From the NCBI GenBank assembly GCA_035536235.1, contig DATLOQ010000119.1, positions 9-64,008 of the forward strand: DNA of 64,000 nucleotides, read 5' to 3'. This stretch comes from Mycobacteriales bacterium. GTDB lineage: Bacteria > Actinomycetota > Actinomycetes > BP-191. This document shows, one piece after another, positions 1 through 64,000 of the stretch. Positions within the stretch are counted from its first letter, which is position 1. Every line of letters starts with the position of its first letter. The notes under the pieces are model-generated. The model did not search any database. It had not been told where the DNA came from and was given only the letters and a program-made list of their open reading frames with translations. The position numbers and the translations under genes were made by a program.

Positions 1-466
1 CGGCGGGCAGGAGGTACCAGTCGAGCGAGCGCACGAACGGGTAGACACACACGTAGCGCTTGGGATCCTCCCGCCTCACGAACGCCGGGACGTGGCTCTT
101 GTTGAACTCCGCCGGGCGGTGCAGGCCGACCACCGACCACACCGGCTCCATCGATCGACCCAGCCGGGTCTGCCTGAAGCGGGTGTCCGCCGACTGCAGC
201 GCGTCGGGGTCCGGACAGGTCCACCACACGAGCAGGTCGGCGTCCGCGCGGTAGCCGGCGACCGAGTAGGTGCCGCGGGTGTAGACGTCCTTGCGGCTCA
301 GCTCGTCGAAGAGGGCGCTGGCCTCTGCGGCGGCGCTCTCCCGACCGCCGTCGGCCAGCCGAGCGGCATCCGTGCGCGCCCGGAAGACGCAGTAGCTGGT
401 GTAGAGCAGCTCGTCGTTGAGCTCGCGGGCGGTCTTCTCGGTCGGAGTTCTCGCAGCCTCGGTCAT
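1..466 (-). CDS. hemQ: coproheme decarboxylase HemQ/ChdC (chlorite dismutase family), N-terminal 155 aa; the gene runs off the window start
   Basis: My own translation of the minus strand from ATG at 466: MTEAARTPTEKTARELNDELLYTSYCVFRA...RYVCVYPFVRSLDWYLLP, the hallmark HemQ motif. Not in the ORF track because there is no stop inside the window. Heme-gene context. Confidence 0.75.
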   Translation of the reverse strand, partial: MTEAARTPTEKTARELNDELLYTSYCVFRARTDAARLADGGRESAAAEASALFDELSRKDVYTRGTYSVAGYRADADLLVWWTCPDPDALQSADTRFRQTRLGRSMEPVWSVVGLHRPAEFNKSHVPAFVRREDPKRYVCVYPFVRSLDWYLLPA

Positions 467-626
467 CGGCCCATTGTCCCGCAGGTCGCGCGTCGGCGTA
501 CTGCCGCTGCGGTCGCCGGGAGCTCTTGACCGGGCAGATGTACCCGATCGTGACCCCCAGGGGGTCCACTTGGCCTGTTAACCGGGCAAATGTCGAGGGC
601 GGCGCGGGGGCAAGGCAGGGGCGGGC

Positions 627-2354
627 CTAGCGGACGATCACAGCGTCGGGGAGCGGGTCGGCGTACAGGCGGACACCGTCGTGCACCGGGATGGTGAACT
701 CCGTGCCGCCCTCTCCGGTGAAGATGTCGATGATCGCCCCGGCCGCGAAGGTCGGCACCTTGTCCGGGTGGGTCGACTGGATCCGCAGCTCGAGGGTGTG
801 ACCCTTGGCCAGCACGTGCGCGACAGCCTGCGAGACCAGCGGGATCGTCATCTTCTGACCCGGTACGACGGGGCTCGGCTTGTCGTTGCCGTTGCGCAGC
901 TCCGGCTGGATGGCCCAGCCGGACATCGAGATCCGGTCGCGCTCGCCGTCGGGCGCCACGTCGTACAGCGTGGCGTTGATGTGGATCCGCTCGCCGAAGA
1001 CAGCCGTGACGAGCTTCATCGTGGGGATGCCGGCGATCAGCATCTGCTTCGGCAGCGCCTTCGTCGTGAAGACCGCTGAGTCAGGGGAGAACTCACCACC
1101 GGCAGGGTTGGCCCGGAATCGCACGCTGCCGGACTCGTCCGCCAGCTCGCCGAGCGTGCCGGAGTTGGCGTGCAGGGTCAGCGCTCGCGAGGGGGTAGCC
1201 GGCCACGAGGTGGGCGTGAAGACCCGCCCGTCGTTGAGGAAGACCTCGACGGGCGGACCGGTGTCGACCTTGCGCTGCAGCAGCTGCTTGTCGAACCACG
1301 CGTGCAGGGCGAAGGTCCAATGGTGCTCGCGGGTGGTGGGGCAGCAGCCGCTGCCGTGGTCCCACTGGCCGATCCACGCCTTGTCACCCGCGCGGCCGCC
1401 CCGAGCGTGGAACCAGTCGAGGGCGGCTATCCGGGCGGCGTTGTCGTTGACGCCATGCACGGCGAACATCGGGATCTTCGACGCAGCCGCACCCTTTCGG
1501 AAGTCGCGCTCCTTGTGCCAAGCAACCTCGGCGCCGCTGAAGTACGCCTCACCGGTGACGGCGGCCGACTGCGTCATCCCACAGCCGAAGTACTGCATGT
1601 CGCGGCCGAAGTTGTCCCCGCCGGGCAGGTGCCGGTCGATCGCGATCTGCTCGTACGCGACCAACGGGCCGGCCCACTGCAGGCTGTACGGCACGCCGTT
1701 CTGGAACTCGTGGTGGTACATCGCGCCCAACCCGGCGCTGGGGACGATGGTGACCAGGCCCTTGGGGTTCTGCGCGGCGGCCATCTGCGGCGTCGAGCCG
1801 ACGTAGGAGTGTCCGGTCATGCCGACCCGGCCGTTGGACCACGGCTGCTTGGCGGCCCACTCGACGATCGCCTTGGCGTCACGCTGGTCCTTCGGGCCCA
1901 TGTGATCCAGACAGCCCTGGGACTTGCCGGTGCCGCGCAGGTCGACCATCACGACGGCATATCCGCGCGGGGCGAAGTAGCCGGTCAAGCCGATCTTGTT
2001 CTCGTCGGCATCCACCGGCTCGGGCAGGATCCGGGTGCCCTCGCGGCTGCCCGCTCCGCCGTGGTACGGCGAGAGCTCGAGGATCACGCCGAACCGACCC
2101 GCGGCCTTGGGCCGGGTCACCTCGACGTAGAGGCTCGGCCCGTCCGGCATCTTCACCATCATCGACTCCTTGACCGTCGCGAAGCGCGCAGTCGAGAGGC
2201 CGCTGATCTTGGGGTAGTCGCGGGGCGGCCCCGTCGTGACAGTGGGCCGGCCGGTGGCGCCGGACCTCGACGGCGCGGCGTCGGACGCAGCGAGGCTGCC
2301 GGCGAAGACGAGCAGGGCGCAGGCGCCGGACAGGACGAGACGGAATCGGTTCAT
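627..2354 (-). CDS. secreted CocE/NonD family hydrolase (S15 X-Pro dipeptidyl-peptidase-like)
   Basis: GHSYVG nucleophile elbow and alpha/beta-hydrolase length. The signal peptide MNRFRLVLSGACALLVFAGSLAA begins at internal ATG 2354; the longer ORF to 2483 is an N-terminal extension. Confidence 0.7.
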   Translation of the reverse strand: MNRFRLVLSGACALLVFAGSLAASDAAPSRSGATGRPTVTTGPPRDYPKISGLSTARFATVKESMMVKMPDGPSLYVEVTRPKAAGRFGVILELSPYHGGAGSREGTRILPEPVDADENKIGLTGYFAPRGYAVVMVDLRGTGKSQGCLDHMGPKDQRDAKAIVEWAAKQPWSNGRVGMTGHSYVGSTPQMAAAQNPKGLVTIVPSAGLGAMYHHEFQNGVPYSLQWAGPLVAYEQIAIDRHLPGGDNFGRDMQYFGCGMTQSAAVTGEAYFSGAEVAWHKERDFRKGAAASKIPMFAVHGVNDNAARIAALDWFHARGGRAGDKAWIGQWDHGSGCCPTTREHHWTFALHAWFDKQLLQRKVDTGPPVEVFLNDGRVFTPTSWPATPSRALTLHANSGTLGELADESGSVRFRANPAGGEFSPDSAVFTTKALPKQMLIAGIPTMKLVTAVFGERIHINATLYDVAPDGERDRISMSGWAIQPELRNGNDKPSPVVPGQKMTIPLVSQAVAHVLAKGHTLELRIQSTHPDKVPTFAAGAIIDIFTGEGGTEFTIPVHDGVRLYADPLPDAVIVR

Positions 2355-2409
2355 GAGCGGTGTTTTCGGTGTACGTCGGCCCATTCCTGCCGCGGTTACG
2401 CTGGCGAGC

Positions 2410-3453
2410 ATGACCGAGATGGTGGTGGCCGCGGAGGACACCGGACTGCTCCGCCGATGGCGGGAGGTGCTGCGGACCACCAACCCGCCGGCGCTCGGCC
2501 CGGACCAGCAGATCGACGTCGTGTCGAAGTGGCTGGTGCTGACCCGCGCAGCGGTGCTGCCGATGACGCTGACCGCGGGACTGGTGGCCGGCCTTCTCGC
2601 CGTACGCCAGGAGGGATTCCACTCCGGCTACTTCGCGCTGGCGCTGCTGGGCATCACCTTGGCGCACGTGTCGAACAACTTGATGAACGACCTCTTCGAC
2701 AGCGAGGTAGGCCTCGACACGAACAGCTATCCCCGGGCCCTCTACGCCCCGCACCCCATCCTGTCCGGGATGATCTCCCGGCGTGGGTTGGCCCTCGCGG
2801 CACTTGCGGTCAACGTCGCCGACCTGGCGATCGGGCTTGTGCTCTTCAGCGCCCGCGGCTGGCCGGTGCTCGCCTTCGCCGTCTCCGGCTTCCTGCTGAG
2901 CGCCGCTTACACGGCACCGCCGCTGCGGCTGAAGAAGCGGGGCCTCGGCGAGCCTGACGTGTTTCTCGTGTGGGGGCCGTTGATGGTCGGCGGGACCTAC
3001 TACTCAGCGGTCGGCTCCGTGCCGGAGGCGATCCTCGCCGCGTCCATTCCCTACGGCCTGCTCTGCACGGCCGTGCTGATGGGAAAGCACATCGACAAGA
3101 TCCCGTGGGACTCCCCCGCCGGGGTCCGGACCCTACCCGTGATCCTCGGTGAGGACCGCGCGCGAGTGCTCACTCGGGCGCTGATGATCGGCTTCTACGT
3201 CGCCGTCGTCGGCTGCGTGATCGGCGGTGCGCTGCCGTGGCCGGCCCTCGCAGTGATCGGCGCACTACCGGTGCTGGTCAAGACCCTGCAACCGCTGCGC
3301 GAGCCGCGACCCGACGCGCCACCGGCCGGCTTCCCGGTGTGGCCGCTGTGGTTCGCCGCCATCGCCTTCGTGCACACCCGCCGAGCCGGCGCGCTGCTCG
3401 TCCTCGGCCTCGCGGGCGCCGCGATCGCCGACATCCCCGCCCCGGCGCTCTGA
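2410..3453 (+). CDS. UbiA-family membrane prenyltransferase (MenA-like Asp-rich motif NDLFDSEVGLD)
   Basis: Multi-pass hydrophobic protein carrying an NDxxDxxxGxD motif. The start was chosen at ATG 2410 so as not to overlap the divergent hydrolase start; an earlier start remains possible. Confidence 0.55.
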   Translation: MTEMVVAAEDTGLLRRWREVLRTTNPPALGPDQQIDVVSKWLVLTRAAVLPMTLTAGLVAGLLAVRQEGFHSGYFALALLGITLAHVSNNLMNDLFDSEVGLDTNSYPRALYAPHPILSGMISRRGLALAALAVNVADLAIGLVLFSARGWPVLAFAVSGFLLSAAYTAPPLRLKKRGLGEPDVFLVWGPLMVGGTYYSAVGSVPEAILAASIPYGLLCTAVLMGKHIDKIPWDSPAGVRTLPVILGEDRARVLTRALMIGFYVAVVGCVIGGALPWPALAVIGALPVLVKTLQPLREPRPDAPPAGFPVWPLWFAAIAFVHTRRAGALLVLGLAGAAIADIPAPAL

Positions 3454-3466
3454 TGGCCCTGCGCTC

Positions 3467-3510
3467 TTCCGTGTCATAGAAGACACGGAAGAGCGCAGGG
3501 TCACCCGGGT
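3467..3510. terminator. 19-bp perfect inverted repeat (CCCTGCGCTCTTCCGTGTC / ATAGAA / GACACGGAAGAGCGCAGGG); a bidirectional hairpin between convergent genes
   Basis: Read directly from the sequence. It sits between the stop of the prenyltransferase (3453) and the stop of hemY (3501); the stem covers the hemY stop codon. There is no U-tract, as is common in high-GC actinobacteria. Confidence 0.5.
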
Positions 3511-4886
3511 CGCGCCCGAAGGTGGGCGAGGACGGTGGCCGCGGCCTTCTCCCCGGATCGGATGCAGGCGGGCACCCCCACGCCGTCGTACGCCGAGCCG
3601 GCCAGGGCCAGTCCGGGCAAAGCGGCGAGCGCGGCGTCGACCCGGGCGATTCGCTCCCGGTGCCCGACGGCGTACTGCGGCAGCGCGTCGGCCCAGCGCG
3701 AGACGCGGACCTCGAGCGGGCGCGCGGTGAGCCCGACCGCGAGCGCCAGCTCGGTGAGCAGTCGCGCCACGATCTCGTCGTCGTCGTCGGGGGCCGGCTC
3801 GCCTGCTCGCCCGACGGAGCACCGCACGATTGTCACGTCGCCCCGGTCGAGGTGCGCCCACTTCGCCGACGAGAAGGTGCACGCCTTCATCAGGCGACCT
3901 TCGGTCGCCGGCACCAGGAAGCCGCTGCCTCCCGGCGCTCCCGCCAGCGCCCCACGAGGCAGCGCCATGGTCACGACCACGACCGACGCAGTCCTGACGC
4001 CGGCGAGCTCGGTCGACACCTCGGGGGCAGCGAATCGCAGCAGGCTGCTCGCGACAGGAGCCGGCGTCGCCGCGACCACGGCATCCACCACGAGAGCGCG
4101 ACCCCCGACCAGGGTGATCCGCCACGCGTTGCCGACCCGCTCGACCAGGGCCGCCCGGGACGACAAGCGCACGGCGTCGCCGAGGGAGCGCGCGATGGCC
4201 TGGGGCAGCTGCCCGAGGCCGCCGTCGAGAGACGAGAAGACCGGCGACGTGTCGACGGGTGCGGCCGCGGTGCGGCTGCGCACCACGCGCATCACGGAAC
4301 GCTGGCCGTGCGCTGCCGCAGCCAGCTGCGGCACTGTCGACTCGAGGCTTAGCTCGTCCGCCCGACCGGCGTAGACCCCGCCGAGCAAGGGGTCAACGAG
4401 GCGGTCGACGACCTGCCGACCGAGGCGGCGCCGGACGAGCTCCCCGACACTGATGTCGCCGACGGGTGCCGACGCGGGCAGCACCAGGTCGGCCGCCGCG
4501 CGGAGCAGTCCGGCCGGCGAGAGCACCCTGCTGGATGCCAGAGATCGCCATGACCCGGGCACGCCGAGGAGAGTGCCCTCAGGAATGGGGCGTAGCCGGT
4601 CCCCGATCCACACGTAGGCCTGCCCGGTGCTTGGCGAGACCAGCAGCTCGCCGAGCCCGACCTCACGGGCCAGCCGCTCCCCCTCGGGCACCCGGGCCAG
4701 GAAGGCGTCCGCTCCCGCGTCGACCTGGAGCCCACCGATCGACGACGTGTGCAGGATGCCGCCGACCCGCGCCGACCCCTCTAGCACGATCACCTCGATG
4801 GCGGGATCAGCGGTGCGATGGAGCGCATGAGCGCAGGCCAGTCCGGAGATTCCGCCGCCGATGACGGCGACCACCCTGCGCCCCAT
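3501..4886 (-). CDS. hemY: protoporphyrinogen/coproporphyrinogen III oxidase (HemY/CgoX), FAD-dependent
   Basis: N-terminal GxGxxG (VVAVIGGGISGLACA), full-length HemY-like similarity, heme-gene context. Confidence 0.85.
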   Translation of the reverse strand: MGRRVVAVIGGGISGLACAHALHRTADPAIEVIVLEGSARVGGILHTSSIGGLQVDAGADAFLARVPEGERLAREVGLGELLVSPSTGQAYVWIGDRLRPIPEGTLLGVPGSWRSLASSRVLSPAGLLRAAADLVLPASAPVGDISVGELVRRRLGRQVVDRLVDPLLGGVYAGRADELSLESTVPQLAAAAHGQRSVMRVVRSRTAAAPVDTSPVFSSLDGGLGQLPQAIARSLGDAVRLSSRAALVERVGNAWRITLVGGRALVVDAVVAATPAPVASSLLRFAAPEVSTELAGVRTASVVVVTMALPRGALAGAPGGSGFLVPATEGRLMKACTFSSAKWAHLDRGDVTIVRCSVGRAGEPAPDDDDEIVARLLTELALAVGLTARPLEVRVSRWADALPQYAVGHRERIARVDAALAALPGLALAGSAYDGVGVPACIRSGEKAAATVLAHLRARPG

Positions 4887-4894
4887 GTCCTGGC

Positions 4895-5875
4895 TCAGCG
4901 CGGGGGGACCGGTACGGCGTCGGTCGTCGCAGCTCTCGCTGACTCGGGGACCAGCGGCCGCGGCCGCAGGCGCCCTTCAGCGAGGGCCACCGCCACGATG
5001 ACGACCGCCCCGCCGACGAAGAGGTTCCAGCCGAGCGGCTCGTCGAGGACGGCCACCCCTAGCGCCACCGCGACGAGCGGGATCAAGAAAGTGACCATCG
5101 ACGCGCTGGTCGCCCCGATGTCACGGATCAGCCCGTGGTAGAGCACGAAGGCGATGCCCGTGCCGAGCGCCCCGAGCGCGAGCATCGAGAGCACGACTCT
5201 CGGAGTGAGCGTCATCGGCTCCCGGGAAGCCAGCGGGGTGATGACCCCGAGGATGACGGCCGACGCCGTGAGCTGGCAGGCGGCCAGGACCACCGGCGAG
5301 ATGCCCGTGCCGGACAGCTTCTTGCGGGTGAGGTTGAAGCCGACGCCGTACGACACCGCTGCACCGAGTGCGGCCAGCTGACCGGTGATCAAGTTCGCTT
5401 GGTCCGATCCGCGCCACGGCCCCAGCACGACCACCACCCCGAGGAAGCCGAGCAGCAGCCCGTAGACCCGCTCCCGGCTGGGCCGCTCCTCAGGGAGGAA
5501 GAGGATGGCGATCACCAGGGTCATCAGCGGGGTGGTCGCGTTGTAGACCCCGGACACTCCGCTGGAGATGCGCTCGCCGGCCCACCCGAACGCGTAGAAC
5601 GGGATGACGTTCGCCACCAGCGAGAGCACTGCCACCCGCCCCCAGAGGCTGCGGTCGCGCGGCACCGGCAGTCGCCGTACGGCGACGATCAGCCAGACCA
5701 CTACCGCGCCGGCCAGGGTGCGGCCCAGAGCTACCTGCAGGGGCGACAGCCCCTCGAGGGCCACCTTGATGAAGAGGAAGCTGGTGCCCCAGACCGCACC
5801 GAGGAAGCCGAGTCGGAGCAGCGCAGACCGGCTCATTCGCGCAGAGGTCATGGCGGAGTTCGCGGGAGCAGACAC
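4895..5875 (-). CDS. DMT/EamA family transporter
   Basis: 10-TM hydrophobic profile and duplicated EamA-like halves. Confidence 0.65.
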   Translation of the reverse strand: MSAPANSAMTSARMSRSALLRLGFLGAVWGTSFLFIKVALEGLSPLQVALGRTLAGAVVVWLIVAVRRLPVPRDRSLWGRVAVLSLVANVIPFYAFGWAGERISSGVSGVYNATTPLMTLVIAILFLPEERPSRERVYGLLLGFLGVVVVLGPWRGSDQANLITGQLAALGAAVSYGVGFNLTRKKLSGTGISPVVLAACQLTASAVILGVITPLASREPMTLTPRVVLSMLALGALGTGIAFVLYHGLIRDIGATSASMVTFLIPLVAVALGVAVLDEPLGWNLFVGGAVVIVAVALAEGRLRPRPLVPESARAATTDAVPVPPR

Positions 5876-5884
5876 CGACCGAGC

Positions 5885-6805
5885 CTACGCGGCGCCGCTG
5901 CGCTCGTCGGCCGCTTGCCGGACCAGCTGCGCCAGTGCCGCCATCACCTCGGGATCGGCGTTGATCGACCGCGTGCGCGCGAAGGGCAGGCCCAGCTGAC
6001 GGGCCAGCCCGGCTGCCTCGATGTCGAGGTCGTAGGCCACCTCCAGGTGATCTGCCGTGAAGCCGCAGGCGCAGATCACCACTCCCGGCGACTGTGCCCC
6101 GGCGCGGTCGGTGAGGATCTGCAGCACATCCGGGCCCAGCCACGGTTCGGCGGTGCGCCCGGCGCTCTGCCAGCCGACCGACCACGTGGGCAGGGCGAGC
6201 CTCTCGGCGACTTCCTGGGCTGTCTCGGCCAGCTGCATCGGGTACGGGTCGCCCATCGTCACGACGCGCTCCGGCACCGAGTGGGCAGTGAAGACGACCT
6301 CACCGCCGGGCACTAATGCCAGCGCGTCGGTGACGGCTCGGGCGAGGAAGTCGACGTACGCCGGCAGCAGGTGCCACGACGGGACGGTCTCGACCGCGAC
6401 GCCATGGGTCTCGCCCGCCGCAGCCGCCTTCGCGGCGTACTGGCCCACCGACACCGTCGACCAGTGCGGTGCCAGGACGAGCCCGACGGCTCGGTCGAGC
6501 CCGTCAGCAGCCAGCGCGGCCACCCCCTCCTCGATCGAGGGCGCGGAGTGCTTGGTGCCCAGCACAACCGTGAAGCGATCGGGCTCGGCAGCGTCGAGGG
6601 CACTCTGGATCCCGTCGAGCTGCGACTCGGTGATCGCGCGCAGCGGGAACGTGCCGCCGAGCGCGTCGTAGCGCGCAGTGAGGTCCGCCAGCTGCTGAGG
6701 CTCCGGAGGACGGCCGCGTCGGATGTCGGTGTAGTACACCTCGATGTCGTCGCGGTCCCGGGGCGTGCCGTACGCCATCACCAGCACTCCGACCCGTTCG
6801 GTCAC
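5885..6805 (-). CDS. hemH: ferrochelatase (coproporphyrin ferrochelatase CpfC/HemH)
   Basis: MTERVGVLVMAYGTP... ferrochelatase N-terminus and family length. GTG start. Confidence 0.85.
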   Translation of the reverse strand: MTERVGVLVMAYGTPRDRDDIEVYYTDIRRGRPPEPQQLADLTARYDALGGTFPLRAITESQLDGIQSALDAAEPDRFTVVLGTKHSAPSIEEGVAALAADGLDRAVGLVLAPHWSTVSVGQYAAKAAAAGETHGVAVETVPSWHLLPAYVDFLARAVTDALALVPGGEVVFTAHSVPERVVTMGDPYPMQLAETAQEVAERLALPTWSVGWQSAGRTAEPWLGPDVLQILTDRAGAQSPGVVICACGFTADHLEVAYDLDIEAAGLARQLGLPFARTRSINADPEVMAALAQLVRQAADERSGAA

Positions 6806-6810
6806 CGCTC

Positions 6811-6907
6811 AGCCCTGGTGACAGGCACAGCAAGATCACCACGGAGGGGGCGAGCCCTGGGGCCAGGCACAGCAAGATCACCACCTAACGGGTGATCTTG
6901 CTGTGTG
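6811..6907. repeat. Array of a 15-bp motif CACAGCAAGATCACC: two direct copies inside a 32-bp direct repeat (6811-6842, 6853-6884; 30/32 identical), plus one inverted copy forming a 15-bp perfect hairpin (6868-6882 / 6891-6905, loop ACCTAACG)
   Basis: Read directly from the sequence. It lies in the 122-bp spacer between the hemE stop (6928) and the hemH start (6805); the first repeat begins 6 nt from the hemH start codon. Confidence 0.7.
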
Positions 6908-6927
6908 TGTCCACAAGCGGTCATGGG

Positions 6928-7995
6928 TCAGTGGGTCGTGGTCTCGTGGACGAGCTCGACGACGCGGCGCAGCACATCGGGGTCGGTCTCGGGGAGCACC
7001 CCGTGGCCGAGGTTGAAGACGTGCCCCTCCAACCCGCGAGCTCGGTGGAGCACCTCCCGGGTGCGCTCCTCGACGACGTCCCACGGGGCCAGCACCACCG
7101 CCGGGTCGAGGTTGCCCTGCACCGCCTTGCCCGGACCGATGCGGCGGGCTCCTTCGTCGATCGGCAGGTGGAAGTCGACGCCGACGACGTCGGCGCCCGC
7201 CGCCGCCATCAGGCCCAGGATCTCGCCGGTGCCCACGCCGAAGTGGATGCGCGGCACCCCGAGGTCCGCCAGACCCGCGAAGATTTTCTGCGACGCAGGC
7301 AGCACGTGGCGCTCGTAGTCGGCAGCCGAGAGGGCACCGGCCCACGAGTCGAAGAGCTGTACGGCGCTGACGCCCGCGGCCACCTGCGCTCGCAGGAACG
7401 TCAGGGTGAGATCGGCCAGCGCGTCGAGCAGCTGGGCCCACCCCGCCGGGTCGGCGTACATGAAGGCCTTCGTGCGGCTGTGGGTCTTCGACGGCCCGCC
7501 CTCGACGAGGTAGCTGGCCAGGGTGAACGGCGCCCCGGCGAAGCCGATGAGCGGCACCTCGAGCTCCTTGACTAGGAGTCGGACAGCCTCGCCGATGTAG
7601 GGCATGTCGCTGTCGGGGTCGAGCGGTCGCAGCCGGTCCAGGTCAGCCGGTCCGCGGAAGGGCTCGTCGACTACCGGCCCCACCCCGGGTTTGATGTCCA
7701 GCCCGACGCCGATCGCCTTGAGCGGCAGCACGATGTCGCTGAAGAGGATGGCGGCGTCGACGCCGTGGCGCCGCACCGGCTGTAGCGTGATCTCGGTGAC
7801 CAGCTCCGGTCGCGTGCAGCTCTCGAGCATCGTCGTGCCGACGCGCAGCGCGCGATACTCGGGCAGCGACCGGCCGGCCTGGCGCATGAACCAGACCGGG
7901 GTGTGCGGCACCGGCTCGCGGCGACACGCGCGCAGGAAGGGCGAGTTCGCCAGCAGGGAGGTCACGGCAAGGATCGTCCCATGCCTGTCCGGCAC
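6928..7995 (-). CDS. hemE: uroporphyrinogen decarboxylase
   Basis: [10 protein letters not shown] motif and full-length HemE similarity. Confidence 0.9.
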
Positions 7996-8028
7996 CAGCA
8001 GAGCGGGCAGCTGGCCGAAGGGGGCTGC

Positions 8029-8823
8029 TCAGCCGATCCGCAGCGCGAAGGACACCAGGCGTTCGGCCGCACCGGCGCCGGTGCTGACGAATACCGCCTC
8101 GTAGCTCGCCGCAGGGGTCTGGCCGGGATAGAAGTACAGGGCCTGGATCGAGGCGAGCCGGCCAGGGGCACCCGCGACCACCACCCCCGTGCCTCCGGAC
8201 ACTCCGCCGGTGGCGCACTGGGAGCCTGGGCGAGCCAAGCAGACGTCGTCCGCCGACACCACTCCCGCGGAGTAGGACTGCGCCGACGCGAGCACGACCA
8301 TCGACCCGAGCGTGACCGTCATCGGAATGCGGCTCACCGCTGTCGGGACTCCCATCGGCAGGGTCTGCCGCACCAGCTCACCGCGGACGTCGGCTCGACC
8401 TCGGGGCAGGAGCGTGACCGACCGCCCGAGACCTTTCGCGGGCACCCGCACCTCGCTGGGCCCGTTGGCCAGCAACGTGACGCGGTAGCGGCCCGCTGGA
8501 AGCCGGACGGCGTCGAACCCGCCGCCGAAGACCATCGGGACCTGATCGCTGTCAACGGAGAAACCAGCCGCGACCACACCCCCGACAGCGACACTGCCGT
8601 CAGCGCGGTGCACGACGAATCCGGCGAAGGTGCCGCCCATGCGTGCGCTCATCGCCCGGGCCGGCCCGAGCCCGCCGACCTCGAACGTCGTGGGCCGCCG
8701 GAGCACCAGGTTCATGCTCCTGCTGGCCACTCCCCGCAGCACCAGCACCTCAGCGGGGCTGGCCCAGGCCGCCGGCAGTCCGGTCAGACCGAGAAGCACC
8801 AGCAGCACTGCCAGTCGGCGCAT
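8029..8823 (-). CDS. secreted hypothetical protein (signal peptide MRRLAVLLVLLGLTGLPAAWASPA)
   Basis: ORF with a clear Sec signal peptide from internal ATG 8823; the ORF-track extension to 9078 is Arg-rich junk. No recognisable domain. Confidence 0.45.
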   Translation of the reverse strand: MRRLAVLLVLLGLTGLPAAWASPAEVLVLRGVASRSMNLVLRRPTTFEVGGLGPARAMSARMGGTFAGFVVHRADGSVAVGGVVAAGFSVDSDQVPMVFGGGFDAVRLPAGRYRVTLLANGPSEVRVPAKGLGRSVTLLPRGRADVRGELVRQTLPMGVPTAVSRIPMTVTLGSMVVLASAQSYSAGVVSADDVCLARPGSQCATGGVSGGTGVVVAGAPGRLASIQALYFYPGQTPAASYEAVFVSTGAGAAERLVSFALRIG

Positions 8824-8864
8824 GCCACGGACTTCGACGCCGCTGCGTCGGGCACCTCTCGGGC

Positions 8865-9713
8865 TCACCCGGCGCCGCCGCTGCCGGCGATCAGGACCAC
8901 GCCGGTGAGTGCGGCGACCACCCCCGCGACCTGTGACCGCCGCATCCGCTCGGCGAGCAGCCGACGCGCCAGCAACGCCGTGACGACGGGGTAGAGCGAG
9001 GCCAGCACCGCGACCACAGCCAGGTCGGCAGCCCCGCTGGCAGCCACGGCGTAAAGGCCGACCGCCCCGAGGTCGCACCCGCCGGCCAGTACGAGCGTCG
9101 GCACATCGGCGCGGCGGACGGTGAGGGGAGTACGACGCAGCGCGACCGTCGCAATGGTGAGGACCGCCCCGGTGGCCCGCATGACGGCGAGGACCGCCAG
9201 CGTGCTGCTGCCCTCGCCCGAAGTGGCCCGGTCGACGAGCACCAGCACGGAGCCGAAGCCCAGCGCGGCCAGGAACGCCAACCCGAACGCCGCACGGCTA
9301 GCGCCGCCATGGCGCAGGTCGAGACCGGAGGCCAGAACCACACCGGAAGCAGCGAGCAGGATCCCACCCGTGGCGAGCGCGCCCGGCCGGTCGCCCTGCG
9401 CCCAGGACACCACCACAGGCACGGCGACGCCGGTGGCGGCGATGGGCGCGACCACCCCCATCGTGCCCACCGCCAGCGCCTGGTAGAAGGCGCTGAGCGC
9501 GACGGCAATGGCTGCCCCCGCGCCGGCCGCGAGCAGCAGGTAGGGGCCGAACGGGGCGTCCCGGCGGAGCAGCAGCAGGCTGCCCGCCAGCACCAGTCCG
9601 ACCACCTGGACCACCGCCACGACGAGCAGCGCGGGGCAGCGGCGGCTGAGCACACCGCCGATGTAGTCGGCGGTCCCCCACAGCAGGCTGGAGACGAGGG
9701 CGAGGAGAGCCAC
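8865..9713 (-). CDS. DMT/EamA family transporter (start uncertain, GTG 9713 or nearby)
   Basis: The C-terminal ~280 aa of the 472-aa ORF are a typical 10-TM EamA protein; the upstream part of the ORF overlaps the divergent DUF3000 gene and is not protein-like. Confidence 0.55.
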   Translation of the reverse strand: MALLALVSSLLWGTADYIGGVLSRRCPALLVVAVVQVVGLVLAGSLLLLRRDAPFGPYLLLAAGAGAAIAVALSAFYQALAVGTMGVVAPIAATGVAVPVVVSWAQGDRPGALATGGILLAASGVVLASGLDLRHGGASRAAFGLAFLAALGFGSVLVLVDRATSGEGSSTLAVLAVMRATGAVLTIATVALRRTPLTVRRADVPTLVLAGGCDLGAVGLYAVAASGAADLAVVAVLASLYPVVTALLARRLLAERMRRSQVAGVVAALTGVVLIAGSGGAG

Positions 9714-9803
9714 GACGATGACCCTACGGGCGACACGCCCGGCGCCAACGGGACGGCCCGGGGTTACCAGTCGCTGCGGCGGGTCCCACCTAGTGTGACG
9801 GCC

Positions 9804-10379
9804 ATGACGGTGGAGCCGGACGAGGCACCCGAGGCGTTCCGGTCGGCGGTGGCCGACCTGCGCGCGACGGAGGTCGACGTGGCCGTCACCATTCGGGAGA
9901 TCCCTGCGCCGGGCCGCCTGGCGCCGTACTCCTTCGCCCTCGCCGCCGAGGTGCTGCACGGAGACGACGAGCTGGCCGGCGGGCGCTTCGTCCTGTTGCA
10001 CGACCCAGCCGGCCAGGACGCCTGGGAGGGCACCTCGCGCATCGTCGCCTTCCTGTCCGCTGAGGTCGAGGAGGACATCGGCAACGACCCGCTGCTCCCC
10101 GAGGTCGGCTGGGCCTGGCTGCTCGACGCGCTGGCCGGGCACGACGCAGGCCACGTCGCCGCGGGCGGCACCGTCACGCGGACCTCGTCGTCGCGGTTCG
10201 GCATGATGGCCGGCGAGGACGACGGCTGCGACGTCGAGCTGCGCTGCTCGTGGACGCCGACCGGACCCTCGCTGGGGGCTCACCTGGCGGCCTTCTGCGA
10301 CGTGCTCTGCTCCATGGCTGGGCTGCCGCCGGCTTCGGCCGGCGTGGCGCGCCTGCCGCTGGGCCGCAGCAGGTCCTAG
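9804..10379 (+). CDS. DUF3000 family protein (Rv2680-like)
   Basis: Acidic ~190-aa protein MTVEPDEAPEAFRSAVADL... Conserved actinobacterial neighbour of rnd and hemE (M. tuberculosis Rv2680 context). Confidence 0.65.
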   Translation: MTVEPDEAPEAFRSAVADLRATEVDVAVTIREIPAPGRLAPYSFALAAEVLHGDDELAGGRFVLLHDPAGQDAWEGTSRIVAFLSAEVEEDIGNDPLLPEVGWAWLLDALAGHDAGHVAAGGTVTRTSSSRFGMMAGEDDGCDVELRCSWTPTGPSLGAHLAAFCDVLCSMAGLPPASAGVARLPLGRSRS

Positions 10380-10385
10380 CGCCGG

Positions 10386-11501
10386 TCAGCCACCGGTGAG
10401 GGCCTCTTCCGCACGGGCCTCCTTGGTGACAGCGTCAGTGCCGGAGCTCGGTACGCCGACCGCGGGTCGGCCGCCCGTGGGGACGTGCGGGAGCCTCAGC
10501 TGGAGAACCGTGCCGGCGGCCGGCATCGAGGACACCTCCAGCGTGCCGCCAGCCAGGCGAGCCCGCTCCCGAAGCAGCCCCAGCCCGACATGGCGACCCT
10601 TCTGCGGTCGCACCAGCGCCAGGTCGAAGCCGGGACCGGCATCGAGGACGGTCGCCACGATGCCGGTCTCGTCGACGACGAGCTGGGCCTCCGCCCACTC
10701 CACGTCGGCATGCTTGACGACGTTGAGCAGCGCCTCCTGGAAGAACCGGTAGATCGTCACCGCGGTCGCCAGCGGGAGCGGGTGGGCGACGTCCGGCCAC
10801 GCCAGATCGACGCTGAGCCCGTAGCGCTGCTGCAGCTCGTCACGGAGGTCGGCGACCGCGCCGGCCAGGTCACCTTCGCGCAGGGCCGGGGGTCGCGTGC
10901 GCGCCATGACCGCACGCACCTGCTCCTCCGCGTCGTCGGCGTAGTCCGCTGCGCGCCGCACGCTCTCCGGATCCCCGTCGGAGAGGGAGGAGCGCGTGAG
11001 GGCCAGCGACTGCGCGACGGTGTCGTGCAGCTCGGCGGCCAGCTGACCGCGGGCGCCCTCCTCGGCCGCCACCAGCCCGGAGAGCAGCTCGAACATCCCG
11101 GCCGACGCCGTTTCCGCCGTACGTCGGTGCCGTTCGCCCACCTCGTCCGCCACCCGCGCCCGCAGCGCCAGCGCCTCGAAGGTGCGGGCGAGGTCGTCGA
11201 TCTCGGCACAGAACATCGAGCCGGTCGAGCGCACCCCGCTGTCGGGTTCGGCGCTGCGTTGGACAGCGATCGACCTCAGCGAGCGCAGGCGGGAGACCAG
11301 GCGCCTGGCCAGCACGGCGGCCAGGGCAGCGGCGATGACGGACACCGCGGCCCCTGCCATGAGTCCCCGCGCCAGCGAGCTCCACGGGGCCACTCCGGAG
11401 ATGACGAAGGTCAGCGCCGTCGCGGTGCCGACCGCGAGGCTGCACAGGAGCACCACCGATGCCGCGAGCACACCCAGTGGCAGCCTTGGGCCACGGCTCA
11501 T
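10386..11501 (-). CDS. sensor histidine kinase, NarL class (HisKA_3 H-box ELHDTVAQSL, HATPase_c)
   Basis: Two N-terminal TM segments, H-box, and C-terminal ATPase G-boxes (DAGPGF, GLGL). ATG 11501 overlaps the upstream stop as ATGA. Confidence 0.8.
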   Translation of the reverse strand: MSRGPRLPLGVLAASVVLLCSLAVGTATALTFVISGVAPWSSLARGLMAGAAVSVIAAALAAVLARRLVSRLRSLRSIAVQRSAEPDSGVRSTGSMFCAEIDDLARTFEALALRARVADEVGERHRRTAETASAGMFELLSGLVAAEEGARGQLAAELHDTVAQSLALTRSSLSDGDPESVRRAADYADDAEEQVRAVMARTRPPALREGDLAGAVADLRDELQQRYGLSVDLAWPDVAHPLPLATAVTIYRFFQEALLNVVKHADVEWAEAQLVVDETGIVATVLDAGPGFDLALVRPQKGRHVGLGLLRERARLAGGTLEVSSMPAAGTVLQLRLPHVPTGGRPAVGVPSSGTDAVTKEARAEEALTGG

Positions 11502-12952
11502 GCCTGGTCCGCAAGGACACCGGTGGTCGTCCACTCCGTCGCGGCGCGGCCATGAGTCGGAGCGGTCGTGGGCTCCTTGGCTGCGGTCTCGGTCGCCACG
11601 GCTGCGCCGAGGCCGGGCTCAGCGGCGAGCACGATCGCCCCGAGCAGCGACGCCACGGCACGCTCCACGGCGTGCAGCTCGTCGACGATGTTGGTGACGT
11701 CGTGCGGACCGGTGGGAGAGGTGGCCAGCCGCGCCAGCCGGCCCGCCGACTCACGGAGGACGGTGAGGCTCGGCACGGTATGCGCACCGAGGTCCCCGAG
11801 GGCGCGCGCGGCCTCGTCGGCCGCGTCGGCGCGATCCAGGGCTGCGTCGCGAGAAGCGGTGAGGTCCGCGACGGACAGCCACGCCTCGGCCTGGCCGACG
11901 AGCACGTGCGCCAACGTGACCTCACGCCGGCCGAACCCGGCGGCGCCCCTCGGGCGCTGCGCATGCAGAACAGCCAGCGGGCTGTTGCTGTCGCCGAGCA
12001 CGGCGGAGCAGTACGGCCGGCCCTCGCTCATGCCGGTCGACACGCCGCGGTGCTCGACCGCGCGCACGGCCCACGGCTCGTTCAGCGCCGAAGAAGGGAC
12101 GCGGGCCCGCGACTTCACGCCGTACTCGTCTCCGGCGTAGCGCACCGGGCCGTCCGCGCCCATGAGGAGCAGCTCGACGTCCGCGCCGCCGAAGAGACGC
12201 GCCGCTGCCGTCAGCACCACCCGAGCAGAGGTGTCGACGCTCTGCCCGGTCGCCCGCTCCTGGCCTCTCGCCAGCTCGGTGAAGAGCCGGACCTCCGCGG
12301 CCCGCTGCGTCTGCTGGTCGTAGGAGAACCACAGCAGGAACATCGGGGCCAGCAAGCCGGACAGCCCGAGCGGAGCGTGGAGGACGAGCCAGCCGCCGAG
12401 GATGCCGACCGACGTGTTGCCCGCAGTGTGCAGCGCCGACATCGGCGCGGAGTCCCAGAGCAGCTCCGCCACACGACGGTGCGAGCTCGCTGCTATCGCG
12501 GCCGCGACAAGGAGGTGGTTCAGCAGCCAGAAGACGCCCATGCCGGCCGCGGCACCGATGATCCCCTCGCCGTTCCACACTGCCATCGCCACCGCCGCAC
12601 CGGTGGCGCAGGCGAACTGGGCGAGGTTGAAGGCGACTTTCAGCCGGGGCTGCCGGCGGGTCACCTGCGCCACGAGCACCCCGAGGAGGACCGCCAGGAC
12701 GATCCAGGAGCCTGGAGCGAAGACCAAGGACGCGCCGATCGCCCCATCTGTGCACGAGAAGGAGTAACGCTGGCGACCGAAGGTCAGGTGGACGACGGCT
12801 AGCTCACTGCCAGCGATCACCAGGCCCAGAACCGGAACTGCCCACCAGGCTGGCCGACCCCAATCGGTGACGGCCACGGTTAGCGCTGCCCCCACGAAGG
12901 CGAGCCAGCCGAGTGCGGTCACGCCCTGGGGCGGCGACATCCGGGCGATCAT
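11498..12952 (-). CDS. polytopic membrane protein with cytoplasmic GAF-like sensor domain, translationally coupled to the histidine kinase
   Basis: Six or seven N-terminal TM helices, then a soluble ~250-aa domain; the stop overlaps the HK start (ATGA). No kinase or output domain of its own. Confidence 0.55.
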   Translation of the reverse strand: MIARMSPPQGVTALGWLAFVGAALTVAVTDWGRPAWWAVPVLGLVIAGSELAVVHLTFGRQRYSFSCTDGAIGASLVFAPGSWIVLAVLLGVLVAQVTRRQPRLKVAFNLAQFACATGAAVAMAVWNGEGIIGAAAGMGVFWLLNHLLVAAAIAASSHRRVAELLWDSAPMSALHTAGNTSVGILGGWLVLHAPLGLSGLLAPMFLLWFSYDQQTQRAAEVRLFTELARGQERATGQSVDTSARVVLTAAARLFGGADVELLLMGADGPVRYAGDEYGVKSRARVPSSALNEPWAVRAVEHRGVSTGMSEGRPYCSAVLGDSNSPLAVLHAQRPRGAAGFGRREVTLAHVLVGQAEAWLSVADLTASRDAALDRADAADEAARALGDLGAHTVPSLTVLRESAGRLARLATSPTGPHDVTNIVDELHAVERAVASLLGAIVLAAEPGLGAAVATETAAKEPTTAPTHGRAATEWTTTGVLADQA

Positions 12953-13297
12953 CCGACGTCACCGTCGCTGCTCGGCAACACGCTCCACGACCCCGCGCTC
13001 CAGGAGCCGGCCCTGATCGCGGCGGCGTAGTCGGAGGGGCGGCCGTAGTGGTGGGTGTTCACGGGCGACCCTTTCGGCGACATCGATGGCGGCACTGCTA
13101 CTCATCGGCACGCGGTCAAGCCGACTTTCGTGTCTGGCGGAACGACGTTGGGACGAATGTCTGCTGCCCGTTGCGCCGAATGGGTGAGAAGCAATCGCTA
13201 CAGGCGGCCCGGTGTTCCGCCGAAGCCATTTGCACACGCGAGGTTGGCATTGGGTCCGGCGCATTCGTCGTCTCCCCACGCCGAGGAGGAGGCATAC

Positions 13298-13966
13298 GTG
13301 ACGACCGCGACTGAGGCGCTCGGCAAGGTCGTGCAGACCGGCTTCACCGCAATGGTGGTCGACGATCATCCGCTCGTTCGCGAATCCATGGTGACCCGAC
13401 TGCGGGCCATGGGCGCCGTCGACGTCGTGGAGGCCGCCAGCATCGCCGAAGCTCGTGCGCGGGCCGGCACTGGTGTCCGTGATGTCTGCGTACTCGACCT
13501 CGGTCTCCCTGACGGCTCGGGCCTCGAGCTGCTCGCCGACCTGCGGTTGGCCGGCTGGACTCGGCTCATCGTGCTGTCCGCGGCCGACGACCCGTACTCG
13601 GTTCGATCAGCGTTCGTCGCAGGTGCGCAGGGCTACCTGCTCAAGTCTGCGTCGCCGCACGTCGTTGCCGACGGCGTACGCCGAGTGCTGGACGGCGGGG
13701 TCTACGCCGACCCCTCGGTTGCCTCTCTGCTCGCCCAGGGTCTCCGCTCCGGCACCTCCAGTGATGGCGTCGGGGAGCTCTCCGGACGCGAGATCGAAGT
13801 TCTGCAGCTCGTGGCAGACGGCCGGTCCAACAAGCAGGTCGGCGAGCTGCTCGGCCTCTCCGCACTGACGGTGAAGAGCCACTTGGCCCGCATCGCGCGC
13901 AAGCTCGGCACCGGCGACCGTGCCGAGATGGTCGCACTTGCCATGCGAGCAGGCGTCATCCGCTAG
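13298..13966 (+). CDS. LuxR/NarL-family response regulator (REC + HTH)
   Basis: Receiver-domain Asp pocket (VVDDHP ... VLDLGLPDGSG) and C-terminal LuxR HTH (REIEVLQLVADGRSNKQVGELLGLSALTVKSHL). GTG 13298 is preceded by a GAGGAGGAGG ribosome-binding site. Confidence 0.85.
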   Translation: MTTATEALGKVVQTGFTAMVVDDHPLVRESMVTRLRAMGAVDVVEAASIAEARARAGTGVRDVCVLDLGLPDGSGLELLADLRLAGWTRLIVLSAADDPYSVRSAFVAGAQGYLLKSASPHVVADGVRRVLDGGVYADPSVASLLAQGLRSGTSSDGVGELSGREIEVLQLVADGRSNKQVGELLGLSALTVKSHLARIARKLGTGDRAEMVALAMRAGVIR

Positions 13967-14014
13967 GGCAACAATCCGCCCGGAGACGCCTCCGCCGTAC
14001 TACGGTCAGCAGAA

Positions 14015-15280
14015 ATGACCGCTATCGAGGGCCGGACGCAACCGGTCGACGAAGCTCCGGAGCAGTCGCCTGACCCGCCGCCGCAGGTGTACCCGCTGCT
14101 CGAGCTCGCCGACGGGATCCCACCCGTCGTCTCCTCGGAACGCGGCCTGAAGCAGGCGGTCGCCATCCTCGCCGCTGGCACCGGGCCGGTGGCGATCGAC
14201 GCCGAGCGGGCGTCGGGCTACCGCTACGGACAGCGCTGCTATCTCGTCCAGCTGCGCCGGTACGGCTCCGGGTCAGTGCTCATCGACCCGATCGGCTGTC
14301 CGGACCTGTCCTCCCTCGATGCCGTCCTGGCTGACGTCGAGTGGGTGCTGCACGCGGCCAGTCAGGACCTGCCCTGCCTGGCCGAGATCGGGCTGCGCCC
14401 GCAGCTGCTCTTCGACACCGAGCTGGCCGCTCGGCTAGCGGGCCATGAGCGGGTGGGCCTCGCCACGATGGTCGAGAAGGTGCTCGGCAGGCGTCTCGAC
14501 AAGGGCAGCTCATCTGCGGACTGGTCGCAGCGCCCGCTCACCCCGGCCATGCTGCGCTACGCGGCACTCGATGTAGAGCCACTGGTGGAGCTTCGCGACC
14601 ACCTTGAGGAGGAGCTCGAGCAGCAGGGCAAGCTGTCGTGGGCGCTGGAGGAGTTCGCTGCGGTGGCCGCAGCACCGACAGCCCCCCCTCGGGTCGAGCC
14701 GTGGCGGCGTACGTCGGGGCTGCACCGGATCCGACAGGCCCGCCAGCTCGCCGGCGTGCGCGCGATGTGGGAGCTGCGCGACGACATCGCCCGGCGACGC
14801 GACATCGCGCCGGGCCGCATCCTCTCCGACGCGGCCATCGTCGACGCGGTCCTCAAAGCTCCCGCTTCGCCCGAAGAGCTGGCCACCGTTCCGCCGTTCA
14901 ACGGCAAGTCTCTCCGCCGGCAGGTGGGCATGTGGCACCGGGCGCTTGCTGAAGCAGCGGCACTGCCCGTCGATGCGCTTCCGCAAGCCCACGGCACGTC
15001 CGACGGTGGCCCACCCCCCGCACATCGCTGGCTGGAACGCGACCCCGTGGCTGCCGCCCGGTTGGCGCGGGTGCGGGGAGCCGTGGCCGCCATCGCGGCG
15101 CAGCACACCCTCCCGGTCGAGAACCTCGTCGAGCCGGCCGTCATCCGCCGGGTCGCCTGGAGTCCACCCGCGCCGCTCACGGTCGACGTCGTAGCGGCCA
15201 CCATGCACGAGCTCGGGGCGCGGACCTGGCAGATCGCCTTGACGGCCAAGGTCGTCGTCGAGGCACTTGCGGAGCCGTGA
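14015..15280 (+). CDS. rnd: ribonuclease D (DEDDy 3'-5' exonuclease + HRDC)
   Basis: Full-length RNase D similarity; adjacent to DUF3000 as in mycobacteria (Rv2681). Confidence 0.85.
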   Translation: MTAIEGRTQPVDEAPEQSPDPPPQVYPLLELADGIPPVVSSERGLKQAVAILAAGTGPVAIDAERASGYRYGQRCYLVQLRRYGSGSVLIDPIGCPDLSSLDAVLADVEWVLHAASQDLPCLAEIGLRPQLLFDTELAARLAGHERVGLATMVEKVLGRRLDKGSSSADWSQRPLTPAMLRYAALDVEPLVELRDHLEEELEQQGKLSWALEEFAAVAAAPTAPPRVEPWRRTSGLHRIRQARQLAGVRAMWELRDDIARRRDIAPGRILSDAAIVDAVLKAPASPEELATVPPFNGKSLRRQVGMWHRALAEAAALPVDALPQAHGTSDGGPPPAHRWLERDPVAAARLARVRGAVAAIAAQHTLPVENLVEPAVIRRVAWSPPAPLTVDVVAATMHELGARTWQIALTAKVVVEALAEP

Positions 15281-15813
15281 CATCCGGCGGCCCCACTGCG
15301 AGCCCGGCCGACGACGTCATCATCGAGACCGCCCGGCTGCGCCTCGTCCCGATCGACTACGCGTTGGCCGCCCGAATTCTGGTCGGGGATCTCAGTGGCC
15401 TGGTCTGTGCCCCAGGGTGGCCGACGCCGGACACGCCTGACGCGCTCGGGGCATTCGTCGAGCACGGCGACTCCGCCGCCTTTGGCGGGTGGCTGATCTG
15501 CCGAGGCGACGACCAGACGATCATCGGTGACTGCGGTTGGCGCGGCGGTCCGGACCGTTCCGGCGACGTGGAGATCGGCTACGGCTTGGCCGCCTCCGCT
15601 CGCGGGCTGGGTCTCGGGACCGAGGCGATCGGCGGACTCGTGTCGTGGATCCGCACACAGCCCGGGGTACGCCGAGTTATCGCCGAGACGCTGGCGGACA
15701 ACGTGGCCTCGCGACGCCTCCTCGAGCGCCTCGGCTTCTCGTGGACATCCGACGTCCTCCCGCACGTCTGGTATGCCCTCCCCGTCACGGCTTTGGAAGT
15801 TACCCGTCAGTAG
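15277..15813 (+). CDS. GNAT family N-acetyltransferase (RimJ/RimL-like)
   Basis: GNAT fold motifs (VIAETLADNVASRRLLERLGF); start overlaps the rnd stop. Confidence 0.7.
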   Translation: MTSGGPTASPADDVIIETARLRLVPIDYALAARILVGDLSGLVCAPGWPTPDTPDALGAFVEHGDSAAFGGWLICRGDDQTIIGDCGWRGGPDRSGDVEIGYGLAASARGLGLGTEAIGGLVSWIRTQPGVRRVIAETLADNVASRRLLERLGFSWTSDVLPHVWYALPVTALEVTRQ

Positions 15814-15856
15814 GTAGGCTGCAGCCCCTTCAGCCCGACTGCAGCAAGGAGCTTCC

Positions 15857-17086
15857 GTGGGTGGCGGCAGCAGCGCCCGGCAAGTGCGGAACGTCGTCTT
15901 CGTCGACGGGCTGCGCACGCCGTTCGGCATCGGCAAGGCGACGGGGATGTACGCCGGCACACGAGCCGACGACCTAGTGGTGCGGGTCATCCGGGAGCTG
16001 CTGCGCCGCAACCCGAACCTGCCACCCGAACGGGTGGATGACGTGGCGATCGCGGCGACCACCCAGATCGGCGACCAGGGCCTGACGATCGGCCGGATGG
16101 CCGCTCTGCTCGCCGGGCTCCCCCAGTCCGTCCCTGGCTACGCCATCGACCGGATGTGCGCCGGCGCCATGACGGCGGTGACGACCTCGGCCAGCGGGAT
16201 CGGCATCGGCATGCAGGACGTCGTCATCGCTGGCGGAGTCGAGCACATGGGCCGCCATCCCATGGGCGAGGGCGTCGACCCCAACCCGCGCATCGTGAGC
16301 GAGCGCCTCGTCGACACCTCCGCCCTGGTCATGGGGGCGACCGCTGAGAACCTGCACGACCGGCTGCCCGACGTGACGCGTGAGCGGTGTGACGCGTTCG
16401 CCCTCGCGTCTCAGCACAAGGCCGCCGCCGCCATCGAAGCCGGCGTGATCGCTGAAGACCTGGCGCCGATGGCCACGTGGAGCGCGGCCGGCTGGGGTCT
16501 TGCGACAGCCGACGAGCCGCCACGCCCGGATACGACGCTGGCGGGACTCGCTGCCCTGCGCACGCCGTTCCGCGCCCATGGCCGGGTGACGGCGGGCAAC
16601 GCCGCCGGGATCAACGACGGTGCCACCGGCTGCATCCTCGCGGCCGAGGAGGTGGCCGCGGAGCTGGGCCTCACGGCGAAGATGCGGCTGGTCGGCTTCG
16701 GCTTCGCCGGGGTGGAGCCGGAGGTCATGGGAGTCGGGCCGATCCCCTCGACGGAGAAGGCCCTGGCCCGCTGCGGCCTGCAGATCTCCGACATCGGCGC
16801 GTTCGAGCTCAACGAGGCGTTCGCCGTGCAGGTGCTGGCCTTCTTCGACCACTTCGGGATTCCGGACGACGACAGGCGGGTCAACCCCTACGGCGGTGCC
16901 ATCGCCTTCGGCCACCCGCTCGCGTCCTCCGGCGTGCGGCTCATGACACAGCTCGCTCGCACCTTCGCTGCAGACCCGACCGTGCGCTACGGCATCACCG
17001 CGATGTGCGTCGGCATCGGCATGGGCGGCACGGTCATCTGGGAGAACACCCTGTGGAACGGGTCTGAGGGAGAGGCGACGTCGTGA
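15857..17086 (+). CDS. fadA: acetyl-CoA C-acyltransferase (3-ketoacyl-CoA thiolase)
   Basis: Thiolase active-site Cys region (IDRMCAGAM) and C-terminal GHP / CxG motifs. GTG start with an AAGGAG ribosome-binding site. Confidence 0.9.
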   Translation: MGGGSSARQVRNVVFVDGLRTPFGIGKATGMYAGTRADDLVVRVIRELLRRNPNLPPERVDDVAIAATTQIGDQGLTIGRMAALLAGLPQSVPGYAIDRMCAGAMTAVTTSASGIGIGMQDVVIAGGVEHMGRHPMGEGVDPNPRIVSERLVDTSALVMGATAENLHDRLPDVTRERCDAFALASQHKAAAAIEAGVIAEDLAPMATWSAAGWGLATADEPPRPDTTLAGLAALRTPFRAHGRVTAGNAAGINDGATGCILAAEEVAAELGLTAKMRLVGFGFAGVEPEVMGVGPIPSTEKALARCGLQISDIGAFELNEAFAVQVLAFFDHFGIPDDDRRVNPYGGAIAFGHPLASSGVRLMTQLARTFAADPTVRYGITAMCVGIGMGGTVIWENTLWNGSEGEATS

Positions 17087-19185
17087 CCGCGGAGACCACA
17101 GGAGTGCAGGAGAGCGAGGTCGTCACGTCCGCCTTCGTCCGGTACGTCGACCTGCCCCGGCGCGCCGGGCGTGCTGCGCTGGTCACGCTGGACAACGGCT
17201 TCGATCACACCAAGCCCACCACGTTCGGGCCGGGTGGACTCCGCTCGATCGACGTCGCACTCGACGAGGTGCTGGGCCGCGAAGACCTCGTCGCCATCGC
17301 CGTGACCGGCAAGAAGTTCATCTTCGCGGTCGGCGCGGACCTCTCGGGAGTGCCCCAGATCACCTCGCGCGATCAGGCACGGGAGGTCGGCCGGCTGGGC
17401 CATCGGGTGTTCGCGCGACTGGCCGACTCCGCGGTGCCGACGTTTGCCCTGATCAACGGCGCGGCGATAGGCGGCGGCCTCGAGATCGCTCTCGCCTGTC
17501 ACTACCGCACCGTTTCGAGTGGCGCAGCGCCGATCGCGCTGCCGGAGTGCTTCCTCGGTCTGGTCCCCGGCTGGGGTGGTACGCAGCTCCTGCCGAACCT
17601 CATCGGCCCGGACAGCGCACTGCGGGTGATCGTGGACAACGCACTGAACTCGAACAAGACGCTGCGCGCCCCGCAAGCCCTCGATCTCGGCATCGCCGAC
17701 GTGATGTTCTCCCCCGCCGACTTCCTCGAGCGATCGCTCGAGTGGGTGGCCGACGTCGTGCACGGCGACGTCACCGTGAGCCGGCCGGCGATCGATCGGG
17801 GACCCGGGTGGGAGGAAGCCGTGGCCCGCGCCCGGGCCAGCGTCGACGCCCGCCTGCACGGTTCGGCACCCGCGCCACTGCGCGCGCTGGATCTCGTCGC
17901 ACTGGCCCGGACGGCGAGCCGCGAGGAAGGCTTCGCCGCCGAGGACGAGGCGCTGGCCGACCTGGTCATGGGCGACGAGCTCCGGGCCGGCCTCTACTCC
18001 TTCGACCTGACCCAGAAGCGGGCGCGACGTCCTGTCGGCGCCCCCCGCGAGGGCGCCCGGGCGATCACCAAGGTAGGCGTGGTCGGCGCCGGTCTGATGG
18101 CCGGCCAGCTGGCCCTGCTCTTCGCGCAGCGCCTCGAAGTGCCGGTGGTCCTCACGGACATCGACCAAGAGCGCCTCGACCGCGGCGTCGGCCACGTCCG
18201 TGACGAGATCGCCACGCTGCACACGAAAGGCCGCATCTCTGCCGACCGAGCGCGCCGGCTCCACGGCCTGGTAACGGGCTCACTGAGCTTCGACGCCTTC
18301 GCCGATGCGGACTTCGTGATCGAGGCGGTCTTCGAGGAGATGAAGGTGAAGCAGCAGGTCTTCGCCCAGGTCGAAGCAGCTGTCTCCGACTCCTGCATCC
18401 TGGCCACCAACACCTCCTCTCTGTCGATCACCGAGATGGCCTCACAGCTCTCGCACCCCGAGCGCGTTGTCGGCTTCCACTTCTTCAACCCGGTGGCCGT
18501 GCTCCCCCTGCTCGAGGTCGTCCGCGCCGAGAGAACGGACGACGCGACGCTGGCGACGGCGTTCGCCGTCGCGAAGTCACTGAAGAAGTCCGCCGTGCTG
18601 GTCAAGGACGCGCCCGCCTTCGTGGTCAACCGCCTGCTCACCCGCTTTCTGGGAGAGGTCACCCGAGCCGTCGACGAGGGCGCCCCCTTCGACGTCGCCG
18701 ACCATGCGCTCGACCCGCTCGGCCTGCCCATGTCGCCGTTCCTGCTGCTGGCCCTCGTCGGTCCAGCAGTGGGACTGCACGTCGCGAAGACCCTGCACGA
18801 GGCCTACCCCGACCGCTATTACGTCAGCGCCAACCTGGAGCGGCTCGTCGCCGCCGGCAAGCCGGGCATCTACACCTGGGGCGCCGACGGGCAGCAGGTC
18901 GACCCGGACGTGGCGGCGATGTTCGCGCCGCGGCCCGGGGCCCAGCCGCCGACGGGGGCCGAGGTACGTGACCGAGCTCTGGCGGCGCTGGCGCAGGAGA
19001 TCCGGCTCATGCTGGACGAGGGCGTCGTCGCCGAGGCACAGGACATCGACCTCTGCCTGCTGCTGGGTGCCGGCTGGCCTTTCCACAATGGCGGCATCAC
19101 CCCGTACCTCGATCGGACCGGGGTGTCCGAGAGGGTCAACGGCAGCCGATTCCTCCCGAGAGGCGTGGCCTCGCTCCCCGCCTGA
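17083..19185 (+). CDS. fadB: fatty-acid oxidation multifunctional enzyme (enoyl-CoA hydratase / 3-hydroxyacyl-CoA dehydrogenase)
   Basis: 700 aa with an N-terminal crotonase fold and a C-terminal 3HCDH NAD-binding domain (VGVVGAGLMAGQ). GTGA overlap with fadA. Confidence 0.9.
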   Translation: MTAETTGVQESEVVTSAFVRYVDLPRRAGRAALVTLDNGFDHTKPTTFGPGGLRSIDVALDEVLGREDLVAIAVTGKKFIFAVGADLSGVPQITSRDQAREVGRLGHRVFARLADSAVPTFALINGAAIGGGLEIALACHYRTVSSGAAPIALPECFLGLVPGWGGTQLLPNLIGPDSALRVIVDNALNSNKTLRAPQALDLGIADVMFSPADFLERSLEWVADVVHGDVTVSRPAIDRGPGWEEAVARARASVDARLHGSAPAPLRALDLVALARTASREEGFAAEDEALADLVMGDELRAGLYSFDLTQKRARRPVGAPREGARAITKVGVVGAGLMAGQLALLFAQRLEVPVVLTDIDQERLDRGVGHVRDEIATLHTKGRISADRARRLHGLVTGSLSFDAFADADFVIEAVFEEMKVKQQVFAQVEAAVSDSCILATNTSSLSITEMASQLSHPERVVGFHFFNPVAVLPLLEVVRAERTDDATLATAFAVAKSLKKSAVLVKDAPAFVVNRLLTRFLGEVTRAVDEGAPFDVADHALDPLGLPMSPFLLLALVGPAVGLHVAKTLHEAYPDRYYVSANLERLVAAGKPGIYTWGADGQQVDPDVAAMFAPRPGAQPPTGAEVRDRALAALAQEIRLMLDEGVVAEAQDIDLCLLLGAGWPFHNGGITPYLDRTGVSERVNGSRFLPRGVASLPA

Positions 19186-19210
19186 TCCGCCCGCCGGCGG
19201 GGAAGCCAGC

Positions 19211-20440
19211 TCAGCCGACCTGCCAGCTCGCCGTCTCGACGAGCAGCTCCGCGCGGGGATGGGTCGGCAGGACCCACGGCGTCGTGTCGGCGACCTGCAC
19301 CTCGACGGTGAACGCGCCCCGTGGTCCCGCCTCCGTGCGGAGATCGAGCTCGGTCACGTCCCGGGCGACAACGCGACCGTCGATCGACCACGTGATGCGC
19401 AGCGTGCCGACTCGTGGCGTGGTGATACGCAAGGTCGCGCCGCGCCGCGCGGCGGCAGCCGGGGAAGCAGTCAGCAAGGGTCGGGCGAGCTCGTAGAAGC
19501 CGAGGACCATCTCCTCCCGACCGACGACGTTGAACTCGCGGCCGAGCGACCGCATGATCGAATTGGCACTGGGCCGGTAGTAGACAACCGGGTTGTAGCG
19601 GCCGCCGAGGTGGCTGCCGATCGTCCCTCCGTCCGGCGTGGACTGGCCGAACCAGCGCCACCACTTCAGCTGCTGCGGCACCATGACCTGCTCCGGGTAG
19701 ACCGTGGCGTTGGCCTCCGGTGCATCGCCGACGTGTGGAATGAGGTAAGGGCTGTCGTACTCGTCGGCGAGCTTGCCGATGGAATGTCCTAGCTCGTGGA
19801 TGGCGACCTGCCCGGCCTTGGCGTGGCCGCCGGATGCGGTAGCGACCTTGCCGCCGGCCCCGCCGTACTTGGCGCTGTTGCCGAGGGCCAGGACGTGGTC
19901 GACGTCAGGCACGAGCTCTTCCGCGGCGGCCAGTGCCTTGCTCTGGTTGACACAGAGCAGACGCTCAGTGCCATTGCACCAGAACTGCATGTCCAGCACG
20001 GTGTCGCGCGAGGTGCCGGGCAACGGGTCGTTGTCGACCCCGGACTCGGCCGAGACCACCTCGACCAGCCAGACGTTGAACACACCGCGGTAGCTGCGGA
20101 ACGGCTCGATCGAGAACAGCTCGTCCACTTTCGACGATGCATGCCTGTGGAACACGGGCTGCTCCGCCGCGGTGTAGCCGTCACCGACGACCACCAGGTC
20201 GAACGTCGTCTCGGCCGGCCCGGAGACCTGCAGCGGGACGACGCCGGTCGCCGCGGCCGCGGCCCGGCTTCGCTCTGCGGCGGACGTCTCGAGAGCCACC
20301 GGCACCCGCACACGCTCGATGCGGCCATCGGGACTGAAGACCTCGCGGACCTCATACGCCGGGGCCGCTGGCGGCTGCTCGGCGGCCGCCAGAGAGGACA
20401 CGGCGATGAGCGGCAGCGCGAAGACAGCGGCCAGCCTCAT
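19211..20440 (-). CDS. secreted M64-family (IgA-peptidase-like) zinc metallopeptidase
   Basis: Signal peptide and HELGHSIGKLADEY HExxH zinc motif typical of Peptidase_M64. Confidence 0.7.
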   Translation of the reverse strand: MRLAAVFALPLIAVSSLAAAEQPPAAPAYEVREVFSPDGRIERVRVPVALETSAAERSRAAAAATGVVPLQVSGPAETTFDLVVVGDGYTAAEQPVFHRHASSKVDELFSIEPFRSYRGVFNVWLVEVVSAESGVDNDPLPGTSRDTVLDMQFWCNGTERLLCVNQSKALAAAEELVPDVDHVLALGNSAKYGGAGGKVATASGGHAKAGQVAIHELGHSIGKLADEYDSPYLIPHVGDAPEANATVYPEQVMVPQQLKWWRWFGQSTPDGGTIGSHLGGRYNPVVYYRPSANSIMRSLGREFNVVGREEMVLGFYELARPLLTASPAAAARRGATLRITTPRVGTLRITWSIDGRVVARDVTELDLRTEAGPRGAFTVEVQVADTTPWVLPTHPRAELLVETASWQVG

Positions 20441-20507
20441 CCAGGCGGCTTCGGCACGCGCCCGGCGATTCCTTGTCGGGTCTGCTGTCGGGTTGCCGAC
20501 AGCAGGC

Positions 20508-20975
20508 TCAGGCGCCTGGGCGCAGGAGCGGCAGGGCCTCCTGATGGGTGACCCGCAGGACCGACTCGGCGACGTGCAGGAACGTCTCGGCGTCGCGCAG
20601 CAGGTCGTCGGCCTCTCGAGCGCTCACCTGCCCGACCAGCCCGGCCTCCGCGGCGGCTCTCTTGCGGGCTCCGGCCGCGAAGAAGCTGGCCCATTCGGCC
20701 AGCTCAGGAGCCACCCGGCTGAGCAGCACCCACACGCTGATGGGGCGACGTCGGGAGCCCGCGCGCTGGTCAGGCTGCGCCTTGGCCGCCACCACCGCAG
20801 CCGCCGCGCGCAGCGCGGCGAGGTGGGCGGCGGCGTAGCGCTGCGCGGCGTTGGGTGCCATCGCAGCCTCGGCGACCCCGCGCCGGGACAGCCCGAGCAG
20901 GCCGGCACTGTCTGGGCCGGTCCCGGCGCGAGCAGTGATCGACGCGACGGTCACGAAGCACCTCCAGGAACGCAC
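20508..20975 (-). CDS. SAV_6107-family HEPN domain protein (start probably internal)
   Basis: Matches from memory the actinobacterial SAV_6107 HEPN signature (RRGVAEAA...AQRYAAAHLAALRAAAAVVAAK...ISVWVLLSRVAPELAEWASFFAAGARKRAAAEAG). Confidence 0.6.
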   Translation of the reverse strand: MRSWRCFVTVASITARAGTGPDSAGLLGLSRRGVAEAAMAPNAAQRYAAAHLAALRAAAAVVAAKAQPDQRAGSRRRPISVWVLLSRVAPELAEWASFFAAGARKRAAAEAGLVGQVSAREADDLLRDAETFLHVAESVLRVTHQEALPLLRPGA

Positions 20976-21227
20976 CAGCGGAGCAGCGGGCTCGAGCGGC
21001 CGCCGGCCCGGGTGACGCGCTTCCCCACGCGCCCCCGAGCCGGCAGGTCCCGGCCGGCGGCCGCCCAGGGTCGAGACTGGGCAGCCGACCGGCCAAGAAA
21101 CCTCCGCTCACCGGCGGACGCGCCCCGCGAGAGCCCGCCGTCGGTTGATCGAACAGACGTTCGACCATGCTGGAGAGTAAAGCCTGGGTGGGACAAACCG
21201 TCAACCCCGCTCCCCTACGCTGGGTCG

Positions 21228-21959
21228 ATGCCAGATTTCGCCGGGCAGCCGGCTGTCGAGAGCGCCCCGCTGGTGGTGCTCCAGGTCTGGACCGTGGCAC
21301 TGTCCTCGGTGCCCCATGCCATCGCGCGGATGGCCCTGGACCGCCGACCCTTGCGTAGGACTCCCGGGCTGAGCTTCAGCAAGCTGCTGGGCACCGGCGA
21401 CGGGCAGAGCTTCACCGTGCGCGACGCCGACGTCCGCCGGTGGGGGCTGCTGTCTGTCTGGGCCTCCGACGCGGCGTACGACGACTTCCGCAGGTTCTCG
21501 GCCGTCCCCCGACGATGGACGCGGATCGCCGTCGAGGAGTGGGCGGTGAGCCTGCGGCCCCTGTCCAGTCGCGGCGAGTGGTCCGGCCGGGCACCGTTCG
21601 GCGAGCCGATCCCACGGCGCTACGACGGTCCGGTCGCCGCGATCACCCGCGCCCGGATCCGACCCACGAAGGCAATGACCTTCTGGAAGTCTGTGCCGGC
21701 GGTATCCGCCGACCTGCGCACAGGCGCGGGACTGCGCTGGGCCCTCGGCATCGGCGAGGCCCCCATCGGTCTGCAGGGCACGTTCTCCCTCTGGGACGAC
21801 GCCGCGGCGCTGCGGGACTTCGCCTACGGGCGCGCTGCGCACACCACAGCGATCACCCGCACGGCGGAAGTCGGCTGGTACGCAGAGGAGCTCTTCGCCC
21901 GGTTCGCTGTCGAGGCGAGCTGCGGCACGGTGGACGGGCGAGATCCGGCGCGCGTCTGA
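21228..21959 (+). CDS. CrtA-like protein (spheroidene monooxygenase family)
   Basis: Recalled similarity to Rhodobacter CrtA (TPGLSFSKLLGTGDG vs VPGLGFWKLMGSGTG; GTFSLWDDAAALRDFAY). First gene of a plus-strand carotenoid-modification operon. Confidence 0.6.
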   Translation: MPDFAGQPAVESAPLVVLQVWTVALSSVPHAIARMALDRRPLRRTPGLSFSKLLGTGDGQSFTVRDADVRRWGLLSVWASDAAYDDFRRFSAVPRRWTRIAVEEWAVSLRPLSSRGEWSGRAPFGEPIPRRYDGPVAAITRARIRPTKAMTFWKSVPAVSADLRTGAGLRWALGIGEAPIGLQGTFSLWDDAAALRDFAYGRAAHTTAITRTAEVGWYAEELFARFAVEASCGTVDGRDPARV

Positions 21960-22127
21960 GGGAATCGCTCGGTCTCGACAGGAGCGACTACGGGCCCGGG
22001 CAGCGCAGCGCCGCTGCCACCGCCGCCTGGCCGAGGCTGATCCCTCCGTCGTTGGGTGGGTGGATGCCCCTGCCGTCTCAGAAGCGGAGAGTAACGAACC
22101 CTGACGGAGTCCATAGACTCGTCCGAC

Positions 22128-23720
22128 ATGCGCGACGTCGTGGTGGTCGGAGCGGGGCACAACGCCCTGGTGGCGGCGTGCTACCTCGCGCGTGAGGGGC
22201 TCGACGTCGAGGTAGTCGAGCGCAGCGATGTCGTCGGCGGGGCGGTCTCCACCGTCGAGCGCTTCCCGGGTTACCTGATGGATCGCGGCTCGAGCGCGCA
22301 CATCATGATCCGGCACACCGGCATTCTCGAAGAGCTGCGACTCGCCGAGGCGGGGTTGACGTACCAGGACCTCGACCCGTGGGGCTTCGCGCCGTACGGC
22401 GAGGAGAGCATCTACTTCTCCGTCGACCTCGACCGCACGTGCGCGTCCATCGAGAAGGTGTGCGGGAGTCAGGACGCCGACGCCTACCGCGCCTTCGTCG
22501 ACGACTGGGCCGACCGCAACGAGCGAGTGTTCAGCGCCTTCCAGGCACCGCCGACAGGCGCCAACCTCGGCCGGCACCTGTGGGGCATCGGCAAGAGCAC
22601 CGGGCTCTCCGGCATGGAGCTGTCCCGGCAGTTCCTGACCACCGCGGACCAGCTGCTCGACACCCACTTCGACGACGAGCGCCTCAAGACCGCCCTCGCC
22701 TGGATGGGCGCGCAGTCCGGCCCGCCGACCCATGAAGTGGCGACCGCTGACCTCGTCGGCTGGAACACCCTCATGCATCGTCGCCCCCCGGGGCATCCGG
22801 TCGGCGGCAGCGGCCAGCTCTCCGTCGCCCTGGCCCGCCGCCTGGCGACGTACGGCGGGGTGCTGCGACTGGGCGACGGCGCGGCGCAGATCCGCACGCA
22901 GGACGGGCGGGCGACCGGCGTACGCACCATGAGCGGAGACACGATCGAGGCCGGCATCGTGGTAGCCGGATGCCACGTGCTGACCACCGTTGGCCTGGTG
23001 GGAGACGACGCCTCGGCCGGTCCGCGATGGCAGGAGCTGGCGCAGCGCGCGCGCCGTACGGTGCGCACCGGCAACGGCATCGGCATGGTCGTGCGGCTCG
23101 GGACAACCGACCTGCCCCGATACACCGCGGCGGATCCGGCACAGGACGGCGCGGAGCACCGGGCCATGCAGCTCATCGCACCGGACCGGGTGGCGTTGCG
23201 ACGAGCCCACGGCGAGTTCAGTGCGGGCCTCCCGCCGACCCGCCCGGCGGCGTTGGCGATGACCTTCTCCGCATTCGACGACACCATCGCGCCGCCCGGA
23301 AAACATAACGTGACCGTCTGGGGGCAGTGGCATCCCTACGAGCTCTCCAACGGTGAGAGCTGGGACGGCATCCGCGAGCGGGAGGGGCAGAAGCTCGTCG
23401 ACGCCGTCGACGCCGTCGCGCCTGGCTTCGCCAGCTCGGTGGAGCACATGCACGTCCAGACCCCGCTCGACCTGGAGCGCGAGCTCGGGCTGGTGCGTGG
23501 GCAGGTGATGCACGTCGAGATGGCGCTGGACCAGATGTTCGGGTGGCGCCCGCTCCCGGAGCTCGCCGGCTACCGCACCCCGCTCGGCGGGCTCTACCTC
23601 ACCGGTGCGTCCACTCACCCCGGCGGCGGGGTCTTCGGCGCCAGCGGTCGCTCCGCGGCCCGCATCGTCCTCGCCGACCGCTCCCCCAGCCTCCTCACCC
23701 GCTTGCGCCCCCGCCGCTGA
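22128..23720 (+). CDS. crtO: CrtO-type carotenoid 4-ketolase (CrtI-family FAD oxidoreductase)
   Basis: N-terminal VVVVGAGHNALVAACYLA and C-terminal MHVEMALDQMFGWRPLPELAGYRTPLGGLYLTGASTHPGGGV closely match, from memory, Synechocystis/Rhodococcus CrtO. Confidence 0.7.
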   Translation: MRDVVVVGAGHNALVAACYLAREGLDVEVVERSDVVGGAVSTVERFPGYLMDRGSSAHIMIRHTGILEELRLAEAGLTYQDLDPWGFAPYGEESIYFSVDLDRTCASIEKVCGSQDADAYRAFVDDWADRNERVFSAFQAPPTGANLGRHLWGIGKSTGLSGMELSRQFLTTADQLLDTHFDDERLKTALAWMGAQSGPPTHEVATADLVGWNTLMHRRPPGHPVGGSGQLSVALARRLATYGGVLRLGDGAAQIRTQDGRATGVRTMSGDTIEAGIVVAGCHVLTTVGLVGDDASAGPRWQELAQRARRTVRTGNGIGMVVRLGTTDLPRYTAADPAQDGAEHRAMQLIAPDRVALRRAHGEFSAGLPPTRPAALAMTFSAFDDTIAPPGKHNVTVWGQWHPYELSNGESWDGIREREGQKLVDAVDAVAPGFASSVEHMHVQTPLDLERELGLVRGQVMHVEMALDQMFGWRPLPELAGYRTPLGGLYLTGASTHPGGGVFGASGRSAARIVLADRSPSLLTRLRPRR

Positions 23721-23874
23721 TCGAGCCGCAGCAGCGACCAGCCAGACACGCAACCGGCGGCTCGGAGTCCTGCGTGGTGCTGAGGTGGCGGGTCGGTGGC
23801 GGGTGCCGGCTCCGGTTGTGTGGGGCTGTGGTCGCTCCCGTCTCGGGAGAGGCGCCTTGCGTATCGTGCCTGCC

Positions 23875-24645
23875 ATGTCTCGAACGACCGGGTTGCGTGG
23901 TACCTGGCTGCTCGCCGGACTCACCGTGCTGGCTCAGATCGGCTATCCGCTGACCTCCGGTACGGCGCGCGACCGGCTCACCGTCGCGACGGTGGCCTTG
24001 TTCTTCGCCACCTCGGTGACCCACGCGCTGATCACTCGGGGGGCCCGCTTCACGGCGGCCCTCGTCGGGGTGACGACGGGCGGCGGCCTGCTCGTCGAGG
24101 CGATCGGAGTGCGCACGGGCATCCCGTTCGGCGACTACGCCTACGCCGACTCCCTCGGCGCGAAGGTCCTCGGCGTGCCGGTCGTCATCCCGCTGGCGTG
24201 GACGATGATGGCCTACCCGGCGCTGCTGGTGGCTCATCGCGTGACGACCCGGCCGCTGCTCGAGGCCGTGCTTGCCGGGGCCGCCCTGGCCAGCTGGGAT
24301 CTCTTCCTCGACCCGCAGATGGTTGCCGCCGGGCACTGGATCTGGTCCGCGAGCGGCCCGTCGATCACCGGGATCCCCGTCAGCAACTACCTCGGCTGGC
24401 TGGTGGTCGCCACCGTCATGATGGGCTTGCTCCAGCAGCTCGTCAGGGACCGTGACGGCGGCGACGTCGCAGTCCCTTATGCGCTGTACCTCTGGACGTA
24501 CGCCTCGAGCGTGCTGGCCAACCTGGCCTTCTTCGGCCGGCCGCTGGTCGCCCTCGTCGGCGGGTTGGGCATGGGAGCTGTAGTGGCAATCTTCCTGCGG
24601 TCGACGCTGCACGCACCAGCTCGAGCTCGACTCGCCACTCCATGA
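23875..24645 (+). CDS. cruF: carotenoid biosynthesis membrane protein, CruF-like (carotenoid 1',2'-hydratase family)
   Basis: ~256-aa polytopic membrane protein in the carotenoid operon. CruF-family context, followed by a glycosyltransferase. Confidence 0.6.
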   Translation: MSRTTGLRGTWLLAGLTVLAQIGYPLTSGTARDRLTVATVALFFATSVTHALITRGARFTAALVGVTTGGGLLVEAIGVRTGIPFGDYAYADSLGAKVLGVPVVIPLAWTMMAYPALLVAHRVTTRPLLEAVLAGAALASWDLFLDPQMVAAGHWIWSASGPSITGIPVSNYLGWLVVATVMMGLLQQLVRDRDGGDVAVPYALYLWTYASSVLANLAFFGRPLVALVGGLGMGAVVAIFLRSTLHAPARARLATP

Positions 24646-25787
24646 GTCTTGCCGTGCGCGCCGCCTCCATTGGCGCCGCCGCCTTCGCCGTGCACGCCGC
24701 GGTCAACAGCCGCGCACTTCGCCGGCCACCGACGCCTTCCGACTCGGTAGGAGAGCGAGTCAGCGTGCTGCTGCCGGCGCGTGACGAGGCGACCCGCATC
24801 GGTCCGACGCTGCGGGCGCTGCTCGCCCAGACCGGTGTCCCTCGGCTGGAGATCCTCGTGCTCGACGACGGCTCCACCGACGCGACCGCGGACGTGGTGC
24901 GCGCCACGGCCGGCGACGACCCCCGGGTGCGCCTCATCGAAGGCGGCACCGAAGTCCCGGCCGGCTGGCTGGGCAAGCCGTGGGCTTGCGCGCGGCTGGC
25001 TGACGCGGCAGGTCCTGCCGCGACGGTGCTGGTGTTCCTCGACGCCGACGTCACCGTCGCGCCCGACGGACTGGCCCGCACCGTGGCCCTGCTCCGTGAC
25101 GCGCGGCTGCAGCTCGTCTCGCCCTATCCGCGCCAGCTCGCCGACGGGATCGGCCCGCGGCTGGTGCAGCCCCTGCTGCAGTGGTCCTGGCTGAGCTTCC
25201 TCCCGCTGCGCGCGGCCGAGCACTCGGCACGCGAGTCGCTCGCCGTAGCCAACGGACAGCTGCTCGCGGTCGACGCCGACGCGTACCGCACCTGGGGCGG
25301 GCACGCCGCCGTACGGTCCGACGTCATCGAAGACGTCGCGCTCGCCCGGGCGGCGAAGCGTCACGGCTACCGCGCCACCGTTGCTGACGGCACCGACATC
25401 GCCACCTGTCGGATGTACGACGACTGGCCCGCTTTGTGCGAGGGCTACACGAAGAGCCTGTGGGCTGCCTTCGGCTCCCCCGCCGGCGCGACCGCGGTGA
25501 TGTCGTCCCTCCTGGCCCTCTACGTGCTTCCCCCCGCCGCAGCAGTCAGCTCGCTGCTGCGCGGTCGGCCGCGCGCCGCCGTCGTACCGCTGCTCGGCTA
25601 CGCCGCCGGCGTGGCCGGGCGGCTGGTCAGCGCCCGCCGTACCGGGGGGCGTTCGCGCGATGCTCTCGCTCATCCGGCCTCGATCGCCGTGCTCGCCGGG
25701 CTGACCGCGCGGAGCTGGCACGCGCGACGCACCGGCACCTTGACCTGGCGCGGCCGATCCCTCGACGCCGCCAGCACTGCTCGCTGA
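24642..25787 (+). CDS. family-2 glycosyltransferase (carotenoid glycosyltransferase, CruC/CrtX-like)
   Basis: GT-A DxD region (LVLDDGSTD ... FLDADV); ATGA-coupled to cruF; a paralog sits at 41867-42976. Confidence 0.7.
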   Translation: MSLAVRAASIGAAAFAVHAAVNSRALRRPPTPSDSVGERVSVLLPARDEATRIGPTLRALLAQTGVPRLEILVLDDGSTDATADVVRATAGDDPRVRLIEGGTEVPAGWLGKPWACARLADAAGPAATVLVFLDADVTVAPDGLARTVALLRDARLQLVSPYPRQLADGIGPRLVQPLLQWSWLSFLPLRAAEHSARESLAVANGQLLAVDADAYRTWGGHAAVRSDVIEDVALARAAKRHGYRATVADGTDIATCRMYDDWPALCEGYTKSLWAAFGSPAGATAVMSSLLALYVLPPAAAVSSLLRGRPRAAVVPLLGYAAGVAGRLVSARRTGGRSRDALAHPASIAVLAGLTARSWHARRTGTLTWRGRSLDAASTAR

Positions 25788-27283
25788 TGGCGCGCATCGT
25801 CGTGATCGGTGCCGGTGTCGGCGGGCTCTCCGCCGCCGCCCGCCTCGCGGCGCTCGGACACCAGGTCACCGTGTGCGAGCAGGCCCCCGAGGTCGGCGGC
25901 AAGCTCGGTCTGCATGAGCGCGACGGATTCCGCTTCGACACCGGACCGTCGCTGCTGACGATGCCGCACCTGCTGCGCGAGCTCTTCGACGACACCGGGA
26001 GCACCCTCGACGAGGCCGTCACGCTGCGTCCGGTGGTGCCCATCGCGCACTACCGCTTCGCCGACGGCGCCGAGCTCGACTCAACCGGCGACCTCGACGC
26101 GTTCGCGGCCACCCTCGACGACGTGCTGGCTCCCGGCAGCGGCGCGGACTGGCGCCGGATTATGGCCCGCGCCGAGCAGATCTGGGCGGCCACCCACGAG
26201 GACTTCCTCGAGAGCGCGCTGGAGGGTTCACGCACTCTGCTGCGCCAAGCGACGCGAGTAGGGGACCTGCGGACGGTCGCGCCGTGGACCACGCTGCGCG
26301 GGCTCGGTCGCCGCTACCTGCGTGACCCCCGGCTGCGGATGCTCCTCGACCGCTACGCGACCTACACCGGCTCGGACCCGCGCCGCGCGCCGGCCGCGCT
26401 GGCCGTCGTGCCGTGGGTCGAGCAGACCTTCGGCGGGTGGTACGTCGAAGGCGGGCTCTCCCGCATCGGCGAGGCGATCCGCGACCGGGTGCTCGAGCGC
26501 GGCGCCGTCGTCCGGACCGGCGCAGACGTCGTCGAGGTGCGCATCGAGGGCGGCCGGGTGCGTGGGGTGCGCCTCGCCGACGGAGAGCTGCTGCCGGCCG
26601 ACCTGGTGGTCGCCAACGCCGACGCGACGCACCTCTATCGCGACCTCGTCTCCGACCCGCGCACGGCCGCCGTACGGCGACGCCTCGCCCGGGCCACGCC
26701 GAGCCTGTCCGGGTTCGTGCTGCTGCTCGGCCTGCGTGGGCGCACCCCCGACCTCGCCCACCACACCGTGCTGTTCCCGCGGAACTACGACGCGGAGTTC
26801 GACTCGCTCTTCGGCGCGACGCCGCGGCCGGTGCTGGACCCGACGATCTACCTGTCCGTGCCGACTGACGCGGCCATCGCGCCGCCTGGACACGAGGCGT
26901 GGTTCGTCCTGGTCAACGCGCCTCGACAAGGCCAGGCCGGTCGCGACGGGCCAGTCGTCGACTGGGGCGCTCCCGGCGTCGCCGACGCGTATGCCGAGCA
27001 CCTGCTCGACCTGCTGCGCGACCGCGGCCACGACGTGCGCGAGCGGATCGTGAGCCGCACCCTCATCAGCCCGGTCGACCTCGAGCGCCGTACCCGAGCG
27101 GTCGGCGGTGCCATCTACGGCACCAGCTCGAACGGCGTGCGCGCTGCCTTCCTGCGCCCGGCCAACCGCTCACCGGTGCCCGGGATGTACCTCGTCGGCG
27201 GCTCGGCTCACCCCGGCGGCGGGCTCCCGTTGGTGCTGCTCTCCGCCCGCATCGTGGCCGGACTCGTCGGCCCGGCCGGCTGA
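25787..27283 (+). CDS. phytoene-desaturase-family oxidoreductase (CrtD-like carotenoid 3,4-desaturase candidate)
   Basis: MARIVVIGAGVGGLSAAARLA FAD fold and C-terminal CrtI-family motif GMYLVGGSAHPGGGLP; TGATG overlap with the GT2 gene. Confidence 0.7.
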   Translation: MARIVVIGAGVGGLSAAARLAALGHQVTVCEQAPEVGGKLGLHERDGFRFDTGPSLLTMPHLLRELFDDTGSTLDEAVTLRPVVPIAHYRFADGAELDSTGDLDAFAATLDDVLAPGSGADWRRIMARAEQIWAATHEDFLESALEGSRTLLRQATRVGDLRTVAPWTTLRGLGRRYLRDPRLRMLLDRYATYTGSDPRRAPAALAVVPWVEQTFGGWYVEGGLSRIGEAIRDRVLERGAVVRTGADVVEVRIEGGRVRGVRLADGELLPADLVVANADATHLYRDLVSDPRTAAVRRRLARATPSLSGFVLLLGLRGRTPDLAHHTVLFPRNYDAEFDSLFGATPRPVLDPTIYLSVPTDAAIAPPGHEAWFVLVNAPRQGQAGRDGPVVDWGAPGVADAYAEHLLDLLRDRGHDVRERIVSRTLISPVDLERRTRAVGGAIYGTSSNGVRAAFLRPANRSPVPGMYLVGGSAHPGGGLPLVLLSARIVAGLVGPAG

Positions 27284-28020
27284 CCGAGCAGGGCCCGGCG
27301 AACGGCGATCGCCAGCTGGACGACCGAGAACGCGCACAGCCCCCCGACTGCGGCCAGCCCGAGGGTCGGGAGCACCGGTGCCGCGGCGGGAAAGATGCCG
27401 GTGAAGTGGATGGTCGGGGAGCACAGCGCCACCCGGGTCGGCCGCTCCCCCGGCGTCACGACGCCGATGTCGCCCGCTCCAGCGTTGCCGGCGCGTGCCC
27501 GTAGGTACTCCAGCAGGAACAACGCCAGCCCGGTCAGGACGGCCAGCTCCAGCGGCCCGCCGAGCGCGACGATCGCGGCCAGGTAGAGAACGTCGCAGAT
27601 CCGGTCGGTGAGGCTGTCGAGGACGTAACCCCACTGCGATGTGCGCCGGGTGAGCACCGCGACGCAGCCATCCAGCGCGTCAAGCAGGCCACTGCCCACC
27701 ACCAGCCAACCGGCCAGGATCGGCCACCGACCGCCGGCCTCCGCGCCGACGTAGACGGCGAAGGCCAGCCACACCCCCCAGATGGTGAGCAGGTCAGGAA
27801 GCACGCCGCGACGAGCCAGCGGGCGGGCGATCGTGTAGGCGATTGTCAGCCAGCCGTGGGTGAAGGCATTGCCACGCGGGTCGTAGCCCTCGTGCAGCGT
27901 GCTCCACCGGGTGAAGTAGCCGTCCAGGTCCGGCACCGCCTCGTCCGGCGGGCGCGCGGTGGCCAGGCTCAGCACGACCAGCAGGGCGGCGAGGCCGAGC
28001 AGCACTAGGGGCTGGGTCAC
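27208..28020 (-). CDS. CDP-alcohol phosphatidyltransferase family protein
   Basis: Membrane protein with a D-x2-DG-x2-AR-x8-G-x3-D-x3-D type region (DALDGCVAVLTRRTSQWGYVLDSLTDRICD). Its 3' end overlaps the crtD-like 3' end by 76 nt (convergent). Confidence 0.6.
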   Translation of the reverse strand: MTQPLVLLGLAALLVVLSLATARPPDEAVPDLDGYFTRWSTLHEGYDPRGNAFTHGWLTIAYTIARPLARRGVLPDLLTIWGVWLAFAVYVGAEAGGRWPILAGWLVVGSGLLDALDGCVAVLTRRTSQWGYVLDSLTDRICDVLYLAAIVALGGPLELAVLTGLALFLLEYLRARAGNAGAGDIGVVTPGERPTRVALCSPTIHFTGIFPAAAPVLPTLGLAAVGGLCAFSVVQLAIAVRRALLGQPAGPTSPATMRAESSTNGSPPPG

Positions 28021-28182
28021 CAGCGCACCCTACGGTCATCACCAGCAGCGGCGTACGGCGCGGCGGCGCCCTGCGAGAACGGTCTTGCCGCACGGCCGTT
28101 CGACGTAGGACGGTGCCCTCATGAGATCACGCGTGCATCACGTCCCCGCCGGCTTTGCGGGCCCCGATGCCCTCGGCACCTG

Positions 28183-28716
28183 GTGGGCGCACCGCCGGCA
28201 AGGCTGCCGGCCATGAACCGGCCGATGCCTCCGGTGTGCACGGCCGGCGAGCGACCGATGCTCGAGGCGATGCTCGACTGGTACCGCGCGGGGGTGCTGA
28301 GCAAGGTCGCCGGGATGAGCCAGGCCGACGCGACCTCGACGCCGCTGCCGTCGCCGACCACCGCGGCGGGGCTCGTGAAGCACCTGGCGCTGGTGGAGGA
28401 CTTCTGGTTCACGGTCGGCATCGGCAAGGCGGCCATCCCCGAGCCCTGGGCCGGCGTGGACTTCACGGTCGACCCGGACTGGGAGTTCCGCACGGCCACC
28501 GAGGCACCGCTCGCGGAGTCCGTGGCGCTCTACGTGCAGGCGTGCGAGCGGTCGCGGGCCGTCAACGCCAATCACTCGCTCGACGACATCGGCACCGACC
28601 GCCGTGGCGATTTCACGCTGCGCTGGGTGCTGGTGCACATGCTCGAGGAGACGGCCCGACATCTCGGCCACCTCGACATCCTCCGCGAGCTCGCCGACGG
28701 CACTACCGGCGAATAG
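28183..28716 (+). CDS. DinB_2/DUF664 family protein (mycothiol-dependent-enzyme-like four-helix bundle)
   Basis: Sequence pattern WYRAGVLSKVAGMS...LVKHLALVEDFWF typical of DUF664. The start could be an internal Met. Confidence 0.55.
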   Translation: MGAPPARLPAMNRPMPPVCTAGERPMLEAMLDWYRAGVLSKVAGMSQADATSTPLPSPTTAAGLVKHLALVEDFWFTVGIGKAAIPEPWAGVDFTVDPDWEFRTATEAPLAESVALYVQACERSRAVNANHSLDDIGTDRRGDFTLRWVLVHMLEETARHLGHLDILRELADGTTGE

Positions 28717-28729
28717 CGCTAGAGGATCG

Positions 28730-30745
28730 CTAGGCGGCCGAGCGGGCCAGCCGACGGCGGACTAGCAAGGCGGCCGGAAGCAGCATCGCGGCCAGGCCGA
28801 GCAGCGCGAAGTCGGCACCCGTTGCCGGCAGCGGCGCGGGGCGCGGAGCCGGACGGGGGGCCGGCCGCGGTGCCGGGCGTGGCGCAGGAGCCGAGCCGGG
28901 CGCACCGGCCGCCTCGATCTTGTTGGTGGGACCGGTCCACGTGAAGACGTCCATCCCACGGGCTACGTCGTTGGACACGAAGGAGTAGGTCCGGGTCCCG
29001 TCGGCGTTGTCGACGATCTTGAAGGGCTCGCCCGTCCAGATGTCGTTGGGCAGCAGGGTGTAGCTGGCTGTCTCGGTGAAGGAGAAGCGACCCTCTGCGT
29101 CGATCTCGTAGTCGATGACCTTGATCCCCTGGCTGTACCACGCGGCGAAGATCCGCTGCTCGTCCGGGACGTGCTCGATGACGTGGATTGTGCAGAACGT
29201 GGGGCTGACGAGCGTGCTGGGCGAGATGTACACCGCCTTCTCGCCGTCGGTGTTCAGCGCGTAGGTGAATCGGCCCTTCGCGTCCCGCTTCTTCGTGTCG
29301 AACACGTGCATGCCGCCGTTGCCGTACGGGTTGTCGAGCGACGGTGCGCAGGTCGCGCCGGGCGGGATGATGCCGCCGCCGCGCTCGTCGGTGACGAAGA
29401 GGTAGCGCCCGTCGGGCGATGGGTCCGACTCGTGGCCGATCGCCACGCCCTCAGAGGACCGCGTGGTCAGGTTGGTGTTGCAGTTGTAGGTGCCGTCGCG
29501 GCGGCAGTCACGGCCGACGTTGTTGAAGTGTCCGGCGTACTTCCAGCCGGTCGCTGCGGGCCGCTTGAGGTCGTTGTAAGCGTTGACCGCTCGCACTGCC
29601 CTCGACGTCTGGTCCGCCGGGTTGGCGAGTGGGGTCTCGAAGACGCAGTCGGTGACCTTCGCGCCGCTCACGGCACCGACCGCGGGCGCTGCGTCGCCGA
29701 GCTTGCAGGGCAGGGGCGTGCCCTTGATGTCCCCGCGCGGGTCGTTCGGTGCAGGGATCGCTGGACCCTGCGCGGAAGTCAGGCCGGACACGTCGAGGAC
29801 AATGGTCGCGGTCGGTGCAGCGCAGTAGATCTTGCCGGGCCGGGCCGTGATGTCGTGACAGCCGGACGGCTGCTTCCTCGAGCCGTCGGCGCCCTCCTGC
29901 ACTGCCCACTCGTACTCGAAGGGGATGCGGAAGACCTTCGGTGCACACTGCGCGCGCTGGGTCTCCAAAGCCTTGCCGGCGTTGTTCAGGCAGGTGCGGA
30001 TGTCCAGCACGTCGATCCACGCCATGCCGACACCGAGCGGGTTCACATCGTCGCCCGCAGCGGGGTCGACGCCGAACTCGGAGTTGCTGTTGTAGATGAT
30101 CCAGGGTCGGGTGGCGTCGGCCGTCACCGTGTGCGAGGTGCCGTTGTGCCGCGTCAGGTGCACCTCACGGGGCTCGAAGCCCTCCGTGCCGAGCCCACTG
30201 ATGTCCACCAGCTCCAAGCCGCCATTGGTCTTGTCGTGGCAGCGGCCGACGGCGTCGACGGCGTCGAGGAGCAGCGTGCCCTGCGGCTTCTTACCAGGCT
30301 TGAAGAACTCGCCGTGCGGCGCCTTCGGCACGATCACCTGGTCGTGCTGGATGCCTGTGGTGGCGCTGACGTTGGTGATGTCACCGCAGTACGACGAGCC
30401 GTGGTCTGCCACGAACTCCGGGTTGACCGTGCCGTCCGGGTCAGTGAGCTTGATGAGGCGCTGGCCCACGATCGATGGCTCGGCCTGGCCGAGCTGGCCG
30501 CCGGCAGCGTAGATCTGGCCGTTGCGGTGGAAGAACTTCACGTCCGTGCCGGTAGTGCCGCCGAAATTCTTGATGTGCTCCCACGTGCCTTCGCCGGCGC
30601 TGCGTGACTCCGCCCCTCCGAGGTCCACAATCGGCGCCAGCGGGCGGTTGGGGTCAGTGTGGTCCGCTGCTGCCGGTGAGGCGGCCAAGGCCGCGAGCAC
30701 GGCGATGGCTGCGGCGGCATGGGTACGGCGGAGGGCGAAGCGCAT
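28730..30745 (-). CDS. secreted surface protein with C-terminal LPATG sortase sorting signal and (PAPR)n linker; N-terminal domain unassigned (beta-propeller-like)
   Basis: Signal peptide MRFALRRTHAAAAIAVLAALAASPAAA from ATG 30745 (GGAGG ribosome-binding site). C-terminus PAPRPAPRPAPRPAPRPAPLPATGADFALLGLAAMLLPAALLVRRRLARS is the classical LPXTG-hydrophobic-basic architecture. Confidence 0.7.
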   Translation of the reverse strand: MRFALRRTHAAAAIAVLAALAASPAAADHTDPNRPLAPIVDLGGAESRSAGEGTWEHIKNFGGTTGTDVKFFHRNGQIYAAGGQLGQAEPSIVGQRLIKLTDPDGTVNPEFVADHGSSYCGDITNVSATTGIQHDQVIVPKAPHGEFFKPGKKPQGTLLLDAVDAVGRCHDKTNGGLELVDISGLGTEGFEPREVHLTRHNGTSHTVTADATRPWIIYNSNSEFGVDPAAGDDVNPLGVGMAWIDVLDIRTCLNNAGKALETQRAQCAPKVFRIPFEYEWAVQEGADGSRKQPSGCHDITARPGKIYCAAPTATIVLDVSGLTSAQGPAIPAPNDPRGDIKGTPLPCKLGDAAPAVGAVSGAKVTDCVFETPLANPADQTSRAVRAVNAYNDLKRPAATGWKYAGHFNNVGRDCRRDGTYNCNTNLTTRSSEGVAIGHESDPSPDGRYLFVTDERGGGIIPPGATCAPSLDNPYGNGGMHVFDTKKRDAKGRFTYALNTDGEKAVYISPSTLVSPTFCTIHVIEHVPDEQRIFAAWYSQGIKVIDYEIDAEGRFSFTETASYTLLPNDIWTGEPFKIVDNADGTRTYSFVSNDVARGMDVFTWTGPTNKIEAAGAPGSAPAPRPAPRPAPRPAPRPAPLPATGADFALLGLAAMLLPAALLVRRRLARSAA

Positions 30746-30833
30746 CGTGGTGCCTCCAGGCGGGGTCATCACAGCATTGGGGTACGACCTGGCGATTTCG
30801 CCACGTCTCGGGACATTCCTGCTCAGCCAGCCG

Positions 30834-31718
30834 TCACGGATGGGCAACGACCCCCAGCGCGGCGTAGATCTCCCTCGTGGCCGTCGACCGGTTGAGCGTG
30901 TAGAAGTGCAGCCCGGGCGCCCCCCCGTCGAGCAGGTCGCGGCACATCCGGGTGGCCACCTCGACGCCGACCCGCCGTACCGCGATCGGGTCGTCGGCCA
31001 CCCCTCGCAGCCGCTCCGCCAGCTCCGGCGGGAACGCCGCCCCCGACATCAGGGCCATCCGCTCGATCTGGGCGACGTTGGTGACCGGCATGATCCCCGG
31101 GATGATCGGCACATCGCAGCCGCGGGCGCGGACCCGGTCGACGAGGGCGAAGTAGTCCGCCGGGTCGAAGAAGAACTGGGTGATGGCGAAGTCGGCGCCC
31201 GCCGCGCACTTCTGGGCCAGATACTTCGCGTCGGTGTCGCGGTCGGCCGACTCACGGTGCGCCTCGGGGAACGCCGCGACCCCGACGCAGAAGTCACCGA
31301 GCTCACGCAGCAGCCGGACCAGGTCCTCGGCGTATGTCAGCCCCTCAGGATGCGGCTCCCACTCCTGGTCCACTCCCCCGGGCGGGTCGCCCCGGAGAGC
31401 CAGCACATTGCGGATGCCGGCGTCGGCGATCGCCCCGATCACGTTGCGCAGCTCGTAGCGTGAGGCGCCGACACAGGTCAGGTGCGCCACCGCGGTCAGC
31501 GTCGTTTCGGTGGCGATGCGCTCGACGATGCGCAGGGTCCGATCGCGGGTCGAGCCGCCCGCGCCGTAGGTCACCGACACGAAGGTGGGGGCCAGCGGCT
31601 CGAGCTGGCGGATCGCCTGCCAGAGCTCCACCTCGCCAGCGTCGGTCTTGGGCGGGAAGAACTCGAACGAGAAGGACCGCCCCCCGGCGGCGAGCAGGTC
31701 CCGCACTGTGATGCTCAC
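30834..31718 (-). CDS. metF: 5,10-methylenetetrahydrofolate reductase
   Basis: MTHFR fold similarity ([11 protein letters not shown]...TYGAGGSTR...). GTG 31718 gives a ~294-aa product; the ORF-track extension to 31982 is Arg/Ser-rich junk. Divergent from idsA as in M. tuberculosis Rv2172c/Rv2173. Confidence 0.8.
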
Positions 31719-31806
31719 TCCGCAGAGGTTAGAGGACGGGAGACCTCTCGACCGGGCCGACACGGGCGCGCGGCGCCGTCGGCGGCACTGCTGGCAGAAT
31801 CGCGAC

Positions 31807-32895
31807 GTGGCCGCCAGCCGGAGATCCGTGCCCAGCCCGCTCGACGTCGCCGACCTCCGCGAGCGCGTGCACAAGGCGCTGAGTGCCTTCCTCGCTGAGC
31901 AGGTCGGCGTGCTCGACCGGATCGCGGAGGAGCTCGGCCCCATCGGCACGGCGGTGTCGGACTTCCTGCTCGACGGGGGCAAGCGGCTGAGACCGGCGTT
32001 CTGCTACTGGGGTTGGCGCGGAGCCGGCGGGCCGGACAGCGACGAGATCGTGGCAGCGGCGGCGTCCCTGGAGCTGCTGCAGGCCTGTGCGCTGATACAC
32101 GACGACGTGATGGACGGCTCCGACACCCGGCGCGGGCGGCCTGCGGTGCACCGGGGGTTCGCCGCACTTCACCGCGGCGAGGGGTGGCTGGGCGACCCGG
32201 AGACCTTCGGCACGTCCGCGGCCATCCTGCTCGGCGACCTGTGCCTGATCTGGGCCGACCAGCTGCTGAACACCTGCGGGCTGCCCGACGTGATGCTGCG
32301 CCGTGGCGCGCCGACGTACGACGAGATGCGGGTCGAGCTGATGGCCGGGCAGTACCTCGACCTGCTCGAGCAGGCACTCGGCGGCCGGGACATCGATCGG
32401 GCGCTGCGGGTGGCGCGCTACAAGAGCGCCAAGTACACGATCGAGCGCCCGCTGCACCTGGGCGGCGTGCTGGCGGGAGCGCCGACCGAGCTGCTGGCGA
32501 CCTACACCGGCTACGGGCTGCCGCTGGGCGAGGCGTTCCAGCTCCGCGACGACGTGCTGGGCGTCTTCGGCGACCCGTCGGAGACCGGCAAGCCGGCGGG
32601 CGACGACCTGCGCGAGGGCAAGCGCACCGCGCTGGTCGCAATCGCGCTGGACCGCGCCACTCCTGACCAGGCTGCCGTCGTGCGCCGGCACCTCGGCGAC
32701 CCCCACCTCGACGAGAGGGGGGTGGCCCTGCTGCGCGACGTGATCGACGGCACGGGCGCGCTGGCGGAGGTGGAGGCGCTGATCGCCCGCCGCACGGACG
32801 AGGCGCACAGTGCCCTGGGCGCTGGGGTGCTGGAGCCGGCGGCGCGAGAGGTGCTCGGCAACCTCGTCAGCGCAGCGACGTCCCGCCGCGTCTAG
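31807..32895 (+). CDS. idsA: geranylgeranyl diphosphate synthase (polyprenyl synthetase; CrtE/IdsA2-like)
   Basis: FARM ([15 protein letters not shown]) and SARM (FQLRDDVLG) motifs. Start chosen at GTG 31807 to avoid overlapping the divergent metF start. Confidence 0.8.
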
Positions 32896-35624
32896 ACGTG
32901 CCGGGCTCGGCGGCGGAGCGCCGCCCCGGCCAGGACGACGAGGAGCCCGAGGTGCGGCGCGACCGCGCCAGTCGCCGGCATTGGCCGCGGCGTGCGCACC
33001 GGGGGCACGGGAGCCGCGCGGACCGGCGCGGCGAGCGCTATCACGTGCACCCAACCGCCTCGGTCCTCGTACGGCATCGTCAAGCACGGCCCGATGACGC
33101 CGTCGGTGAGCGAGCAGACCTCGGACCGGGGGTGAGGGCGCCGAGCGTCGGTGAGATCGGGCCCAGAAATCTCCCGCACTGATGCGATCGCCGAGCGCAG
33201 CGCCGCCGCCACCACGGCCTGCGGAGCCCGGCCGCCGGTGTAGTCCCGCGAGGGGACCAGGCCGGAGAAGCCCGGCCGGAGGATTCGCGTCGCGAGGTTG
33301 TCCAGCGGTGGCGCGTCATAGACGTGGCTGCCCACGCCGGTCTGCCGATCGAGGATGGCATCGGATCCGTCATCCGGCAGCAGACCGGCGAAGAGCTCCC
33401 GGCGTACCGCGAGGACGAAGGCGTCGTAGAGCGTTGGCGCCGGGCCGTCGGTGGCCGGCTCACCCATCGTGTCAGCACCGGGTCCGTAGTGGCTGCCGTC
33501 CCAGGCCAGGAGCAGGTCGATCGCGGTGCGCTCGTCGGACGTCAGGTCGTCGCGACGGGCGAGCTCGGCCAGCAGGGGTCGATAGAGCGTCAGCCTGACG
33601 TCACGGCTGCCCGCCAGTCGGTCCACGGCCATCAACGCCTTGAGGTCCAAGTCCTTGCGGCCGCGCAGCAGGTCGTGCAGGAGCGTCACTCTCTGGACGG
33701 GGCCGGCAGGGCGAGAGAACGGTGCTCGCCCTTCGCCGTCCAACCAGCCGCGCGCGGGCTTGTTGTTCCAGTTGACGAGATAGCCCTCGGGCGGGTCGAC
33801 GGAGTGCGGCATCTCCTCGAAGGTCAGCAGCCCGTCCGGATCGTGCTCGCCAGTGCCAGGAGCGGGCAGCCGCATATCCACCGAGCGCTTGCGGCGCAGC
33901 TCCAGCCCCGGGTGCCAGTAGGCGATGCGCCCGTCTGCATCGGCATAGAGCACGTTCTCGTTCCAGGTGACCGCGCGGACACCGGCCTCGAACTCGGCGA
34001 AGGTGTCGGCGCTGTTCCACGCCAACGTGCCCTTGATGGTCTCGAGCTCTCGTCCCCACATGGCGTACTGCACGGACCGGGACTTAGTGCCGTCCGCGGT
34101 TGTCGCGACGATCGGCCCATGGACGGTACGGCAGGCGCGGACGTCCTGGCTGAGCAGGGCAGGGCCGACCGGCACGCCCTCGGGCGCGGCGCGGTAGCGC
34201 ACTGTCTCGGTCCGGCAGTCCGCGTCCTTCCACTTGCCGTCGTGCAGGTACTGCGGTGGATCGCCGGCGCTGGCACCCGGTCTGGTCGTCTCGATGTAGG
34301 AGTCGATGGACTTGCTATAGCCCGACGTCAGCGCCCACGCGACCCGCTTGCCGTACCCGATGCCGATCGTCGGCAGCCCTGGCACGGCCGCGCCGCGAGC
34401 GTCGTACCCGCCGCCGTGCACCTCGAGCTCCCAGAGCATGCTCGGGTAGCTGTAGCCGAGCTGCGGACCGCTGAGCAGCAGAGCCTTGCCGTCCCTAGTG
34501 TTCTTCGGCGCGACCGCTGCTGCGATGGACCCGCCGCGCAGGTTCGTCAGGTACTCGTGTACGGCGGTGACAGCGCGCGCCACGGCCGCCTGCGGGACGC
34601 CGAGCGGGTTGGCGGCCGGCGCGGCCACGGGGGCCCGTGGTGGCAGCGTCGGCTCCGGGCTGCCGCCAGTGCCGGGACCCGTGGCGAGCTCCAGCGGGAT
34701 GGTTGCGGCGAAGTCCGCCATGGACGTGAAGGTGCGAGCGCGATCAGCTGCGCTGCCCGGGATGTTGCTGAAGGAGCGACCCTGCACGGTGGTCACCGCC
34801 TTGGGGTCCTCTTGCCAGACCAGGTCCTCGAAGACTCCGCGGCCGGCGGTCTTGCCGAGCTTCGACTCCAGGGTCCGCAGCGCCGCGACGTTCTCCATCT
34901 CGTTGCCGCCCTCGGCGGCGACGAAGCGGGTGATCAGCACGCCTGCGGCGAGGACATCCCGTCGCTCCCACCGCCTCGGCGTAGTCGTCAGAAGGACGTA
35001 CTCCGCCGGCAGCAGTCGGGGATTCGCAGCCACCTCGTCGAGACGCGCGTTGACCCCGTCGACGTACCCGTCGACGGCGTCCTTGCCGGCCTGCGGCAGC
35101 GCGACGAAGAACTGCTCGTACTCCTCCGCGGAGTAGGTCAGGACGCGGGTCTTGATGTCGGCCGGGACGGACCCGCTGCCGGCCAGCTCGGCCAGCGTGC
35201 CGAGCCCCGTGCGCCGCAGGCCGTCCATGAAGAACAGCCGGTCCACCGCGGCAGAGTAGCCCGCCCCGAACCACACGTCTCGCCCGGTGTCGGCGTACAC
35301 CGCAGGCACGCCGAAGCCATCACGGTAGATGCGCACTCCCGGCTTGGGCTCCACCGGTTCGCCTTGAGCGTGGAATTTGCCGGGCTTGTATCCGAAGCCC
35401 CAGTAGAGCTCGCGTTGGTCGTCGATGTGCTCGCCGAACTCCGACGGCTTCCCTGATGCTTCTCCACGCAGCTGGCCCTCGACGGAGAAGAAGCCGCTGT
35501 TGCCGGGCGGCAGCACTGTGAACGCGGTGAGCTCCTGCCTGGGTGGGCTCTCCTGCGCCAGGGCCGGCGCGACCGGGAGGAAGCCAAGCAGGGCAACGAG
35601 GAGCGCTGCGGGGGCGATGCGCAT
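32892..35624 (-). CDS. penicillin amidase / acylase family protein (Ntn-hydrolase S45), secreted, with C-terminal MPATG sorting-signal-like tail
   Basis: Signal peptide, ~880-aa penicillin-acylase-family length and motifs. C-terminus [44 protein letters not shown]. Confidence 0.75.
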   Translation of the reverse strand: MRIAPAALLVALLGFLPVAPALAQESPPRQELTAFTVLPPGNSGFFSVEGQLRGEASGKPSEFGEHIDDQRELYWGFGYKPGKFHAQGEPVEPKPGVRIYRDGFGVPAVYADTGRDVWFGAGYSAAVDRLFFMDGLRRTGLGTLAELAGSGSVPADIKTRVLTYSAEEYEQFFVALPQAGKDAVDGYVDGVNARLDEVAANPRLLPAEYVLLTTTPRRWERRDVLAAGVLITRFVAAEGGNEMENVAALRTLESKLGKTAGRGVFEDLVWQEDPKAVTTVQGRSFSNIPGSAADRARTFTSMADFAATIPLELATGPGTGGSPEPTLPPRAPVAAPAANPLGVPQAAVARAVTAVHEYLTNLRGGSIAAAVAPKNTRDGKALLLSGPQLGYSYPSMLWELEVHGGGYDARGAAVPGLPTIGIGYGKRVAWALTSGYSKSIDSYIETTRPGASAGDPPQYLHDGKWKDADCRTETVRYRAAPEGVPVGPALLSQDVRACRTVHGPIVATTADGTKSRSVQYAMWGRELETIKGTLAWNSADTFAEFEAGVRAVTWNENVLYADADGRIAYWHPGLELRRKRSVDMRLPAPGTGEHDPDGLLTFEEMPHSVDPPEGYLVNWNNKPARGWLDGEGRAPFSRPAGPVQRVTLLHDLLRGRKDLDLKALMAVDRLAGSRDVRLTLYRPLLAELARRDDLTSDERTAIDLLLAWDGSHYGPGADTMGEPATDGPAPTLYDAFVLAVRRELFAGLLPDDGSDAILDRQTGVGSHVYDAPPLDNLATRILRPGFSGLVPSRDYTGGRAPQAVVAAALRSAIASVREISGPDLTDARRPHPRSEVCSLTDGVIGPCLTMPYEDRGGWVHVIALAAPVRAAPVPPVRTPRPMPATGAVAPHLGLLVVLAGAALRRRARHV

Positions 35625-35647
35625 CCTCCGGTTATACCGTCCTGGAC

Positions 35648-37138
35648 ATGCGCACCGTCAGTGGTCCCAGCGATCGGGTCGTCATCGTCGGCGCCGGGCT
35701 GGCCGGGCTGTCCGCGGCGCTGCGCCTCGCCGGAGCTGGTCGCGAGGTCACTGTGCTGGAGCGCGAGTCCGTCCCCGGCGGTCGAGCAGGGCGACTCTCC
35801 GACAGCGGCTTCGAGTTCGACACCGGACCGACCGTGCTGACTATGCCGGACCTGATCCGCGACGCATTCGCGTGCGTCGGGGAGGAGATGGACGACTGGC
35901 TGACCCTGCGGCCGCTGTCCCCGCTCTACCGCGCCTACTACCCGGACGGCTCCACCCTGGACGTGCACAGCGACACCGACGCGATGGCCGAGGAGGTCGC
36001 GCGCGTCTGTGGTCCCGCCGAGGCGGCGGGCTACCGGCGCTACGTCGACTTCGTGTCGGAGCTCTACCGGCTGGAGATGGCCGACTTCATCGACCGCAAC
36101 ATCGACTCGCCCTTCTCGCTGCTGCGGCCGTCGCTGGCCCGGCTGGCGGCGATCGGCGGCTTCCGGCGGCTGGCACCCAAGGTGGGTGAGTACCTCAAGG
36201 ACCCGCGGACGCAGCGGGTGCTCTCCTTCCAGTCGATGTACGCCGGGCTGTCGCCGTACGACGCGCTCGCGATCTACGCGGTCATCGCCTACATGGACTC
36301 CGTCGCCGGCGTCTACTTCCCCGAGGGCGGCATGCACGCGGTGCCGGTCGCGCTCGCCGGCGCGGCGGTCAAGCACGGCGTCGACATCCGCTACTCCACG
36401 ACGGTGACGCAGGTCGAGGTCGTCAACGGTCGGGCCGTCGGCGTGCTCACGGCTGCCGGCGAGCGAATCCCGGCCGATGTGGTGGTGCTCAACCCGGACC
36501 TCCCGGTGGCCTATCGCGAGCTGCTGCCGCCGACCGCGGTGCCGGCGCGGGTGAAGTCGCTCACCTACTCGCCGTCGTGCTTCCTGCTGCTGGCCGGGTC
36601 GACGGCGTCGTACTCCCAGATCGCGCACCACAACATCCACTTCGGCAAGTCGTGGCGCGGCGTCTTCGACGAGCTCATCGACCAGCAGTCGCTGATGAGC
36701 GACCCCTCGGTGCTGGTGACCGCGCCCACGCACACCGACCCGTCGCTGGCACCGGAGGGCCGTCACATCTACTACGTGCTCTTTCCGACGCCCAACCTCG
36801 ACGCTGCTCTCGACTGGTCGGTCATCGGCCCGCGCTACCGCAATGAAGTCATCGGGCACCTGGAGCGCCTCGGCTACGTCGGATTCGGCGACGCGATCGA
36901 GGTCGAGCACGTGACGACGCCGGCCGACTGGAGGGCCCGCGGGATGGAGCGAGGCGCGCCGTTCGCGGCGGCGCACACCTTCTTCCAGACGGGTCCGTTT
37001 CGGCCCGCCAACCTCGCGCCCAAGGTGGACGGCGTGGTCTTCTGCGGCTCGGGCACCCAGCCGGGCGTCGGCGTACCGATGGTGCTCATCAGCGGCCGCC
37101 TCGCCGCTGAGCGCATCCTCGGCCCCAGCACGTCCTAA
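35648..37138 (+). CDS. crtI: phytoene desaturase
   Basis: VVIVGAGLAGLSAALRLA dinucleotide fold and full-length CrtI similarity including the C-terminal FCGSGTQPGVGVPMV motif. Confidence 0.85.
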   Translation: MRTVSGPSDRVVIVGAGLAGLSAALRLAGAGREVTVLERESVPGGRAGRLSDSGFEFDTGPTVLTMPDLIRDAFACVGEEMDDWLTLRPLSPLYRAYYPDGSTLDVHSDTDAMAEEVARVCGPAEAAGYRRYVDFVSELYRLEMADFIDRNIDSPFSLLRPSLARLAAIGGFRRLAPKVGEYLKDPRTQRVLSFQSMYAGLSPYDALAIYAVIAYMDSVAGVYFPEGGMHAVPVALAGAAVKHGVDIRYSTTVTQVEVVNGRAVGVLTAAGERIPADVVVLNPDLPVAYRELLPPTAVPARVKSLTYSPSCFLLLAGSTASYSQIAHHNIHFGKSWRGVFDELIDQQSLMSDPSVLVTAPTHTDPSLAPEGRHIYYVLFPTPNLDAALDWSVIGPRYRNEVIGHLERLGYVGFGDAIEVEHVTTPADWRARGMERGAPFAAAHTFFQTGPFRPANLAPKVDGVVFCGSGTQPGVGVPMVLISGRLAAERILGPSTS

Positions 37139-37192
37139 ACCCTCCTCGCCTCCCGGTCCAGGCGCCGTGGCCCGCGACCGAATTCCCCATCT

Positions 37193-37276
37193 CCGCACAC
37201 AAAGTGATCGCCATGCCGCCGGACTGAGCACGAGTCTGCAGCGAGCCGTGTGGATAGAGGACCACTTTGTGTGCGG
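37193..37276. repeat. inverted-repeat element copy 1: CCGCACACAAAGTG (37193-37206) ... CACTTTGTGTGCGG (37263-37276), 14-bp perfect arms with a 56-bp spacer
   Basis: Read directly. It lies between the crtI stop and the stop of the AbiEi/DUF559 gene. Confidence 0.65.
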
Positions 37277-37280
37277 TCAG

Positions 37281-38183
37281 TCAGGGCCGGAGCATCTCCG
37301 CCAGGGTCGCAAGCACGTAGTCGGGCTCGTGGACGACGTGCTGCCAGCAGAAGCGGAGCAGCTGCAGCCCGAGGATCTCGAGCTCGTTGGCGCGCCACTC
37401 GTCAACTGCAAGCCGCTCCAGGCCGTGGAACAGGTCACCCTCGGTCTCCACAACGAGCCGGGGTGGGTACCAGAAGTCGACCCGACCGAGGCGGCGTCCG
37501 TTGGCGCGCCGAAGGAGTCGCTGAGTCTGGCCCGGCGGCATACCGGCCAAGACGACCAGGACGCGGAAGAGCGACTCCAACACCGATCCAGCCCGGGGGT
37601 TGACGAGTCCCAGCACGGTCGATACCCGCGACGCATCTCGTCCCCACAGCGCACGGCGCTCACCGATGACCGCCAGCATCCGCAACAGCCCCAATCGCAT
37701 GAGCGAGTCGATGGCCGCGACCGCGGTGCTCTGCGGCTCGGCACGAGCGAGGTCGACAGCCAGCCGGGCAGGTGCGGTCACTTTGAGCACGATCACGTCG
37801 TCGCCAACCCGCAGGCGCAGCGGTCCGACGTCCGCCGGGCCGAGATCGGATCGATGCACCTCGTACGGCGAGCTCACTCGCGACCGGTTGCGCTCTACAG
37901 TGAGGTGAGTAGCGCCGTCCCAGCCGAGTATTGGCACGCCTTGCAGCACGGCCGCGGCGGCATGGCTGACCGCAGCGCGCCGCCCAGCCGCCTCCTCGGC
38001 CACCTCGTGCACCCAGTCCGGGGAGGAGGGGATGAGCCAGGTCTTCGCGCGTACTAGCAGTACGTCGCCCCTACGCCGACGCTGGGCCAATTCGGCCGCC
38101 TCGACCCCGTGCCCGCGGGCGAACGGCGTGGAGACCAGCCGACCCGTCGCACCAGCGGCTGCCGCCAGGCTCTCGAATGACAT
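37281..38183 (-). CDS. AbiEi_4 N-terminal domain / DUF559 (Vsr-like PD-(D/E)XK endonuclease) protein
   Basis: The C-terminal VDFWYPPRLVVETEGDLFHG...DEWRANELEILGLQLLRF is the DUF559 signature; the N-terminus is AbiEi-like. ATG 38183 is preferred, because the GTG 38294 extension would translate the left arm of the flanking repeat. Confidence 0.6.
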   Translation of the reverse strand: MSFESLAAAAGATGRLVSTPFARGHGVEAAELAQRRRRGDVLLVRAKTWLIPSSPDWVHEVAEEAAGRRAAVSHAAAAVLQGVPILGWDGATHLTVERNRSRVSSPYEVHRSDLGPADVGPLRLRVGDDVIVLKVTAPARLAVDLARAEPQSTAVAAIDSLMRLGLLRMLAVIGERRALWGRDASRVSTVLGLVNPRAGSVLESLFRVLVVLAGMPPGQTQRLLRRANGRRLGRVDFWYPPRLVVETEGDLFHGLERLAVDEWRANELEILGLQLLRFCWQHVVHEPDYVLATLAEMLRP

Positions 38184-38267
38184 CCACCCAGCGTGCGCAC
38201 TCGCACCGTCGTACCGGGGTCGTGACGTGAATCTGTGAATAAGCCGGATCGGCGGCCGCACCCGATC

Positions 38268-38349
38268 CCGCACACAAAGGGGGCCGTCGTCCACAGGCCG
38301 AGCGGCGTCGCGTGCTCGCGGCGACGAGGGCGCGATCGCTTTGTGTGCG
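38268..38349. repeat. inverted-repeat element copy 2: CCGCACACAAAG (38268-38279) ... CTTTGTGTGCG (38339-38349), 59-bp spacer containing an internal GC hairpin
   Basis: Read directly. It lies in the divergent spacer between the AbiEi/DUF559 start and the crtB start. Confidence 0.65.
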
Positions 38350-38399
38350 AGCAGCTCTGATCTGGGGCCTCGCGAACCAACAGTGGGAGACTCAGGCGC

Positions 38400-39338
38400 A
38401 TGGGGTTGGTGCAGGAAGCGCTGTCACGGGGTGAGCTGCGCCGGGTCGCCGACCCGACCCTGCGGGCGTCGTACCTCGCCTGCAAGGACCTCAACGCTCG
38501 CCATGGCCGCACCTACTTCCTCGCGACGCTGCTGCTGCCGGCGTGGAAGCGCCCGTACGTGCACGCCCTCTACGGCTTTGCGCGGTACGCCGACGAGATC
38601 GTCGACGACCTCGGCTCGACCGCCAGCGACGCCGAGAAGGCGGCCCACCTCACCACCTGGGGCGAGCAGTTCCTCGCCGACGTACGCCGGGGCGAGAGCA
38701 CGGACCCGGTCTGCCGCGCGGTCGTCGACACCGTGCGCCGGTGGGACATCCCCATCGCGCACTTCGAGGCGTTCCTGCAGTCGATGCAGATGGACCTGAC
38801 CGTCACCGACTACAAGACCTACGAAGACCTGATGGTCTACGTCTACGGGTCCGCCGCAGTGATCGGGCTGCAGATGGTGCCGATCCTCGAGCCGCTGGAC
38901 GACTCGGCGTCTGCCTACGCGGCGGACCTCGGCATCGCCTTCCAGCTGGCCAACTTCATCCGCGACGTCGGCGAGGACCTGCAGCGCGGCCGCATCTACC
39001 TCCCGTTGGAGGACCTGCAAGCGTTCGGCGTCGACCGCGAGCACCTCGCGCGCGGTGTCGTAGACGGCCCGATACGACGGCTGCTGGCCTTCGAGATATC
39101 CCGCACCCGCGAGATCTTCCGGGCCGCCCGCCCCGGCGTCCGCCTGCTGCACTCGACCAGCCGCGACTGCATCGAGACGGCGCTCACCCTCTACGGCGGC
39201 ATCCTGGACGAGGTGGAGGCCGCCGACTACCAGGTGCTCGACCGGCGGGTCTCCGTCGGCCTGCCCCGGCGGGCGGCCGTCGCCGGCCGGGGAATCGTCC
39301 GGGCCCGGCGGGCGCGCCGCCGTGGCCCCTGGGCGTAG
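38400..39338 (+). CDS. crtB: phytoene synthase
   Basis: Squalene/phytoene synthase Asp-rich motifs (YARYADEIVDD; FIRDVGEDLQRGRIYLP). Confidence 0.9.
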   Translation: MGLVQEALSRGELRRVADPTLRASYLACKDLNARHGRTYFLATLLLPAWKRPYVHALYGFARYADEIVDDLGSTASDAEKAAHLTTWGEQFLADVRRGESTDPVCRAVVDTVRRWDIPIAHFEAFLQSMQMDLTVTDYKTYEDLMVYVYGSAAVIGLQMVPILEPLDDSASAYAADLGIAFQLANFIRDVGEDLQRGRIYLPLEDLQAFGVDREHLARGVVDGPIRRLLAFEISRTREIFRAARPGVRLLHSTSRDCIETALTLYGGILDEVEAADYQVLDRRVSVGLPRRAAVAGRGIVRARRARRRGPWA

Positions 39339-39416
39339 CCTCTCAGGAGGCAGGCCTCGGCCGCCGTACGGCGAAGTTCAGCGAAGCTGCACTACTTCCG
39401 GCCCTCAGGAGCTCCC

Positions 39417-41048
39417 ATGCGCACGCGCCCCAGTCGGCTCTCTCGGACCCTGGCGCTCGGCGGCCTTGCGGCGGTCGCGATCGGCGGGGCGACCCTGTCC
39501 TCGCCCGCCACGGCCGCCACCCCCTGCACGCCTCCGCCGCGAGCGATGACCTTCGACGAGCCGGGCTATGTCGACACGACTCGAGCCGGCGGTGAGCCCA
39601 TCATCTTCACCCACCCCGACGGCACGCTGCTCTACGGCTCGCACGCCGGCACGACGCACTTCTTCGCCCCCGAATCCGCGGACGAGCAGATCGCCGCTTT
39701 CGCCGGCAACTACCGCGGCCAGACCTACTACTACCACTCCAAGGACAACGGGAAGAGCTGGACCTACGTCGACCGCACCTTCCCACCCGACTCGACGCTG
39801 GCCTCCGGCTTCTCCGACCCGGAGTTCGCCTACGACAAGGCGGGCAACGTCTACGTCTCGGAGATCAACCTGGCCAACATCTCGATGTCGAAGTCGACCG
39901 ACTCGGGCCAGTCCTACAAGGAGCAGAACTTCTTCGCCCAGACGGTCACCGACCGGCAGTGGACCGAGGGGGACGAAGAGGACGTCGTCTACATCATCGC
40001 CAACTCCTTCGGCGGCGGTACCTTCCCCAGCCGACCCGTCGGCAACAGCGGGCACTACCTCTACAAGAGCGTCGACGGCGGCAAGACCTTCACGCCAGGC
40101 ATCCCCGACGATGCCGGCCTCGGCGACATCCGGGTGGACAAGAGTGACGGCACGCTCTACGAGGCGCAGTACGCCGGCGCTGGTGGCGATCTGATCATGC
40201 GAGCCTTCCGCGGTGCGCGCGCGGACGACATGACCCCCGAGGACAACGTCGTCGCCGAGGGTGTCAGCATGCTGGCGCACTGGCCGACCTTCGACCTCGA
40301 CCCCGCTGGCAACCTCTACATCACCTGGGACGAGTCTGGCCAGGGCGATCGCCCGGCCGGCATCTACTACGCCTACTCCACCGACCGCGGCAAGAAGTGG
40401 TCCGCGCCGGTCCGCCTCGACAAGGACGAGAAGACTGACATCTGGCCCTGGCTCGCCGTCGGTGACGAGGGCCGGGTCGGAGTCGCCTGGTTCCAGGCCG
40501 ACGTGCAGCTGCCGGAGGAGGACGCCCAGACTCCCGGTGACCATGGCTGGACGGTGCAGGCCGCGCAGAGCCTCAACGGGCTCGGCTGCCTCTCCTCCCC
40601 GGTCCCCGCCTTCCGCAACGCCACGGCCGTCGCCGACCCCGTCCACGCCGGGACGATCTGCCAGGGCGGCACCGTGTGCCAGGCGCAGGCCATCGACCGC
40701 CGTCTCGGCGACTACTTCAGCGTCGAGATCGCCGGGGACGGTAAGTTCGTGCTCGCGTACTCCGACACTCGGATGGGCGGCCCGGTGGCGCTGCCCGGCT
40801 TCACCCGGCAGACCGACGGGCCGTCGTTCTTCGGCAAGCCGGAGCCGCGGTTCGGCAGCAAGGGTGCGGTCCGGCCGGCACCCGCGCGACCGCAGCCACA
40901 GCCCCAGCCGGCGCCCCGACCCGCTCCCAAGCCGGCGCCGCTGCCGGCCACCGGTGGGTCGCTGGCCGGCATAGGTCTGGCGCTGCTCGCCGGCGCGGCC
41001 GGTGTCGCCGCCGTACGCCGGCACCGGCAGCGTGCTGTCACCGGGTGA
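39417..41048 (+). CDS. secreted BNR/Asp-box (sialidase-like glycoside hydrolase) protein with C-terminal LPATG sorting signal
   Basis: Signal peptide; four SxDxGxxW/F Asp-boxes (SKDNGKSW, STDSGQSY, SVDGGKTF, STDRGKKW). C-terminus PQPQPQPAPRPAPKPAPLPATGGSLAGIGLALLAGAAGVAAVRRHRQR. Confidence 0.75.
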   Translation: MRTRPSRLSRTLALGGLAAVAIGGATLSSPATAATPCTPPPRAMTFDEPGYVDTTRAGGEPIIFTHPDGTLLYGSHAGTTHFFAPESADEQIAAFAGNYRGQTYYYHSKDNGKSWTYVDRTFPPDSTLASGFSDPEFAYDKAGNVYVSEINLANISMSKSTDSGQSYKEQNFFAQTVTDRQWTEGDEEDVVYIIANSFGGGTFPSRPVGNSGHYLYKSVDGGKTFTPGIPDDAGLGDIRVDKSDGTLYEAQYAGAGGDLIMRAFRGARADDMTPEDNVVAEGVSMLAHWPTFDLDPAGNLYITWDESGQGDRPAGIYYAYSTDRGKKWSAPVRLDKDEKTDIWPWLAVGDEGRVGVAWFQADVQLPEEDAQTPGDHGWTVQAAQSLNGLGCLSSPVPAFRNATAVADPVHAGTICQGGTVCQAQAIDRRLGDYFSVEIAGDGKFVLAYSDTRMGGPVALPGFTRQTDGPSFFGKPEPRFGSKGAVRPAPARPQPQPQPAPRPAPKPAPLPATGGSLAGIGLALLAGAAGVAAVRRHRQRAVTG

Positions 41049-41060
41049 CCTCCAGCACCG

Positions 41061-41870
41061 GTGCCACGCAGCGCTAGCACCTGGGTCCGTCGTGCGCTCG
41101 GCGTCCTGGTCACGGTCTCCCTCGGCCTGGGCACGTTCGTCCTCTACGGCGCTCGAGTGGCCCACCCGGTCAGCGCCGCGGAGGCGCTCCGCGGCTTCAC
41201 CGAGCGGCCGTCGTACGCCGGACGTCCCGGTCTCGACGCGGCCTTAGACGGAGTCCGACCGGCGGCCGGCGTCTACCGGTACGCGACCACCGGGTCGGCG
41301 CGGGTGGACCTGCTGGGCATCGAGCGGCACTACCCCTCGACAACGGCACGGGTGGTCCGGCTCGGTCCCGGCTGCCAGTGGGAGGAACAGGTGCCGCTCT
41401 TCGACGAGCATGTCGAGACCTACTCCGCCTGTGCGGCAGCTGGCGACCAGATCGAGACCGGCTACGCCACCCGGCTGACTTACTTCTTCGTGCCCGATAT
41501 CAGTGACGCGGGATGCGCCCCGGGCGGGAGCCGGACAGGACACCGCCTGGCGCCAGGCAGCACGCAGAGGTTTCGCTGCCTCGACCGAGCCCGTCAGGTC
41601 CGCACGGACGGCAGCATCACGTTCCTTGGCGCGTCGACCGTCCACGTGGACGGGCGGGAGCAGCCATGTCGGCAGGTGCGGATGCTCACGGTGCTCCGTG
41701 GTCGCACCAGCGGCGCCGCGCTGCGCGAGCTGTGCACCGAGGCGAGCACGGGCCTGGTGCTGCGGGAGACCCGCACCGTCGGGCTCACCGTGGAGAGCGC
41801 GTTCGTCGGAGTCGTCCGCTACGTCGAGTCCGCCGAGTTCACGCTGAAGTCGATGACGCCACGGCGCTAG
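41061..41870 (+). CDS. hypothetical N-terminally membrane-anchored Cys-containing extracytoplasmic protein
   Basis: Starts 13 nt after the LPATG sialidase-like gene; one TM then ~230-aa soluble domain with six Cys; no domain recognised. Confidence 0.45.
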   Translation: MPRSASTWVRRALGVLVTVSLGLGTFVLYGARVAHPVSAAEALRGFTERPSYAGRPGLDAALDGVRPAAGVYRYATTGSARVDLLGIERHYPSTTARVVRLGPGCQWEEQVPLFDEHVETYSACAAAGDQIETGYATRLTYFFVPDISDAGCAPGGSRTGHRLAPGSTQRFRCLDRARQVRTDGSITFLGASTVHVDGREQPCRQVRMLTVLRGRTSGAALRELCTEASTGLVLRETRTVGLTVESAFVGVVRYVESAEFTLKSMTPRR

Positions 41871-42976
41871 CCAACCGGCACCGGGCGCCCACGCCAGCCG
41901 ACCGGCCGGCCGCGGTGACGCAGCCACCTGGCCTGCGCGTGGTGCACAGCCAGCAGCAGATCGGTGAGGGGGGAGAGTGCGGCTGGCCAGACCGGCTGCC
42001 GGGCGCGCGCTCGGGCCGCGCCGTCGGTCACCACCTGCGCCGCGACCGCGACAGCGGCGAGCCGGCGGGTCGACGTCGAGCGGGACTGCAGGAGCGCGAC
42101 CGGCGCGAACCCCAGGGCTGCCGCGGCCGCGCCCGCTGGCCACGGGCCGGACCGGACCGCGGAAGTGTTCTTCAGCAGCCCCACCCAGCAAGCGCGGGCG
42201 TCGTCATACATCTGCGCGGAGTAGCCGTCGAGAGTTGTCGCGAGCACCACCTGCCCACCGTGTGCTTTCACCAGCCGGGCGAGCGCGACGTCCTCGACGA
42301 CCTGGTCAGCGACGGCGAGGTGCCCGCCGACGGCGTTGTAGACGCTACGGCGGATCAGCAGGCAGGGGCCCGCGGCGAAAGCTGCCGACGACGTCGGGTC
42401 GGCGATGAGATCCGGGTCGTGCCGCCGCGCGACGGCCAGGCCGACGGCCGGCAGCAGCCACCCGCTGAGGGGGTCCACGGTGACCAGCCGACCGACGGCG
42501 CTGACCAGGTCGGCGTCGCGCTCGTCGGCGGCGCGCAGCAGTCGGTTCAGCAGGTCCGGCGCCACCCGTACATCAGCATCGACGAACCACAGCCACTCCC
42601 CCCGCGCCGTCGCAGCACCCGCCGCGCAGGCCACCGGCTTGCCGAGCTGTCCCACCTGCGGGCCGGGGGAAGGCAGGACCCGGACTGAGGGGCCGGCTCG
42701 GCTCGCCGCCAGCGCGGTGCCGTCGCGCGAGGCGTCGTCCACCACCACGACCTCGGTGAGGTCGGGTCCGGAGAGGCACAGAGCCTCCAGGCACTCGGCG
42801 ATGTGGCGAGCCTCGTCTCGGGCCGGCACGACGGCGCTCACCGTGGTGATCCGGGGGCGGTCGGGGGGCGCCACCAGTCGATGCCGGGCTGCGCCGAACC
42901 GAGCCAGCCGACGAACGCGGTACGCCGTGAACCCGATCGAGGCGGCGGTCACCACGGCTCGCGGGTCGGCGAGCAT
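41867..42976 (-). CDS. family-2 glycosyltransferase (carotenoid glycosyltransferase paralog)
   Basis: Parallels the 24642 GT2 (VVPARDEARHIAECLEAL; QVVEDVALARLVKAHGGQV...QMYDD). Start chosen at ATG 42976. Confidence 0.65.
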   Translation of the reverse strand: MLADPRAVVTAASIGFTAYRVRRLARFGAARHRLVAPPDRPRITTVSAVVPARDEARHIAECLEALCLSGPDLTEVVVVDDASRDGTALAASRAGPSVRVLPSPGPQVGQLGKPVACAAGAATARGEWLWFVDADVRVAPDLLNRLLRAADERDADLVSAVGRLVTVDPLSGWLLPAVGLAVARRHDPDLIADPTSSAAFAAGPCLLIRRSVYNAVGGHLAVADQVVEDVALARLVKAHGGQVVLATTLDGYSAQMYDDARACWVGLLKNTSAVRSGPWPAGAAAAALGFAPVALLQSRSTSTRRLAAVAVAAQVVTDGAARARARQPVWPAALSPLTDLLLAVHHAQARWLRHRGRPVGWRGRPVPVG

Positions 42977-43296
42977 CACCCCCGCGGGCGTCCGGCACGT
43001 GCCGCTTCGCGGCGGCCCAGCCACACCCACCACAGCAGCGTCTGCACGACCAGCGCGAAGCCGAAGAGCAGGTCCTCGACGGGTGCGTAGACGATGCGCA
43101 CTCCGAGGATGGCGTCATCGTCGTAGGTCACGATGTCGCGGCCGGTGAGGACTCCGTTGGTGATCAGCTGGAAGAAGATGACGATGGCGTAGGACACCCA
43201 GAAGATGCGCCGGCGGAGCAGACCGGTGCGCAGCACCAAGACCTCGAGCAGCAGCGTCAGGACGACGCCGAGCGAAGCGGCGGCGGTGTAGGTCAC
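42976..43296 (-). CDS. crtYd: lycopene cyclase domain protein (heterodimeric cyclase subunit CrtYd-like)
   Basis: ~105-aa three-TM protein of the lycopene-cyclase-domain family; GTGA overlap with the upstream subunit gene. Confidence 0.7.
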   Translation of the reverse strand: MTYTAAASLGVVLTLLLEVLVLRTGLLRRRIFWVSYAIVIFFQLITNGVLTGRDIVTYDDDAILGVRIVYAPVEDLLFGFALVVQTLLWWVWLGRREAARAGRPRG

Positions 43297-43637
43297 CCGC
43301 TCGCCCCTTCGTCGCCGCCGCGCCAACCGGTGGCCGCGCGCACCGCTTCGAAGGTGAGGATGGCGCAGGTAGGGATCACCAGGAAGAAGAGCAGCTCCTC
43401 GAGCGGCAGGTTGCCGGGCAGGGTGATCCCGCTGGTCTGCTCCGGGTCATAGCTCCAGTGGCCGCGGGCAATCGCCCAGACGTCCCAGAGGACGAAGACG
43501 GTGACGACGGGGAGGAGGGCGAGCAGCCAACGCCGAGGTCGGCGGTAGACCCGCGTGTGGTAGTAGAACTCCAGCGGCAACGTGCCCAAGGCGCACGCCG
43601 CGAGCACCAGGAGGTAGGCCGCCTTCACGGCCAACAT
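43293..43637 (-). CDS. crtYc: lycopene cyclase domain protein (CrtYc-like subunit)
   Basis: ~114-aa three-TM protein; the pair of small lycopene-cyclase-domain genes is typical of actinobacterial CrtYc/CrtYd. Confidence 0.7.
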   Translation of the reverse strand: MLAVKAAYLLVLAACALGTLPLEFYYHTRVYRRPRRWLLALLPVVTVFVLWDVWAIARGHWSYDPEQTSGITLPGNLPLEELLFFLVIPTCAILTFEAVRAATGWRGGDEGASG

Positions 43638-43726
43638 CCTCGCCTACGACGGCGCTCCCTGCGGAACCGACGTACCGGTGCGCCTCGTTAGACTGAAGAC
43701 CTACTGCTTCAGACCTCAGGAGATCC

Positions 43727-44617
43727 GTGGACCGTCGGCAGTTCCTCCTGCTCAGCGCCATCGGGGCTGGCGCCCCCATCCTGGCGGGCTGCTCGAGCGA
43801 CGACGATCCCGCTGAGCCCGCGAAGGAGAGCAAAGGGGGCGCCAGCCTCCAGGACATCGCCCCCGACGCGGCCAAGGGTCTCCAGCTGCTCGACGCACAG
43901 CCCGAGCTGGTCGTCGGCACATCCCGCTACTCGTTCGGCCTGCTGGACCCCGACGGCAAGCCGCTGACCGACGCTGACGTCACCCTCTACGCGGGCCCGG
44001 ACCCGGCTGGGCGGGCGCAGGCGACGGTGCCGGCCACCTGGCTGCAGGGCGGCGTCGCGGACAAGGCCATCTACGTCGCGCAAGTGCCCTTCACCAAGGC
44101 GGGCCCGTACTTCCTCGCGGCCGTCGCGAAGACCAAGGAAGGCGCGCGCATCAAGGGCGGTGTGCAGGTGCAAGTCGCCGCGACGTCGGCGTCACCGCTG
44201 CCCGGGCAGCCCGCCATCTCGGTGCCGACGCCGGTCGCCAGCCGCCTCGACGGCGCCGACCCGCTGTGCAGCCGTAAGCCGGTGTGCACGATGCACGAGG
44301 TTTCCCTCGATGCCGCCCTGGCCGGGGGGAAGCCGGTGGTCGTCACGTTCTCCGCGCCGGCCTTCTGCGCCACCGAGACCTGCGGTCCCGTGGTCGACAT
44401 CGTCGAGGCGCAGAAGCAGCGCGGCGACACGTCGGTGACCTACGTGCATGTGGAGGCCTACCGCAAGAAGGGCGCGGAGCTCGCACCGGCGCTGAAGGCC
44501 TGGAAGTTCGCCACCGAGCCGTGGACCTACATCGTCGACGCCAAGGGCGTGGTGGTCGATCGGCTGGCCGGCGCCATTGGCGCCGAGGAGCTCACCGCAG
44601 CCGTCGCCAAGCTCTGA
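43727..44617 (+). CDS. Tat-signal lipoprotein of unknown function (possible thioredoxin-like fold)
   Basis: RRQFLLLSAIGAGAPILAGCSS is a twin-arginine motif plus lipobox. GTG start with an AGGAG ribosome-binding site. Confidence 0.5.
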   Translation: MDRRQFLLLSAIGAGAPILAGCSSDDDPAEPAKESKGGASLQDIAPDAAKGLQLLDAQPELVVGTSRYSFGLLDPDGKPLTDADVTLYAGPDPAGRAQATVPATWLQGGVADKAIYVAQVPFTKAGPYFLAAVAKTKEGARIKGGVQVQVAATSASPLPGQPAISVPTPVASRLDGADPLCSRKPVCTMHEVSLDAALAGGKPVVVTFSAPAFCATETCGPVVDIVEAQKQRGDTSVTYVHVEAYRKKGAELAPALKAWKFATEPWTYIVDAKGVVVDRLAGAIGAEELTAAVAKL

Positions 44618-44619
44618 CG

Positions 44620-45312
44620 TCAGGGTCGGTCGCGAAGCCGGGCGGCTAGGTCCCGGGTGGCTGCCGCAGGGTCAGCCGCTTCGGTGATCGCGCGTACGAC
44701 GACGACCCGTCGTGCGCCGTGCGCCAGCACTTCATCGATCGTGGTGAGGTCGATGCCGCCGATGGCGAACCACGGCCGGGTCGCCGGATCGTCCGGCGGC
44801 CAGCGTCGTACCGCATGGTCGAGCAGCGCGAGCCCAGCCGCAGGTCGGCCCGGCTTGGTCGGGGTCGCCCACGTGGGCCCCACGCAGAAGTAGTCGACAC
44901 CCGACGCGACGGCAGCCGCATCGACCTCTGCCGGCGAGTGGCTGGACAAGCCGAGGAGCACGTCCGCACCAAGCACGTCCCGGGCGAGCGACACCGGCAG
45001 GTCGCCCTGTCCCAGGTGCAGGATGTCGGGCCGCGCGCCGAGCGCCACGTCAGCTCGGTCGTTGACGCTCCACAGCCGCCCGTGCCGCTCAGCGGCTGCC
45101 GCGACGACCCGACACAGCTCGAGCTCCTGCCCCGCCTCCATCCCCTTCTCCCGCAGCTGTACGACGTCGACACCGGCCGCGAGCACGCTGTCGAGGAACG
45201 CGGCCAGGTCCCCCTGCTCCCGGCGGGCTCCGGTGCACAGGTAGAGCCGGGCGTCAGCCAGCAGGGCGAGCCGCTCCGACCTCGAGTGCGACGGCAGCTC
45301 AGCCACCGGCAA
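44620..45312 (-). CDS. thiE: thiamine-phosphate synthase
   Basis: ThiE family similarity (VQLREKG...IGGI). Confidence 0.85.
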
Positions 45313-45502
45313 CCGCTCGGATGACCTCGATCACGTCGCCGTCCGCGAGACGCACCGTGTCGATCTCACTGCGCAGGAGCGCCTCGCCGTTGCGCTCGAC
45401 GACGACCCAGCCGGCGCCCAGGCCCATGGCCCGGACCAGATCTCCGGCCGACGACCCAGGAGCGAGCTCTCTCGGCTCGCCATTGACCACGGCAGTCATC
45501 AC
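45299..45502 (-). CDS. thiS: sulfur carrier protein ThiS
   Basis: 67 aa ending in GG; ubiquitin-like ThiS. Confidence 0.8.
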
Positions 45503-45507
45503 GAGAG

Positions 45508-45879
45508 TCAGAACCCGAGAGCCTGAGCGCGGCGCTTGACCTCGGTGCCGCGGTTCTCGACCAGCGCCTGCACCGGGGAGCCGGGCAGCGAGTCATCTTC
45601 CGTGTAGAGCCACCGCAGCATCTCCAGCTCGGTGTAGCGCGCGTCGCGCAGCAGGTTGAGGACGCTGGGCAGGCTCTTGAGCACCTGCCCGCCGCCGACG
45701 AAGTCGGCAGGGATCGACAGCGGCTCGCCCTCGCCACGACGTATCGCGATCAGCGATCCGTCGCGCACGAGCTGACGTACCCGGGTGACCTCGAGGTTCA
45801 TGGCTTCGGCGACGTCCGGCAGGGTCACCCAGCTGCCGACCAGCTCCCACAGCTCATCGACTGTCGGCTCGCCTGTCAC
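45508..45879 (-). CDS. Rv2175c-family DNA-binding protein
   Basis: Recalled similarity to M. tuberculosis Rv2175c (VLKSLPSVLNLL, EMLRWLYTED, KRRAQALGF). Confidence 0.7.
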   Translation of the reverse strand: MTGEPTVDELWELVGSWVTLPDVAEAMNLEVTRVRQLVRDGSLIAIRRGEGEPLSIPADFVGGGQVLKSLPSVLNLLRDARYTELEMLRWLYTEDDSLPGSPVQALVENRGTEVKRRAQALGF

Positions 45880-45907
45880 GTCGGTCCTCCTCGTTGCTGC
45901 TCAGCTG

Positions 45908-47050
45908 TCAGGGAAGCGCGGGCTCGGCGCGCAGCGGGAACGCGTCCTTCCACACCGGCTCGTAGCCCGCGGCGACGAGCATCGCAGCGACCTGCGCGGG
46001 GGTGCGGTCGTCGGCGATGCTGAACTGCTCCTGGCTCTCTCCCGGGTGCGCGTAGCCGCCCGGCTCGGTGGAGCTGCCGGCGCTCATCGAGGTGACTGCG
46101 ATGCGCACCAGGCCATCCCTCAGCGCCGCCGGCTCACGGGTGGAGAGCACGATGCCCGCGTCCGGCGCGGCGAGGCGAAGTGCGGCCATCGCCTGCACGT
46201 ATTCGGCGTCGGAGACGGCCACTACCGGCTGGAACCCGGAGGCGCTCGGCTTGATCCGGGGCAGCGCCACCGTCACCTCGGTCCGCCAGTAGCGCTGAGA
46301 CAGCCAGGCGGCGTGGCTCGCGACAGAGATGACGTCGGCGCGCCAGTCCGGCGCGAGCCCGAGGAGCGCACCCACCCCCAGACGGCGTACGCCGGACGCG
46401 GCCGCCCGCTCCACCGCGACGAGCCGGCGGTAGAAGTCGCGCTTCCACCCGGCGAGGTGCACCTCGGCGTAGCGACTCCGGTCGTAGGTCTCCTGGTAGT
46501 GCACCACGCCTTCTACGCCGGCATCGACGAGTCTCGCGTAGGTGTCGTCGCTCCACGTCTGGGTCTCGATCGACACCGACGCGACCCCCGAGTCGAGCGC
46601 CCGGACAACCTCAACCAGGTAGTCGGCGCTGACCTCGACCCGGTGCTCGCCGCTGACCAGCAGCAGGTGCCGGAAACCGCGCCCCACCAGCAGAGTGGAC
46701 TCGGCTGCGACCTCGGCCGGGGTGAGTGTCCGGCGTAGGACGTCGAGGTCCTTGGCGAAGCCGCAGTAGGTGCAGGTCGACAGGCAGGCGTTGGAGACGT
46801 ACAGCGGCGCGAAGAGGCGCACCGCCCGACCGAAGCGCTGCAACGTCAGCGCGCCAGCGGCCTGCGCCAGCTCCTCCAGACGCAGGCCGGCGGCCGGTGA
46901 GAGGAGCACTGCCAGCTCAGCTGGTCCGCGCTGCTCCACCGCGAGAGCCCTGTCCACGTCAGCATCGGTGGCGCTGCGGGAGCTGGCCGCGAGCCCAGTG
47001 GCGTCGAGCGTGGCGAGCTCCCGCGCAAAACCCCCGGCGGTCTCGCTCAC
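45908..47050 (-). CDS. thiH: radical SAM 2-iminoacetate synthase ThiH-like (tyrosine lyase)
   Basis: CxxxCxxC radical SAM motif ([10 protein letters not shown]), ~380 aa, lies between thiG and thiS. Confidence 0.65.
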
Positions 47051-47862
47051 TGGAGGAAGCCGGTCAGCGGCGACGAGGCCTCGGCGTCACGACGCGGCGC
47101 TGCCCGCCCGGCGAGATAGCCGAGGCGTCCCGCCCGTGTGGCCAGGGCGAAGCCGCGCGCCATGGCGATCGGATCACGGGCGACAGCGATCGCGGTGTTG
47201 ACGAGTACGGCGGCGGCGCCGATCTCCATCGCCTCGGCCGCGTCGCTCGGCACGCCGAGGCCGGCGTCGACAATCACCGGCACCCCCGCCTGCTCGACGA
47301 TGATCTCGACGGCGTCGCGGGTGCGCAGCCCCCGGTTGGAGCCGATCCACGAGCCGAGCGGCATGACCGTCGCGCAGCCCGCCTCCTCCAGCCGCCGGCA
47401 CAGGATCGGGTCGGCGCTGCAGTAGGGCAGCACGGTGAAGCCGTCGGCGACGAGGATCTCGGCGGCCCGGAGCGTCTCGATCGGATCGGGCGTGAGCCAC
47501 CGCGGGTCCGGGGTGACCTCGAGCTTGACCAGCTCACCCAAGTTACCGGCGCGGGCCAGCCGGGCGAGGCGCACCGCCTCCTCCGCGGTCACCGCCCCGG
47601 ACGTGTTGGGCAGCAGGGTGCAGCGGGTGAGATCGAGGAAGTCGAGGATGTCGCCCTCGCCGCTGCGGGAGGGGTCCACCCGGCGTAGCGCGACGGTGAC
47701 GAGCTCCGAGCCGGACGCGTCGAGCGCATCGCGCATGACGGCGTGGGAGGCGAACTTGCCGGTGCCGGTGAGCAGCCGGGAGGTGAAGCGGTGCCCACCG
47801 ATCACCAGCGGGTCAACGTCGTCAAGCACCGGGTCGTCGTCCATGCGGTCAGCGCTCCCCAC
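47047..47862 (-). CDS. thiG: thiazole synthase
   Basis: Full-length ThiG similarity ([12 protein letters not shown]...VMPLGS). Confidence 0.9.
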
Positions 47863-47948
47863 GCGGGCATTACCCCGATCGGGTGGCGGGTCGCCGGCGG
47901 GTCCAGCCGGCCTCTCAGCCCGATTCCTCGAGCTCCCCGGTGTACGCC
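47863..47948 (-). promoter_or_regulatory. TPP (THI-box) riboswitch in the thiG leader
   Basis: Minus-strand RNA: CCGGGGAGCUCGAGGAAUCGGGCUGAGAGGCCGGCUGGACCCGCCGGCGACCCGCCACCCGAUCGGGGUAAUGCCCGCG, directly followed by the GUG start. It contains the invariant CUGAGA and the ACC-GAUC-GGGUAAUGCC-GCG pyrimidine-sensor helix consensus. Confidence 0.7.
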
Positions 47949-48046
47949 GACAAGTCTAACCGGAAGATATTGACGCGGCCTGGGCGGAGGACTAGAACGC
48001 GGTCGATGCGGCAGGGCCGCTGCCGCCTGCCCCTGAGGAGGGTCCC

Positions 48047-48844
48047 ATGGCCGACAGCCCCGACGTGACCTTGATCCGAAAGGTTTTCCAGGCGGCCGCG
48101 GCTGGCGATGTGCGAGTGCTGCGGGAGGTGATCGCCCCCGACTGCGCCCAGCACATCCCGGGCAACTCGCCGATCGGCGGGGAGACCAAGGGCCGCGACG
48201 CAGTCCTGGAGACCCTCAACCGGCGGGCCGAGCTGACCGACGGGACGTTCCAGGCGGCGCCCGAGCTGATCCTCGAGAACGGCCGCGGACTGGTCACGGC
48301 AGTGTCACGCATCACCGCGAAGCGGGATCGCAAAAAGCTCGATGCCCGCAGCGCCCAGGTGTTCCAGATCGTCGACGGGAAGATCGAGGACATCCGTCTC
48401 CTCAGCAACGACCTGGACACCGTGAACGCCTTCTTCGGCGGCACGAAGGTCGCAGCCAGCAAGGACGTCGCAACCGTCCGCAAGGGCTACGCCGCATTCG
48501 GCAAGGGCGACCTGGGCACGCTCCGCAAGCTGTTCGCTCCCGATGTCGTCCACCGGGTTGGCGGCAACTCGACGCTCACCGGTGACTACGAGGGGCCGGA
48601 CGCCGTCCTCGAGCTGTACGGCCGGATCGCGGAGGAGTCCCACAGCACGTTCACCGCTGACCTCGAGGAGGTCTTCGAGGACCGCAACGGTCACGTGCTC
48701 AGCCTGCACCGGGAGCGCGCGGAACGAAACGGTCGGCAGCACGACCAGCGGCACATCCTGCTCTTCACTTTCCTCGGCGGGCTGATTCTCTCGCTGGAGG
48801 AGTGCGCTGAGGACCTGAAGGCCGAGGACGCGTTCTGGGCGTAG
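48047..48844 (+). CDS. tandem SnoaL-like / NTF2-fold protein (ketosteroid-isomerase-like)
   Basis: Two ~125-aa repeats with nuclear-transport-factor-2-like patterns. Confidence 0.55.
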   Translation: MADSPDVTLIRKVFQAAAAGDVRVLREVIAPDCAQHIPGNSPIGGETKGRDAVLETLNRRAELTDGTFQAAPELILENGRGLVTAVSRITAKRDRKKLDARSAQVFQIVDGKIEDIRLLSNDLDTVNAFFGGTKVAASKDVATVRKGYAAFGKGDLGTLRKLFAPDVVHRVGGNSTLTGDYEGPDAVLELYGRIAEESHSTFTADLEEVFEDRNGHVLSLHRERAERNGRQHDQRHILLFTFLGGLILSLEECAEDLKAEDAFWA

Positions 48845-48881
48845 CCGACCTGCTGACCCGGCCGCGGCCCGCGCCCGTGGG

Positions 48882-50342
48882 CTACGGGACCCGCCGCGGC
48901 CGGGCCACCAGCGCCGGTCCGCCGCGCTGGACGGAGACGAAGGTGCCCGGCTCGGCGCGGTCACCCGGGTTCGCCTCGGCGGACCAGACGACCAGCAGCC
49001 GGCCGGAGCGGTCCAGCGCCACCCCGTAGTTGTCCACCGCCCGGCCGCAGGTCAGCCCCCCTTGCAGCCCCGAGGTCGGGCCACTGCCGCACTGGCCCAT
49101 CAGGGACTGCGCGGTGCCGCCGTACGCCGGCGCCGCTCCGACGGCCCGCCGGGTGACGACCGGCTTCGCCGACAGGGCACTGGTGACGACAGCGGCATGG
49201 AGGCGCCACAGGGGCGCCGCACCCCGGGCCGCCGTGCCGTGCAGCCAGGCGAAGGCGAGCCGGCCGGGGTCGCCCGCGATGACGTGGGGAAGGATGTTGC
49301 CCGCGTCCGCGAGCGGGGCCACCGTGACGGGCGCCGACCACCGCGTGAGGTCAGCGGGGGCATGGACGTACTTCAGCGCAGCAGTGAAGTCCGACGCGCT
49401 GCGTGACTCCGGGAAGGCGACGTAGGCGTTGCCCGCCGAGTCCAGGGTCAGGGGCGCGAACTGCATGCCCACGATCTGGCCAGTGCTCACCCGGTCCACC
49501 GCGAGCGACTGCCGCCAGGAGCCCACCGCGTTCGTCGCGGCGGTCGCCACCCACACCCGCGTCGGAGTGATGATGTTGATCTGCAGAGGGCCTGGTGCGA
49601 CGGACGCTCCGCAACCTCCGGTCGGCCCGACGGCTGCACCGCGAGTCACGAACGCGACGTAGAGCTGGCCCGTCCTCGGGTGAACGCTGAGGCTCGACGG
49701 GTAGCCGTCACCGCACTGCAGGTCGGCGAAAGCCTGCTCGCCGGGCACCGTCACCGGCACCGGCGGCCCGAAGCTCATCCCGCCGTCCGTCGAGGTCTGC
49801 ACGAAGATCCCGTGGGCGCCGAGCCCGCTTAAGAGGTTGTGCCACACCAGGTGCACTGTGGGCTTCTTGGTCATCTTGTCGACCGGGCCGACCGCGATCC
49901 ACTGGCGGTCGGTGTCAGCCAGCGTCGACAAGCCGGTCGACGGCGTCCAGCTCTCTCCGCCGTCATCGCTCCAGCTGGTGCGGAAGTTGATGCCCACCAG
50001 GTCGAGCTCGGTGGCCACCAGGCGGCCACCGGGCAGCGCCACGATGTCGACATCGATCGTCGCGGAGTCCTGGCCGGCAATCGGGCCCAGGTTGGCCCAC
50101 CTGCGACCGCCGTCGCGCGAGCCGAAGACCGTGGCGTCGCCGCCGTCCGCGTTGGTGATGGCGTACGCCGTGCCGTCTGCCGCCACGGTGATGCGCGGCT
50201 CGGTGCCGCCGGCCGCGCCGTCGAGCCGAACTGTGGAGAAGCTCAGCGCGGCAGGCACACCCGGTGCGGCGAGGGTAGGCAGCACGGCTAAGGCAGCGAC
50301 CACCGGGGCGAGCGAGGCAGCGAGCCGGGTACGCCGGGTCAT
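48882..50342 (-). CDS. secreted BNR/Asp-box sialidase-like protein (no sorting signal)
   Basis: Signal peptide; Asp-boxes SRDGGRRW, SDDGGESW, STDGGMSF. Confidence 0.7.
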   Translation of the reverse strand: MTRRTRLAASLAPVVAALAVLPTLAAPGVPAALSFSTVRLDGAAGGTEPRITVAADGTAYAITNADGGDATVFGSRDGGRRWANLGPIAGQDSATIDVDIVALPGGRLVATELDLVGINFRTSWSDDGGESWTPSTGLSTLADTDRQWIAVGPVDKMTKKPTVHLVWHNLLSGLGAHGIFVQTSTDGGMSFGPPVPVTVPGEQAFADLQCGDGYPSSLSVHPRTGQLYVAFVTRGAAVGPTGGCGASVAPGPLQINIITPTRVWVATAATNAVGSWRQSLAVDRVSTGQIVGMQFAPLTLDSAGNAYVAFPESRSASDFTAALKYVHAPADLTRWSAPVTVAPLADAGNILPHVIAGDPGRLAFAWLHGTAARGAAPLWRLHAAVVTSALSAKPVVTRRAVGAAPAYGGTAQSLMGQCGSGPTSGLQGGLTCGRAVDNYGVALDRSGRLLVVWSAEANPGDRAEPGTFVSVQRGGPALVARPRRVP

Positions 50343-50389
50343 GAGCGGGACTTCGACGCGGCCTCGGGGATTCCTGTGGCTCGGACCGG

Positions 50390-50725
50390 CTAGATGCCCG
50401 GGTCGGCCAGGCGCAGCGAGTTGAGGCGGGTCTCGACGGCGTCGATCTGAGCCACCACGCTCGCCACGGACGCGGGTACGTCGACGTCGACCGCGTCGTA
50501 CAGGAAGAGGTTGAGCACCTCGTTGGAGCCCACCGCCATGCCCACCGAGAGGGCGTACTCCCCCAAGGCGAACTCCCAGGTGAAGATCCCACCGGTCTCG
50601 TCGTCGGCCACATGACAGTAGTAGGTCAGGAACCTGTTGCCCTGCAGCGAGTAGTGGCGGACGCCGCCGCGCCCCACCGACTGGAAGACGAAGCCGACCG
50701 ACTCGAGGTCGTCGGTGAAGGACAC
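50390..50725 (-). CDS. YbjN-domain (type III secretion chaperone-like fold) protein
   Basis: ~110-aa acidic protein with a YbjN-like pattern; weak call. Confidence 0.45.
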   Translation of the reverse strand: MSFTDDLESVGFVFQSVGRGGVRHYSLQGNRFLTYYCHVADDETGGIFTWEFALGEYALSVGMAVGSNEVLNLFLYDAVDVDVPASVASVVAQIDAVETRLNSLRLADPGI

Positions 50726-50753
50726 GCCGGTGCTCCGTCCGTGGCTCTCGGGG

Positions 50754-51737
50754 TCAGGCCGGGCCCCGTCGTCGTACCAGGGGCTCGATGTCGTTTACCA
50801 CATCCTGCACCGGCTCGCCGTGGACCGCGCGGCGGAGGTTGGCGGTGACCTGGCTCAGGATCCGAAGTCGGCTCTGCACGGTCCCCCCGGCGATGTGCGG
50901 CGAGAGGAAGACCTTCTCGTGCGAGCGGATCGGGTCGTCGACAGCAGGCGGCTCGACGTCGTACACGTCGAGAGCCGCGGCGGCGAGGTGCCCGTCGTCG
51001 AGCAGGCGGAGCAGCGCTGCCTCGTCCACGAGGCCACCCCGGGCCGCGTTGACCAGGACGGCTCCCCGAGGGAGCAGCGCGAGGCGCTCGGCGCCGAGGA
51101 GGCCGACCGTCTCCGGGGCACGGGCGACCACCACGACGAGGACGTCACTGGACCGCACCAGGTCGTCGAGGTCACGGTAGGTCGCTCCCGCCGTCTCGCC
51201 ATCGGGGCGACGGCGCCGCGACCAGTAGCTCACCGGGCAGTCCATCGCCGCGAAGCGCTTCGCGCAGGCCAGCCCGATCGCCCCGAAGCCGATGATGCCG
51301 ACCCGCTTGCCGGCCAGGTCGACACACCCGCGCTCGACCATCTCGAGCTGGGGCCAGCCGCCGGCGCGCACCTGCCCATCAGCCCAGACCGCGCTGCGCA
51401 GCGCACCGAGCGCGCCCAGCAGGCACCACTCCGCCACGGCGACGGCGTTGGCGCCGGCGACGTTCGCCACCGGGATGCCGGCGGCGGCGCACGCCTCCAG
51501 ATCGATGTGCTCGACGCCGACCGAGCTCTGCTGGATGAAGGCGATCCGCTGACCAGCCGCTAGCACGGACGCGTCGATGCGCATCGTCCCGGTGAAGTCG
51601 CCGAGCACCAGGTCGGCATCAGCGACTGCGGCCCGTACGCCGTCGGGCGTCCGCGGCTCGGCCACGACGATCTCCACGGGCAGGTCGGGCACGAACCCGC
51701 GCACCGCCGCCTCGGGCAGCGGTGTCAGCGACGCCAT
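50754..51737 (-). CDS. D-isomer-specific 2-hydroxyacid dehydrogenase (NAD-binding)
   Basis: GxGxxG (GIIGFGAIG) and the catalytic R/E/H triad region (SPHIAGGT). Start at ATG 51737 or GTG 51806. Confidence 0.8.
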   Translation of the reverse strand: MASLTPLPEAAVRGFVPDLPVEIVVAEPRTPDGVRAAVADADLVLGDFTGTMRIDASVLAAGQRIAFIQQSSVGVEHIDLEACAAAGIPVANVAGANAVAVAEWCLLGALGALRSAVWADGQVRAGGWPQLEMVERGCVDLAGKRVGIIGFGAIGLACAKRFAAMDCPVSYWSRRRRPDGETAGATYRDLDDLVRSSDVLVVVVARAPETVGLLGAERLALLPRGAVLVNAARGGLVDEAALLRLLDDGHLAAAALDVYDVEPPAVDDPIRSHEKVFLSPHIAGGTVQSRLRILSQVTANLRRAVHGEPVQDVVNDIEPLVRRRGPA

Positions 51738-52070
51738 CCGCCACGGTCGATCCCCCGGCCCGTACGTCGCCTCCGCCATCCCCTGATGCTCCCACCCCCG
51801 CGACAATTGCCCGGTTAACCGGCCGAGTGGACCCCCTGACAGCGCCGATCAGGTCCAATTGCCCGGTCAAGGTCGGCGCGGGGAAGCTGAGCAGCCGTCC
51901 ACCCGGCGAGCGGAAGCGCACCGTGAACACAGTCTCAGGGTTCACTAGAGGCTGATCTTGTCACTCGAGCAACACCGTTCTACCGTGCCCGGACGCGGTT
52001 GGGGAAGGCCGCACGCCCTGCCCGCGCACGGCCCGCCGTACGGCGATCGTGCCCTGCATGTGAGGCCTTG

Positions 52071-52979
52071 ATGACCCGCTTCGCCTTCCCCACCCAGCTG
52101 CCGCGCTCCCTCGCGTTGCTCTCGGCGACGGTCGCGCTCGGCGTCGTGGCCACTGCGGCGGCACCGGGCGTCATCCGCATCCAGCGGGGGGACACGCTCT
52201 CCGCGCTCGCCCGCAAGCACGGCACCTCGGTGGCGGCCCTGCGCGAGCTGAACAAGCTCGGCGGCAACAACCTCATCATCGCGGGACGGACCCTGCGCAT
52301 CGCCAGGGTGCCTGTCGTCCGCGCGACGAAGCCAGCGGCGACCCGAGCGCGCTGGGTCGAGGTCGTCCACACCGTCGTCCGCGGTGACACGCTGAGCGGC
52401 GTCGCTCAGCGCTACGGCCAGACCCCGGCCGGGATCGCGCGGCGCAACAGCCTGCCGCGAAGCAAGGTCATCCGGCTCGGCCAGCGGCTCGTGGTCGGCT
52501 CCCGCCGCGTCGCGCCGCCCGCGAGGGCCATCAACGCTCGCAAAGCGTCCGCCGTACGGCGAGGGGTGCCGCCCGCGATCCCGAGGGATCGGGTCCGCTC
52601 CCTCGTCCTCGCACAGGCGCGCAAGCACAAGGTCGACCCCCACCTTGCCCTCGCGCTGGCCTGGCAGGAATCCGGGCTGCAGCAAGACGTCGTGTCCAGT
52701 GTCGGCGCGCTCGGGGTGATGCAGGTGATGCCGACGACCGGCGAGTGGGTGAGCCGCTATTTGGCGAAGCGCCCGCTGGACCTCTACGACGTCGAGGACA
52801 ACGTCGAGGCGGGCGTCCGCTACCTCGCTCAGCTCCTGAAGGTCGCCAAGACGAAGGACCTGGCTCTCGCCGGCTACTACCAGGGGCTGCACTCGGTGGC
52901 CAAGCGCGGCATGTACGACGACACGAAGCGCTACGTCACGAACATCACCGCCATCCGGCGCCGCCTCGCCAAGAGGTAG
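52071..52979 (+). CDS. LysM-LysM-SLT lytic transglycosylase
   Basis: Signal or TM, two LysM repeats (QRGDTLSALARKHG; VVRGDTLSGVAQRYG) and an SLT catalytic region (LAWQESGLQQ...GVMQV). Confidence 0.75.
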   Translation: MTRFAFPTQLPRSLALLSATVALGVVATAAAPGVIRIQRGDTLSALARKHGTSVAALRELNKLGGNNLIIAGRTLRIARVPVVRATKPAATRARWVEVVHTVVRGDTLSGVAQRYGQTPAGIARRNSLPRSKVIRLGQRLVVGSRRVAPPARAINARKASAVRRGVPPAIPRDRVRSLVLAQARKHKVDPHLALALAWQESGLQQDVVSSVGALGVMQVMPTTGEWVSRYLAKRPLDLYDVEDNVEAGVRYLAQLLKVAKTKDLALAGYYQGLHSVAKRGMYDDTKRYVTNITAIRRRLAKR

Positions 52980-53004
52980 CGGATCCAGACGTAGACTGGC
53001 CTCC

Positions 53005-54876
53005 GTGGATACGACGACTGCTGACCCGCTCGTAGGGCAGCTGATCGACGGCCGATACCGCGTCGACGCCCGGGTGGCTCGGGGCGGGATGGCCACGGTC
53101 TACCGGGCGTTCGACACCCGACTGGACCGCATCGTGGCCCTCAAGGTGATGCACGACTCGCTGGCGCAGGACGACGCCTTCGTCGAGCGGTTCAAGCGGG
53201 AAGCCAAGAGCGCCGCCCGACTCCAGCACCCCAATGTCGTCGCGATCTTCGACCAGGGCGAGGACGCCGGTCGGGTCTACCTCGTCATGGAGCTGGTGAG
53301 CGGCCGCACCCTGCGCTCGGTGCTGCGGGAGCAGGGGCGCCTCGACGTCGGCCAGGCGCTCGGCGTCGCGGAGGGCCTGCTCACTGCTTTGGCGGCCGCC
53401 CACGACGCCGGCATCGTCCATCGCGACGTCAAGCCCGAGAACGTCCTCGTCACCGAGTCCGGCCAGGTCAAGGTGGCCGACTTCGGGCTGGCCCGGGCCA
53501 TCGAGTCCACCCACCACACCGTCGCGGACGGCACCCTCATCGGCACGGTGGCCTACCTCGCGCCGGAGCAGGTGCTCACCGGCGCTGCTGACGCGCGCAC
53601 CGACATCTACTCGGCCGGGATCGTCCTCTACGAGATGCTGACCGGCGCTGTGCCCTTCACGGGCGACATCCCGATCAACGTCGCCTACCAGCACGTCAAC
53701 GACGACGTGCCCCCGCCCTCGGCGACCGAGCGCACCCTGCCGGCAATGATCGACGCACTCGTCGTCGACGCGACCCGCCGACCCCCCGAGCAGCGCTACC
53801 CGGACGTGCAGACGATGCTGGCCGCCGTACGGCGGGCCAACGCGATGGCGGGCGCCGACACCAGCCACTACACGTCGGTGGTCTCGCTGGCCGACGCGCC
53901 GACGACGGTGCTGTCGCTGGGTCGCGCGCCCGCCGGGGCCCCGCCCCGCGACGCTGGCTCCCCGGCTCCGAAGGTGCGCCGGCGTCGACGTGCTCCCCTG
54001 GTGCTCGCGATCCTCGCCGGTCTCATCCTGGGCACCGCAGGCGCGGTGGGGTGGTGGTTCGGCTCCGGCCGCTACGAGGACGCGCCGACGTTCGAGCGGC
54101 TGACCCAGGAGGCCGCGCAGGCCCGGGCGGCCGAGCTCGACGTGGACATCGAGATCAAAGAGCCGTCGCCCTTCGACGAGGTGGTGCCCCGCGGCACGGT
54201 CATCGACCAGGACCCGGAGCCGGGTGCGCGCTTCCGGCGCGGCACTGCGATCACCCTGACGATCTCGCGCGGGCCCGACCGCGTCGCGATCCCTGACGTC
54301 CGGGGCAAGACCGAAGCGCAGGCGCGCGCCCTCCTCGTCGCGCAGCGCCTCGACGTCGTTCTCGCACCGCTGGAGTTCCACCGCGAGGTCCCGGCGGGCA
54401 CCGTCATCGACCAGAACCCGGGTCCTAGGGCAATCAAGGACGTCAAGCCCAGCACTGCCGTCACCCTCATCGTGAGCAAGGGACCCGAGCCGGCCACCGT
54501 CCCGGCGGTGGAAGGCCGCACGCGCGCTGACGCGGAGAAGCTGCTGTCCGAGGCCGGTCTGGTGGCCAAGGTGGTCGAGACGTTCGACGACAAGGTCCCG
54601 GCCGGCATCGTGATCCGCCAGGACCGTGCAGGCGGCTCGACCGCCGCTCGGGGGGACACGGTGACCCTCACCGTGTCCAAGGGGCCCGAGCTGGTGACTG
54701 TGCCCGACGTCGAGGGCCGTCGGCGCGAGGAGGCGCAGACGCTGCTGCAGGCCGCGGGCTTCCGCGTGCGGTTCGTCGAGTTCCCCGGTCGGCGCGGCAA
54801 GACCGTGATCGATCAGAACCCCGCCGGTGGCGAGCGGCGCCGGCGCGGCACCGTCGTGACCTGCTTCCTGTTCTGA
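53005..54876 (+). CDS. Ser/Thr protein kinase with four extracellular PASTA domains (PknB/PknL-like)
   Basis: Hanks kinase motifs (VALK, HRDVKPEN, DFGLA, APE), a TM, then four PASTA repeats. GTG start. Confidence 0.85.
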   Translation: MDTTTADPLVGQLIDGRYRVDARVARGGMATVYRAFDTRLDRIVALKVMHDSLAQDDAFVERFKREAKSAARLQHPNVVAIFDQGEDAGRVYLVMELVSGRTLRSVLREQGRLDVGQALGVAEGLLTALAAAHDAGIVHRDVKPENVLVTESGQVKVADFGLARAIESTHHTVADGTLIGTVAYLAPEQVLTGAADARTDIYSAGIVLYEMLTGAVPFTGDIPINVAYQHVNDDVPPPSATERTLPAMIDALVVDATRRPPEQRYPDVQTMLAAVRRANAMAGADTSHYTSVVSLADAPTTVLSLGRAPAGAPPRDAGSPAPKVRRRRRAPLVLAILAGLILGTAGAVGWWFGSGRYEDAPTFERLTQEAAQARAAELDVDIEIKEPSPFDEVVPRGTVIDQDPEPGARFRRGTAITLTISRGPDRVAIPDVRGKTEAQARALLVAQRLDVVLAPLEFHREVPAGTVIDQNPGPRAIKDVKPSTAVTLIVSKGPEPATVPAVEGRTRADAEKLLSEAGLVAKVVETFDDKVPAGIVIRQDRAGGSTAARGDTVTLTVSKGPELVTVPDVEGRRREEAQTLLQAAGFRVRFVEFPGRRGKTVIDQNPAGGERRRRGTVVTCFLF

Positions 54877-54904
54877 CCAGTCGACGACTCTGCCACCCCG
54901 CCTG

Positions 54905-55780
54905 ATGGCTCCTCGCAAGACCTCGCTGATCGGCGTGCACGTCCCGGTGGCCGGCGGCCTGGCCCGCAGCGGTCTGAGCTACGCCCGCGAGGTAGGCGCC
55001 GAAGCGGTGCAGGTCTTCGTCTCCAACCCCCGGGGGTGGGCGCAGTCCGGTGGTGACGCAGCTCAGGATGCAGCGTTCGTCGCCGGCTGTCGGTCCGCCG
55101 CACTGCCGGTCTTCGTCCACGCGCCGTACCTCGTCAACCTCGGCTCGCCGACGCCGGCCACGGTGGTGAAGTCGGTCGACGCGCTGCGGCATTCGGTCCG
55201 CCGTGGTCGCGTGCTGGGCGCCCGGGGGGTCGTGGTGCACGCCGGTTCCGAAGTTCTGGGCCACTCTTACGACGCGGCGATCCGGCAGGTCCGCGAGCAC
55301 CTGCTCCCCCTGCTCGACGAGCTCGACGACGACGACCCCGATGTGCTGATCGAGATGACCGCCGGTGCCGCGGGTTCGCTCGCCGCAAGCCCGGAGCGCC
55401 TCGGCGCCTACCTCGACGCGCTGGACCGGCACCCTCGGGTCGGCGTCTGCGTCGACACCTGCCACGCCATGGCCGCGGGCCACGACCTCGCTGCGCCTGG
55501 TGGCCTCCGGCGGTTCCTCGCCGCGATACACCGGATCGTCGGCCGCGGGCGGATCCGGCTGGTGCACGCCAACGACTCCAAGGACCCGGTCGGCTCCGCC
55601 CGCGACCGCCACGAGCGGATCGGGGCGGGCTCGATCGGCAGCGAGGCGTTCCGGGAGCTCTTCGTCCACCCGGCCACGCGTGGCGTGGCGCTGGTGATGG
55701 AGACCCCGGGCAGCGTCGACGAGCACCGCACCGACGTCGATTTGCTCAAGCGGTTTCGACACGAGGCGCTCGCCCGATGA
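54905..55780 (+). CDS. nfo: deoxyribonuclease IV (AP endonuclease family 2)
   Basis: Xylose-isomerase-like TIM barrel with Nfo metal-site motifs (HAPYLVNL, HAGS, CVDTCH). Confidence 0.85.
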   Translation: MAPRKTSLIGVHVPVAGGLARSGLSYAREVGAEAVQVFVSNPRGWAQSGGDAAQDAAFVAGCRSAALPVFVHAPYLVNLGSPTPATVVKSVDALRHSVRRGRVLGARGVVVHAGSEVLGHSYDAAIRQVREHLLPLLDELDDDDPDVLIEMTAGAAGSLAASPERLGAYLDALDRHPRVGVCVDTCHAMAAGHDLAAPGGLRRFLAAIHRIVGRGRIRLVHANDSKDPVGSARDRHERIGAGSIGSEAFRELFVHPATRGVALVMETPGSVDEHRTDVDLLKRFRHEALAR

Positions 55781-56676
55781 GCAAGGTCCAACGACGCAGC
55801 CCGTCCACCGGCGCGGTGATTGCTGCCCTTGTCGCGGTCACCGCCATCTGGGGTTCGACGTTCGTAGTCGTGAAGGACGCGATCGGGCGCATGCCGGTCA
55901 TGGACTTCCTGGCCTGGCGATTCGCGCTGGCCACCCTGGCCATGCTCATCCTTCGCCCGCGCTCACTCTCGCGGCTGTCCCCCACCGGGCGTCGGCACGG
56001 AGTGCTGCTCGGCCTGGCACTGGGCACCGGCTACATCTTCCAGACCATCGGCCTGCGTACGGCGGACGCCGCGGTGTCCGGCTTCATCACCGGGATGTTC
56101 GTGGTCTTCACGCCACTCGTCGCTGCCGTGCTGCTACGCCGCTGGCCCAGCAGGGACGCCTGGGCCGCAGTGCTGTTGGCCACCGTCGGCCTGGCGCTGC
56201 TCTCGCTCCAGGGCTTCCACATCGGCACCGGTGAGGCGTTGACCTTGATCTGCGCCGTAGCCTTCGCGCTGCACATCGTCGGGCTCGGCGAGTGGTCGTC
56301 GTCGTACGACGCCTACGCCTTGGCGGTGGTGCAGCTCGGAGTCGTCGCCATCGGCTGCGCGATCGGTGCGCTGGCGGGTGGGCTGGTGGCGCCGCCCGAT
56401 GCGGAGGTCTGGGGTGCGCTCGCTCTCACCGCACTGCTCGCCACCGCAGTGGCCTTCGTCGTGCAGACCTGGGCCCAAGCGCACCTCGCCCCCACCCGGG
56501 CCGCGGTCATCATGACGATGGAGCCGGTCTTCGCCGGGGTGTTTGCCGCCGCTGCCGGCGAAGCCTTCGGCGTGCGAAAGCTGGTCGGCTCCGCGCTCAT
56601 CCTGCTCGCCATGCTCGCCGTCGAGCTGGGCCCGCGCCGCGGCGCCGAAGGCGATGTCGCCCGCCTCGAGACCTGA
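55777..56676 (+). CDS. DMT/EamA family transporter
   Basis: 10-TM duplicated EamA architecture. Confidence 0.7.
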   Translation: MSKVQRRSPSTGAVIAALVAVTAIWGSTFVVVKDAIGRMPVMDFLAWRFALATLAMLILRPRSLSRLSPTGRRHGVLLGLALGTGYIFQTIGLRTADAAVSGFITGMFVVFTPLVAAVLLRRWPSRDAWAAVLLATVGLALLSLQGFHIGTGEALTLICAVAFALHIVGLGEWSSSYDAYALAVVQLGVVAIGCAIGALAGGLVAPPDAEVWGALALTALLATAVAFVVQTWAQAHLAPTRAAVIMTMEPVFAGVFAAAAGEAFGVRKLVGSALILLAMLAVELGPRRGAEGDVARLET

Positions 56677-56701
56677 GCGCGCTGCTACTCCAGAGCTCTG
56701 C

Positions 56702-57319
56702 CTACTCAGGGCCTTCCCCGGGAAGCTCCTGATAGGAGTAACGGTGCTCCAGCCAGGGATCGGCGACGTTGTGGTAGCCGCGCTCCTCCCAGAAGCCGCG
56801 TCGGTCGCGGGTCAGGTACTCCACGCCGCGCACCCACTTGGGCCCCTTCCAGGCGTAGAGGTGCGGCACGATCAACCGGAGCGGGTAGCCGTGCTCCACG
56901 CTGAGCGGCTCGCCGTTGCGGTGCGTCGCGAAGAGCGCCTGGGCGTCGGCGAAGTCGGCGAGCCTCATGTTGGCGCCGTACCCGTACTCCGCCCACACCA
57001 TGACGTGGGTCGCCCCCGGCGCCGGCGGCGCGAGGCGCAGCACTTCCGAGGTCGCGACCCCGGTCCAGTCGTTGTCGAGCACAGAGAACTTCGTCACGCA
57101 GTGGAAGTCGGCGTGCACATCAGTGCGGGGCAGTGCCCCGAAGTCTTCCCAGCCGAGCGACTTCTCCGCTGCCGTCGCGCCGAAGATCCTGAAGTCCCAC
57201 TTCTCCGGGTCGAACTTCGGCACCGGCCCGTAGTGCAGCACCGGCCACCCGCGCGGGATGTACTGGCCCGGCGGCAACCGCGTGTCTGCCACTGATCCCC
57301 GTCGTTCCGGTGTCATCAC
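56702..57319 (-). CDS. sulfite-oxidase-like molybdopterin oxidoreductase (MsrP/YedY-type catalytic domain)
   Basis: Oxidored_molyb-like sequence (HCVTKFSVLDNDWTGV ... GYPLRLIVPHLYAWKGPKWVRGVE). Confidence 0.65.
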   Translation of the reverse strand: MMTPERRGSVADTRLPPGQYIPRGWPVLHYGPVPKFDPEKWDFRIFGATAAEKSLGWEDFGALPRTDVHADFHCVTKFSVLDNDWTGVATSEVLRLAPPAPGATHVMVWAEYGYGANMRLADFADAQALFATHRNGEPLSVEHGYPLRLIVPHLYAWKGPKWVRGVEYLTRDRRGFWEERGYHNVADPWLEHRYSYQELPGEGPE

Positions 57320-57382
57320 TCGCGTCGCTCCGGTGTCATCAACCGCCTGCTCGAGTAGCCCTGCGCTCTGATCCTCGCACTA

Positions 57383-58456
57383 GTGGAGAATCGGCCCATG
57401 GTTGTCGTCATGAGCACCGATGCGTCGAGCGCTGACATCGACGCCGTCGTCGCGGTGGTTCAGGCCGCGGGCGGTGACGCCTTCGTATCCCGAGGGGTGT
57501 CCCGCACGATCGTCGGCCTCGTCGGCGACATCGAGCACTTCTCGAGCCTCAACCTCGCCGCTCTGCCCAACGTCGTCGACGTCCTGCGCATCTCCCGGCC
57601 CTACAAGCTCGTCTCGCGGGAGAGCCACGCCGAACCGTCCACGGTCGTCGTCGGAGGCGTGCCGATCGGTCCGCAGCACTTCACCCTGATCGCCGGTCCC
57701 TGCGCAGTGGAGACAGCTGAGCAGACACTCGAAGCAGCGCAGATGGCGAAGCGGGCGGGGGCGCAGCTGCTGCGCGGTGGGGCCTTCAAGCCGCGCACAT
57801 CGCCGTACGCTTTCCAGGGCCTCGGGGAGGCCGGCCTGAAGATCCTCGCGGACGTGCGAGCCGAGACCGGGATGCCGGTGGTCACCGAGGTCGTCGACGC
57901 CGCCGACGTGCCGCTCGTCGCGTCCTACGCCGACATGCTCCAGGTCGGCACTCGCAACATGGCTAACTTCTCCCTCCTGCAAGCCGTCGGCGAGTGCGGC
58001 AAGCCAGTGCTGCTCAAACGCGGGCTCCAGGCGACACTGGAGGAGTGGTTGATGGCCGGCGAGTACATCGCCCAGCGCGGAAACCTCTCGATCGTCTTCT
58101 GTGAGCGCGGGATCCGGACGTTCGAGACCGCCACCCGCAATACCCTGGACATCTCGGCGGTGCCGATGCTGCACATGCTGAGCCACCTGCCGGTCATCGT
58201 CGACCCGTCTCACGCCGCTGGTCGGCGCGACCTGGTCGTGCCGCTCGCCCGGGCGGCCATGGCAGCCGGCGCGGACGGGGTGATCGTCGACTGCCACCCG
58301 CACCCCGAGGCGGCACTGTGCGACGGACCGCAGGCCCTGGTGGCCAGCGACCTCGCCGAGCTCGCCGAGGCAGCCCGCACCATTCCACCGCTCGTCGGTC
58401 GCACGTCAGCGAGCGGTGGGCGATTCGAGGGTGGCGACACCGAGCTCCGGTCGTAG
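57383..58456 (+). CDS. 3-deoxy-7-phosphoheptulonate synthase, class I-beta, with N-terminal regulatory domain
   Basis: DAHPS/KDO8PS family core (GPCAVE...KPRTSPY...) preceded by a ~80-aa ACT/FL-like extension. Confidence 0.8.
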   Translation: MENRPMVVVMSTDASSADIDAVVAVVQAAGGDAFVSRGVSRTIVGLVGDIEHFSSLNLAALPNVVDVLRISRPYKLVSRESHAEPSTVVVGGVPIGPQHFTLIAGPCAVETAEQTLEAAQMAKRAGAQLLRGGAFKPRTSPYAFQGLGEAGLKILADVRAETGMPVVTEVVDAADVPLVASYADMLQVGTRNMANFSLLQAVGECGKPVLLKRGLQATLEEWLMAGEYIAQRGNLSIVFCERGIRTFETATRNTLDISAVPMLHMLSHLPVIVDPSHAAGRRDLVVPLARAAMAAGADGVIVDCHPHPEAALCDGPQALVASDLAELAEAARTIPPLVGRTSASGGRFEGGDTELRS

Positions 58457-58490
58457 GACGATGCGGCTGGACGCGTCAGGAGGACCACCC

Positions 58491-59741
58491 GTGCGCAGCT
58501 CTGGTCGGCCGCTCATCAGCGCCGAGTCGTTCGAGGCCGTGGTCAGCGGCTATGCCGACCGGGTGCACGACGACGTACGCCGACTCGGAGCAACGCAGGC
58601 CGAGGCCGCCCAGATCGTCGAGATGAGCGCCCTCGACGTCCTCGACTCCGTCCATCGTGGCGAGTGCGCGGAAGTGAGCGCTGTCGTCGGGCAGTGGTTC
58701 AACCAGGCTCGCACGCTCGCCTGCCGCCTCGTCGAGGCCGACGACCAGCAGCGGCCACCTGACCCGGATGCGTCCTCGGAGGCCCCGGAGGGCCTGATCC
58801 GCGACACCGATCTGGACCTGGCCCTGCGACGCGGGCTGGCCGCCATGTCGTCACGGGACCGGGCCGCACTGCTGCTGCGAGACGCCTACGAGCTGCCCGA
58901 AGCCGCCACCGCCACGGCACTCGAGCTCGACATCGCCGCCACCCGCGCCCTCGTCACCCAGGCGCGTCGACACTTCGCTGAGGTCGTCGAGATGCGTACG
59001 CCGGCGGAGGTGCCGCTGCACCTGCGTGGGCTCGCCATCCTCGCGCTCCCGGACGGCGAACGCGACCTCATCCTCGACCGGGTGGCGGCCGCCGCGCAGT
59101 CTCGGCTGCCCTCCGACGGCGACCTGGCCACCCTCGCAGAAGTCGAGGACGACCCGGTATACGGCCCGTCGTGGGTCCTGGTGACCGTGAGCATCATCTG
59201 CGCCCTGCTCTTCGGCGCCTTGACCGGCATCGTGACCGCACCTGCCGGCCCGGGCTCGTTGAGCTCCGGCGGCAGCTTGCCGGAGCCGGTGACCCGATTC
59301 GACGTACGCGCCATCGACCCGGCCTTCCAGACCCCGACCAGCACCCCGGCCGCCACGCCGTCGCCATCCCTTTCGCCGTCAGCGCGCCCGACCCCGAGCC
59401 CGACCCCGAGCCCGACCCCGTCAGTCGCGGAGCCCAGTGCGAGCGCTAGCACTCCGCCGGCGGGTGCGGCGACGATCGCGCTGAGCCCGCAGCGCGGGCC
59501 CGACTGCACCATCGTGCGGGTGGTCGGCCGCAACTTCCCGCCGGGAGCTGCGGCCACCGTGACCTACCTGGACCTCACCGGACGGCCGACGGCCTCTGGC
59601 GGAGAGGGCGCGGTCGGGCCTGATGGCCGCTTCGAGGTGGAGTTCGCCGCCTGCGACCCCAGCCGGCTGCCCGGACCTCACCAGGTCATCGGAGCTGCGG
59701 GTGACCGAGAGGATCGCGCCACCTTCACCGCGACGGCGTGA
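58491..59741 (+). CDS. single-chain ECF sigma factor (sigma-2 + sigma-4) fused to an anti-sigma-like TM segment, Pro/Thr/Ser-rich linker and ~90-aa extracytoplasmic beta-rich (IPT/TIG-like) domain
   Basis: Sigma-2-like FEAVVSGYADRVHDDVRRL...AEAAQIVEMSALDVL...VGQWFNQARTLACRL; sigma-4-like SSRDRAALLLRDAYELPEAATATALELDIAATRALVTQARRHF; TM helix WVLVTVSIICALLFGALTGIVTA; PT linker TPTSTPAATPSPSLSPSARPTPSPTPSPTPS. GTG 58491 with an AGGAGG ribosome-binding site. Confidence 0.5.
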   Translation: MRSSGRPLISAESFEAVVSGYADRVHDDVRRLGATQAEAAQIVEMSALDVLDSVHRGECAEVSAVVGQWFNQARTLACRLVEADDQQRPPDPDASSEAPEGLIRDTDLDLALRRGLAAMSSRDRAALLLRDAYELPEAATATALELDIAATRALVTQARRHFAEVVEMRTPAEVPLHLRGLAILALPDGERDLILDRVAAAAQSRLPSDGDLATLAEVEDDPVYGPSWVLVTVSIICALLFGALTGIVTAPAGPGSLSSGGSLPEPVTRFDVRAIDPAFQTPTSTPAATPSPSLSPSARPTPSPTPSPTPSVAEPSASASTPPAGAATIALSPQRGPDCTIVRVVGRNFPPGAAATVTYLDLTGRPTASGGEGAVGPDGRFEVEFAACDPSRLPGPHQVIGAAGDREDRATFTATA

Positions 59742-59840
59742 CCGCCGCAATGCGTCACCGCGACGGCGTGACCGCCGCACTACGTCACTGCGACGGCGTG
59801 ACCGCCGCACTACGTCACTGCGACGGCGTGACCGCCGCAC
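59731..59840. repeat. 3.7 tandem copies of a 30-bp unit CGACGGCGTGACCGCCGCACTACGTCACTG
   Basis: Read directly: copies at 59731-59760 (variant ...CAATGCGTCACCG), 59761-59790, 59791-59820, and a 20-nt partial at 59821-59840. The first copy contains the stop of the sigma-fusion gene; the last copy encodes the C-terminus and stop of aroG on the other strand. Confidence 0.8.
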
Positions 59841-61206
59841 GGCGCTGCTGCAGCATCTCGGCCACGAGGAACGCCAGCTCGAGGCTCTGGCTCGTGTTCA
59901 GCCGCGGGTCGCAGGCCGTCTCGTAGCGGCTGGCCAGCTGGTGCGGCGCCACTTCTTCTGCCCCGCCCAGGCACTCGGTGACGTCTTCTCCGGTGAGCTC
60001 GACATGGATGCCGCCAGGCCAGGTGCCCAGCGCTGCGTGCACCTCGAAGAACCCGCGGCACTCATCGAGGATCGCGTCGAAGTGCCGCGTCTTGAAGGTG
60101 CCGGAGGAATACGTGTTGCCGTGCATCGGGTCACAGGCCCACACCACCGGATGCCCGGCGTCGCGGACCGCAGTGACCAGCGGCGGCAGCAGATCCCGCA
60201 CCCGCTCGGCGCCCATCCGGGAGATGAGCGTCAGCCGACCCGGGATGCGGCTCGGGTTCAGCGCGTCGGCCAGCGCGACAGCCTCCGCGCCGGTCGCCTC
60301 CGGACCGAGCTTGACCCCCAGCGGGTTGATGACGCCGCGCAGCAGGCCGACGTGGGCGCCGTCGATCCGCCGGGTCCGCTCCCCCAACCACAGCATGTGA
60401 CCCGAGCAGTCCACCCAGTCGCCGCTGGCGTCCTCCCGCCGGACCAGCGGCGCTTCGTAGTCGAGCAGCAGCGCCTCGTGCGAGGCGTACAGCTCCACCT
60501 CGTGCGCCATCTCAAAACGATCGAGGTCGATGCCGCAGGCCCGCATGAAGTCGAGTGCCTGCTCGATCGACGATGCCAGTGCCTCATAGCGCTGGCCGGC
60601 CGGACTGCGGCGGACGAAGTCCTGGTTCCACTCGTGCACCTTGCGCAGGTCCGCGAAGCCGCCGGTGGCGAAAGCCCGGACCAGGTTGAGCGTCGCTGCT
60701 GACTGGTGGTAGCTCTGCAGCAGCCGTCTGGGATCAGGCCGGCGCGCGTCTGGAGTGGCGGCGATGTCGTTGACTGCGTCGCCGCGGTAGGAGGGCAGCG
60801 GGACGCCATCGACCGCCTCGACGTCGGAGCTGCGTGGCTTGGCGAACTGCCCAGCGATCCGCCCCACCTTCACGACCGGCACCGCGGCGCCGTACGTCAG
60901 CACGATGGCCATCTGCAGCAGCGTCTTGAGCTTGTCCCTGATGCCATCAGCGGACAGCGCAGCGAACGTCTCGGCGCAGTCGCCGCCCTGCAGCAGGAAC
61001 GCCTCACCCCGGGCCACCGCCGCGAGCCGGCTCTGCAGGGTGCGGCACTCCCCGGCGAAGACGAGGGGCGGCATCCGGCGCAGCTCCGCTGTGGCGGTGC
61101 CGAGCGCGTCGGCGTCAGGCCACTGCGGCTGCTGCGCGGCGGGCAGCGCGCGCCAGGAGTCGTCGTACGTCGCAGTCACGACACTCAGCCTATGGCGGGC
61201 CGTCAC
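59815..61206 (-). CDS. aroG: 3-deoxy-7-phosphoheptulonate synthase, class II (Rv2178c-type)
   Basis: 463-aa class II DAHPS similarity throughout (KPRSS, GHMLWLGERTR, WACDPMHGNT). Confidence 0.9.
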   Translation of the reverse strand: MTARHRLSVVTATYDDSWRALPAAQQPQWPDADALGTATAELRRMPPLVFAGECRTLQSRLAAVARGEAFLLQGGDCAETFAALSADGIRDKLKTLLQMAIVLTYGAAVPVVKVGRIAGQFAKPRSSDVEAVDGVPLPSYRGDAVNDIAATPDARRPDPRRLLQSYHQSAATLNLVRAFATGGFADLRKVHEWNQDFVRRSPAGQRYEALASSIEQALDFMRACGIDLDRFEMAHEVELYASHEALLLDYEAPLVRREDASGDWVDCSGHMLWLGERTRRIDGAHVGLLRGVINPLGVKLGPEATGAEAVALADALNPSRIPGRLTLISRMGAERVRDLLPPLVTAVRDAGHPVVWACDPMHGNTYSSGTFKTRHFDAILDECRGFFEVHAALGTWPGGIHVELTGEDVTECLGGAEEVAPHQLASRYETACDPRLNTSQSLELAFLVAEMLQQRRAAVTPSQ

Positions 61207-61244
61207 CTGTCAGGTGGGGAGCGGCGTGCCCCAACGTGCCGAGC

Positions 61245-62273
61245 TCAGCCGAAGAAGACCTGCGCCTCGGCGTAGAGCTCCGGCGGCACGGTCTTGAGCG
61301 TGCCCACCGCGTCCGCCAGGGGGACCAGCTCGATGGCCGTGCCGCGCAGCGCGGTCATCGTTCCCCACGCCTGCTGCTGCACGGCGTCGATGGCACGCAG
61401 CCCGAACCTCGTGGCCAGCACCCGGTCGTACGCCGTCGGCGTACCGCCGCGCTGGATGTGCCCCAGCACCGTCGCGCGAGCGTCCTTGCCGGTGCGTCCG
61501 CGGATCTCCTCCTCCAGCCGCTGACCGATGCCGGCGAGGCGGACGTGACCGAAGGCGTCCGTCTCGCCCTCCTTCACCGCCATGGTGCCCTCCCGGGGCA
61601 GCGCCCCCTCTGCCACGACGACTATCGGGGCGTAGCGGGTCTGGAAGCGGTGCTCGATGTGCCGGCACACCTCCTCGATGTCGAAGGGCCGTTCTGGGAT
61701 GAGGATCACGTTGGCCCCGCCGGCCAGCCCGCTGTGCAGCGCGATCCACCCCGCGTGGCGGCCCATGACCTCGACGATCAGCACCCGGTGGTGGCTCTCA
61801 GCGGTCGTGTGCAGCCGGTCGATCGCGTCGGTCGCGATCTGCACCGCGGTGTCGAAGCCGAAGGTGTAGTCCGTGGCGTTGAGGTCGTTGTCGATCGTCT
61901 TCGGCACGCCGACGACGTGCACCCCCTCAGCATGCAGCTTGTCGGCCACGCCGAGGGTGTCCTCACCGCCGATCGCGATGAGCGCGTCGATGCCAATCTC
62001 ACTGAGCGTCGTCTTGATGCGCTCGACGCCGCCCTCGACCTTGAACGGGTTGGTTCGCGAGGAGCCGAGGATGGTCCCACCGCGCGGCAGGATGCCGCGT
62101 ACGTCGGGCACGCTGAGCTCGGTGTAGTCAGACTCCAGCGGCCCGCGCCAGCCATCGCGAAAACCGATGAAGTCGTGACCGAAGTCCTGCACGCCCTTGC
62201 GCACGACGGCGCGGATCACCGCGTTGAGGCCAGGGCAATCACCCCCGCCGGTCAAGACACCGATGCGGCTCAT
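61245..62273 (-). CDS. pfkA: 6-phosphofructokinase
   Basis: GGDGS-type motif (LTGGGDCPGLN), substrate-binding MGR and other PFK motifs. Confidence 0.9.
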   Translation of the reverse strand: MSRIGVLTGGGDCPGLNAVIRAVVRKGVQDFGHDFIGFRDGWRGPLESDYTELSVPDVRGILPRGGTILGSSRTNPFKVEGGVERIKTTLSEIGIDALIAIGGEDTLGVADKLHAEGVHVVGVPKTIDNDLNATDYTFGFDTAVQIATDAIDRLHTTAESHHRVLIVEVMGRHAGWIALHSGLAGGANVILIPERPFDIEEVCRHIEHRFQTRYAPIVVVAEGALPREGTMAVKEGETDAFGHVRLAGIGQRLEEEIRGRTGKDARATVLGHIQRGGTPTAYDRVLATRFGLRAIDAVQQQAWGTMTALRGTAIELVPLADAVGTLKTVPPELYAEAQVFFG

Positions 62274-62322
62274 GACACCTCTTCCTCCGACGGCTCCGTC
62301 GTCTAGACGACGGCACCGTACG

Positions 62323-62751
62323 TCAGGAGACGGTCAGCGTGCCCTTCATCGTCGACGGGTGGATGGTGCAGACGTAGGTGAAGTCGCCGGCCTTGTCCGG
62401 AGTGAACGAGAACGACTTCGATTCGCCGTCCTTGAGCACCATCGTGTCCTCCGGCTTCACGCCGAAGTCCTGAAACTCGATGTTGTGCGGCACCGATCCG
62501 ACCTGGGTCAGCGTGCCCTCGACCTTCTCGCCGACCTTCGCGGACAGCGAGGCGGGCTCGAAGACGAGTGCCTCGGTGGCTTTGATCGCGAAGGTCGAAC
62601 TCCCCGCCGGCGCGCCGGCGCCCATGTCGTCTGGCTGGCTCGCGGAGCCCGAGCCGGTGCCTTCGGACCCAGCGTCATCCGAGCTGCCGCCACAGGCGAC
62701 AAGAGCAACGAGGGAAAGACTGACGGCGCCGAGGCGCACAAAGCGGGTCAC
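62323..62751 (-). CDS. cupredoxin (blue copper) domain lipoprotein
   Basis: Lipobox LVACGGSS; type-1 copper ligand pattern H...C-x2-H-x4-M (VPHNIEF ... YVCTIHPSTM). Confidence 0.65.
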   Translation of the reverse strand: MTRFVRLGAVSLSLVALVACGGSSDDAGSEGTGSGSASQPDDMGAGAPAGSSTFAIKATEALVFEPASLSAKVGEKVEGTLTQVGSVPHNIEFQDFGVKPEDTMVLKDGESKSFSFTPDKAGDFTYVCTIHPSTMKGTLTVS

Positions 62752-62885
62752 GGGAGAGATCTCCTAAGAGGTGTGTTGTCCGGAGGCGCAAGATGCGTCC
62801 CTCAAGGTTCGATACTGCGCCTACTGCCGGATGTGCCCCGATCGGGCCCACTCAAGCCTGCACCCGAATCCGTCGACGGGACAAG

Positions 62886-64000
62886 GTGACGTCTGTTCGC
62901 CGCCCACTGTGCTCCCTCACGGCTGCCACGGCGGTCCTGGTGCTGACCGCTGGGCTGGCTCCATCGTCCGCTGCTACCGCGGGCCCCACCAACATGGGAC
63001 GCCCGCACTCTCGGCGTACGGCGGCCGGGCTCTCGCGCGCGGCCCCCGGCGCTTCGGCCACCGCTGAGCTGACCCGGCTGCGAGCTGAGCTCGCCGCAGC
63101 AGCGGCCGAGGCCGAGCAGCTGGCAGAGGACGTCTTCGTCGCCGCTGCCCGCTCGGCGCACCTGCGCCGGGCGATGGATGACCTCGCTGAGTCTCAGGAG
63201 GCCGCGCGCGACCATCTCGACGACCGCATCCGGTCTCTCTACATGCGGGGGCGCGCGGACCCGATCGCTGCGTTCATCGGTCGCCTCAACAACCCGGACT
63301 CGAGCTACCTGGCGCGGCGCAGTGGGCTCTCCGCCCTGCGTACCGATGCTGAGCTCGTCGCCGGGGTGACGGCGGAGTCGGCAGCGGCCGCGCACCTGCG
63401 TCGGCAAGCGGAGACGGTGCGGCAGGATCTGCTGGCCCGCGCCCAACCGGTGCTCGCGGCCCAGGACAGAGCCCGGACCCTCCTCGCCGCTGCCGAGGCC
63501 GCTGCCGAGGCCGCTGCGGCTTCTGCTGCTGCCGCTGATGCAGCGGCCGCGGCGGCAGCGAAGGCAGAGCTCGCCGCTCAGCGGACCAGCTTGGACGCGG
63601 TGTCTCGCTCGCTCTCAATGGCAGTGGCGCCAGCGGTCACCGCCCGCGGCCGCCGAGCTGCGGCCGCTGAGCGCCCGGTGGTCGCGCTGATCGAGAAGCA
63701 CTGCTGCGCCGCGCCACCGCCGGGCTTCCGCAGCACCGGCCGCACCATCACCGGCATCGCGTCGTGGTACGGACCGGGCTTCGTCGGCAACCCCACGGCC
63801 ACCGGTGCGCCGTACGACCCAGAGCGGCTGACCGCCGCCATGCTCGCGGTGCCGTTAGGCACCGTCGTGCGGGTCACCACCGACGACGGCCTCGCGGTCG
63901 TCGTCCTGGTCAACGACAGAGGCCCGTACGTCGACGGCCGGGTCATAGATCTCTCCCGCGCGGGGTCGCGCCTGCTCGGCTTCACCGGCGTCAAGAAGGT
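62886..64000 (+). CDS. RlpA-like double-psi beta-barrel (DPBB) lytic transglycosylase with N-terminal signal peptide and long Ala-rich coiled-coil; 3' partial (runs off window)
   Basis: My own translation from GTG 62886: VTSVRRPLCSLTAATAVLVLTAGLAPSSAATA..., ending GIASWYGPGFVGNPTATGAPYDPERLTAAMLAVPLGTVVRVTTDDGLAVVVLVNDRGPYVDGRVIDLSRAGSRLLG (RlpA/DPBB signature). Not in the ORF track because there is no stop within the window. Confidence 0.7.
   Translation, partial: MTSVRRPLCSLTAATAVLVLTAGLAPSSAATAGPTNMGRPHSRRTAAGLSRAAPGASATAELTRLRAELAAAAAEAEQLAEDVFVAAARSAHLRRAMDDLAESQEAARDHLDDRIRSLYMRGRADPIAAFIGRLNNPDSSYLARRSGLSALRTDAELVAGVTAESAAAAHLRRQAETVRQDLLARAQPVLAAQDRARTLLAAAEAAAEAAAASAAAADAAAAAAAKAELAAQRTSLDAVSRSLSMAVAPAVTARGRRAAAAERPVVALIEKHCCAAPPPGFRSTGRTITGIASWYGPGFVGNPTATGAPYDPERLTAAMLAVPLGTVVRVTTDDGLAVVVLVNDRGPYVDGRVIDLSRAGSRLLGFTGVKK

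Follow-up and report, generated by a model that had tools for sequence, protein, structure and literature searches.

The 122-nt spacer (6927-6806) between hemE and hemH in an uncultured actinobacterium of the GTDB order Mycobacteriales, outside the genus Mycobacterium, contains three identical copies of a 15-nt motif in two orientations. With about even confidence, this array is explained as a young, lineage-restricted insertion that is tolerated and keeps the hand-over of ribosomes from one gene to the next, and not as a conserved control element. The explanation draws on the comparison with ten relatives, all of which lack the array, on the way in which the inserted DNA preserves the reading frame and the old gene junction, and on a short open reading frame that crosses the spacer and ends on the start codon of hemH.

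Gene context of the array

The window, i.e. the whole stretch of DNA analysed (64 kb), carries a cluster of heme genes on its minus strand (Table 1), with hemE, the spacer and hemH following one another in the order of the transcript. A scan of positions 6400-8400 returned no promoter-like or terminator-like site, and the hem genes would be transcribed as a single mRNA. The encoded ferrochelatase is 100% identical to a protein named ferrochelatase by NCBI from a 'Mycobacteriales bacterium' metagenome-assembled genome (MAG). The closest other ferrochelatase is 86% identical, and matches at 68-70% identity carry the labels of Mycobacteriales, Frankiaceae or Frankiales MAGs. The sequence-only reading had placed the array in the leader of hemH, beginning near its start codon. 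Both statements need correction: the genes are on the minus strand, so that the array ends 5 nt before the hemH GTG, and the spacer is intercistronic in an operon and not a promoter-bearing leader.

Table 1. Features of the hem locus and of the hemE-hemH spacer; positions are counted along the window.
Feature	Position	Strand	Evidence
hemE (uroporphyrinogen decarboxylase)	6928..7995	-	Pfam URO-D, E 2.6e-128
hemE stop TGA	6930-6928	-	aligns with the hemE stop of relatives
hemH / cpfC (ferrochelatase), GTG start 6805-6803	5885..6805	-	Pfam Ferrochelatase, E 5.6e-67
EamA transporter, after hemH in the transcript	4895-5875	-	
hemY-like flavin oxidase, after EamA in the transcript	3501-4886	-	
Histidine kinase	10386-11534	-	
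ORF without assigned function	11498-12952	-	
LuxR/NarL-type response regulator	13055-13966	+	
Lineage-specific insert, 117 nt (39 codons) relative to L001	6817..6933	-	alignment to L001
Ancestral junction remnant ACC AGG (GC) TGA GCG, directly before the hemH GTG	6806..6819	-	L001 alignment
42-nt tandem unit a (14 codons)	6853..6894	-	35/42 identical to unit b
42-nt tandem unit b (14 codons)	6811..6852	-	35/42 identical to unit a
Hairpin 5′ arm CACAGCAAGAUCACC, the inverted motif copy	6891..6905	-	
Hairpin loop CGUUAGGU	6883..6890	-	
Proximal 3′ arm GGUGAUCUUGCUGUG, perfect pairing with the 5′ arm	6868..6882	-	
Distal second copy of the 3′ arm, alternative partner of the 5′ arm	6826..6840	-	
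Bridging ('relay') ORF, 40 codons and stop, MTACGHTQQDHPLGGDLAVPGPRARPLRGDLAVPVTRAER	6802..6924	-	translation and sequence

The order hemE, hemH, EamA and hemY-like oxidase is found in most relatives. Two EamA-family genes are embedded in the heme cluster, one in the gap between hemH and the oxidase gene (4895-5875) and the other upstream of hemE (~8865-9750). The former occurs in all relatives examined except L203 and L204, two of the more distant ones, the latter in every relative locus that reaches that far, and a conserved transporter within a heme operon may merit attention. An inverted repeat at 3454-3503 (22-nt arms, 95% complementary, 6-nt loop) fills the 47-nt gap between two convergent genes, a UbiA-family ORF on the plus strand (end at 3453) and the hemY-like oxidase gene on the minus strand (stop at 3501-3503), and is probably a two-way terminator or the 3′ end of the hem operon.

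Contrary to the statement that no binding protein is encoded nearby, a LuxR-type regulator and a histidine kinase are present in the neighbourhood (Table 1), and nothing ties either of them to the motif. The kinase and the regulator also lie beside the hem cluster in the four relatives with long enough loci (L001, kinase only, and L003-L005). We take such a kinase/LuxR-type regulator pair to belong to the same two-component class as the heme-responsive HrrSA and ChrSA of Corynebacterium.

Architecture of the array and predicted RNA structure

An exact search of the window gives three copies of the 15-mer CACAGCAAGATCACC, at 6826-6840 (+), 6868-6882 (+) and 6891-6905 (-), i.e. two direct copies and one inverted copy, as originally described. 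The 32-bp direct repeat (30 of 32 positions identical) and the perfect 15-bp stem with an 8-nt loop formed by copies 2 and 3 were likewise found again, the former as part of a larger 42-bp tandem unit whose two copies agree at 35 of 42 positions. These units share a perfect run of 21 nt, GTGGTGATCTTGCTGTGCCTG (p ~0.035 for 7 mismatches among 42 positions), and all three 15-mers are perfectly identical within divergent flanks. The direct copies are spaced by 42 bp, which corresponds to about four helical turns. Read along the transcript, the succession is inverted copy, loop, direct copy and direct copy. The inverted repeat can be followed to 25 nt at 84% (span 6858-6915) and is internal to the insert. 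Neither the 15-mer nor the 42-nt unit is self-complementary, and the stem needs two copies in opposite orientation.

Only one other comparably long and near-perfect hairpin is reported in the 64 kb. The window also holds a second minisatellite at 59725-59840, in which a 30-bp unit (TCACCGCGACGGCGTGACCGCCGCACTACG) is repeated 3.9 times at 96% identity; it starts in the last codons of the ORF 58416-59741 (+), lies between convergent ORFs and has a sequence that is not related to that of the hemE-hemH array.

At the RNA level, folding predicts -26.7 kcal/mol for the core of the hairpin and -30.9 kcal/mol for its extended form, and the fold of a 151-nt region reaches a z-score of -4.0 against shuffles. 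Two predictions, the centroid structure and the minimum-energy fold of a 131-nt segment, pair the 5′ arm with the distal copy of the 3′ arm. In the 131-nt fold, the hemH GUG and the preceding bases are mostly paired, with an unpaired probability of 0.00-0.05 for GCGGUG; these folds, as well as the relay ORF described below, rest on one sequence. After the stem the transcript continues with CCUGGCCCCAGG, which has no U-tract. A search of Rfam 15 gave no family match: the only matches were to microRNA-precursor models and to the sRNA model asX6, at 14-20 bits compared with gathering scores of 50-100, and these sub-threshold matches reflect a generic hairpin.

Insertion at an ancestrally short junction

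Ten relatives with ferrochelatases 68-86% identical to the one studied here were compared (L001, L003/L004, L005 and L198-L204). In six of them (L198, L199, L200, L202, L203 and L204), hemE and hemH overlap by 4 nt (GTGA), and in the other four (L001, L003/L004, L005 and L201) the aligned spacer measures 4-17 nt. Judged from these arrangements, the hemE-hemH junction would ancestrally be translationally coupled and leave no room for a promoter. The array is present in none of the ten, the closest being 86% identical in ferrochelatase. The sequence-only reading had proposed to compare these spacers, with conservation among close relatives as the expectation for a regulatory site; the hemE-hemH spacer is not conserved among these relatives, which by that standard argues against a regulatory site.

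Alignment to L001 delimits a lineage-specific insert that contains the present hemE stop, the three 15-mers and the greater part of each 42-nt unit. On its left side, the two sequences match through the hemE codons ...ACG ACC, and on its right side the match resumes at ACC AGG; the insert is thus bounded by ACC on both sides, which makes its boundary ambiguous by 3 nt. Its position is one codon ahead of the old hemE stop, and its length of 117 nt keeps the reading frame. What remains of the old junction stands directly before the start codon of hemH. There, the sequence ACC AGG (GC) TGA GCG GTG ACC aligns with ACC AGG TGA GCGT GTG ACG of L001 with a score of 23, compared with a maximum of 18 in 300 shuffles. 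The old hemE stop corresponds to the TGA at 6811-6809, which the GC dinucleotide puts out of the relay frame. L003 shares a 7-nt core, TGAGCGG, a match that alone is no better than shuffles.

The spacer has a G+C content of 63%, compared with 71% in the window. Together with a GC3 of 47.5% in the relay frame, this fits recent, non-native or non-coding DNA. The age of the insert is poorly constrained, as even the closest relative shares no more than 86% identity in ferrochelatase.

Searches for further copies and for a source

When up to three mismatches are allowed, the 15-mer has seven matches in the 64-kb window, a number reached by none of 100 dinucleotide-preserving shuffles. Four of the seven are loose matches with 2-3 mismatches, and the one that was checked (2 mismatches, at 48641) is located inside long ORFs. 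Beyond such loose matches, no further copy of the array was found in the window, either with the 15-mer at ≤3 mismatches or with the whole spacer in blastn (7-nt words), so that the regulon for which the sequence-only reading had proposed to search finds no member there. The array has no copy in ~110 kb of the relatives' loci either.

The bare 15-mer is too short for scans of large collections, and a viral scan gave only single chance matches among the matches listed. An 18-mer core, GGTGATCTTGCTGTGCCT, was found at 36 loci in 185,579 species genomes and at 36 loci in JGI metagenomes, collections that do not include the source genome. Each locus carries one match of only 18-22 nt, the loci belong to unrelated phyla, and the matches are due to chance. 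Phage collections gave nothing and plasmid collections one chance-level match only. Copies at dozens of unrelated sites, an outcome that the sequence-only reading had named as refuting it, did not appear: in these species genomes and metagenomes without the source genome, only chance-length matches came to light.

As to the source of the insert, neither the DNA nor the peptide level revealed similarity to hemE, to hemH or to the rest of the window. A captured coding fragment was considered: one minus-strand frame of the spacer, giving VVILLCLAPGLAPS, has a GC3 of 80%, the repeat units (6806-6884, minus strand) in the frame VVILLCLAPGLAPSVVILLCLSPGLS show a codon-position G+C pattern like that of host genes, and blastn aligned the spacer in-frame with the gene of an MFS transporter on a Cupriavidus plasmid (46 bits). 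Since 20 codon-shuffled spacers used as controls gave scores of 54, 45 and 44 bits, the transporter match is at chance level, and this origin was dropped with the GC3 hint alone remaining. Two other candidates were discarded. The pairing in the fold between ACCGCU and AGCGGU, located at opposite ends of the insert, recalls the ends of a MITE but amounts to one 6-mer and is not significant (p = 0.21). A putative IdeR/DtxR iron box in the loop region starts with TTAGGT, like the consensus, but fits it by eye at only ~8 of 19 positions.

A putative relay frame across the spacer

The relay ORF crosses the hairpin and both tandem units. Its ATG (6924-6922) stands 3 nt past the hemE TGA and in the hemE frame, and its TGA (6804-6802) overlaps the hemH GTG (6805-6803) in a -4 arrangement. 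No Shine-Dalgarno sequence of its own precedes it, and its codon usage is unlike that of the host: over 40 spacer codons the GC3 is 47.5%, versus 89-92% in hemH and hemE. When inserts of equal length are shuffled, 8% yield a comparable relay ORF. The frame thus goes weakly beyond chance, and its geometry is suggestive but not proof. A phmmer search of the relay peptide against 1.84 billion representative proteins found no homologue and returned only apparent repeat-rich eukaryotic proteins. On account of the low GC3 and of the missing relatives, the peptide is unlikely to matter as a protein.

The hemE stop is a UGA followed by C, and the hemE frame stays open for 41 codons beyond it, as far as the UGA that overlaps the hemH start. 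If ribosomes read through this stop, which is speculative, the hemE product would gain a tail of 41 residues.

A proposed history and mode of action

Under the preferred explanation of a young and tolerated insertion, the insert would be built from one module of ~21-30 nt used three times, as an inverted copy and two direct copies. The simplest origin would be growth on site from a short inserted sequence, with a 42-nt stretch duplicated in tandem and a fold-back duplication giving the inverted copy. Local duplication through slippage and template switching fits the architecture at least as well as transposition does.

The insert would bring a new UGA for hemE, at which ribosomes would terminate before restarting at the AUG 3 nt downstream, on the frame of 40 codons. 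While translating the relay frame they would pass through the hairpin and melt its predicted -27 to -31 kcal/mol, and they would then terminate at the UGA that overlaps the hemH GUG, beside the preserved old junction UGAGCG-GUG. The insertion would be tolerated because the hand-over from hemE to hemH is kept and because translating ribosomes melt the hairpin. If the relay frame were left untranslated, the predicted folds would bury the hemH start, and the hairpin may then lower or uncouple the translation of hemH. By analogy with intercistronic REP hairpins, it may also shield the upstream hemE mRNA from 3′ exonucleases. A role as a transcription terminator is unlikely because the stem lacks the U-tract that intrinsic terminators need with mycobacterial RNA polymerase in vitro (PMC3993855).

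The hairpin may modulate expression. The sequence-only reading had proposed an operator-like arrangement and/or an mRNA structure: a strong structure by the hemH start is indeed predicted, and the mRNA-structure interpretation is plausible but unproven, whereas the operator interpretation is not supported, given a junction with no promoter-like site and an array missing from all ten relatives. The identity of the 15-mers and the 21-nt run could point to a motif that is selected and not neutral, the selection acting by way of a binding protein or of alternative pairing.

Alternative explanations

The array might be an adaptive RNA control element in which one 5′ arm and two interchangeable 3′ arms are selected to set the hemE:hemH ratio, a view that we consider rather unlikely. 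Such an element may block the ribosome-binding region of hemH, provide a signal for processing or stability, or cause partial termination, and its inputs might be translation of the short frame, heme or iron. The strength of the predicted stem and its z-score argue for it, as do the pairing of the 5′ arm with the distal copy, the mostly paired hemH start in the 131-nt fold and the 21-nt core kept identical between direct copies whose flanks have diverged; moreover, mRNA stability is known to change with intercistronic hairpins (PMC3184786). However, its absence from all ten relatives means that it is not a conserved solution, partial termination would have to do without the U-tract, and the RNA has neither an Rfam match nor an apparent ligand-binding architecture. 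An operator array, made of three identical 15-bp half-sites bound by a transcription factor controlling hemH, is very unlikely. Three perfectly identical 15-mers, the direct ones about four helical turns apart, and a response regulator and kinase encoded 3.5-7 kb away speak for it, but no promoter-like site exists at or near the array, the ancestral junction is a 4-nt overlap or a very short spacer within an operon, relatives that retain the same two-component system lack the array, and the motif has no other copy in the 64 kb. In addition, its perfect palindrome of 38 bp with 15-bp arms is far longer than the usual dimer operators.

Mobility offers another origin, in which the array is one copy of a dispersed MIRU-like or MITE-like family that targets stop/start junctions, its tandem units representing copy-number variation of the MIRU-VNTR type; we regard this as rather unlikely. 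A 42-nt tandem unit between co-oriented genes of an operon, at a site filled here and empty in relatives, with an internal ORF that ends at -4 on the downstream start, reproduces published MIRU hallmarks (PMC12548453, PMC3184786), and at the density of MIRUs (~40-50 copies per genome; PMC3184786) a single copy per 64 kb would be unremarkable. Against it stand the missing second copy in the window and in ~110 kb of relatives' loci, the short and solitary matches of the 18-mer core in unrelated phyla, the relay peptide without relatives among 1.84 billion representatives, the silence of phage collections and the chance-level result of plasmid collections. The inverted repeats are also internal and not terminal, the complementarity of the ends has p = 0.21, and the flanking direct repeat is ACC only. 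A more specific version, in which uncultured Mycobacteriales harbour a new family of in-frame elements analogous to MIRUs but unrelated in sequence, with the array as the first member seen, located at operon stop/start junctions and equipped with their own stop, restart, relay frame and a hairpin with two 3′ arms, seems improbable. Finally, an assembly artefact could be suspected in a single MAG contig, since the exact ferrochelatase sequence occurs in the collection as a single member on a single contig and a second, independent assembly of the locus did not turn up. This is extremely unlikely: each flank aligns collinearly with relatives down to the base, assembler errors do not give repeat copies that have diverged (35/42), the repeats are shorter than usual assembly k-mers, and the 117-nt insert preserves the reading frame.

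Comparison with known systems

In its proposed mode of action, the array would come closest to a MIRU or to a short 'delivery' ORF, with the intercistronic REP hairpin as the next analogue. As summarized in a review of translational coupling, MIRUs are inserted at start codons and contain an ORF that has -4 coupling to the gene downstream, an arrangement that limits how far expression is affected (PMC12548453, citing Supply 1997). They measure 40-100 bp, occupy sites that are filled or empty depending on the species and are co-transcribed in operons (PMC3184786). The array resembles them by its 42-nt unit, its tandem arrangement between co-oriented genes of one operon and a site that is empty in 10 of 10 relatives. 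The internal ORF in the same direction, with a stop that overlaps the downstream start at -4, is a further likeness, weak when taken alone since it appears in 8% of shuffles. The differences concern the lack of other copies in the 64-kb window, the perfect 15-bp inverted repeat that is the most prominent feature of the array, and an ORF that starts 3 nt after the upstream stop instead of overlapping it. Furthermore, the host is not a Mycobacterium, and none of the 36 species-genome loci with the 18-mer core belongs to one, a comparison made with the exact core only. MIRUs are flanked by short (tetranucleotide) direct repeats; in the locus studied here, ACC (3 nt) is common to both boundaries of the insert relative to L001.

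The 'delivery' ORFs described in the same review (PMC12548453) are similar in that a short ORF has a stop overlapping the next start (GUGA), that its peptide is probably irrelevant and that its translation would clear a repressive structure at the downstream start. In contrast to them, the relay ORF is known from sequence alone, is marginally beyond chance and is conserved nowhere.

The REP hairpins of enterobacteria, in intercistronic position, affect mRNA stability, according to the overview in PMC3184786 (citing Higgins 1982 and Stern 1988). The array shares with REP and BIME elements a predicted stable intercistronic stem-loop in an operon and clustered copies of alternating orientation, and it may similarly stabilize the upstream mRNA segment and shift the ratio of the two products. 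However, each REP is an imperfect palindrome that folds alone, whereas the 15-mer of the array needs two copies, and REPs number hundreds of copies per genome, whereas the array is known at one locus. REP and BIME elements have an associated RAYT transposase. MITEs possess terminal inverted repeats and a target-site duplication, whereas the inverted repeat of the array is internal. With intrinsic terminators and attenuators the array has in common a G+C-containing perfect stem in a transcribed region, but it differs from them by a stem without U-tract and by the lack of a downstream promoter to re-express hemH. The array fails a defining feature of each of the following: MITE, REP, intrinsic terminator, operator and Rfam family.

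Significance

Because the site is not conserved and has no tie to a regulator, the array provides no evidence on regulation by heme or iron. Its practical value is small: it could serve as a variable-number tandem repeat marker for the lineage and as a cheap test case for coupling by relay ORFs. If the new family of in-frame elements were real, the translation of ferrochelatase, which performs the iron-insertion step of heme synthesis, would depend strictly on translation of the upstream gene. If the preferred explanation of a tolerated insertion is true, the locus would show, with an example from nature, that a tightly coupled junction can take up over 100 nt of repeat DNA and still keep downstream expression, by means of an insert that brings or creates a stop codon, a restart codon and an open relay frame. 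The same logic has been proposed for MIRUs and would here be at work outside the genus Mycobacterium.

Follow-up and report, generated by a model that had tools for sequence, protein, structure and literature searches.

Gene content of the carotenoid locus

The window (the whole 64,000-nt stretch analysed, from an uncultured MAG) contains between positions 21228 and 43637 strong profile matches for a CrtA-like protein, CrtO, CruF, a GT2 glycosyltransferase (GT2a), CrtD, IdsA, CrtI, CrtB, a second GT2 (GT2b) and CrtYd/CrtYc (Table 1). Genes were called by third-position GC and families assigned by Pfam and NCBIfam profile scans of the window genes; every carotenoid gene was found where an earlier note on this DNA had placed it, and all of its enzyme family assignments were upheld, including CrtA-like and CruF. 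CrtA-like, CrtO, CruF and CrtD each scored below the respective NCBIfam equivalog cut-off, so they are treated as family members rather than as proven isofunctional orthologs. Family membership, residue conservation and synteny are what was demonstrated in the locus. A start-codon scan together with third-position GC set the true start of cruF at ATG 23875 instead of the ORF start at 23605, and TM-like segments were present in its product. MTHFR probably starts near 31720, because its homologs align from query residue 88.

Table 1 Features of the carotenoid locus and the profile matches on which their assignment is based
Feature	Position	Strand	Match
CrtA-like heme monooxygenase, predicted carotenoid 2'-hydroxylase, CrtA-OH type	21228..21959	+	NF045923 183.6 bits, E 3e-54 (equivalog cut-off 300)
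CrtO-type carotenoid 4-ketolase	22128..23720	+	NF045689 258.6 bits, E 1e-76 (best match); crtI_fam 109 bits (runner-up)
CruF carotenoid 1',2'-hydratase (1'-hydroxylase), multi-pass membrane protein	23875..24645	+	PF04240 Caroten_synth 136.8 bits, E 1e-39; TIGR03460 140.9 bits (cut-off 154.7)
GT2a carotenoid glycosyltransferase, CruC/CruG-like lipid GT2	24642..25787	+	PF00535; PF13506; CruG 117.8 bits; HpnB 124.6 bits
CrtD 1-hydroxycarotenoid 3',4'-desaturase	25787..27283	+	crtI_fam 359 bits (cut-off 238); NF045637 CrtD 358 bits (cut-off 580)
CDP-alcohol phosphatidyltransferase-family membrane protein (CDP-OH-PT)	27208..28020	-	PF01066 E 6e-10
MST/DinB protein	28183..28716	+	PF04978 E 9e-40
LPATG sortase-anchored surface protein, 705 aa	28730..30847	-	sequence features
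MTHFR, methylenetetrahydrofolate reductase, Rv2172c-like housekeeping backbone gene	30834..31982	-	PF02219 E 6e-106; TIGR00676 344 bits
IdsA polyprenyl (geranylgeranyl) diphosphate synthase, Rv2173-like backbone gene, precursor supply	31807..32895	+	PF00348 E 1e-50; NF042416 331 bits
Penicillin amidase-family protein	32892..35624	-	PF01804 E 1.6e-113
CrtI phytoene desaturase	35648..37138	+	TIGR02734 522 bits (cut-off 238)
DUF559-like gene	37281..38294	-	PF04480, weak, E 2.6e-4
CrtB phytoene synthase	38400..39338	+	PF00494 237 bits; NF045686 202 bits
BNR-like LPATG-anchored protein	39417..41048	+	weak BNR matches; LPATG and TM features
Signal-anchored Cys-rich protein, 269 aa	41061..41870	+	no family matched
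GT2b, second lipid/carotenoid-type GT2 glycosyltransferase	41867..42976	-	PF00535 81.5 bits; PF13506 64.5 bits; HpnB 130 bits; CruG 116 bits
CrtYd, heterodimeric lycopene beta-cyclase subunit	42976..43296	-	PF18916 E 6e-12; TIGR03462 58.5 bits (cut-off 39.4)
CrtYc, other heterodimeric lycopene beta-cyclase subunit	43293..43637	-	PF18916 E 8e-11; TIGR03462 78.1 bits (cut-off 39.4)

The coupled starts described for the first five genes hold only in part. GT2a is translationally coupled on both sides, by an ATGA overlap with cruF and a TGATG overlap with crtD, and crtYc, crtYd and GT2b are coupled as well, whereas gaps of 168 nt and 154 nt separate the CrtA-like gene from crtO and crtO from cruF. 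The convergent genes of CrtD (stop 27283) and CDP-OH-PT (end 27208) do overlap by 76 nt as claimed, but this is not unusual, as 19 of 45 convergent pairs show variable ORF run-on of 17-540 nt.

CrtA-like shares 35-43% identity with annotated spheroidene monooxygenases from photosynthesis plasmids of the Roseobacter group, and alignment with bona fide Roseobacter CrtA showed that the heme-ligand His (H205), T140, T185 and R225 are all kept. In C. sphaeroides CrtA, the importance of the heme His and two Thr was established by mutagenesis, and R225 is the equivalent of its modelled R214 (PMC13488962). The two glycosyltransferases are 36% identical; GT2b has few close homologs, and its more distant ones carry the JGI name chlorobactene glucosyltransferase.

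Gene order in related Actinomycetota

Synteny was compared across 80 Actinomycetota loci retrieved with CruF. The order CrtA-like, CrtO, CruF, GT2, CrtD, convergent CDP-OH-PT and MTHFR, followed by IdsA, CrtI and CrtB, recurs in dozens of them, and ten carotenoid-family genes within 22 kb, arranged alike in so many genomes, are far beyond chance. A CrtA-like homolog adjoins CruF in 56 of 66 related loci, and in 43 of 66 the CrtO site is filled by an ortholog (55-92% identity); GT2a follows CruF in 59 of 61 and CrtD is present in 57 of 61, with MTHFR found in 34 and IdsA in 31 of 51. A CrtA-family gene in an actinobacterium, regarded as unusual in the earlier note, is thus common, and one had already been published for acI Actinobacteria. 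In Nonomuraea these enzymes are encoded compactly and in another order, with CruF-CrtD-GT2-CrtA-like next to CrtB-CrtI-IdsA.

The backbone of these loci consists of a HEPN SAV_6107-like gene, CDP-OH-PT, MTHFR and IdsA, followed by a Rv2175c-like gene, Thi genes and a PASTA kinase. It corresponds to the M. tuberculosis Rv2172c-Rv2175c region, a conserved housekeeping backbone that the pathway genes flank on both sides. The divergent MTHFR/IdsA pair is kept across the relatives examined. In this lineage, inserted surface-protein, penicillin-amidase and DUF559 genes push the pathway genes apart. The division into three sub-clusters (modification genes, IdsA-CrtI-CrtB, and GT2b with the cyclase genes) thus gives way to one widely conserved locus: CDP-OH-PT and MTHFR join the first two groups in most relatives, and the last two are joined in three loci (L088, L089 and L090), where the trio CrtYc-CrtYd-GT2b is kept and linked to CrtB-CrtI-IdsA-MTHFR.

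In most relatives only 15-1300 nt lie between CDP-OH-PT and MTHFR, and the segment 28183..30847 is a lineage-specific interruption outside the pathway. Its 705-aa surface protein, whose C-terminus bears PAPRPAP repeats and LPATG together with a TM segment and a tail of RRR, is also encoded in L084. IdsA directly adjoins CrtI in most loci; the penicillin amidase-family gene between them, shared with L092 and L093, is an insertion with no part in the pathway. The same is true of the DUF559-like gene between crtI and crtB, for which L089 (67%) and L040 (37%) have a homolog at the equivalent site; of its earlier label "AbiEi/DUF559", DUF559 stands on the weak match in Table 1 and AbiEi had no Pfam match. 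The two extracytoplasmic proteins between crtB and GT2b are conserved in L088-L090 and are unlikely to be pathway enzymes.

Predicted pathway and product

We consider that the locus would encode all steps to a C40 carotenoid glycoside by a pathway of phleixanthophyll/sioxanthin/"actinoxanthin" type with an added ketolase (probability roughly 0.65). IdsA would supply GGPP, CrtB would form phytoene and CrtI lycopene, of which CrtYc/CrtYd would cyclise one end to give gamma-carotene. At the open psi end, CruF is predicted to hydrate C-1',2' to a 1'-OH, CrtD to introduce the 3',4' double bond and the CrtA-like heme enzyme to hydroxylate C-2'; GT2a would attach a hexose to the tertiary 1'-OH, by analogy with phleixanthophyll and sioxanthin, and CrtO would oxidise C-4 of the beta ring. 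GT2b, co-translated with the cyclase, may possibly add a second sugar, a putative second glycosylation. Each catalytic step, its regiochemistry, the order of steps and the sugar are predictions, and sequence alone does not tell whether a CrtA acts as 2-hydroxylase or 2-ketolase, whether the cyclase closes one ring or two, or whether the sugar goes to the 1'- or the 2'-oxygen. The end-group chemistry of CruF, CrtD and CrtA-OH, combined with a glycosyltransferase and CrtO, leads to 4-ketophleixanthophyll or a close relative as the most likely predicted product. The monocyclic 4-keto 1'-O-glycoside proposed earlier was close in class to the gene content, but overlooked the 3',4' double bond of CrtD and the 2'-hydroxyl of CrtA-like. 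4-Ketophleixanthophyll also fits better than the keto-gamma-carotene or OH-chlorobactene-type glucosides then expected, and no CrtU-type aromatising desaturase was found among the window genes scanned with Pfam.

It is quite unlikely that CrtA-like stands outside the pathway and that the product, lacking 2'-OH, is 4-keto-1'-glycosyloxy-3',4'-didehydro-1',2'-dihydro-gamma-carotene of the deoxyflexixanthin/myxobactone type. Solitary homologs do exist at a distance from crt genes, in Geodermatophilus pulveris and on a plasmid of Deinococcus taeanensis (62% and 43% identity), and the gene is uncoupled from crtO and scores under its equivalog cut-off; its association with CruF-type clusters, which extends to the rearranged order of Nonomuraea, its conserved catalytic residues and the 2'-OH of phleixanthophyll, a known actinobacterial product of this gene set, nevertheless argue for membership. 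Sioxanthin, another such product, reportedly carries a 2'-OH too. The compound without 2'-OH is essentially the one that the earlier note predicted. Also unlikely is that CrtYc/Yd is a full bicyclase, so that the main pigments would be echinenone and canthaxanthin, made by CrtO from beta-carotene, with the psi-end enzymes acting on a minor gamma-carotene/lycopene pool to give minor mono- or acyclic di-glycosides. Cyclases of this type include bicyclases and a monocyclase (PMC2889829), CrtO-type enzymes accept beta-carotene, and two GT2 genes could serve the two ends of an acyclic substrate; yet five co-located psi-end-modifying genes kept across orders favour a major monocyclic/psi-end product, and where actinobacterial products of such an enzyme set have been characterised, they have a single ring. 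We give almost no credence to a C50 carotenoid as in the Corynebacterium and Micrococcus clusters with split cyclase genes, to which the resemblance of the two small cyclase-domain genes is superficial and the only point in favour. As the earlier note had recognised, the window has no lycopene elongase (crtEb), its sole UbiA-family gene (2236-3453) being MenA-like and located among heme genes 19 kb from the locus. Its view of the cyclase as a C40 enzyme is supported, and C40 gamma-carotene suits the chemistry of CruF, CrtD and CrtO. C40 Actinobacteria use CrtYc/Yd, and C50 producers CrtYe/f with CrtEb (Klassen 2010, PMC2889829); for Actinobacteria, a CrtYc/Yd pair with no elongase is the standard C40 cyclase and nothing odd.

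The evidence that CDP-OH-PT takes part in the pathway is mixed. Its gene lies convergent with and adjoining crtD in 42 of 51 loci, including lineages without a nearby MTHFR (Nitriliruptoria, Actinomycetospora and a Mycobacterium sp.), and L090 has a homolog of 37% identity placed between CrtYd and GT2b. The protein falls in no named subfamily in profile searches (88 bits with the AIP-synthase model, whose cut-off is 180, and distant PIP-synthase matches in PDB), its motif DxxDG..AV..G..D..D has Val where Arg is usual, and among the papers listed by a full-text search none linked the enzyme name to carotenoid clusters. These points would suit a true pathway member, possibly acting with GT2b, that puts a phospho-alcohol or phosphatidyl head group on the carotenoid glycoside, supplies such a group, or makes a dedicated partner lipid. 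Against it, CDP-OH-PT is translationally coupled to MTHFR in L091, where no crt modification gene lies within 9 kb; in L092 and L093 it runs in the same direction as MTHFR and is parted from crtD by unrelated genes; and it is absent from 9 of 51 loci and was not found at E <= 1e-8 in Nonomuraea despite its crt cluster. We know of no phospho-carotenoid. Such a role is quite improbable, and CDP-OH-PT probably belongs to the backbone as part of the MTHFR operon.

Relation to known carotenoid pathways

Phleixanthophyll and 4-ketophleixanthophyll have been reported from Mycobacterium phlei, phleixanthophyll palmitate from Nocardia and phleixanthophyll from Actinoplanes (PMC5884252, PMC11425705), all of them Actinomycetota like the source of the window. 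4-Ketophleixanthophyll has exactly the predicted structure, with a 4-keto beta ring and a psi end bearing a 1'-O-glucoside, a 2'-OH and a 3',4'-ene (PMC5884252); PMC5884252 and PMC11425705 assign no genes to the M. phlei pigments.

The flavobacterial myxol pathway has the psi-end set CruF, CrtD and CrtA-OH in common with the window, and in Nonlabens spongiae these enzymes were shown to build the 1',2'-dihydroxy-3',4'-didehydro myxol psi end on gamma-carotene (PMC11855829); a CrtA-OH is also reported from Flavobacterium P99-3 (Rahlert 2009). Unlike the window, that pathway uses single-chain CrtY and CrtZ (3-OH) and has neither a glycosyltransferase nor CrtO. Deinoxanthin, salinixanthin and myxobactone types also have monocyclic 4-keto structures with 1'-OH or 1'-O-glycoside psi ends made with CrtO, CruF or CrtC, and CrtD, but they lack CrtA-type 2'-hydroxylation or have a P450 acting at ring C-2, their cyclases differ from those of the window, and salinixanthin is acylated by CruD.

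Salinispora sioxanthin has been published as a subclustered pathway and resembles the predicted product in being a monocyclic C40 carotenoid that bears a sugar and is made by an actinomycete. The S. tropica genes, attributed to Richter et al. 2015, reportedly form two groups, terp1 and terp2, and two single genes dispersed around the chromosome, with precursor and modification groups physically separate, whereas the window groups all lie within 22 kb; the ring of sioxanthin is of the aryl (phi) type, and the window has the CrtO ketolase. The sioxanthin psi end is said to be 1'-glucosyloxy-2'-hydroxy-3',4'-didehydro, the same as predicted here, and the molecule reportedly has no keto group. In Catenuloplanes (Micromonosporaceae, L044), CrtA-like-CruF-GT2-CrtD is found together with CDP-OH-PT-MTHFR.

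In acI Actinobacteria a crtA-cruF-cruG-crtD operon lies upstream of crtE-crtI-crtB with crtYc/Yd elsewhere, and the predicted "actinoxanthin" follows the same product logic from the same contiguous operon and separate crtYc-crtYd (bioRxiv 10.1101/367102). To judge from IMG gene numbers, the two acI groups are separated by two unnamed genes. The acI clusters usually include an acyltransferase, of which none was found in the window, and have no separate CrtO, whereas the window has CrtO and a second GT2 fused to the cyclase operon. The actinobacterial crtA-cruF-cruG-crtD operon and the subclustered sioxanthin pathway are thus already known, and the features of the locus are not unusual. The region 21228-43637 would represent a complete and ordinary actinobacterial route to a carotenoid with one ring, a keto group and a sugar.

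Gene content and order of the carotenoid locus

Raw ORF lists are unreliable in the window because its G+C content is 70-74%, and genes were therefore called by third-position GC, with starts then refined. The carotenoid gene list that the earlier note had read from the sequence alone was confirmed by Pfam and NCBIfam scans. Its claim of coupled starts held for cruF-GT2a-crtD and for crtYc-crtYd-GT2b only, where GT2a and GT2b denote the glycosyltransferases next to CruF and CrtYd; gaps of 168 nt and 154 nt lie downstream of the CrtA-like gene and of crtO, respectively.

Features of the carotenoid locus and of its surroundings in the window
Feature	Position	Strand	Match or remark
Heme/quinone block	2236-7995
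UbiA prenyltransferase (in heme/quinone block)	2236-3453		MenA-type models
HEPN SAV_6107-like	20508-20975	-	upstream of CrtA-like
CrtA-like	21228-21959		NF045923, E 3e-54
CrtO	22128-23720		NF045689, E 1e-76
CruF	23875-24645		PF04240, E 1e-39
GT2a	24642-25787		Pfam/NCBIfam scans
CrtD	25787-27283		Pfam/NCBIfam scans
CDP-alcohol phosphatidyltransferase	27208-28020	-	convergent with crtD
MST/DinB protein
705-aa protein	28730-30847	-	no family match
Methylenetetrahydrofolate reductase (MTHFR)
IdsA	31807-32895
Penicillin amidase
CrtI	35648-37138
DUF559 gene			weak match
CrtB	38400-39338
BNR-like protein	39417-41048	+
269-aa protein	41061-41870	+	no family match
GT2b	41867-42976
CrtYd and CrtYc	42976-43637
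296-aa protein	43727-44617	+	divergent from crtYc
DAHP synthase	57383-58456	+
DAHP synthase	59815-61206	-

A genome scan with CruF yielded 80 loci, and the window proteins were then compared by tblastn. The loci come from Frankiales/Frankia, Egibacteraceae, Euzebyales, Nitriliruptorales, Acidothermaceae, Jiangellales, Motilibacteraceae, Actinomycetospora, Pseudonocardia, Catenuloplanes, a Mycobacterium sp. and many MAGs. The recurrent order is CrtA-like, CrtO, CruF, GT2a and CrtD on the forward strand, the phosphatidyltransferase and MTHFR on the reverse strand, and IdsA, CrtI and CrtB again forward. Where the sequence extended 4.5 kb or more upstream of CruF (66 loci), CrtA-like was present in 56, CrtO in 43 and both in 40; GT2a was found in 59/61 loci and CrtD in 57/61. 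Where 8 kb or more was available downstream (51 loci), the phosphatidyltransferase was present in 42, MTHFR in 34 and IdsA in 31. The closest metagenomic relative, L084, has an identical order including the 705-aa gene, with the penicillin amidase absent. Three further loci found via GT2b (L088-L090) have CrtYc-CrtYd-GT2b linked through the 269-aa and BNR genes to CrtB-CrtI-IdsA; in L088 and L089 only, MTHFR comes next after IdsA. Because the order recurs in the CruF loci and in L084, and because L088-L090 link the cyclase genes to the crtB-crtI block, the three sub-clusters of the earlier note are one conserved locus around housekeeping genes.

The locus in this lineage is stretched by two LPATG surface proteins, the MST/DinB gene, the penicillin amidase (also in L092 and L093) and the DUF559 gene (also in L089 and L040). 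All that is left of crtB at L089:13656-13982 is a 108-aa SQS_PSY fragment beside a DUF559 homolog that is 67% identical to window 37281-38294, which suggests that the L089 pathway is decaying and that DUF559 genes recurrently occupy the space between crtI and crtB. The 705-aa and BNR-like proteins, kept at the same positions in the close relatives L084 and L088, are large and secreted; since they carry PAPRPAP-type repeats, LPATG, a TM segment and an Arg-rich tail at the end, they look like sortase-anchored surface proteins. Two other genes stand on either side of the cyclase operon in L088, L089 and L090. The 269-aa product is signal-anchored and Cys-rich, its gene being convergent with GT2b with a 4-nt overlap, and the 296-aa product is lipoprotein-like, with a LAGC lipobox and a weak thioredoxin-like C-terminus. 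Pfam, NCBIfam and PDB sequence searches gave nothing useful for either, and both were set aside as extracytoplasmic on their signal-anchor or lipoprotein features.

Further genes vary among the relatives. Between GT2a and CrtD we found a PIG-L family deacetylase (L010:11891-12754, a Frankiaceae MAG), an ATP-grasp-like protein (L053:6945-8420, Jiangellales), an ORF of similar size without a family match (L073:11966-13390), a molybdopterin oxidoreductase (L038:11834-13516) and an ABC-2 protein (L043:12802-13914), which hint at lineage-specific sugar tailoring. A GNAT-type acetyltransferase lies between CrtA-like and CrtO at L092:15082-17697 and L093:14794-17349, and a 148-aa ORF without a family lies between CrtO and CruF in both loci; neither gene is present in the window. 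At L090, CruF, CrtD and MTHFR are all absent within 10 kb, and an Acyl_transf_3 gene adjoins IdsA.

The housekeeping neighbourhood is a conserved actinobacterial one, that of M. tuberculosis Rv2172c (MTHFR), Rv2173 (IdsA2), Rv2174 (MptA), Rv2175c and PknL, with which the MptA-family gene found after crtI in L091 and L093 is consistent. Downstream of the locus lie a Rv2175c-like regulator, ThiH-like and ThiG genes, a PASTA Ser/Thr kinase and two DAHP synthases about 1.4 kb apart, which are of different classes: a type I enzyme whose N-terminal domain is ferredoxin-like, and a class II enzyme. The heme/quinone block has no relation to the pigment locus; in it, the MenA-like UbiA prenyltransferase stands with protoporphyrinogen oxidase, an EamA transporter, ferrochelatase and uroporphyrinogen decarboxylase. 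Between block and locus are beta-oxidation genes, an M64 peptidase and the HEPN SAV_6107-like gene, a backbone marker by its behaviour, which also stands upstream, at variable distance, in roughly 25 of the 80 CruF loci.

Enzyme assignments and predicted product

Residues 28-237 of the CrtA-like protein match positions 17-225 of the 226 in NF045923. At 183.6 bits it falls short of the equivalog cut-off (300), so that by profile the protein is a member of the CrtA/CrtA-OH heme monooxygenase family rather than a proven equivalog. Its identity to annotated spheroidene monooxygenases of Roseobacter-group plasmids is 35-43%, and the genes of these enzymes stand in the classical crtB-crtI / crtA-bchI-bchD photosynthesis-cluster context. 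H205, T140, T185 and R225 fall in invariant columns of an alignment with Roseobacter litoralis CrtA and actinobacterial homologs, and were equated by spacing with H194, T128/T173 and R214 in C. sphaeroides numbering. In C. sphaeroides CrtA, mutagenesis identified H194 as the axial heme ligand and T128/T173 as substrate-side threonines, and modelling only assigned R214 to propionate binding (PMC13488962). By analogy with known actinobacterial products, the enzyme would act as a hydroxylase rather than a ketolase at C-2/C-2' of a 1-hydroxy or 1-methoxy psi end. At least 5980 matches, many in Geodermatophilaceae, make this a large family. In Nonomuraea, the CrtA-like gene occurs in a differently ordered compact cluster, CruF-CrtD-GT2-CrtA-like, adjoining CrtB-CrtI-IdsA, and a functional tie to carotenoids is therefore supported. 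Solitary homologs were seen in Geodermatophilus pulveris (L002:10001-10699, 62% identity) and on a Deinococcus taeanensis plasmid (L086:9989-10774, 43% identity), each with no carotenoid genes within 10 kb; since these stand alone, the family may act in trans or on other substrates.

CrtO has an N-terminal FAD-binding fold (NAD_binding_8 over residues 6-59) and its best profile is CrtO (258.6 bits) rather than crtI_fam (109) or CrtD (88), at a score far under the cyanobacterial equivalog cut-off of 1000. CruF, with several TM-like segments, scored 136.8 bits with PF04240 (Caroten_synth) against a gathering score of 25, and 140.9 with TIGR03460, slightly under the cut-off of 154.7. CrtD exceeds the crtI_fam cut-off (359 against 238), with NF045637 CrtD as the best specific model (358, below the equivalog cut-off of 580), and is separate from the CrtI paralog, which scores 522 bits. 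CrtYc and CrtYd reach 78.1 and 58.5 with TIGR03462 (cut-off 39.4), each with one cyclase domain, and their genes overlap by 4 nt. For CrtYc/CrtYd-type cyclases, monocyclase and bicyclase are both on record (PMC2889829).

No lycopene elongase was seen among the scanned genes of the window, in line with the earlier note: there is no UbiA-family gene in 21-44 kb, and the single one elsewhere in the window matches MenA. C50 producers use CrtYe/f together with CrtEb, and C40 carotenoids of Actinobacteria are ordinarily cyclised by CrtYc/Yd (PMC2889829), so that the occurrence of CrtYc/Yd without an elongase is not unusual. With no UbiA-family elongase adjoining the cyclase genes, the reading as a C50 cluster was rejected. 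CrtU, CrtZ, P450 and acyltransferase were likewise not seen among the scanned genes of the window.

Within 22 kb, the locus holds the phleixanthophyll/sioxanthin-type set of CruF, CrtD, CrtA-type hydroxylase and glycosyltransferase together with a gamma-carotene-forming core, and this set is conserved together across related loci including Nonomuraea. Conversion of the psi end to that of myxol by CruF, CrtD and CrtA-OH was reportedly described by Rahlert in 2009. In heterologous expression, these three enzymes convert gamma-carotene to the 1',2'-dihydroxy-3',4'-didehydro psi end of myxol (PMC11855829). We infer each catalytic step of the locus from homology, and the predicted product is 4-ketophleixanthophyll, C46H64O8, with a monoisotopic mass near 744.46, whereas loci lacking crtO would yield phleixanthophyll, C46H66O7, near 730.48; the sugar, the glycosylated position and the extent of cyclisation are not readable from the sequence. 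4-Ketophleixanthophyll and phleixanthophyll are known from Mycobacterium phlei and phleixanthophyll palmitate from Nocardia, their chemistry being reported without gene assignments (PMC5884252), and Actinoplanes missouriensis is a reported phleixanthophyll producer (PMC11425705). The same operon logic is found in the "actinoxanthin" predicted for acI Actinobacteria, in which crtA-cruF-cruG-crtD lies upstream of crtE-crtI-crtB and crtYc/Yd elsewhere (bioRxiv 10.1101/367102). The locus belongs to a known kind of pathway. The earlier reading of a monocyclic 4-keto, 1'-hydroxy carotenoid glycoside was right in its family calls and general product class, with the exact product in need of refining.

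The phosphatidyltransferase and the second glycosyltransferase

By family and by operon position, GT2a and GT2b are classed as putative carotenoid glycosyltransferases of the CruC/CruG type: both match PF00535 and PF13506 (Glyco_transf_21), scoring 118 and 116 bits with CruG against a cut-off of 600, and each is translationally coupled to crt genes. GT2b, 36% identical to GT2a and with few close homologs, follows CrtYc-CrtYd in 3/3 contexts examined (L088-L090), and a second glycosylation by this enzyme is a plausible proposal.

The 76-nt overlap between crtD and the convergent phosphatidyltransferase gene is real; 19 of 45 such convergent pairs overlap, by 17-540 nt, and it is not unusual as had been claimed. 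With so variable a length and many pairs without overlap, we rejected the idea of a designed regulatory feature. The C-terminal part of the phosphatidyltransferase that lies in the overlap is Pro/Ser-rich, low-complexity and poorly conserved, in agreement with an ORF that extends into GC-rich antisense DNA as far as the next stop codon.

In our judgement the phosphatidyltransferase gene most probably belongs to the backbone, as part of the MTHFR operon, with the modification genes alongside. It is translationally coupled to MTHFR in L091, where no crt modification genes occur within 9 kb, and co-directional with MTHFR in L092 and L093, where unrelated genes separate it from crtD. A real role in the pigment pathway seems improbable to us; Nonomuraea, for all its crt cluster, lacks a homolog. 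In favour of a link, the gene adjoins crtD without a nearby MTHFR in Nitriliruptoria, Actinomycetospora and a Mycobacterium sp., and at L090:9356-9973 (JGI 3300044720) a 205-aa CDP-OH_P_transf gene with 37% identity lies between CrtYd and a GT2b homolog. Also in favour, the protein itself, at 40 bits with PF01066, is under the cut-offs of every named subfamily; it keeps D114, D117, G118, A121, G131, D135 and D139 of the signature DxxDGxxAR...GxxxDxxxD, with Val122 in place of the Arg. The gene lies tail-to-tail with crtD in several actinobacterial classes; that it would join GT2b as a pathway member, the two producing a polar head group not yet described or else a partner lipid dedicated to the pigment, is an equally long shot. 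Were it true, the head group might for example be that of a diglycoside, or of a carotenoid glycoside with a phospho or phosphatidyl link. A metagenome scan with the phosphatidyltransferase returned one locus, the same-ordered close relative L084, and tblastn against plasmids gave no match. Among the papers listed by a literature search for "CDP-alcohol phosphatidyltransferase" with carotenoid clusters, none had the enzyme term.

Distribution and annotation value

Several apparent oddities are cleared by these comparisons, namely CrtA in Actinobacteria, which is common among the related loci and already published for the acI group, elongase-free CrtYc/Yd, sub-clustering and gene overlap; of the claimed peculiarities, the two GT2 paralogs stand, as one narrower feature of the locus. 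The remaining leads are the function of GT2b and any pigment link of the conserved phosphatidyltransferase. The locus is very widespread, in Frankiales, Nitriliruptoria, Acidothermaceae, Jiangellales, Pseudonocardiales, Micromonosporaceae and many soil MAGs, and encodes the genes expected for phleixanthophyll-type glycosides; the value of this result is mainly for annotation. The presence or absence of CrtO is the main variable among the loci, and keto and non-keto pigments should be predictable from CrtO in genomes alone.

Follow-up and report, generated by a model that had tools for sequence, protein, structure and literature searches.

The window, the whole 64-kb stretch of DNA analysed here, comes from a MAG of an uncultured actinobacterium labelled 'Mycobacteriales bacterium' and encodes three proteins whose C-terminal tails, judged from translations and ortholog comparison, are well supported as true sorting signals of the sortase type. 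The features noted earlier do exist, but they are commonplace. All three tails follow the standard sortase pattern, and the single departure, a Met in place of Leu at the first motif position (P4) of a penicillin-acylase-family protein, is a rare yet recurring one-letter variant. The ordinary housekeeping surface display of actinobacteria probably explains all three proteins.

The three tail-bearing ORFs lie at 28730-30745 (minus strand), 32892-35624 (minus) and 39417-41048 (plus), and carry LPATG, MPATG and LPATG, respectively. They share a common architecture, consisting of a signal peptide, a Pro-rich linker, the pentapeptide, a hydrophobic stretch of about 17-21 residues and an end rich in Arg. 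In translation, the tail of the first, a beta-propeller protein, reads APRPAPRPAPRPAPRPAP-LPATG-ADFALLGLAAMLLPAALLV-RRRLARSAA and stop, with LPATG at 28817-28831 (minus) and the hydrophobic segment, basic end and stop codon at 28730-28816 (minus). The tail of the third, an Asp-box (BNR) protein, reads QPQPQPAPRPAPKPAP-LPATG-GSLAGIGLALLAGAAGVAAV-RRHRQRAVTG and stop, with LPATG at 40941-40955 (plus) and, at 40956-41048 (plus), the hydrophobic stretch with the RRHRQR end and the stop codon. In the acylase, a Pro-rich stretch leads to MPATG at 32967-32981 (minus; Met codon ATG at 32979-32981), and then to the hydrophobic AVAPHLGLLVVLAGAAL, RRRARHV and stop at 32892-32966 (minus), so that the Met tail does match the Leu tails in architecture, as the initial annotation had stated. 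Sec-type N-terminal signal peptides were read by eye from all three translations (MRFALRRTHAAAAIAVLAALAASPAAA/DH, MRIAPAALLVALLGFLPVAPALA/QE and MRTRPSRLSRTLALGGLAAVAIGGATLSSPATA/A, the slash marking the predicted site), each with an apparent basic N-region, hydrophobic core and AxA-type site.

All six frames were scanned for ORF ends with x[PA]x[TSA]G, a hydrophobic stretch and a basic tail. The pattern occurred in these three ORFs, which are long and look coding, and at the ends of three others of only 53-101 codons. Each pentapeptide fits the position expected of an LPXTG-type signal (30-40 residues from the C-terminus), MPATG itself not being a recognised variant, and is followed in all three proteins by a hydrophobic segment and a positively charged extreme C-terminus. 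Against the TIGR01167 LPXTG_anchor profile (curated cut-off 15.9 bits), the propeller tail scored 14.5 bits and the BNR tail 15.5 bits, both just under the cut-off, a near miss for the two LPATG tails that says little against function. The acylase tail gave no TIGR01167 match and only sub-threshold matches to generic C-terminal-anchor profiles. In orthologs of 78-92% identity the tails persist even as linker and hydrophobic residues change, which makes the signals more than chance. The propeller LPATG is conserved in the sister MAG, ant_bin.80 (compared as L002; 92%), in the relative L004, and in P0121-P0123 and P0126, and the BNR LPATG is conserved in the L002 and L004 orthologs. The acylase MPATG aligns at the position of LPATG in its syntenic ortholog P0002 (71% identity) from L075; L001 and L076 are further sequences compared. 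The sortase-type signals proposed earlier for the three proteins are thus complete in translation and conserved in orthologs.

From these features we infer the following course of anchoring. The Sec pathway would export all three proteins, and the C-terminal hydrophobic segment, with its Arg-rich stop-transfer tail, would hold them in the membrane. A membrane-bound sortase, presumably encoded elsewhere in the genome, would cut the Thr-Gly bond of the pentapeptide and join the Thr carboxyl to a peptidoglycan precursor. The Pro-rich stalk left over would then display the enzyme or propeller at the cell surface. Should MPATG stay uncut, its tail would still keep the acylase bound to the membrane on the outside. 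Points against this account include the LAXTG preference of Streptomyces class E sortases, the sub-cut-off TIGR01167 scores and the lack of a sortase gene in the window.

The last of these had been noted in the initial annotation, and it stands: no PF04203 Sortase domain turned up when roughly 50 called genes spanning the 64-kb window were scanned against Pfam, tblastn with an actinobacterial sortase gave no match in the window, and a T[LIVM]xTC-type regular expression matched only two frames there, neither of them a called gene. The weight implied for this absence does not stand. Actinobacterial genomes encode several sortases of classes E and F, normally at loci apart from their substrates (PMC13251363; PMC5148588), so a window without a sortase carries no special significance. 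In Streptomyces, the class E enzymes prefer LAXTG over LPXTG (PMC5148588). Among the relatives, L076 encodes a class-E-like sortase 4.2 kb from a 59%-identical acylase; the sortase shares an operon with two LPKTG cupredoxins and has more than 5000 homologs, including a 'class E sortase [Mycobacteriales bacterium]'. The label Mycobacteriales also covers the sortase-free mycobacteria. The lineage could then be sortase-free, as Mycobacterium proper is, with all three tails acting solely as C-terminal membrane anchors, and the empty 64 kb and the plain transmembrane and basic tails seen in homologs fit such a case. We consider it very improbable, given that the pentapeptide is kept exactly in orthologs while adjacent residues drift, that other MAGs of the same label encode class E sortases, that the L076 acylase adjoins a sortase operon, and that without the enzyme three complete signals would hardly persist within 64 kb.

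Cell-wall anchoring of such proteins had been described as unusual, and this view was not borne out. Sortase-type tails occur in 76 of the 120 best acylase homologs and in 54 of 120 propeller homologs (x[PA]xTG, a transmembrane segment and a basic end), as well as in 18 of 150 BNR homologs, and pneumococcal NanA is a textbook LPXTG-anchored sialidase. The description of all three proteins as hydrolases held for the acylase, the sole supported hydrolase among them by profile and structure-database matches; the propeller has no Pfam, NCBIfam or PDB sequence relative, and the BNR protein is generic, with GH74 ahead of sialidase by profile.

The acylase gene (32892-35624, minus) encodes a 910-aa Ntn hydrolase of the penicillin acylase family with a signal peptide and MPATG (PF01804, E 1.6e-113). 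The protein is identical to HVE64053.1 and matches at 100% P0001, which is annotated 'penicillin acylase family protein'. PF01804 covers residues 97-823 at 381.5 bits (threshold 21.3), and the PGA alpha and beta chains both align. Among solved structures, penicillin G acylases come closest (3e-68), with PvdQ far weaker (1.7e-13 to 1e-11). Residue 9 of the PGA beta chain pairs with acylase residue 374 in the phmmer alignment, which by extrapolation places residue 1 at Ser366 (GG/SIAAAV; codon 34527-34529, minus), predicted to serve as the nucleophile at the beta-chain N-terminus once the precursor has cleaved itself. Identity as the AHL acylase PvdQ was rejected, the equivalog NF051460 scoring 62.9 bits against a cut-off of 950.

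The propeller protein (28730-30745, minus) folds as a 7-bladed beta-propeller, and its Pro/Ala-rich (APRP)n linker (28835-28912, minus; pLDDT <50 over residues 614-644) is predicted to be disordered and is likely a wall-spanning stalk. Profile and PDB sequence searches returned no Pfam, NCBIfam or PDB relative; the protein belongs to an orphan family, and a hydrolase role is not supported. The family counts more than 470 homologs; eight His and ten Cys are invariant, as are several His-Asp pairs, a pattern which suggests that the anchored propellers may form a new extracellular metallo-enzyme. The LVIVD profile (PF08309) does not match the window propeller; 15 of 66 family members match it weakly, all below threshold (best E 0.0048). 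Half of the propeller homologs without a signal (54 of 120 homologs) end in a plain transmembrane segment and basic tail, so that display at the surface with no sortase step is a viable state too. IPTTG and TPATG are each conserved within clades of this family.

The BNR gene (39417-41048, plus) encodes a 543-aa secreted Asp-box beta-propeller. PF02012, with the repeat pattern S-x-D-x-G-x-T-W, matches at 27.9 bits (cut-off 27), and the repeats SKDNGKSW, STDSGQSY, SVDGGKTF and STDRGKKW are readable in the translation. The sialidase-type PF13088 reaches 22.1 bits, under its cut-off of 31.4. With the AF2 model (pLDDT 84.4), Foldseek pairs the predicted fold with PLL/PHL lectin propellers (TMt 0.69) ahead of sialidases (TM 0.3-0.45), while the family profile against PDB favours GH74 (1e-20) over GH33 sialidases (1e-14 and weaker). 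Assignment to the GH33 exo-alpha-sialidases is accordingly not supported, in view of the sub-threshold PF13088 score, the better-scoring GH74 xyloglucanases and the low sialidase TM. By these comparisons the 'sialidase' is a generic Asp-box propeller and a candidate enzyme only; its family conserves D53, R180 and D427-R428-R429. A secreted Asp-box paralog, used as comparator (48882-50342, minus; 24% identity), stops where its propeller ends (...VARPRRVP and stop), its translation lacking linker, motif and hydrophobic segment alike, in agreement with the earlier remark that this fourth protein lacks the signal. Thirteen nucleotides after the BNR gene starts a gene (41061-41870, plus) for a protein of 269 aa whose N-terminus carries a membrane anchor and for which family searches found no known family. 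A counterpart of 71% identity lies directly downstream of the BNR ortholog in L002 (tblastn), and the two genes may be co-transcribed.

The Met at P4 of the acylase is, by comparison with its homologs, best read as a derived Leu-to-Met change. Among the 76 tail-bearing acylase homologs, P4 is Leu in 73, and Met (the window acylase), Val and Thr in one each. Over 148 signals from acylase, propeller and BNR homologs together, the counts are L 126, I 8, T 7, M 4, V 1, S 1 and G 1, with no F, P, Q, R or H, a spectrum that points to selection for small or aliphatic residues. The refuting condition set in the initial annotation has a mixed outcome: no acylase ortholog has MPATG, yet MPxTG substrates exist elsewhere, as MPATG or MPVTG in three BNR homologs (P0247, P0262 and P0269) from three unrelated assemblies. 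The nearest relative of each within the compared set carries LPxTG, and MPxTG appears to have arisen independently at least three further times in the BNR homologs. No MPxTG clade conserved over evolutionary distance was seen in these families, every Met being a singleton beside Leu relatives, and Met at P4 may thus carry a slight cost or abolish function. A full-text literature search for 'MPXTG' returned no paper.

The Met codon is one base from the Leu codons CTG and TTG, so ATG might be a consensus error of the MAG or a minor population allele in an organism that really encodes LPATG. The window acylase is a MAG sequence and a single database entry, and all its close homologs have Leu. This explanation is nevertheless improbable, as the ORF is intact, the flanks of the gene are collinear with L002 and nothing points to poor assembly; with MPxTG present in three unrelated assemblies, error is not needed as an explanation.

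A further alternative accepts the Met as real, with the two LPATG proteins anchored to the wall and MPATG not a substrate, the acylase then being a type-I-like membrane-tethered ectoenzyme or a gene in the course of being lost. The predominance of Leu in acylase signals, including the syntenic ortholog, the isolated position of each Met, the lack of a TIGR01167 match and the frequency of pentapeptide-free tails in the propeller family are all in its favour. So is the sister MAG, where the acylase is deleted and only its first ~100 nt are left, which fits relaxed selection on the gene. Yet Met is the most conservative replacement for Leu and has arisen independently at least four times, the other residues one step from a Leu codon (P, Q, R, H, F) are missing from P4, and the more drastic I and T are stable in whole clades. 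The remaining signal and the 910-aa ORF with Ser366 are also intact. We regard the non-substrate alternative as unlikely, and the MPATG acylase is probably still processed, perhaps at lower efficiency.

The fixation of IPTTG and TPATG in clades, the recurrence of Met, and the occurrence on one contig (L075) of an LPATG acylase adjoining a TPSTG protein raise a wider possibility. The sorting motif of these uncultured actinobacteria (Frankiales-like and Mycobacteriales) may in effect be [L/I/M/T/V]-[P/A]-x-T-G, read by a housekeeping sortase (class-E-like or F) relaxed or shifted at P4; separately, the anchored propeller may belong to an orphan family of metallo-enzymes. We put this forward tentatively and hold it to be somewhat doubtful; to our knowledge, relaxed or shifted P4 specificity has not been described for actinobacterial sortases.

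The interleaving of the three genes with carotenoid genes, pointed out earlier, is true of the window, and the order crtI-acylase-crtE-MTHFR recurs in one relative, L075, where the acylase again lies between crtE and crtI. Propeller, MTHFR, crtE and BNR genes are neighbours in three MAGs. These arrangements would suit a functional coupling of the surface proteins to the carotenoid genes, for example in the processing or export of pigment compounds. Such coupling is extremely unlikely, since the surface-protein genes run on strands opposite to the crt genes, L002 has lost the acylase with crtE and crtI intact, and L004 has no acylase, crtI or crtB between crtE and BNR while keeping propeller and BNR. 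The 80% propeller ortholog of L001 and the 59% acylase of L076 also lie in unrelated contexts. The association with carotenoid genes is, on the genomes compared, labile.

Among known systems, the LPXTG signals of housekeeping sortases (S. aureus SrtA, S. coelicolor SrtE1/E2, A. missouriensis SrtE) have an architecture identical to that of the window tails, with substrates scattered away from the sortase genes, as here (PMC13251363, PMC5148588). The window tails differ from standard LPXTG signals in falling just under the TIGR01167 cut-off and in having no cognate sortase within the window; characterised class E enzymes prefer LAXTG, whereas the window tails are LPATG, one with Met at P4. Streptococcal pilins bear the P4-variant signals IPQTG, VPDTG and YPRTG. 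SPXTG, PPXTG and NPXTG are recognised sorting motifs (PMC13251363). In such variants, as in MPATG, the first residue is swapped while the P-x-T-G core and the remaining signal are kept. These variants, however, are served by class B or C sortases of their own and have become fixed in the substrate proteins, whereas the window Met is sporadic in a family otherwise Leu.

NanA and the Cutibacterium acnes surface sialidase (PDB 7lbu) are, like the BNR protein, wall-displayed Asp-box propellers and appear among its fold or profile matches, but the likeness is limited to a generic propeller with Asp-boxes (TM 0.3-0.5, ~13% identity). LVIVD propellers (PF08309) are bacterial surface propellers like the window propeller, whose family differs in having no significant LVIVD member, its own invariant His/Asp/Cys motifs and no solved relative. 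Characterised penicillin acylases are soluble periplasmic or secreted enzymes. The penicillin G acylases (PDB 7reo, 6nvy, 1gk9) and PvdQ have in common with the window acylase the PF01804 Ntn fold, the alpha-spacer-beta precursor and the beta-chain Ser nucleophile, and the clade of the window acylase extends this layout by a stalk and a sorting signal.

The C-terminal tails of the three secreted proteins are ordinary sortase-type sorting signals, and the initial annotation, which listed two LPATG tails and one MPATG tail, read them correctly. In the propeller (28730-30745, minus strand), the acylase (32892-35624, minus strand, 910 aa) and the BNR protein (39417-41048, plus strand, 543 aa), a Sec-type signal peptide can be read at the N-terminus, and the C-terminus runs from a Pro-rich linker through the pentapeptide and 17-21 hydrophobic residues into an Arg-rich tail. 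On translation the pentapeptides are LPATG at 28817-28831 (minus strand) in the propeller, MPATG at 32967-32981 (minus strand) in the acylase and LPATG at 40941-40955 (plus strand) in the BNR protein. The Met codon of the acylase motif is ATG (32979-32981), one base away from CTG or TTG. The G+C content is 70-74% along the whole length of the window; when all six frames are scanned for a relaxed form of the signal, these three signals are the ones in long, coding-like ORFs, and the remaining three matches are the ends of ORFs only 53-101 codons long. A further BNR protein (48882-50342, minus strand), a paralog of the first at 24% identity, ends where its propeller domain ends and, as had been noted, carries no tail. 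Against the 15.9-bit cut-off of the curated LPXTG_anchor model TIGR01167, the LPATG tails reach 14.5 and 15.5 bits, and the MPATG tail gives no match; since all three fall short, public annotation does not flag them. GlyGly-CTERM, MYXO-CTERM and IPTL-CTERM were rejected for these tails, their matches all being sub-threshold and owed to the hydrophobic segment and basic end.

Cell-wall anchoring of such proteins had been called unusual, and the homologs speak against this. Counting a signal as x[PA]xTG followed by a hydrophobic stretch and a basic tail, 76 of 120 acylase homologs bear one (LPATG in 44, LAATG in 13, LATTG in 7, and others), as do 54 of 120 propeller homologs and 18 of 150 BNR homologs, the last counted on 50%-identity cluster representatives. 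A further 54 of the 120 propeller homologs (set P0121-P0240), for example those on the contigs L028, L031, L047 and L050, end in a hydrophobic and basic (RRR) tail free of a pentapeptide. With both kinds of tail present, surface tethering is the norm of the propeller family, and the sortase signal is one version of it; the distribution suggests that plain membrane tethering and sortase anchoring have been switched repeatedly. Among the penicillin-acylase-family enzymes, a whole clade would be wall-anchored. Nearly all homologs of the three proteins belong to MAGs of Actinomycetota from soil and sediment, assigned to Mycobacteriales, Frankiales, Frankiaceae, Acidimicrobiales, Solirubrobacteraceae and Nocardioidaceae. 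As stated, the finding matters little: it documents three further sortase substrates, from one uncultured actinobacterium.

The description of the three proteins as hydrolases holds for the acylase only. This protein matches PF01804 (E 1.6e-113), and its sequence is that of HVE64053.1 (100% identity; 'MAG TPA: penicillin acylase family protein [Mycobacteriales bacterium]'), from a 79.7-kb contig. Among solved structures penicillin G acylases come closest (3e-68), and the alignment takes in their alpha and beta chains alike; PDB matches to PvdQ-type AHL acylases are much weaker (1.7e-13 to 1e-11), and the PvdQ NCBIfam model gives 62.9 bits against a cut-off of 950. Ser366 (GG|SIAAAV) pairs in the alignment with residue 1 of the beta chain, and the predicted Ntn nucleophile is therefore present. 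The BNR protein is an Asp-box propeller, with four readable Asp-boxes; PF02012 is slightly above threshold and PF13088 below it. With its AF2 model (pLDDT 84.4), Foldseek places 7-bladed lectin propellers as the best predicted superpositions (TMt 0.69), whereas sialidases superpose poorly (TM 0.3-0.45, about 13% identity). The family profile ranks GH74 xyloglucanases (1e-20) ahead of GH33 sialidases. Sialidase was rejected as a specific call, given the sub-threshold PF13088, the poor fold match and the better GH74 match. Starting 13 nt after the BNR gene, 41061-41870 (plus strand) encodes a possible partner of the BNR propeller, a protein of 269 aa whose N-terminus carries a membrane anchor. 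It belongs to no Pfam or NCBIfam family and has a counterpart at the same position in the sister MAG ant_bin.80 (contig L002, 71% identity).

Nothing marks the propeller protein as a hydrolase. It has no relative in Pfam, NCBIfam or the PDB sequences, searches with a 66-sequence profile included; its 479 homologs are all annotated 'hypothetical', and LVIVD-repeat matches, all sub-threshold, occur in 15 of 66 family members. Eight His, ten Cys, several His-Asp pairs (QHD, RCHD, CHD), DERGGG and ADHGS are invariant in the family, and ADH is invariant directly after the signal-peptide cleavage site (alignment A1). This pattern suggests a metal site and disulfides in a family of more than 470 extracellular, uncharacterised members, and the anchored propeller represents a widespread surface family with conserved His, Asp and Cys. 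The only propeller homolog found in a named cultured strain is in Kribbella catacumbae DSM 19601 (contig L063, 9965-11712); its reading frame appears to change close to the 3' end, so that a pseudogene or an error in the sequence is possible. The strain was dropped as a cultured handle because of this apparent change of frame.

The window holds no sortase, as had been stated from the sequence. Genes were called by codon-position G+C, and none of the approximately 50 called genes, scanned against Pfam, matches PF04203; a TLxTC-type regular expression matches only in two frames outside called genes, and tblastn with an actinobacterial sortase returns nothing in the window. No meaning is supported for this absence: actinobacterial class E/F sortases normally sit at loci apart from their substrates (PMC13251363, PMC5148588), so that absence from 64 kb is expected. 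Two named 'Mycobacteriales bacterium' sortases, HEU0133054 and HEX8001114, are from assemblies other than that of HVE64053.1. On the contig of an acylase homolog of 59% identity (P0004, contig L076), the gene of a 217-aa sortase (LTLTTC) is separated from that of the acylase by 4.2 kb. The sortase passes the generic model TIGR01076 (59.9 bits, cut-off 39.35); of the class models class E fits it best, with 128 bits that fall short of the 160-bit cut-off, and its more than 5000 homologs include 'class E sortase [Mycobacteriales bacterium]'. The operon at 2169-6599 of this contig codes for the class-E-like sortase, two secreted proteins (one of 269 aa, the other of 249 aa and with a TM at its C-terminus) and two cupredoxins. 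Both cupredoxins end in LPKTGG and a TM, and one of them is joined to a NosD/beta-helix-like domain; the operon resembles a dedicated sortase/copper-protein display module. By tblastn against the window and 76 loci (1.1 Mb) this sortase matches only itself, and a sortase lies within 10 kb of the propeller gene at 0 of 73 propeller loci. There is no systematic linkage between sortases and the propeller family. The three proteins are probably processed by a sortase encoded elsewhere in the genome; their LPATG motif is a possible sign of class F, or else of a class-E-like enzyme accepting LPxTG.

Here the genes are indeed interleaved with carotenoid genes, and close relatives keep the arrangement in part, but no meaning is supported for it. 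The three genes have housekeeping and carotenoid genes as neighbours: the window carries crtE/idsA (31585-32895), crtI (35543-37138), crtB (38400-39338) and two adjacent small lycopene-cyclase-domain ORFs (42976-43446 and 43293-43643, minus strand, PF18916), which adjoin a GT2 glycosyltransferase gene (41867-43033, minus strand); the 41867-43643 genes agree with a pathway to glycosylated carotenoids in which the cyclase is heterodimeric. Other genes include desaturase-like oxidases, glycosyltransferases, thiE/thiG/thiH-like genes, haem genes and DAHP synthases. MTHFR, GGPP synthase (idsA-like), an Rv2175c-like regulator and a PASTA Ser/Thr kinase (30834-32895, 45508-45900, 52840-54876) form a set that we take to recall the M. 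tuberculosis Rv2172c-Rv2176 neighbourhood, and the surface-protein and crt genes may have been inserted into a conserved core region.

The sister contig L002 is collinear at 92-95% amino-acid identity (propeller-MTHFR-crtE-crtI-DUF559-crtB-BNR-downstream membrane protein), and both its propeller and BNR orthologs keep LPATG. By blastn, window 32896-35523 (acylase codons approximately 35-910) corresponds to 20 bp in L002 (7855-7874), and the first approximately 100 nt of the gene, the signal-peptide codons, remain there at a distance of 20 bp from the crtE stop. A clean loss of 2.6 kb between crtE and crtI has thus removed the acylase from L002, and the acylase is therefore dispensable in this lineage. 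A 78% relative (L004) has propeller-MTHFR-crtE-BNR, with acylase, crtI and crtB all missing between crtE and BNR; the context is unrelated to that of the window both around the propeller ortholog of 80% identity (L001) and around the acylase of 59% identity (L076). Surface-protein and crt genes lie on opposite strands, and from this and their independent gain and loss no functional coupling is seen. Two more genes differ locally. A DinB/mycothiol-S-transferase gene (28009-28716, plus strand, PF04978, E 2e-39) lies between a CDP-alcohol phosphatidyltransferase gene and the propeller gene; its segment (28036-28729) has no L002 counterpart, the flanks there being about 48 bp apart. Between crtI and crtB, a DUF559-type ORF (37281-38294, minus strand, 337 aa) has a lower third-position G+C (0.78); L002 carries a DUF559-like ORF of 337 aa at the same site (4969-6251), too diverged for blastn alignment, and this fast-evolving gene within the crt cluster is possibly selfish.

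The first position of the pentapeptide, P4, is where the acylase departs from its family: the 76 acylase-family signals have L in 73, and M, V and T once each. The positional ortholog P0002 (contig L075, 71% identity), with the gene order crtI-acylase-crtE-MTHFR as in the window, has LPATG, and Met is therefore derived. Met at P4 occurs elsewhere in the BNR homologs P0247 and P0269 (MPATG) and P0262 (MPVTG), all from other assemblies, and in every case the closest relative within the compared set bears LPxTG; these comparisons give at least four independent Leu-to-Met events, none kept in a clade. IPTTG/IATTG in eight proteins and TPATG in three stand at the homologous position, with the next 'TGAD' conserved, in diverged propeller clades. 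On L075, which carries the LPATG acylase, a partial ORF beside crtI (3-788, plus strand) ends in TPSTG, a TM and RRLR, and Leu and Thr variants therefore coexist in one organism. Over 148 signals P4 is L in 126, I in 8, T in 7, M in 4, and V, S and G in one each, while P, Q, R, H and F, the other one-step neighbours of Leu codons, are found in none of the 148. P4 is thus constrained, though not to Leu alone. Met at P4 is plausible as a working sortase substrate, and we lean towards the function of MPATG having been retained.

A full-text literature search found no paper on 'MPXTG'; for MPETG, MPATG and like strings only Marchantia gene names were among the matches listed, and a ligase review holds nothing on Met at P4. 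Non-Leu residues (I, T, M, V, S, G) make up approximately 15% of the 148 signals tallied, and motif-based predictors demanding Leu at P4, as well as the TIGR01167 model, overlook a measurable share of actinobacterial substrates. Of all this, only the relaxed P4 seen across these lineages and the orphan family of His/Asp/Cys-rich propellers are mildly novel. Sortases tolerating a non-Leu P4 would be of use in protein ligation; SrtA of S. aureus probably accepts Met at this position poorly.
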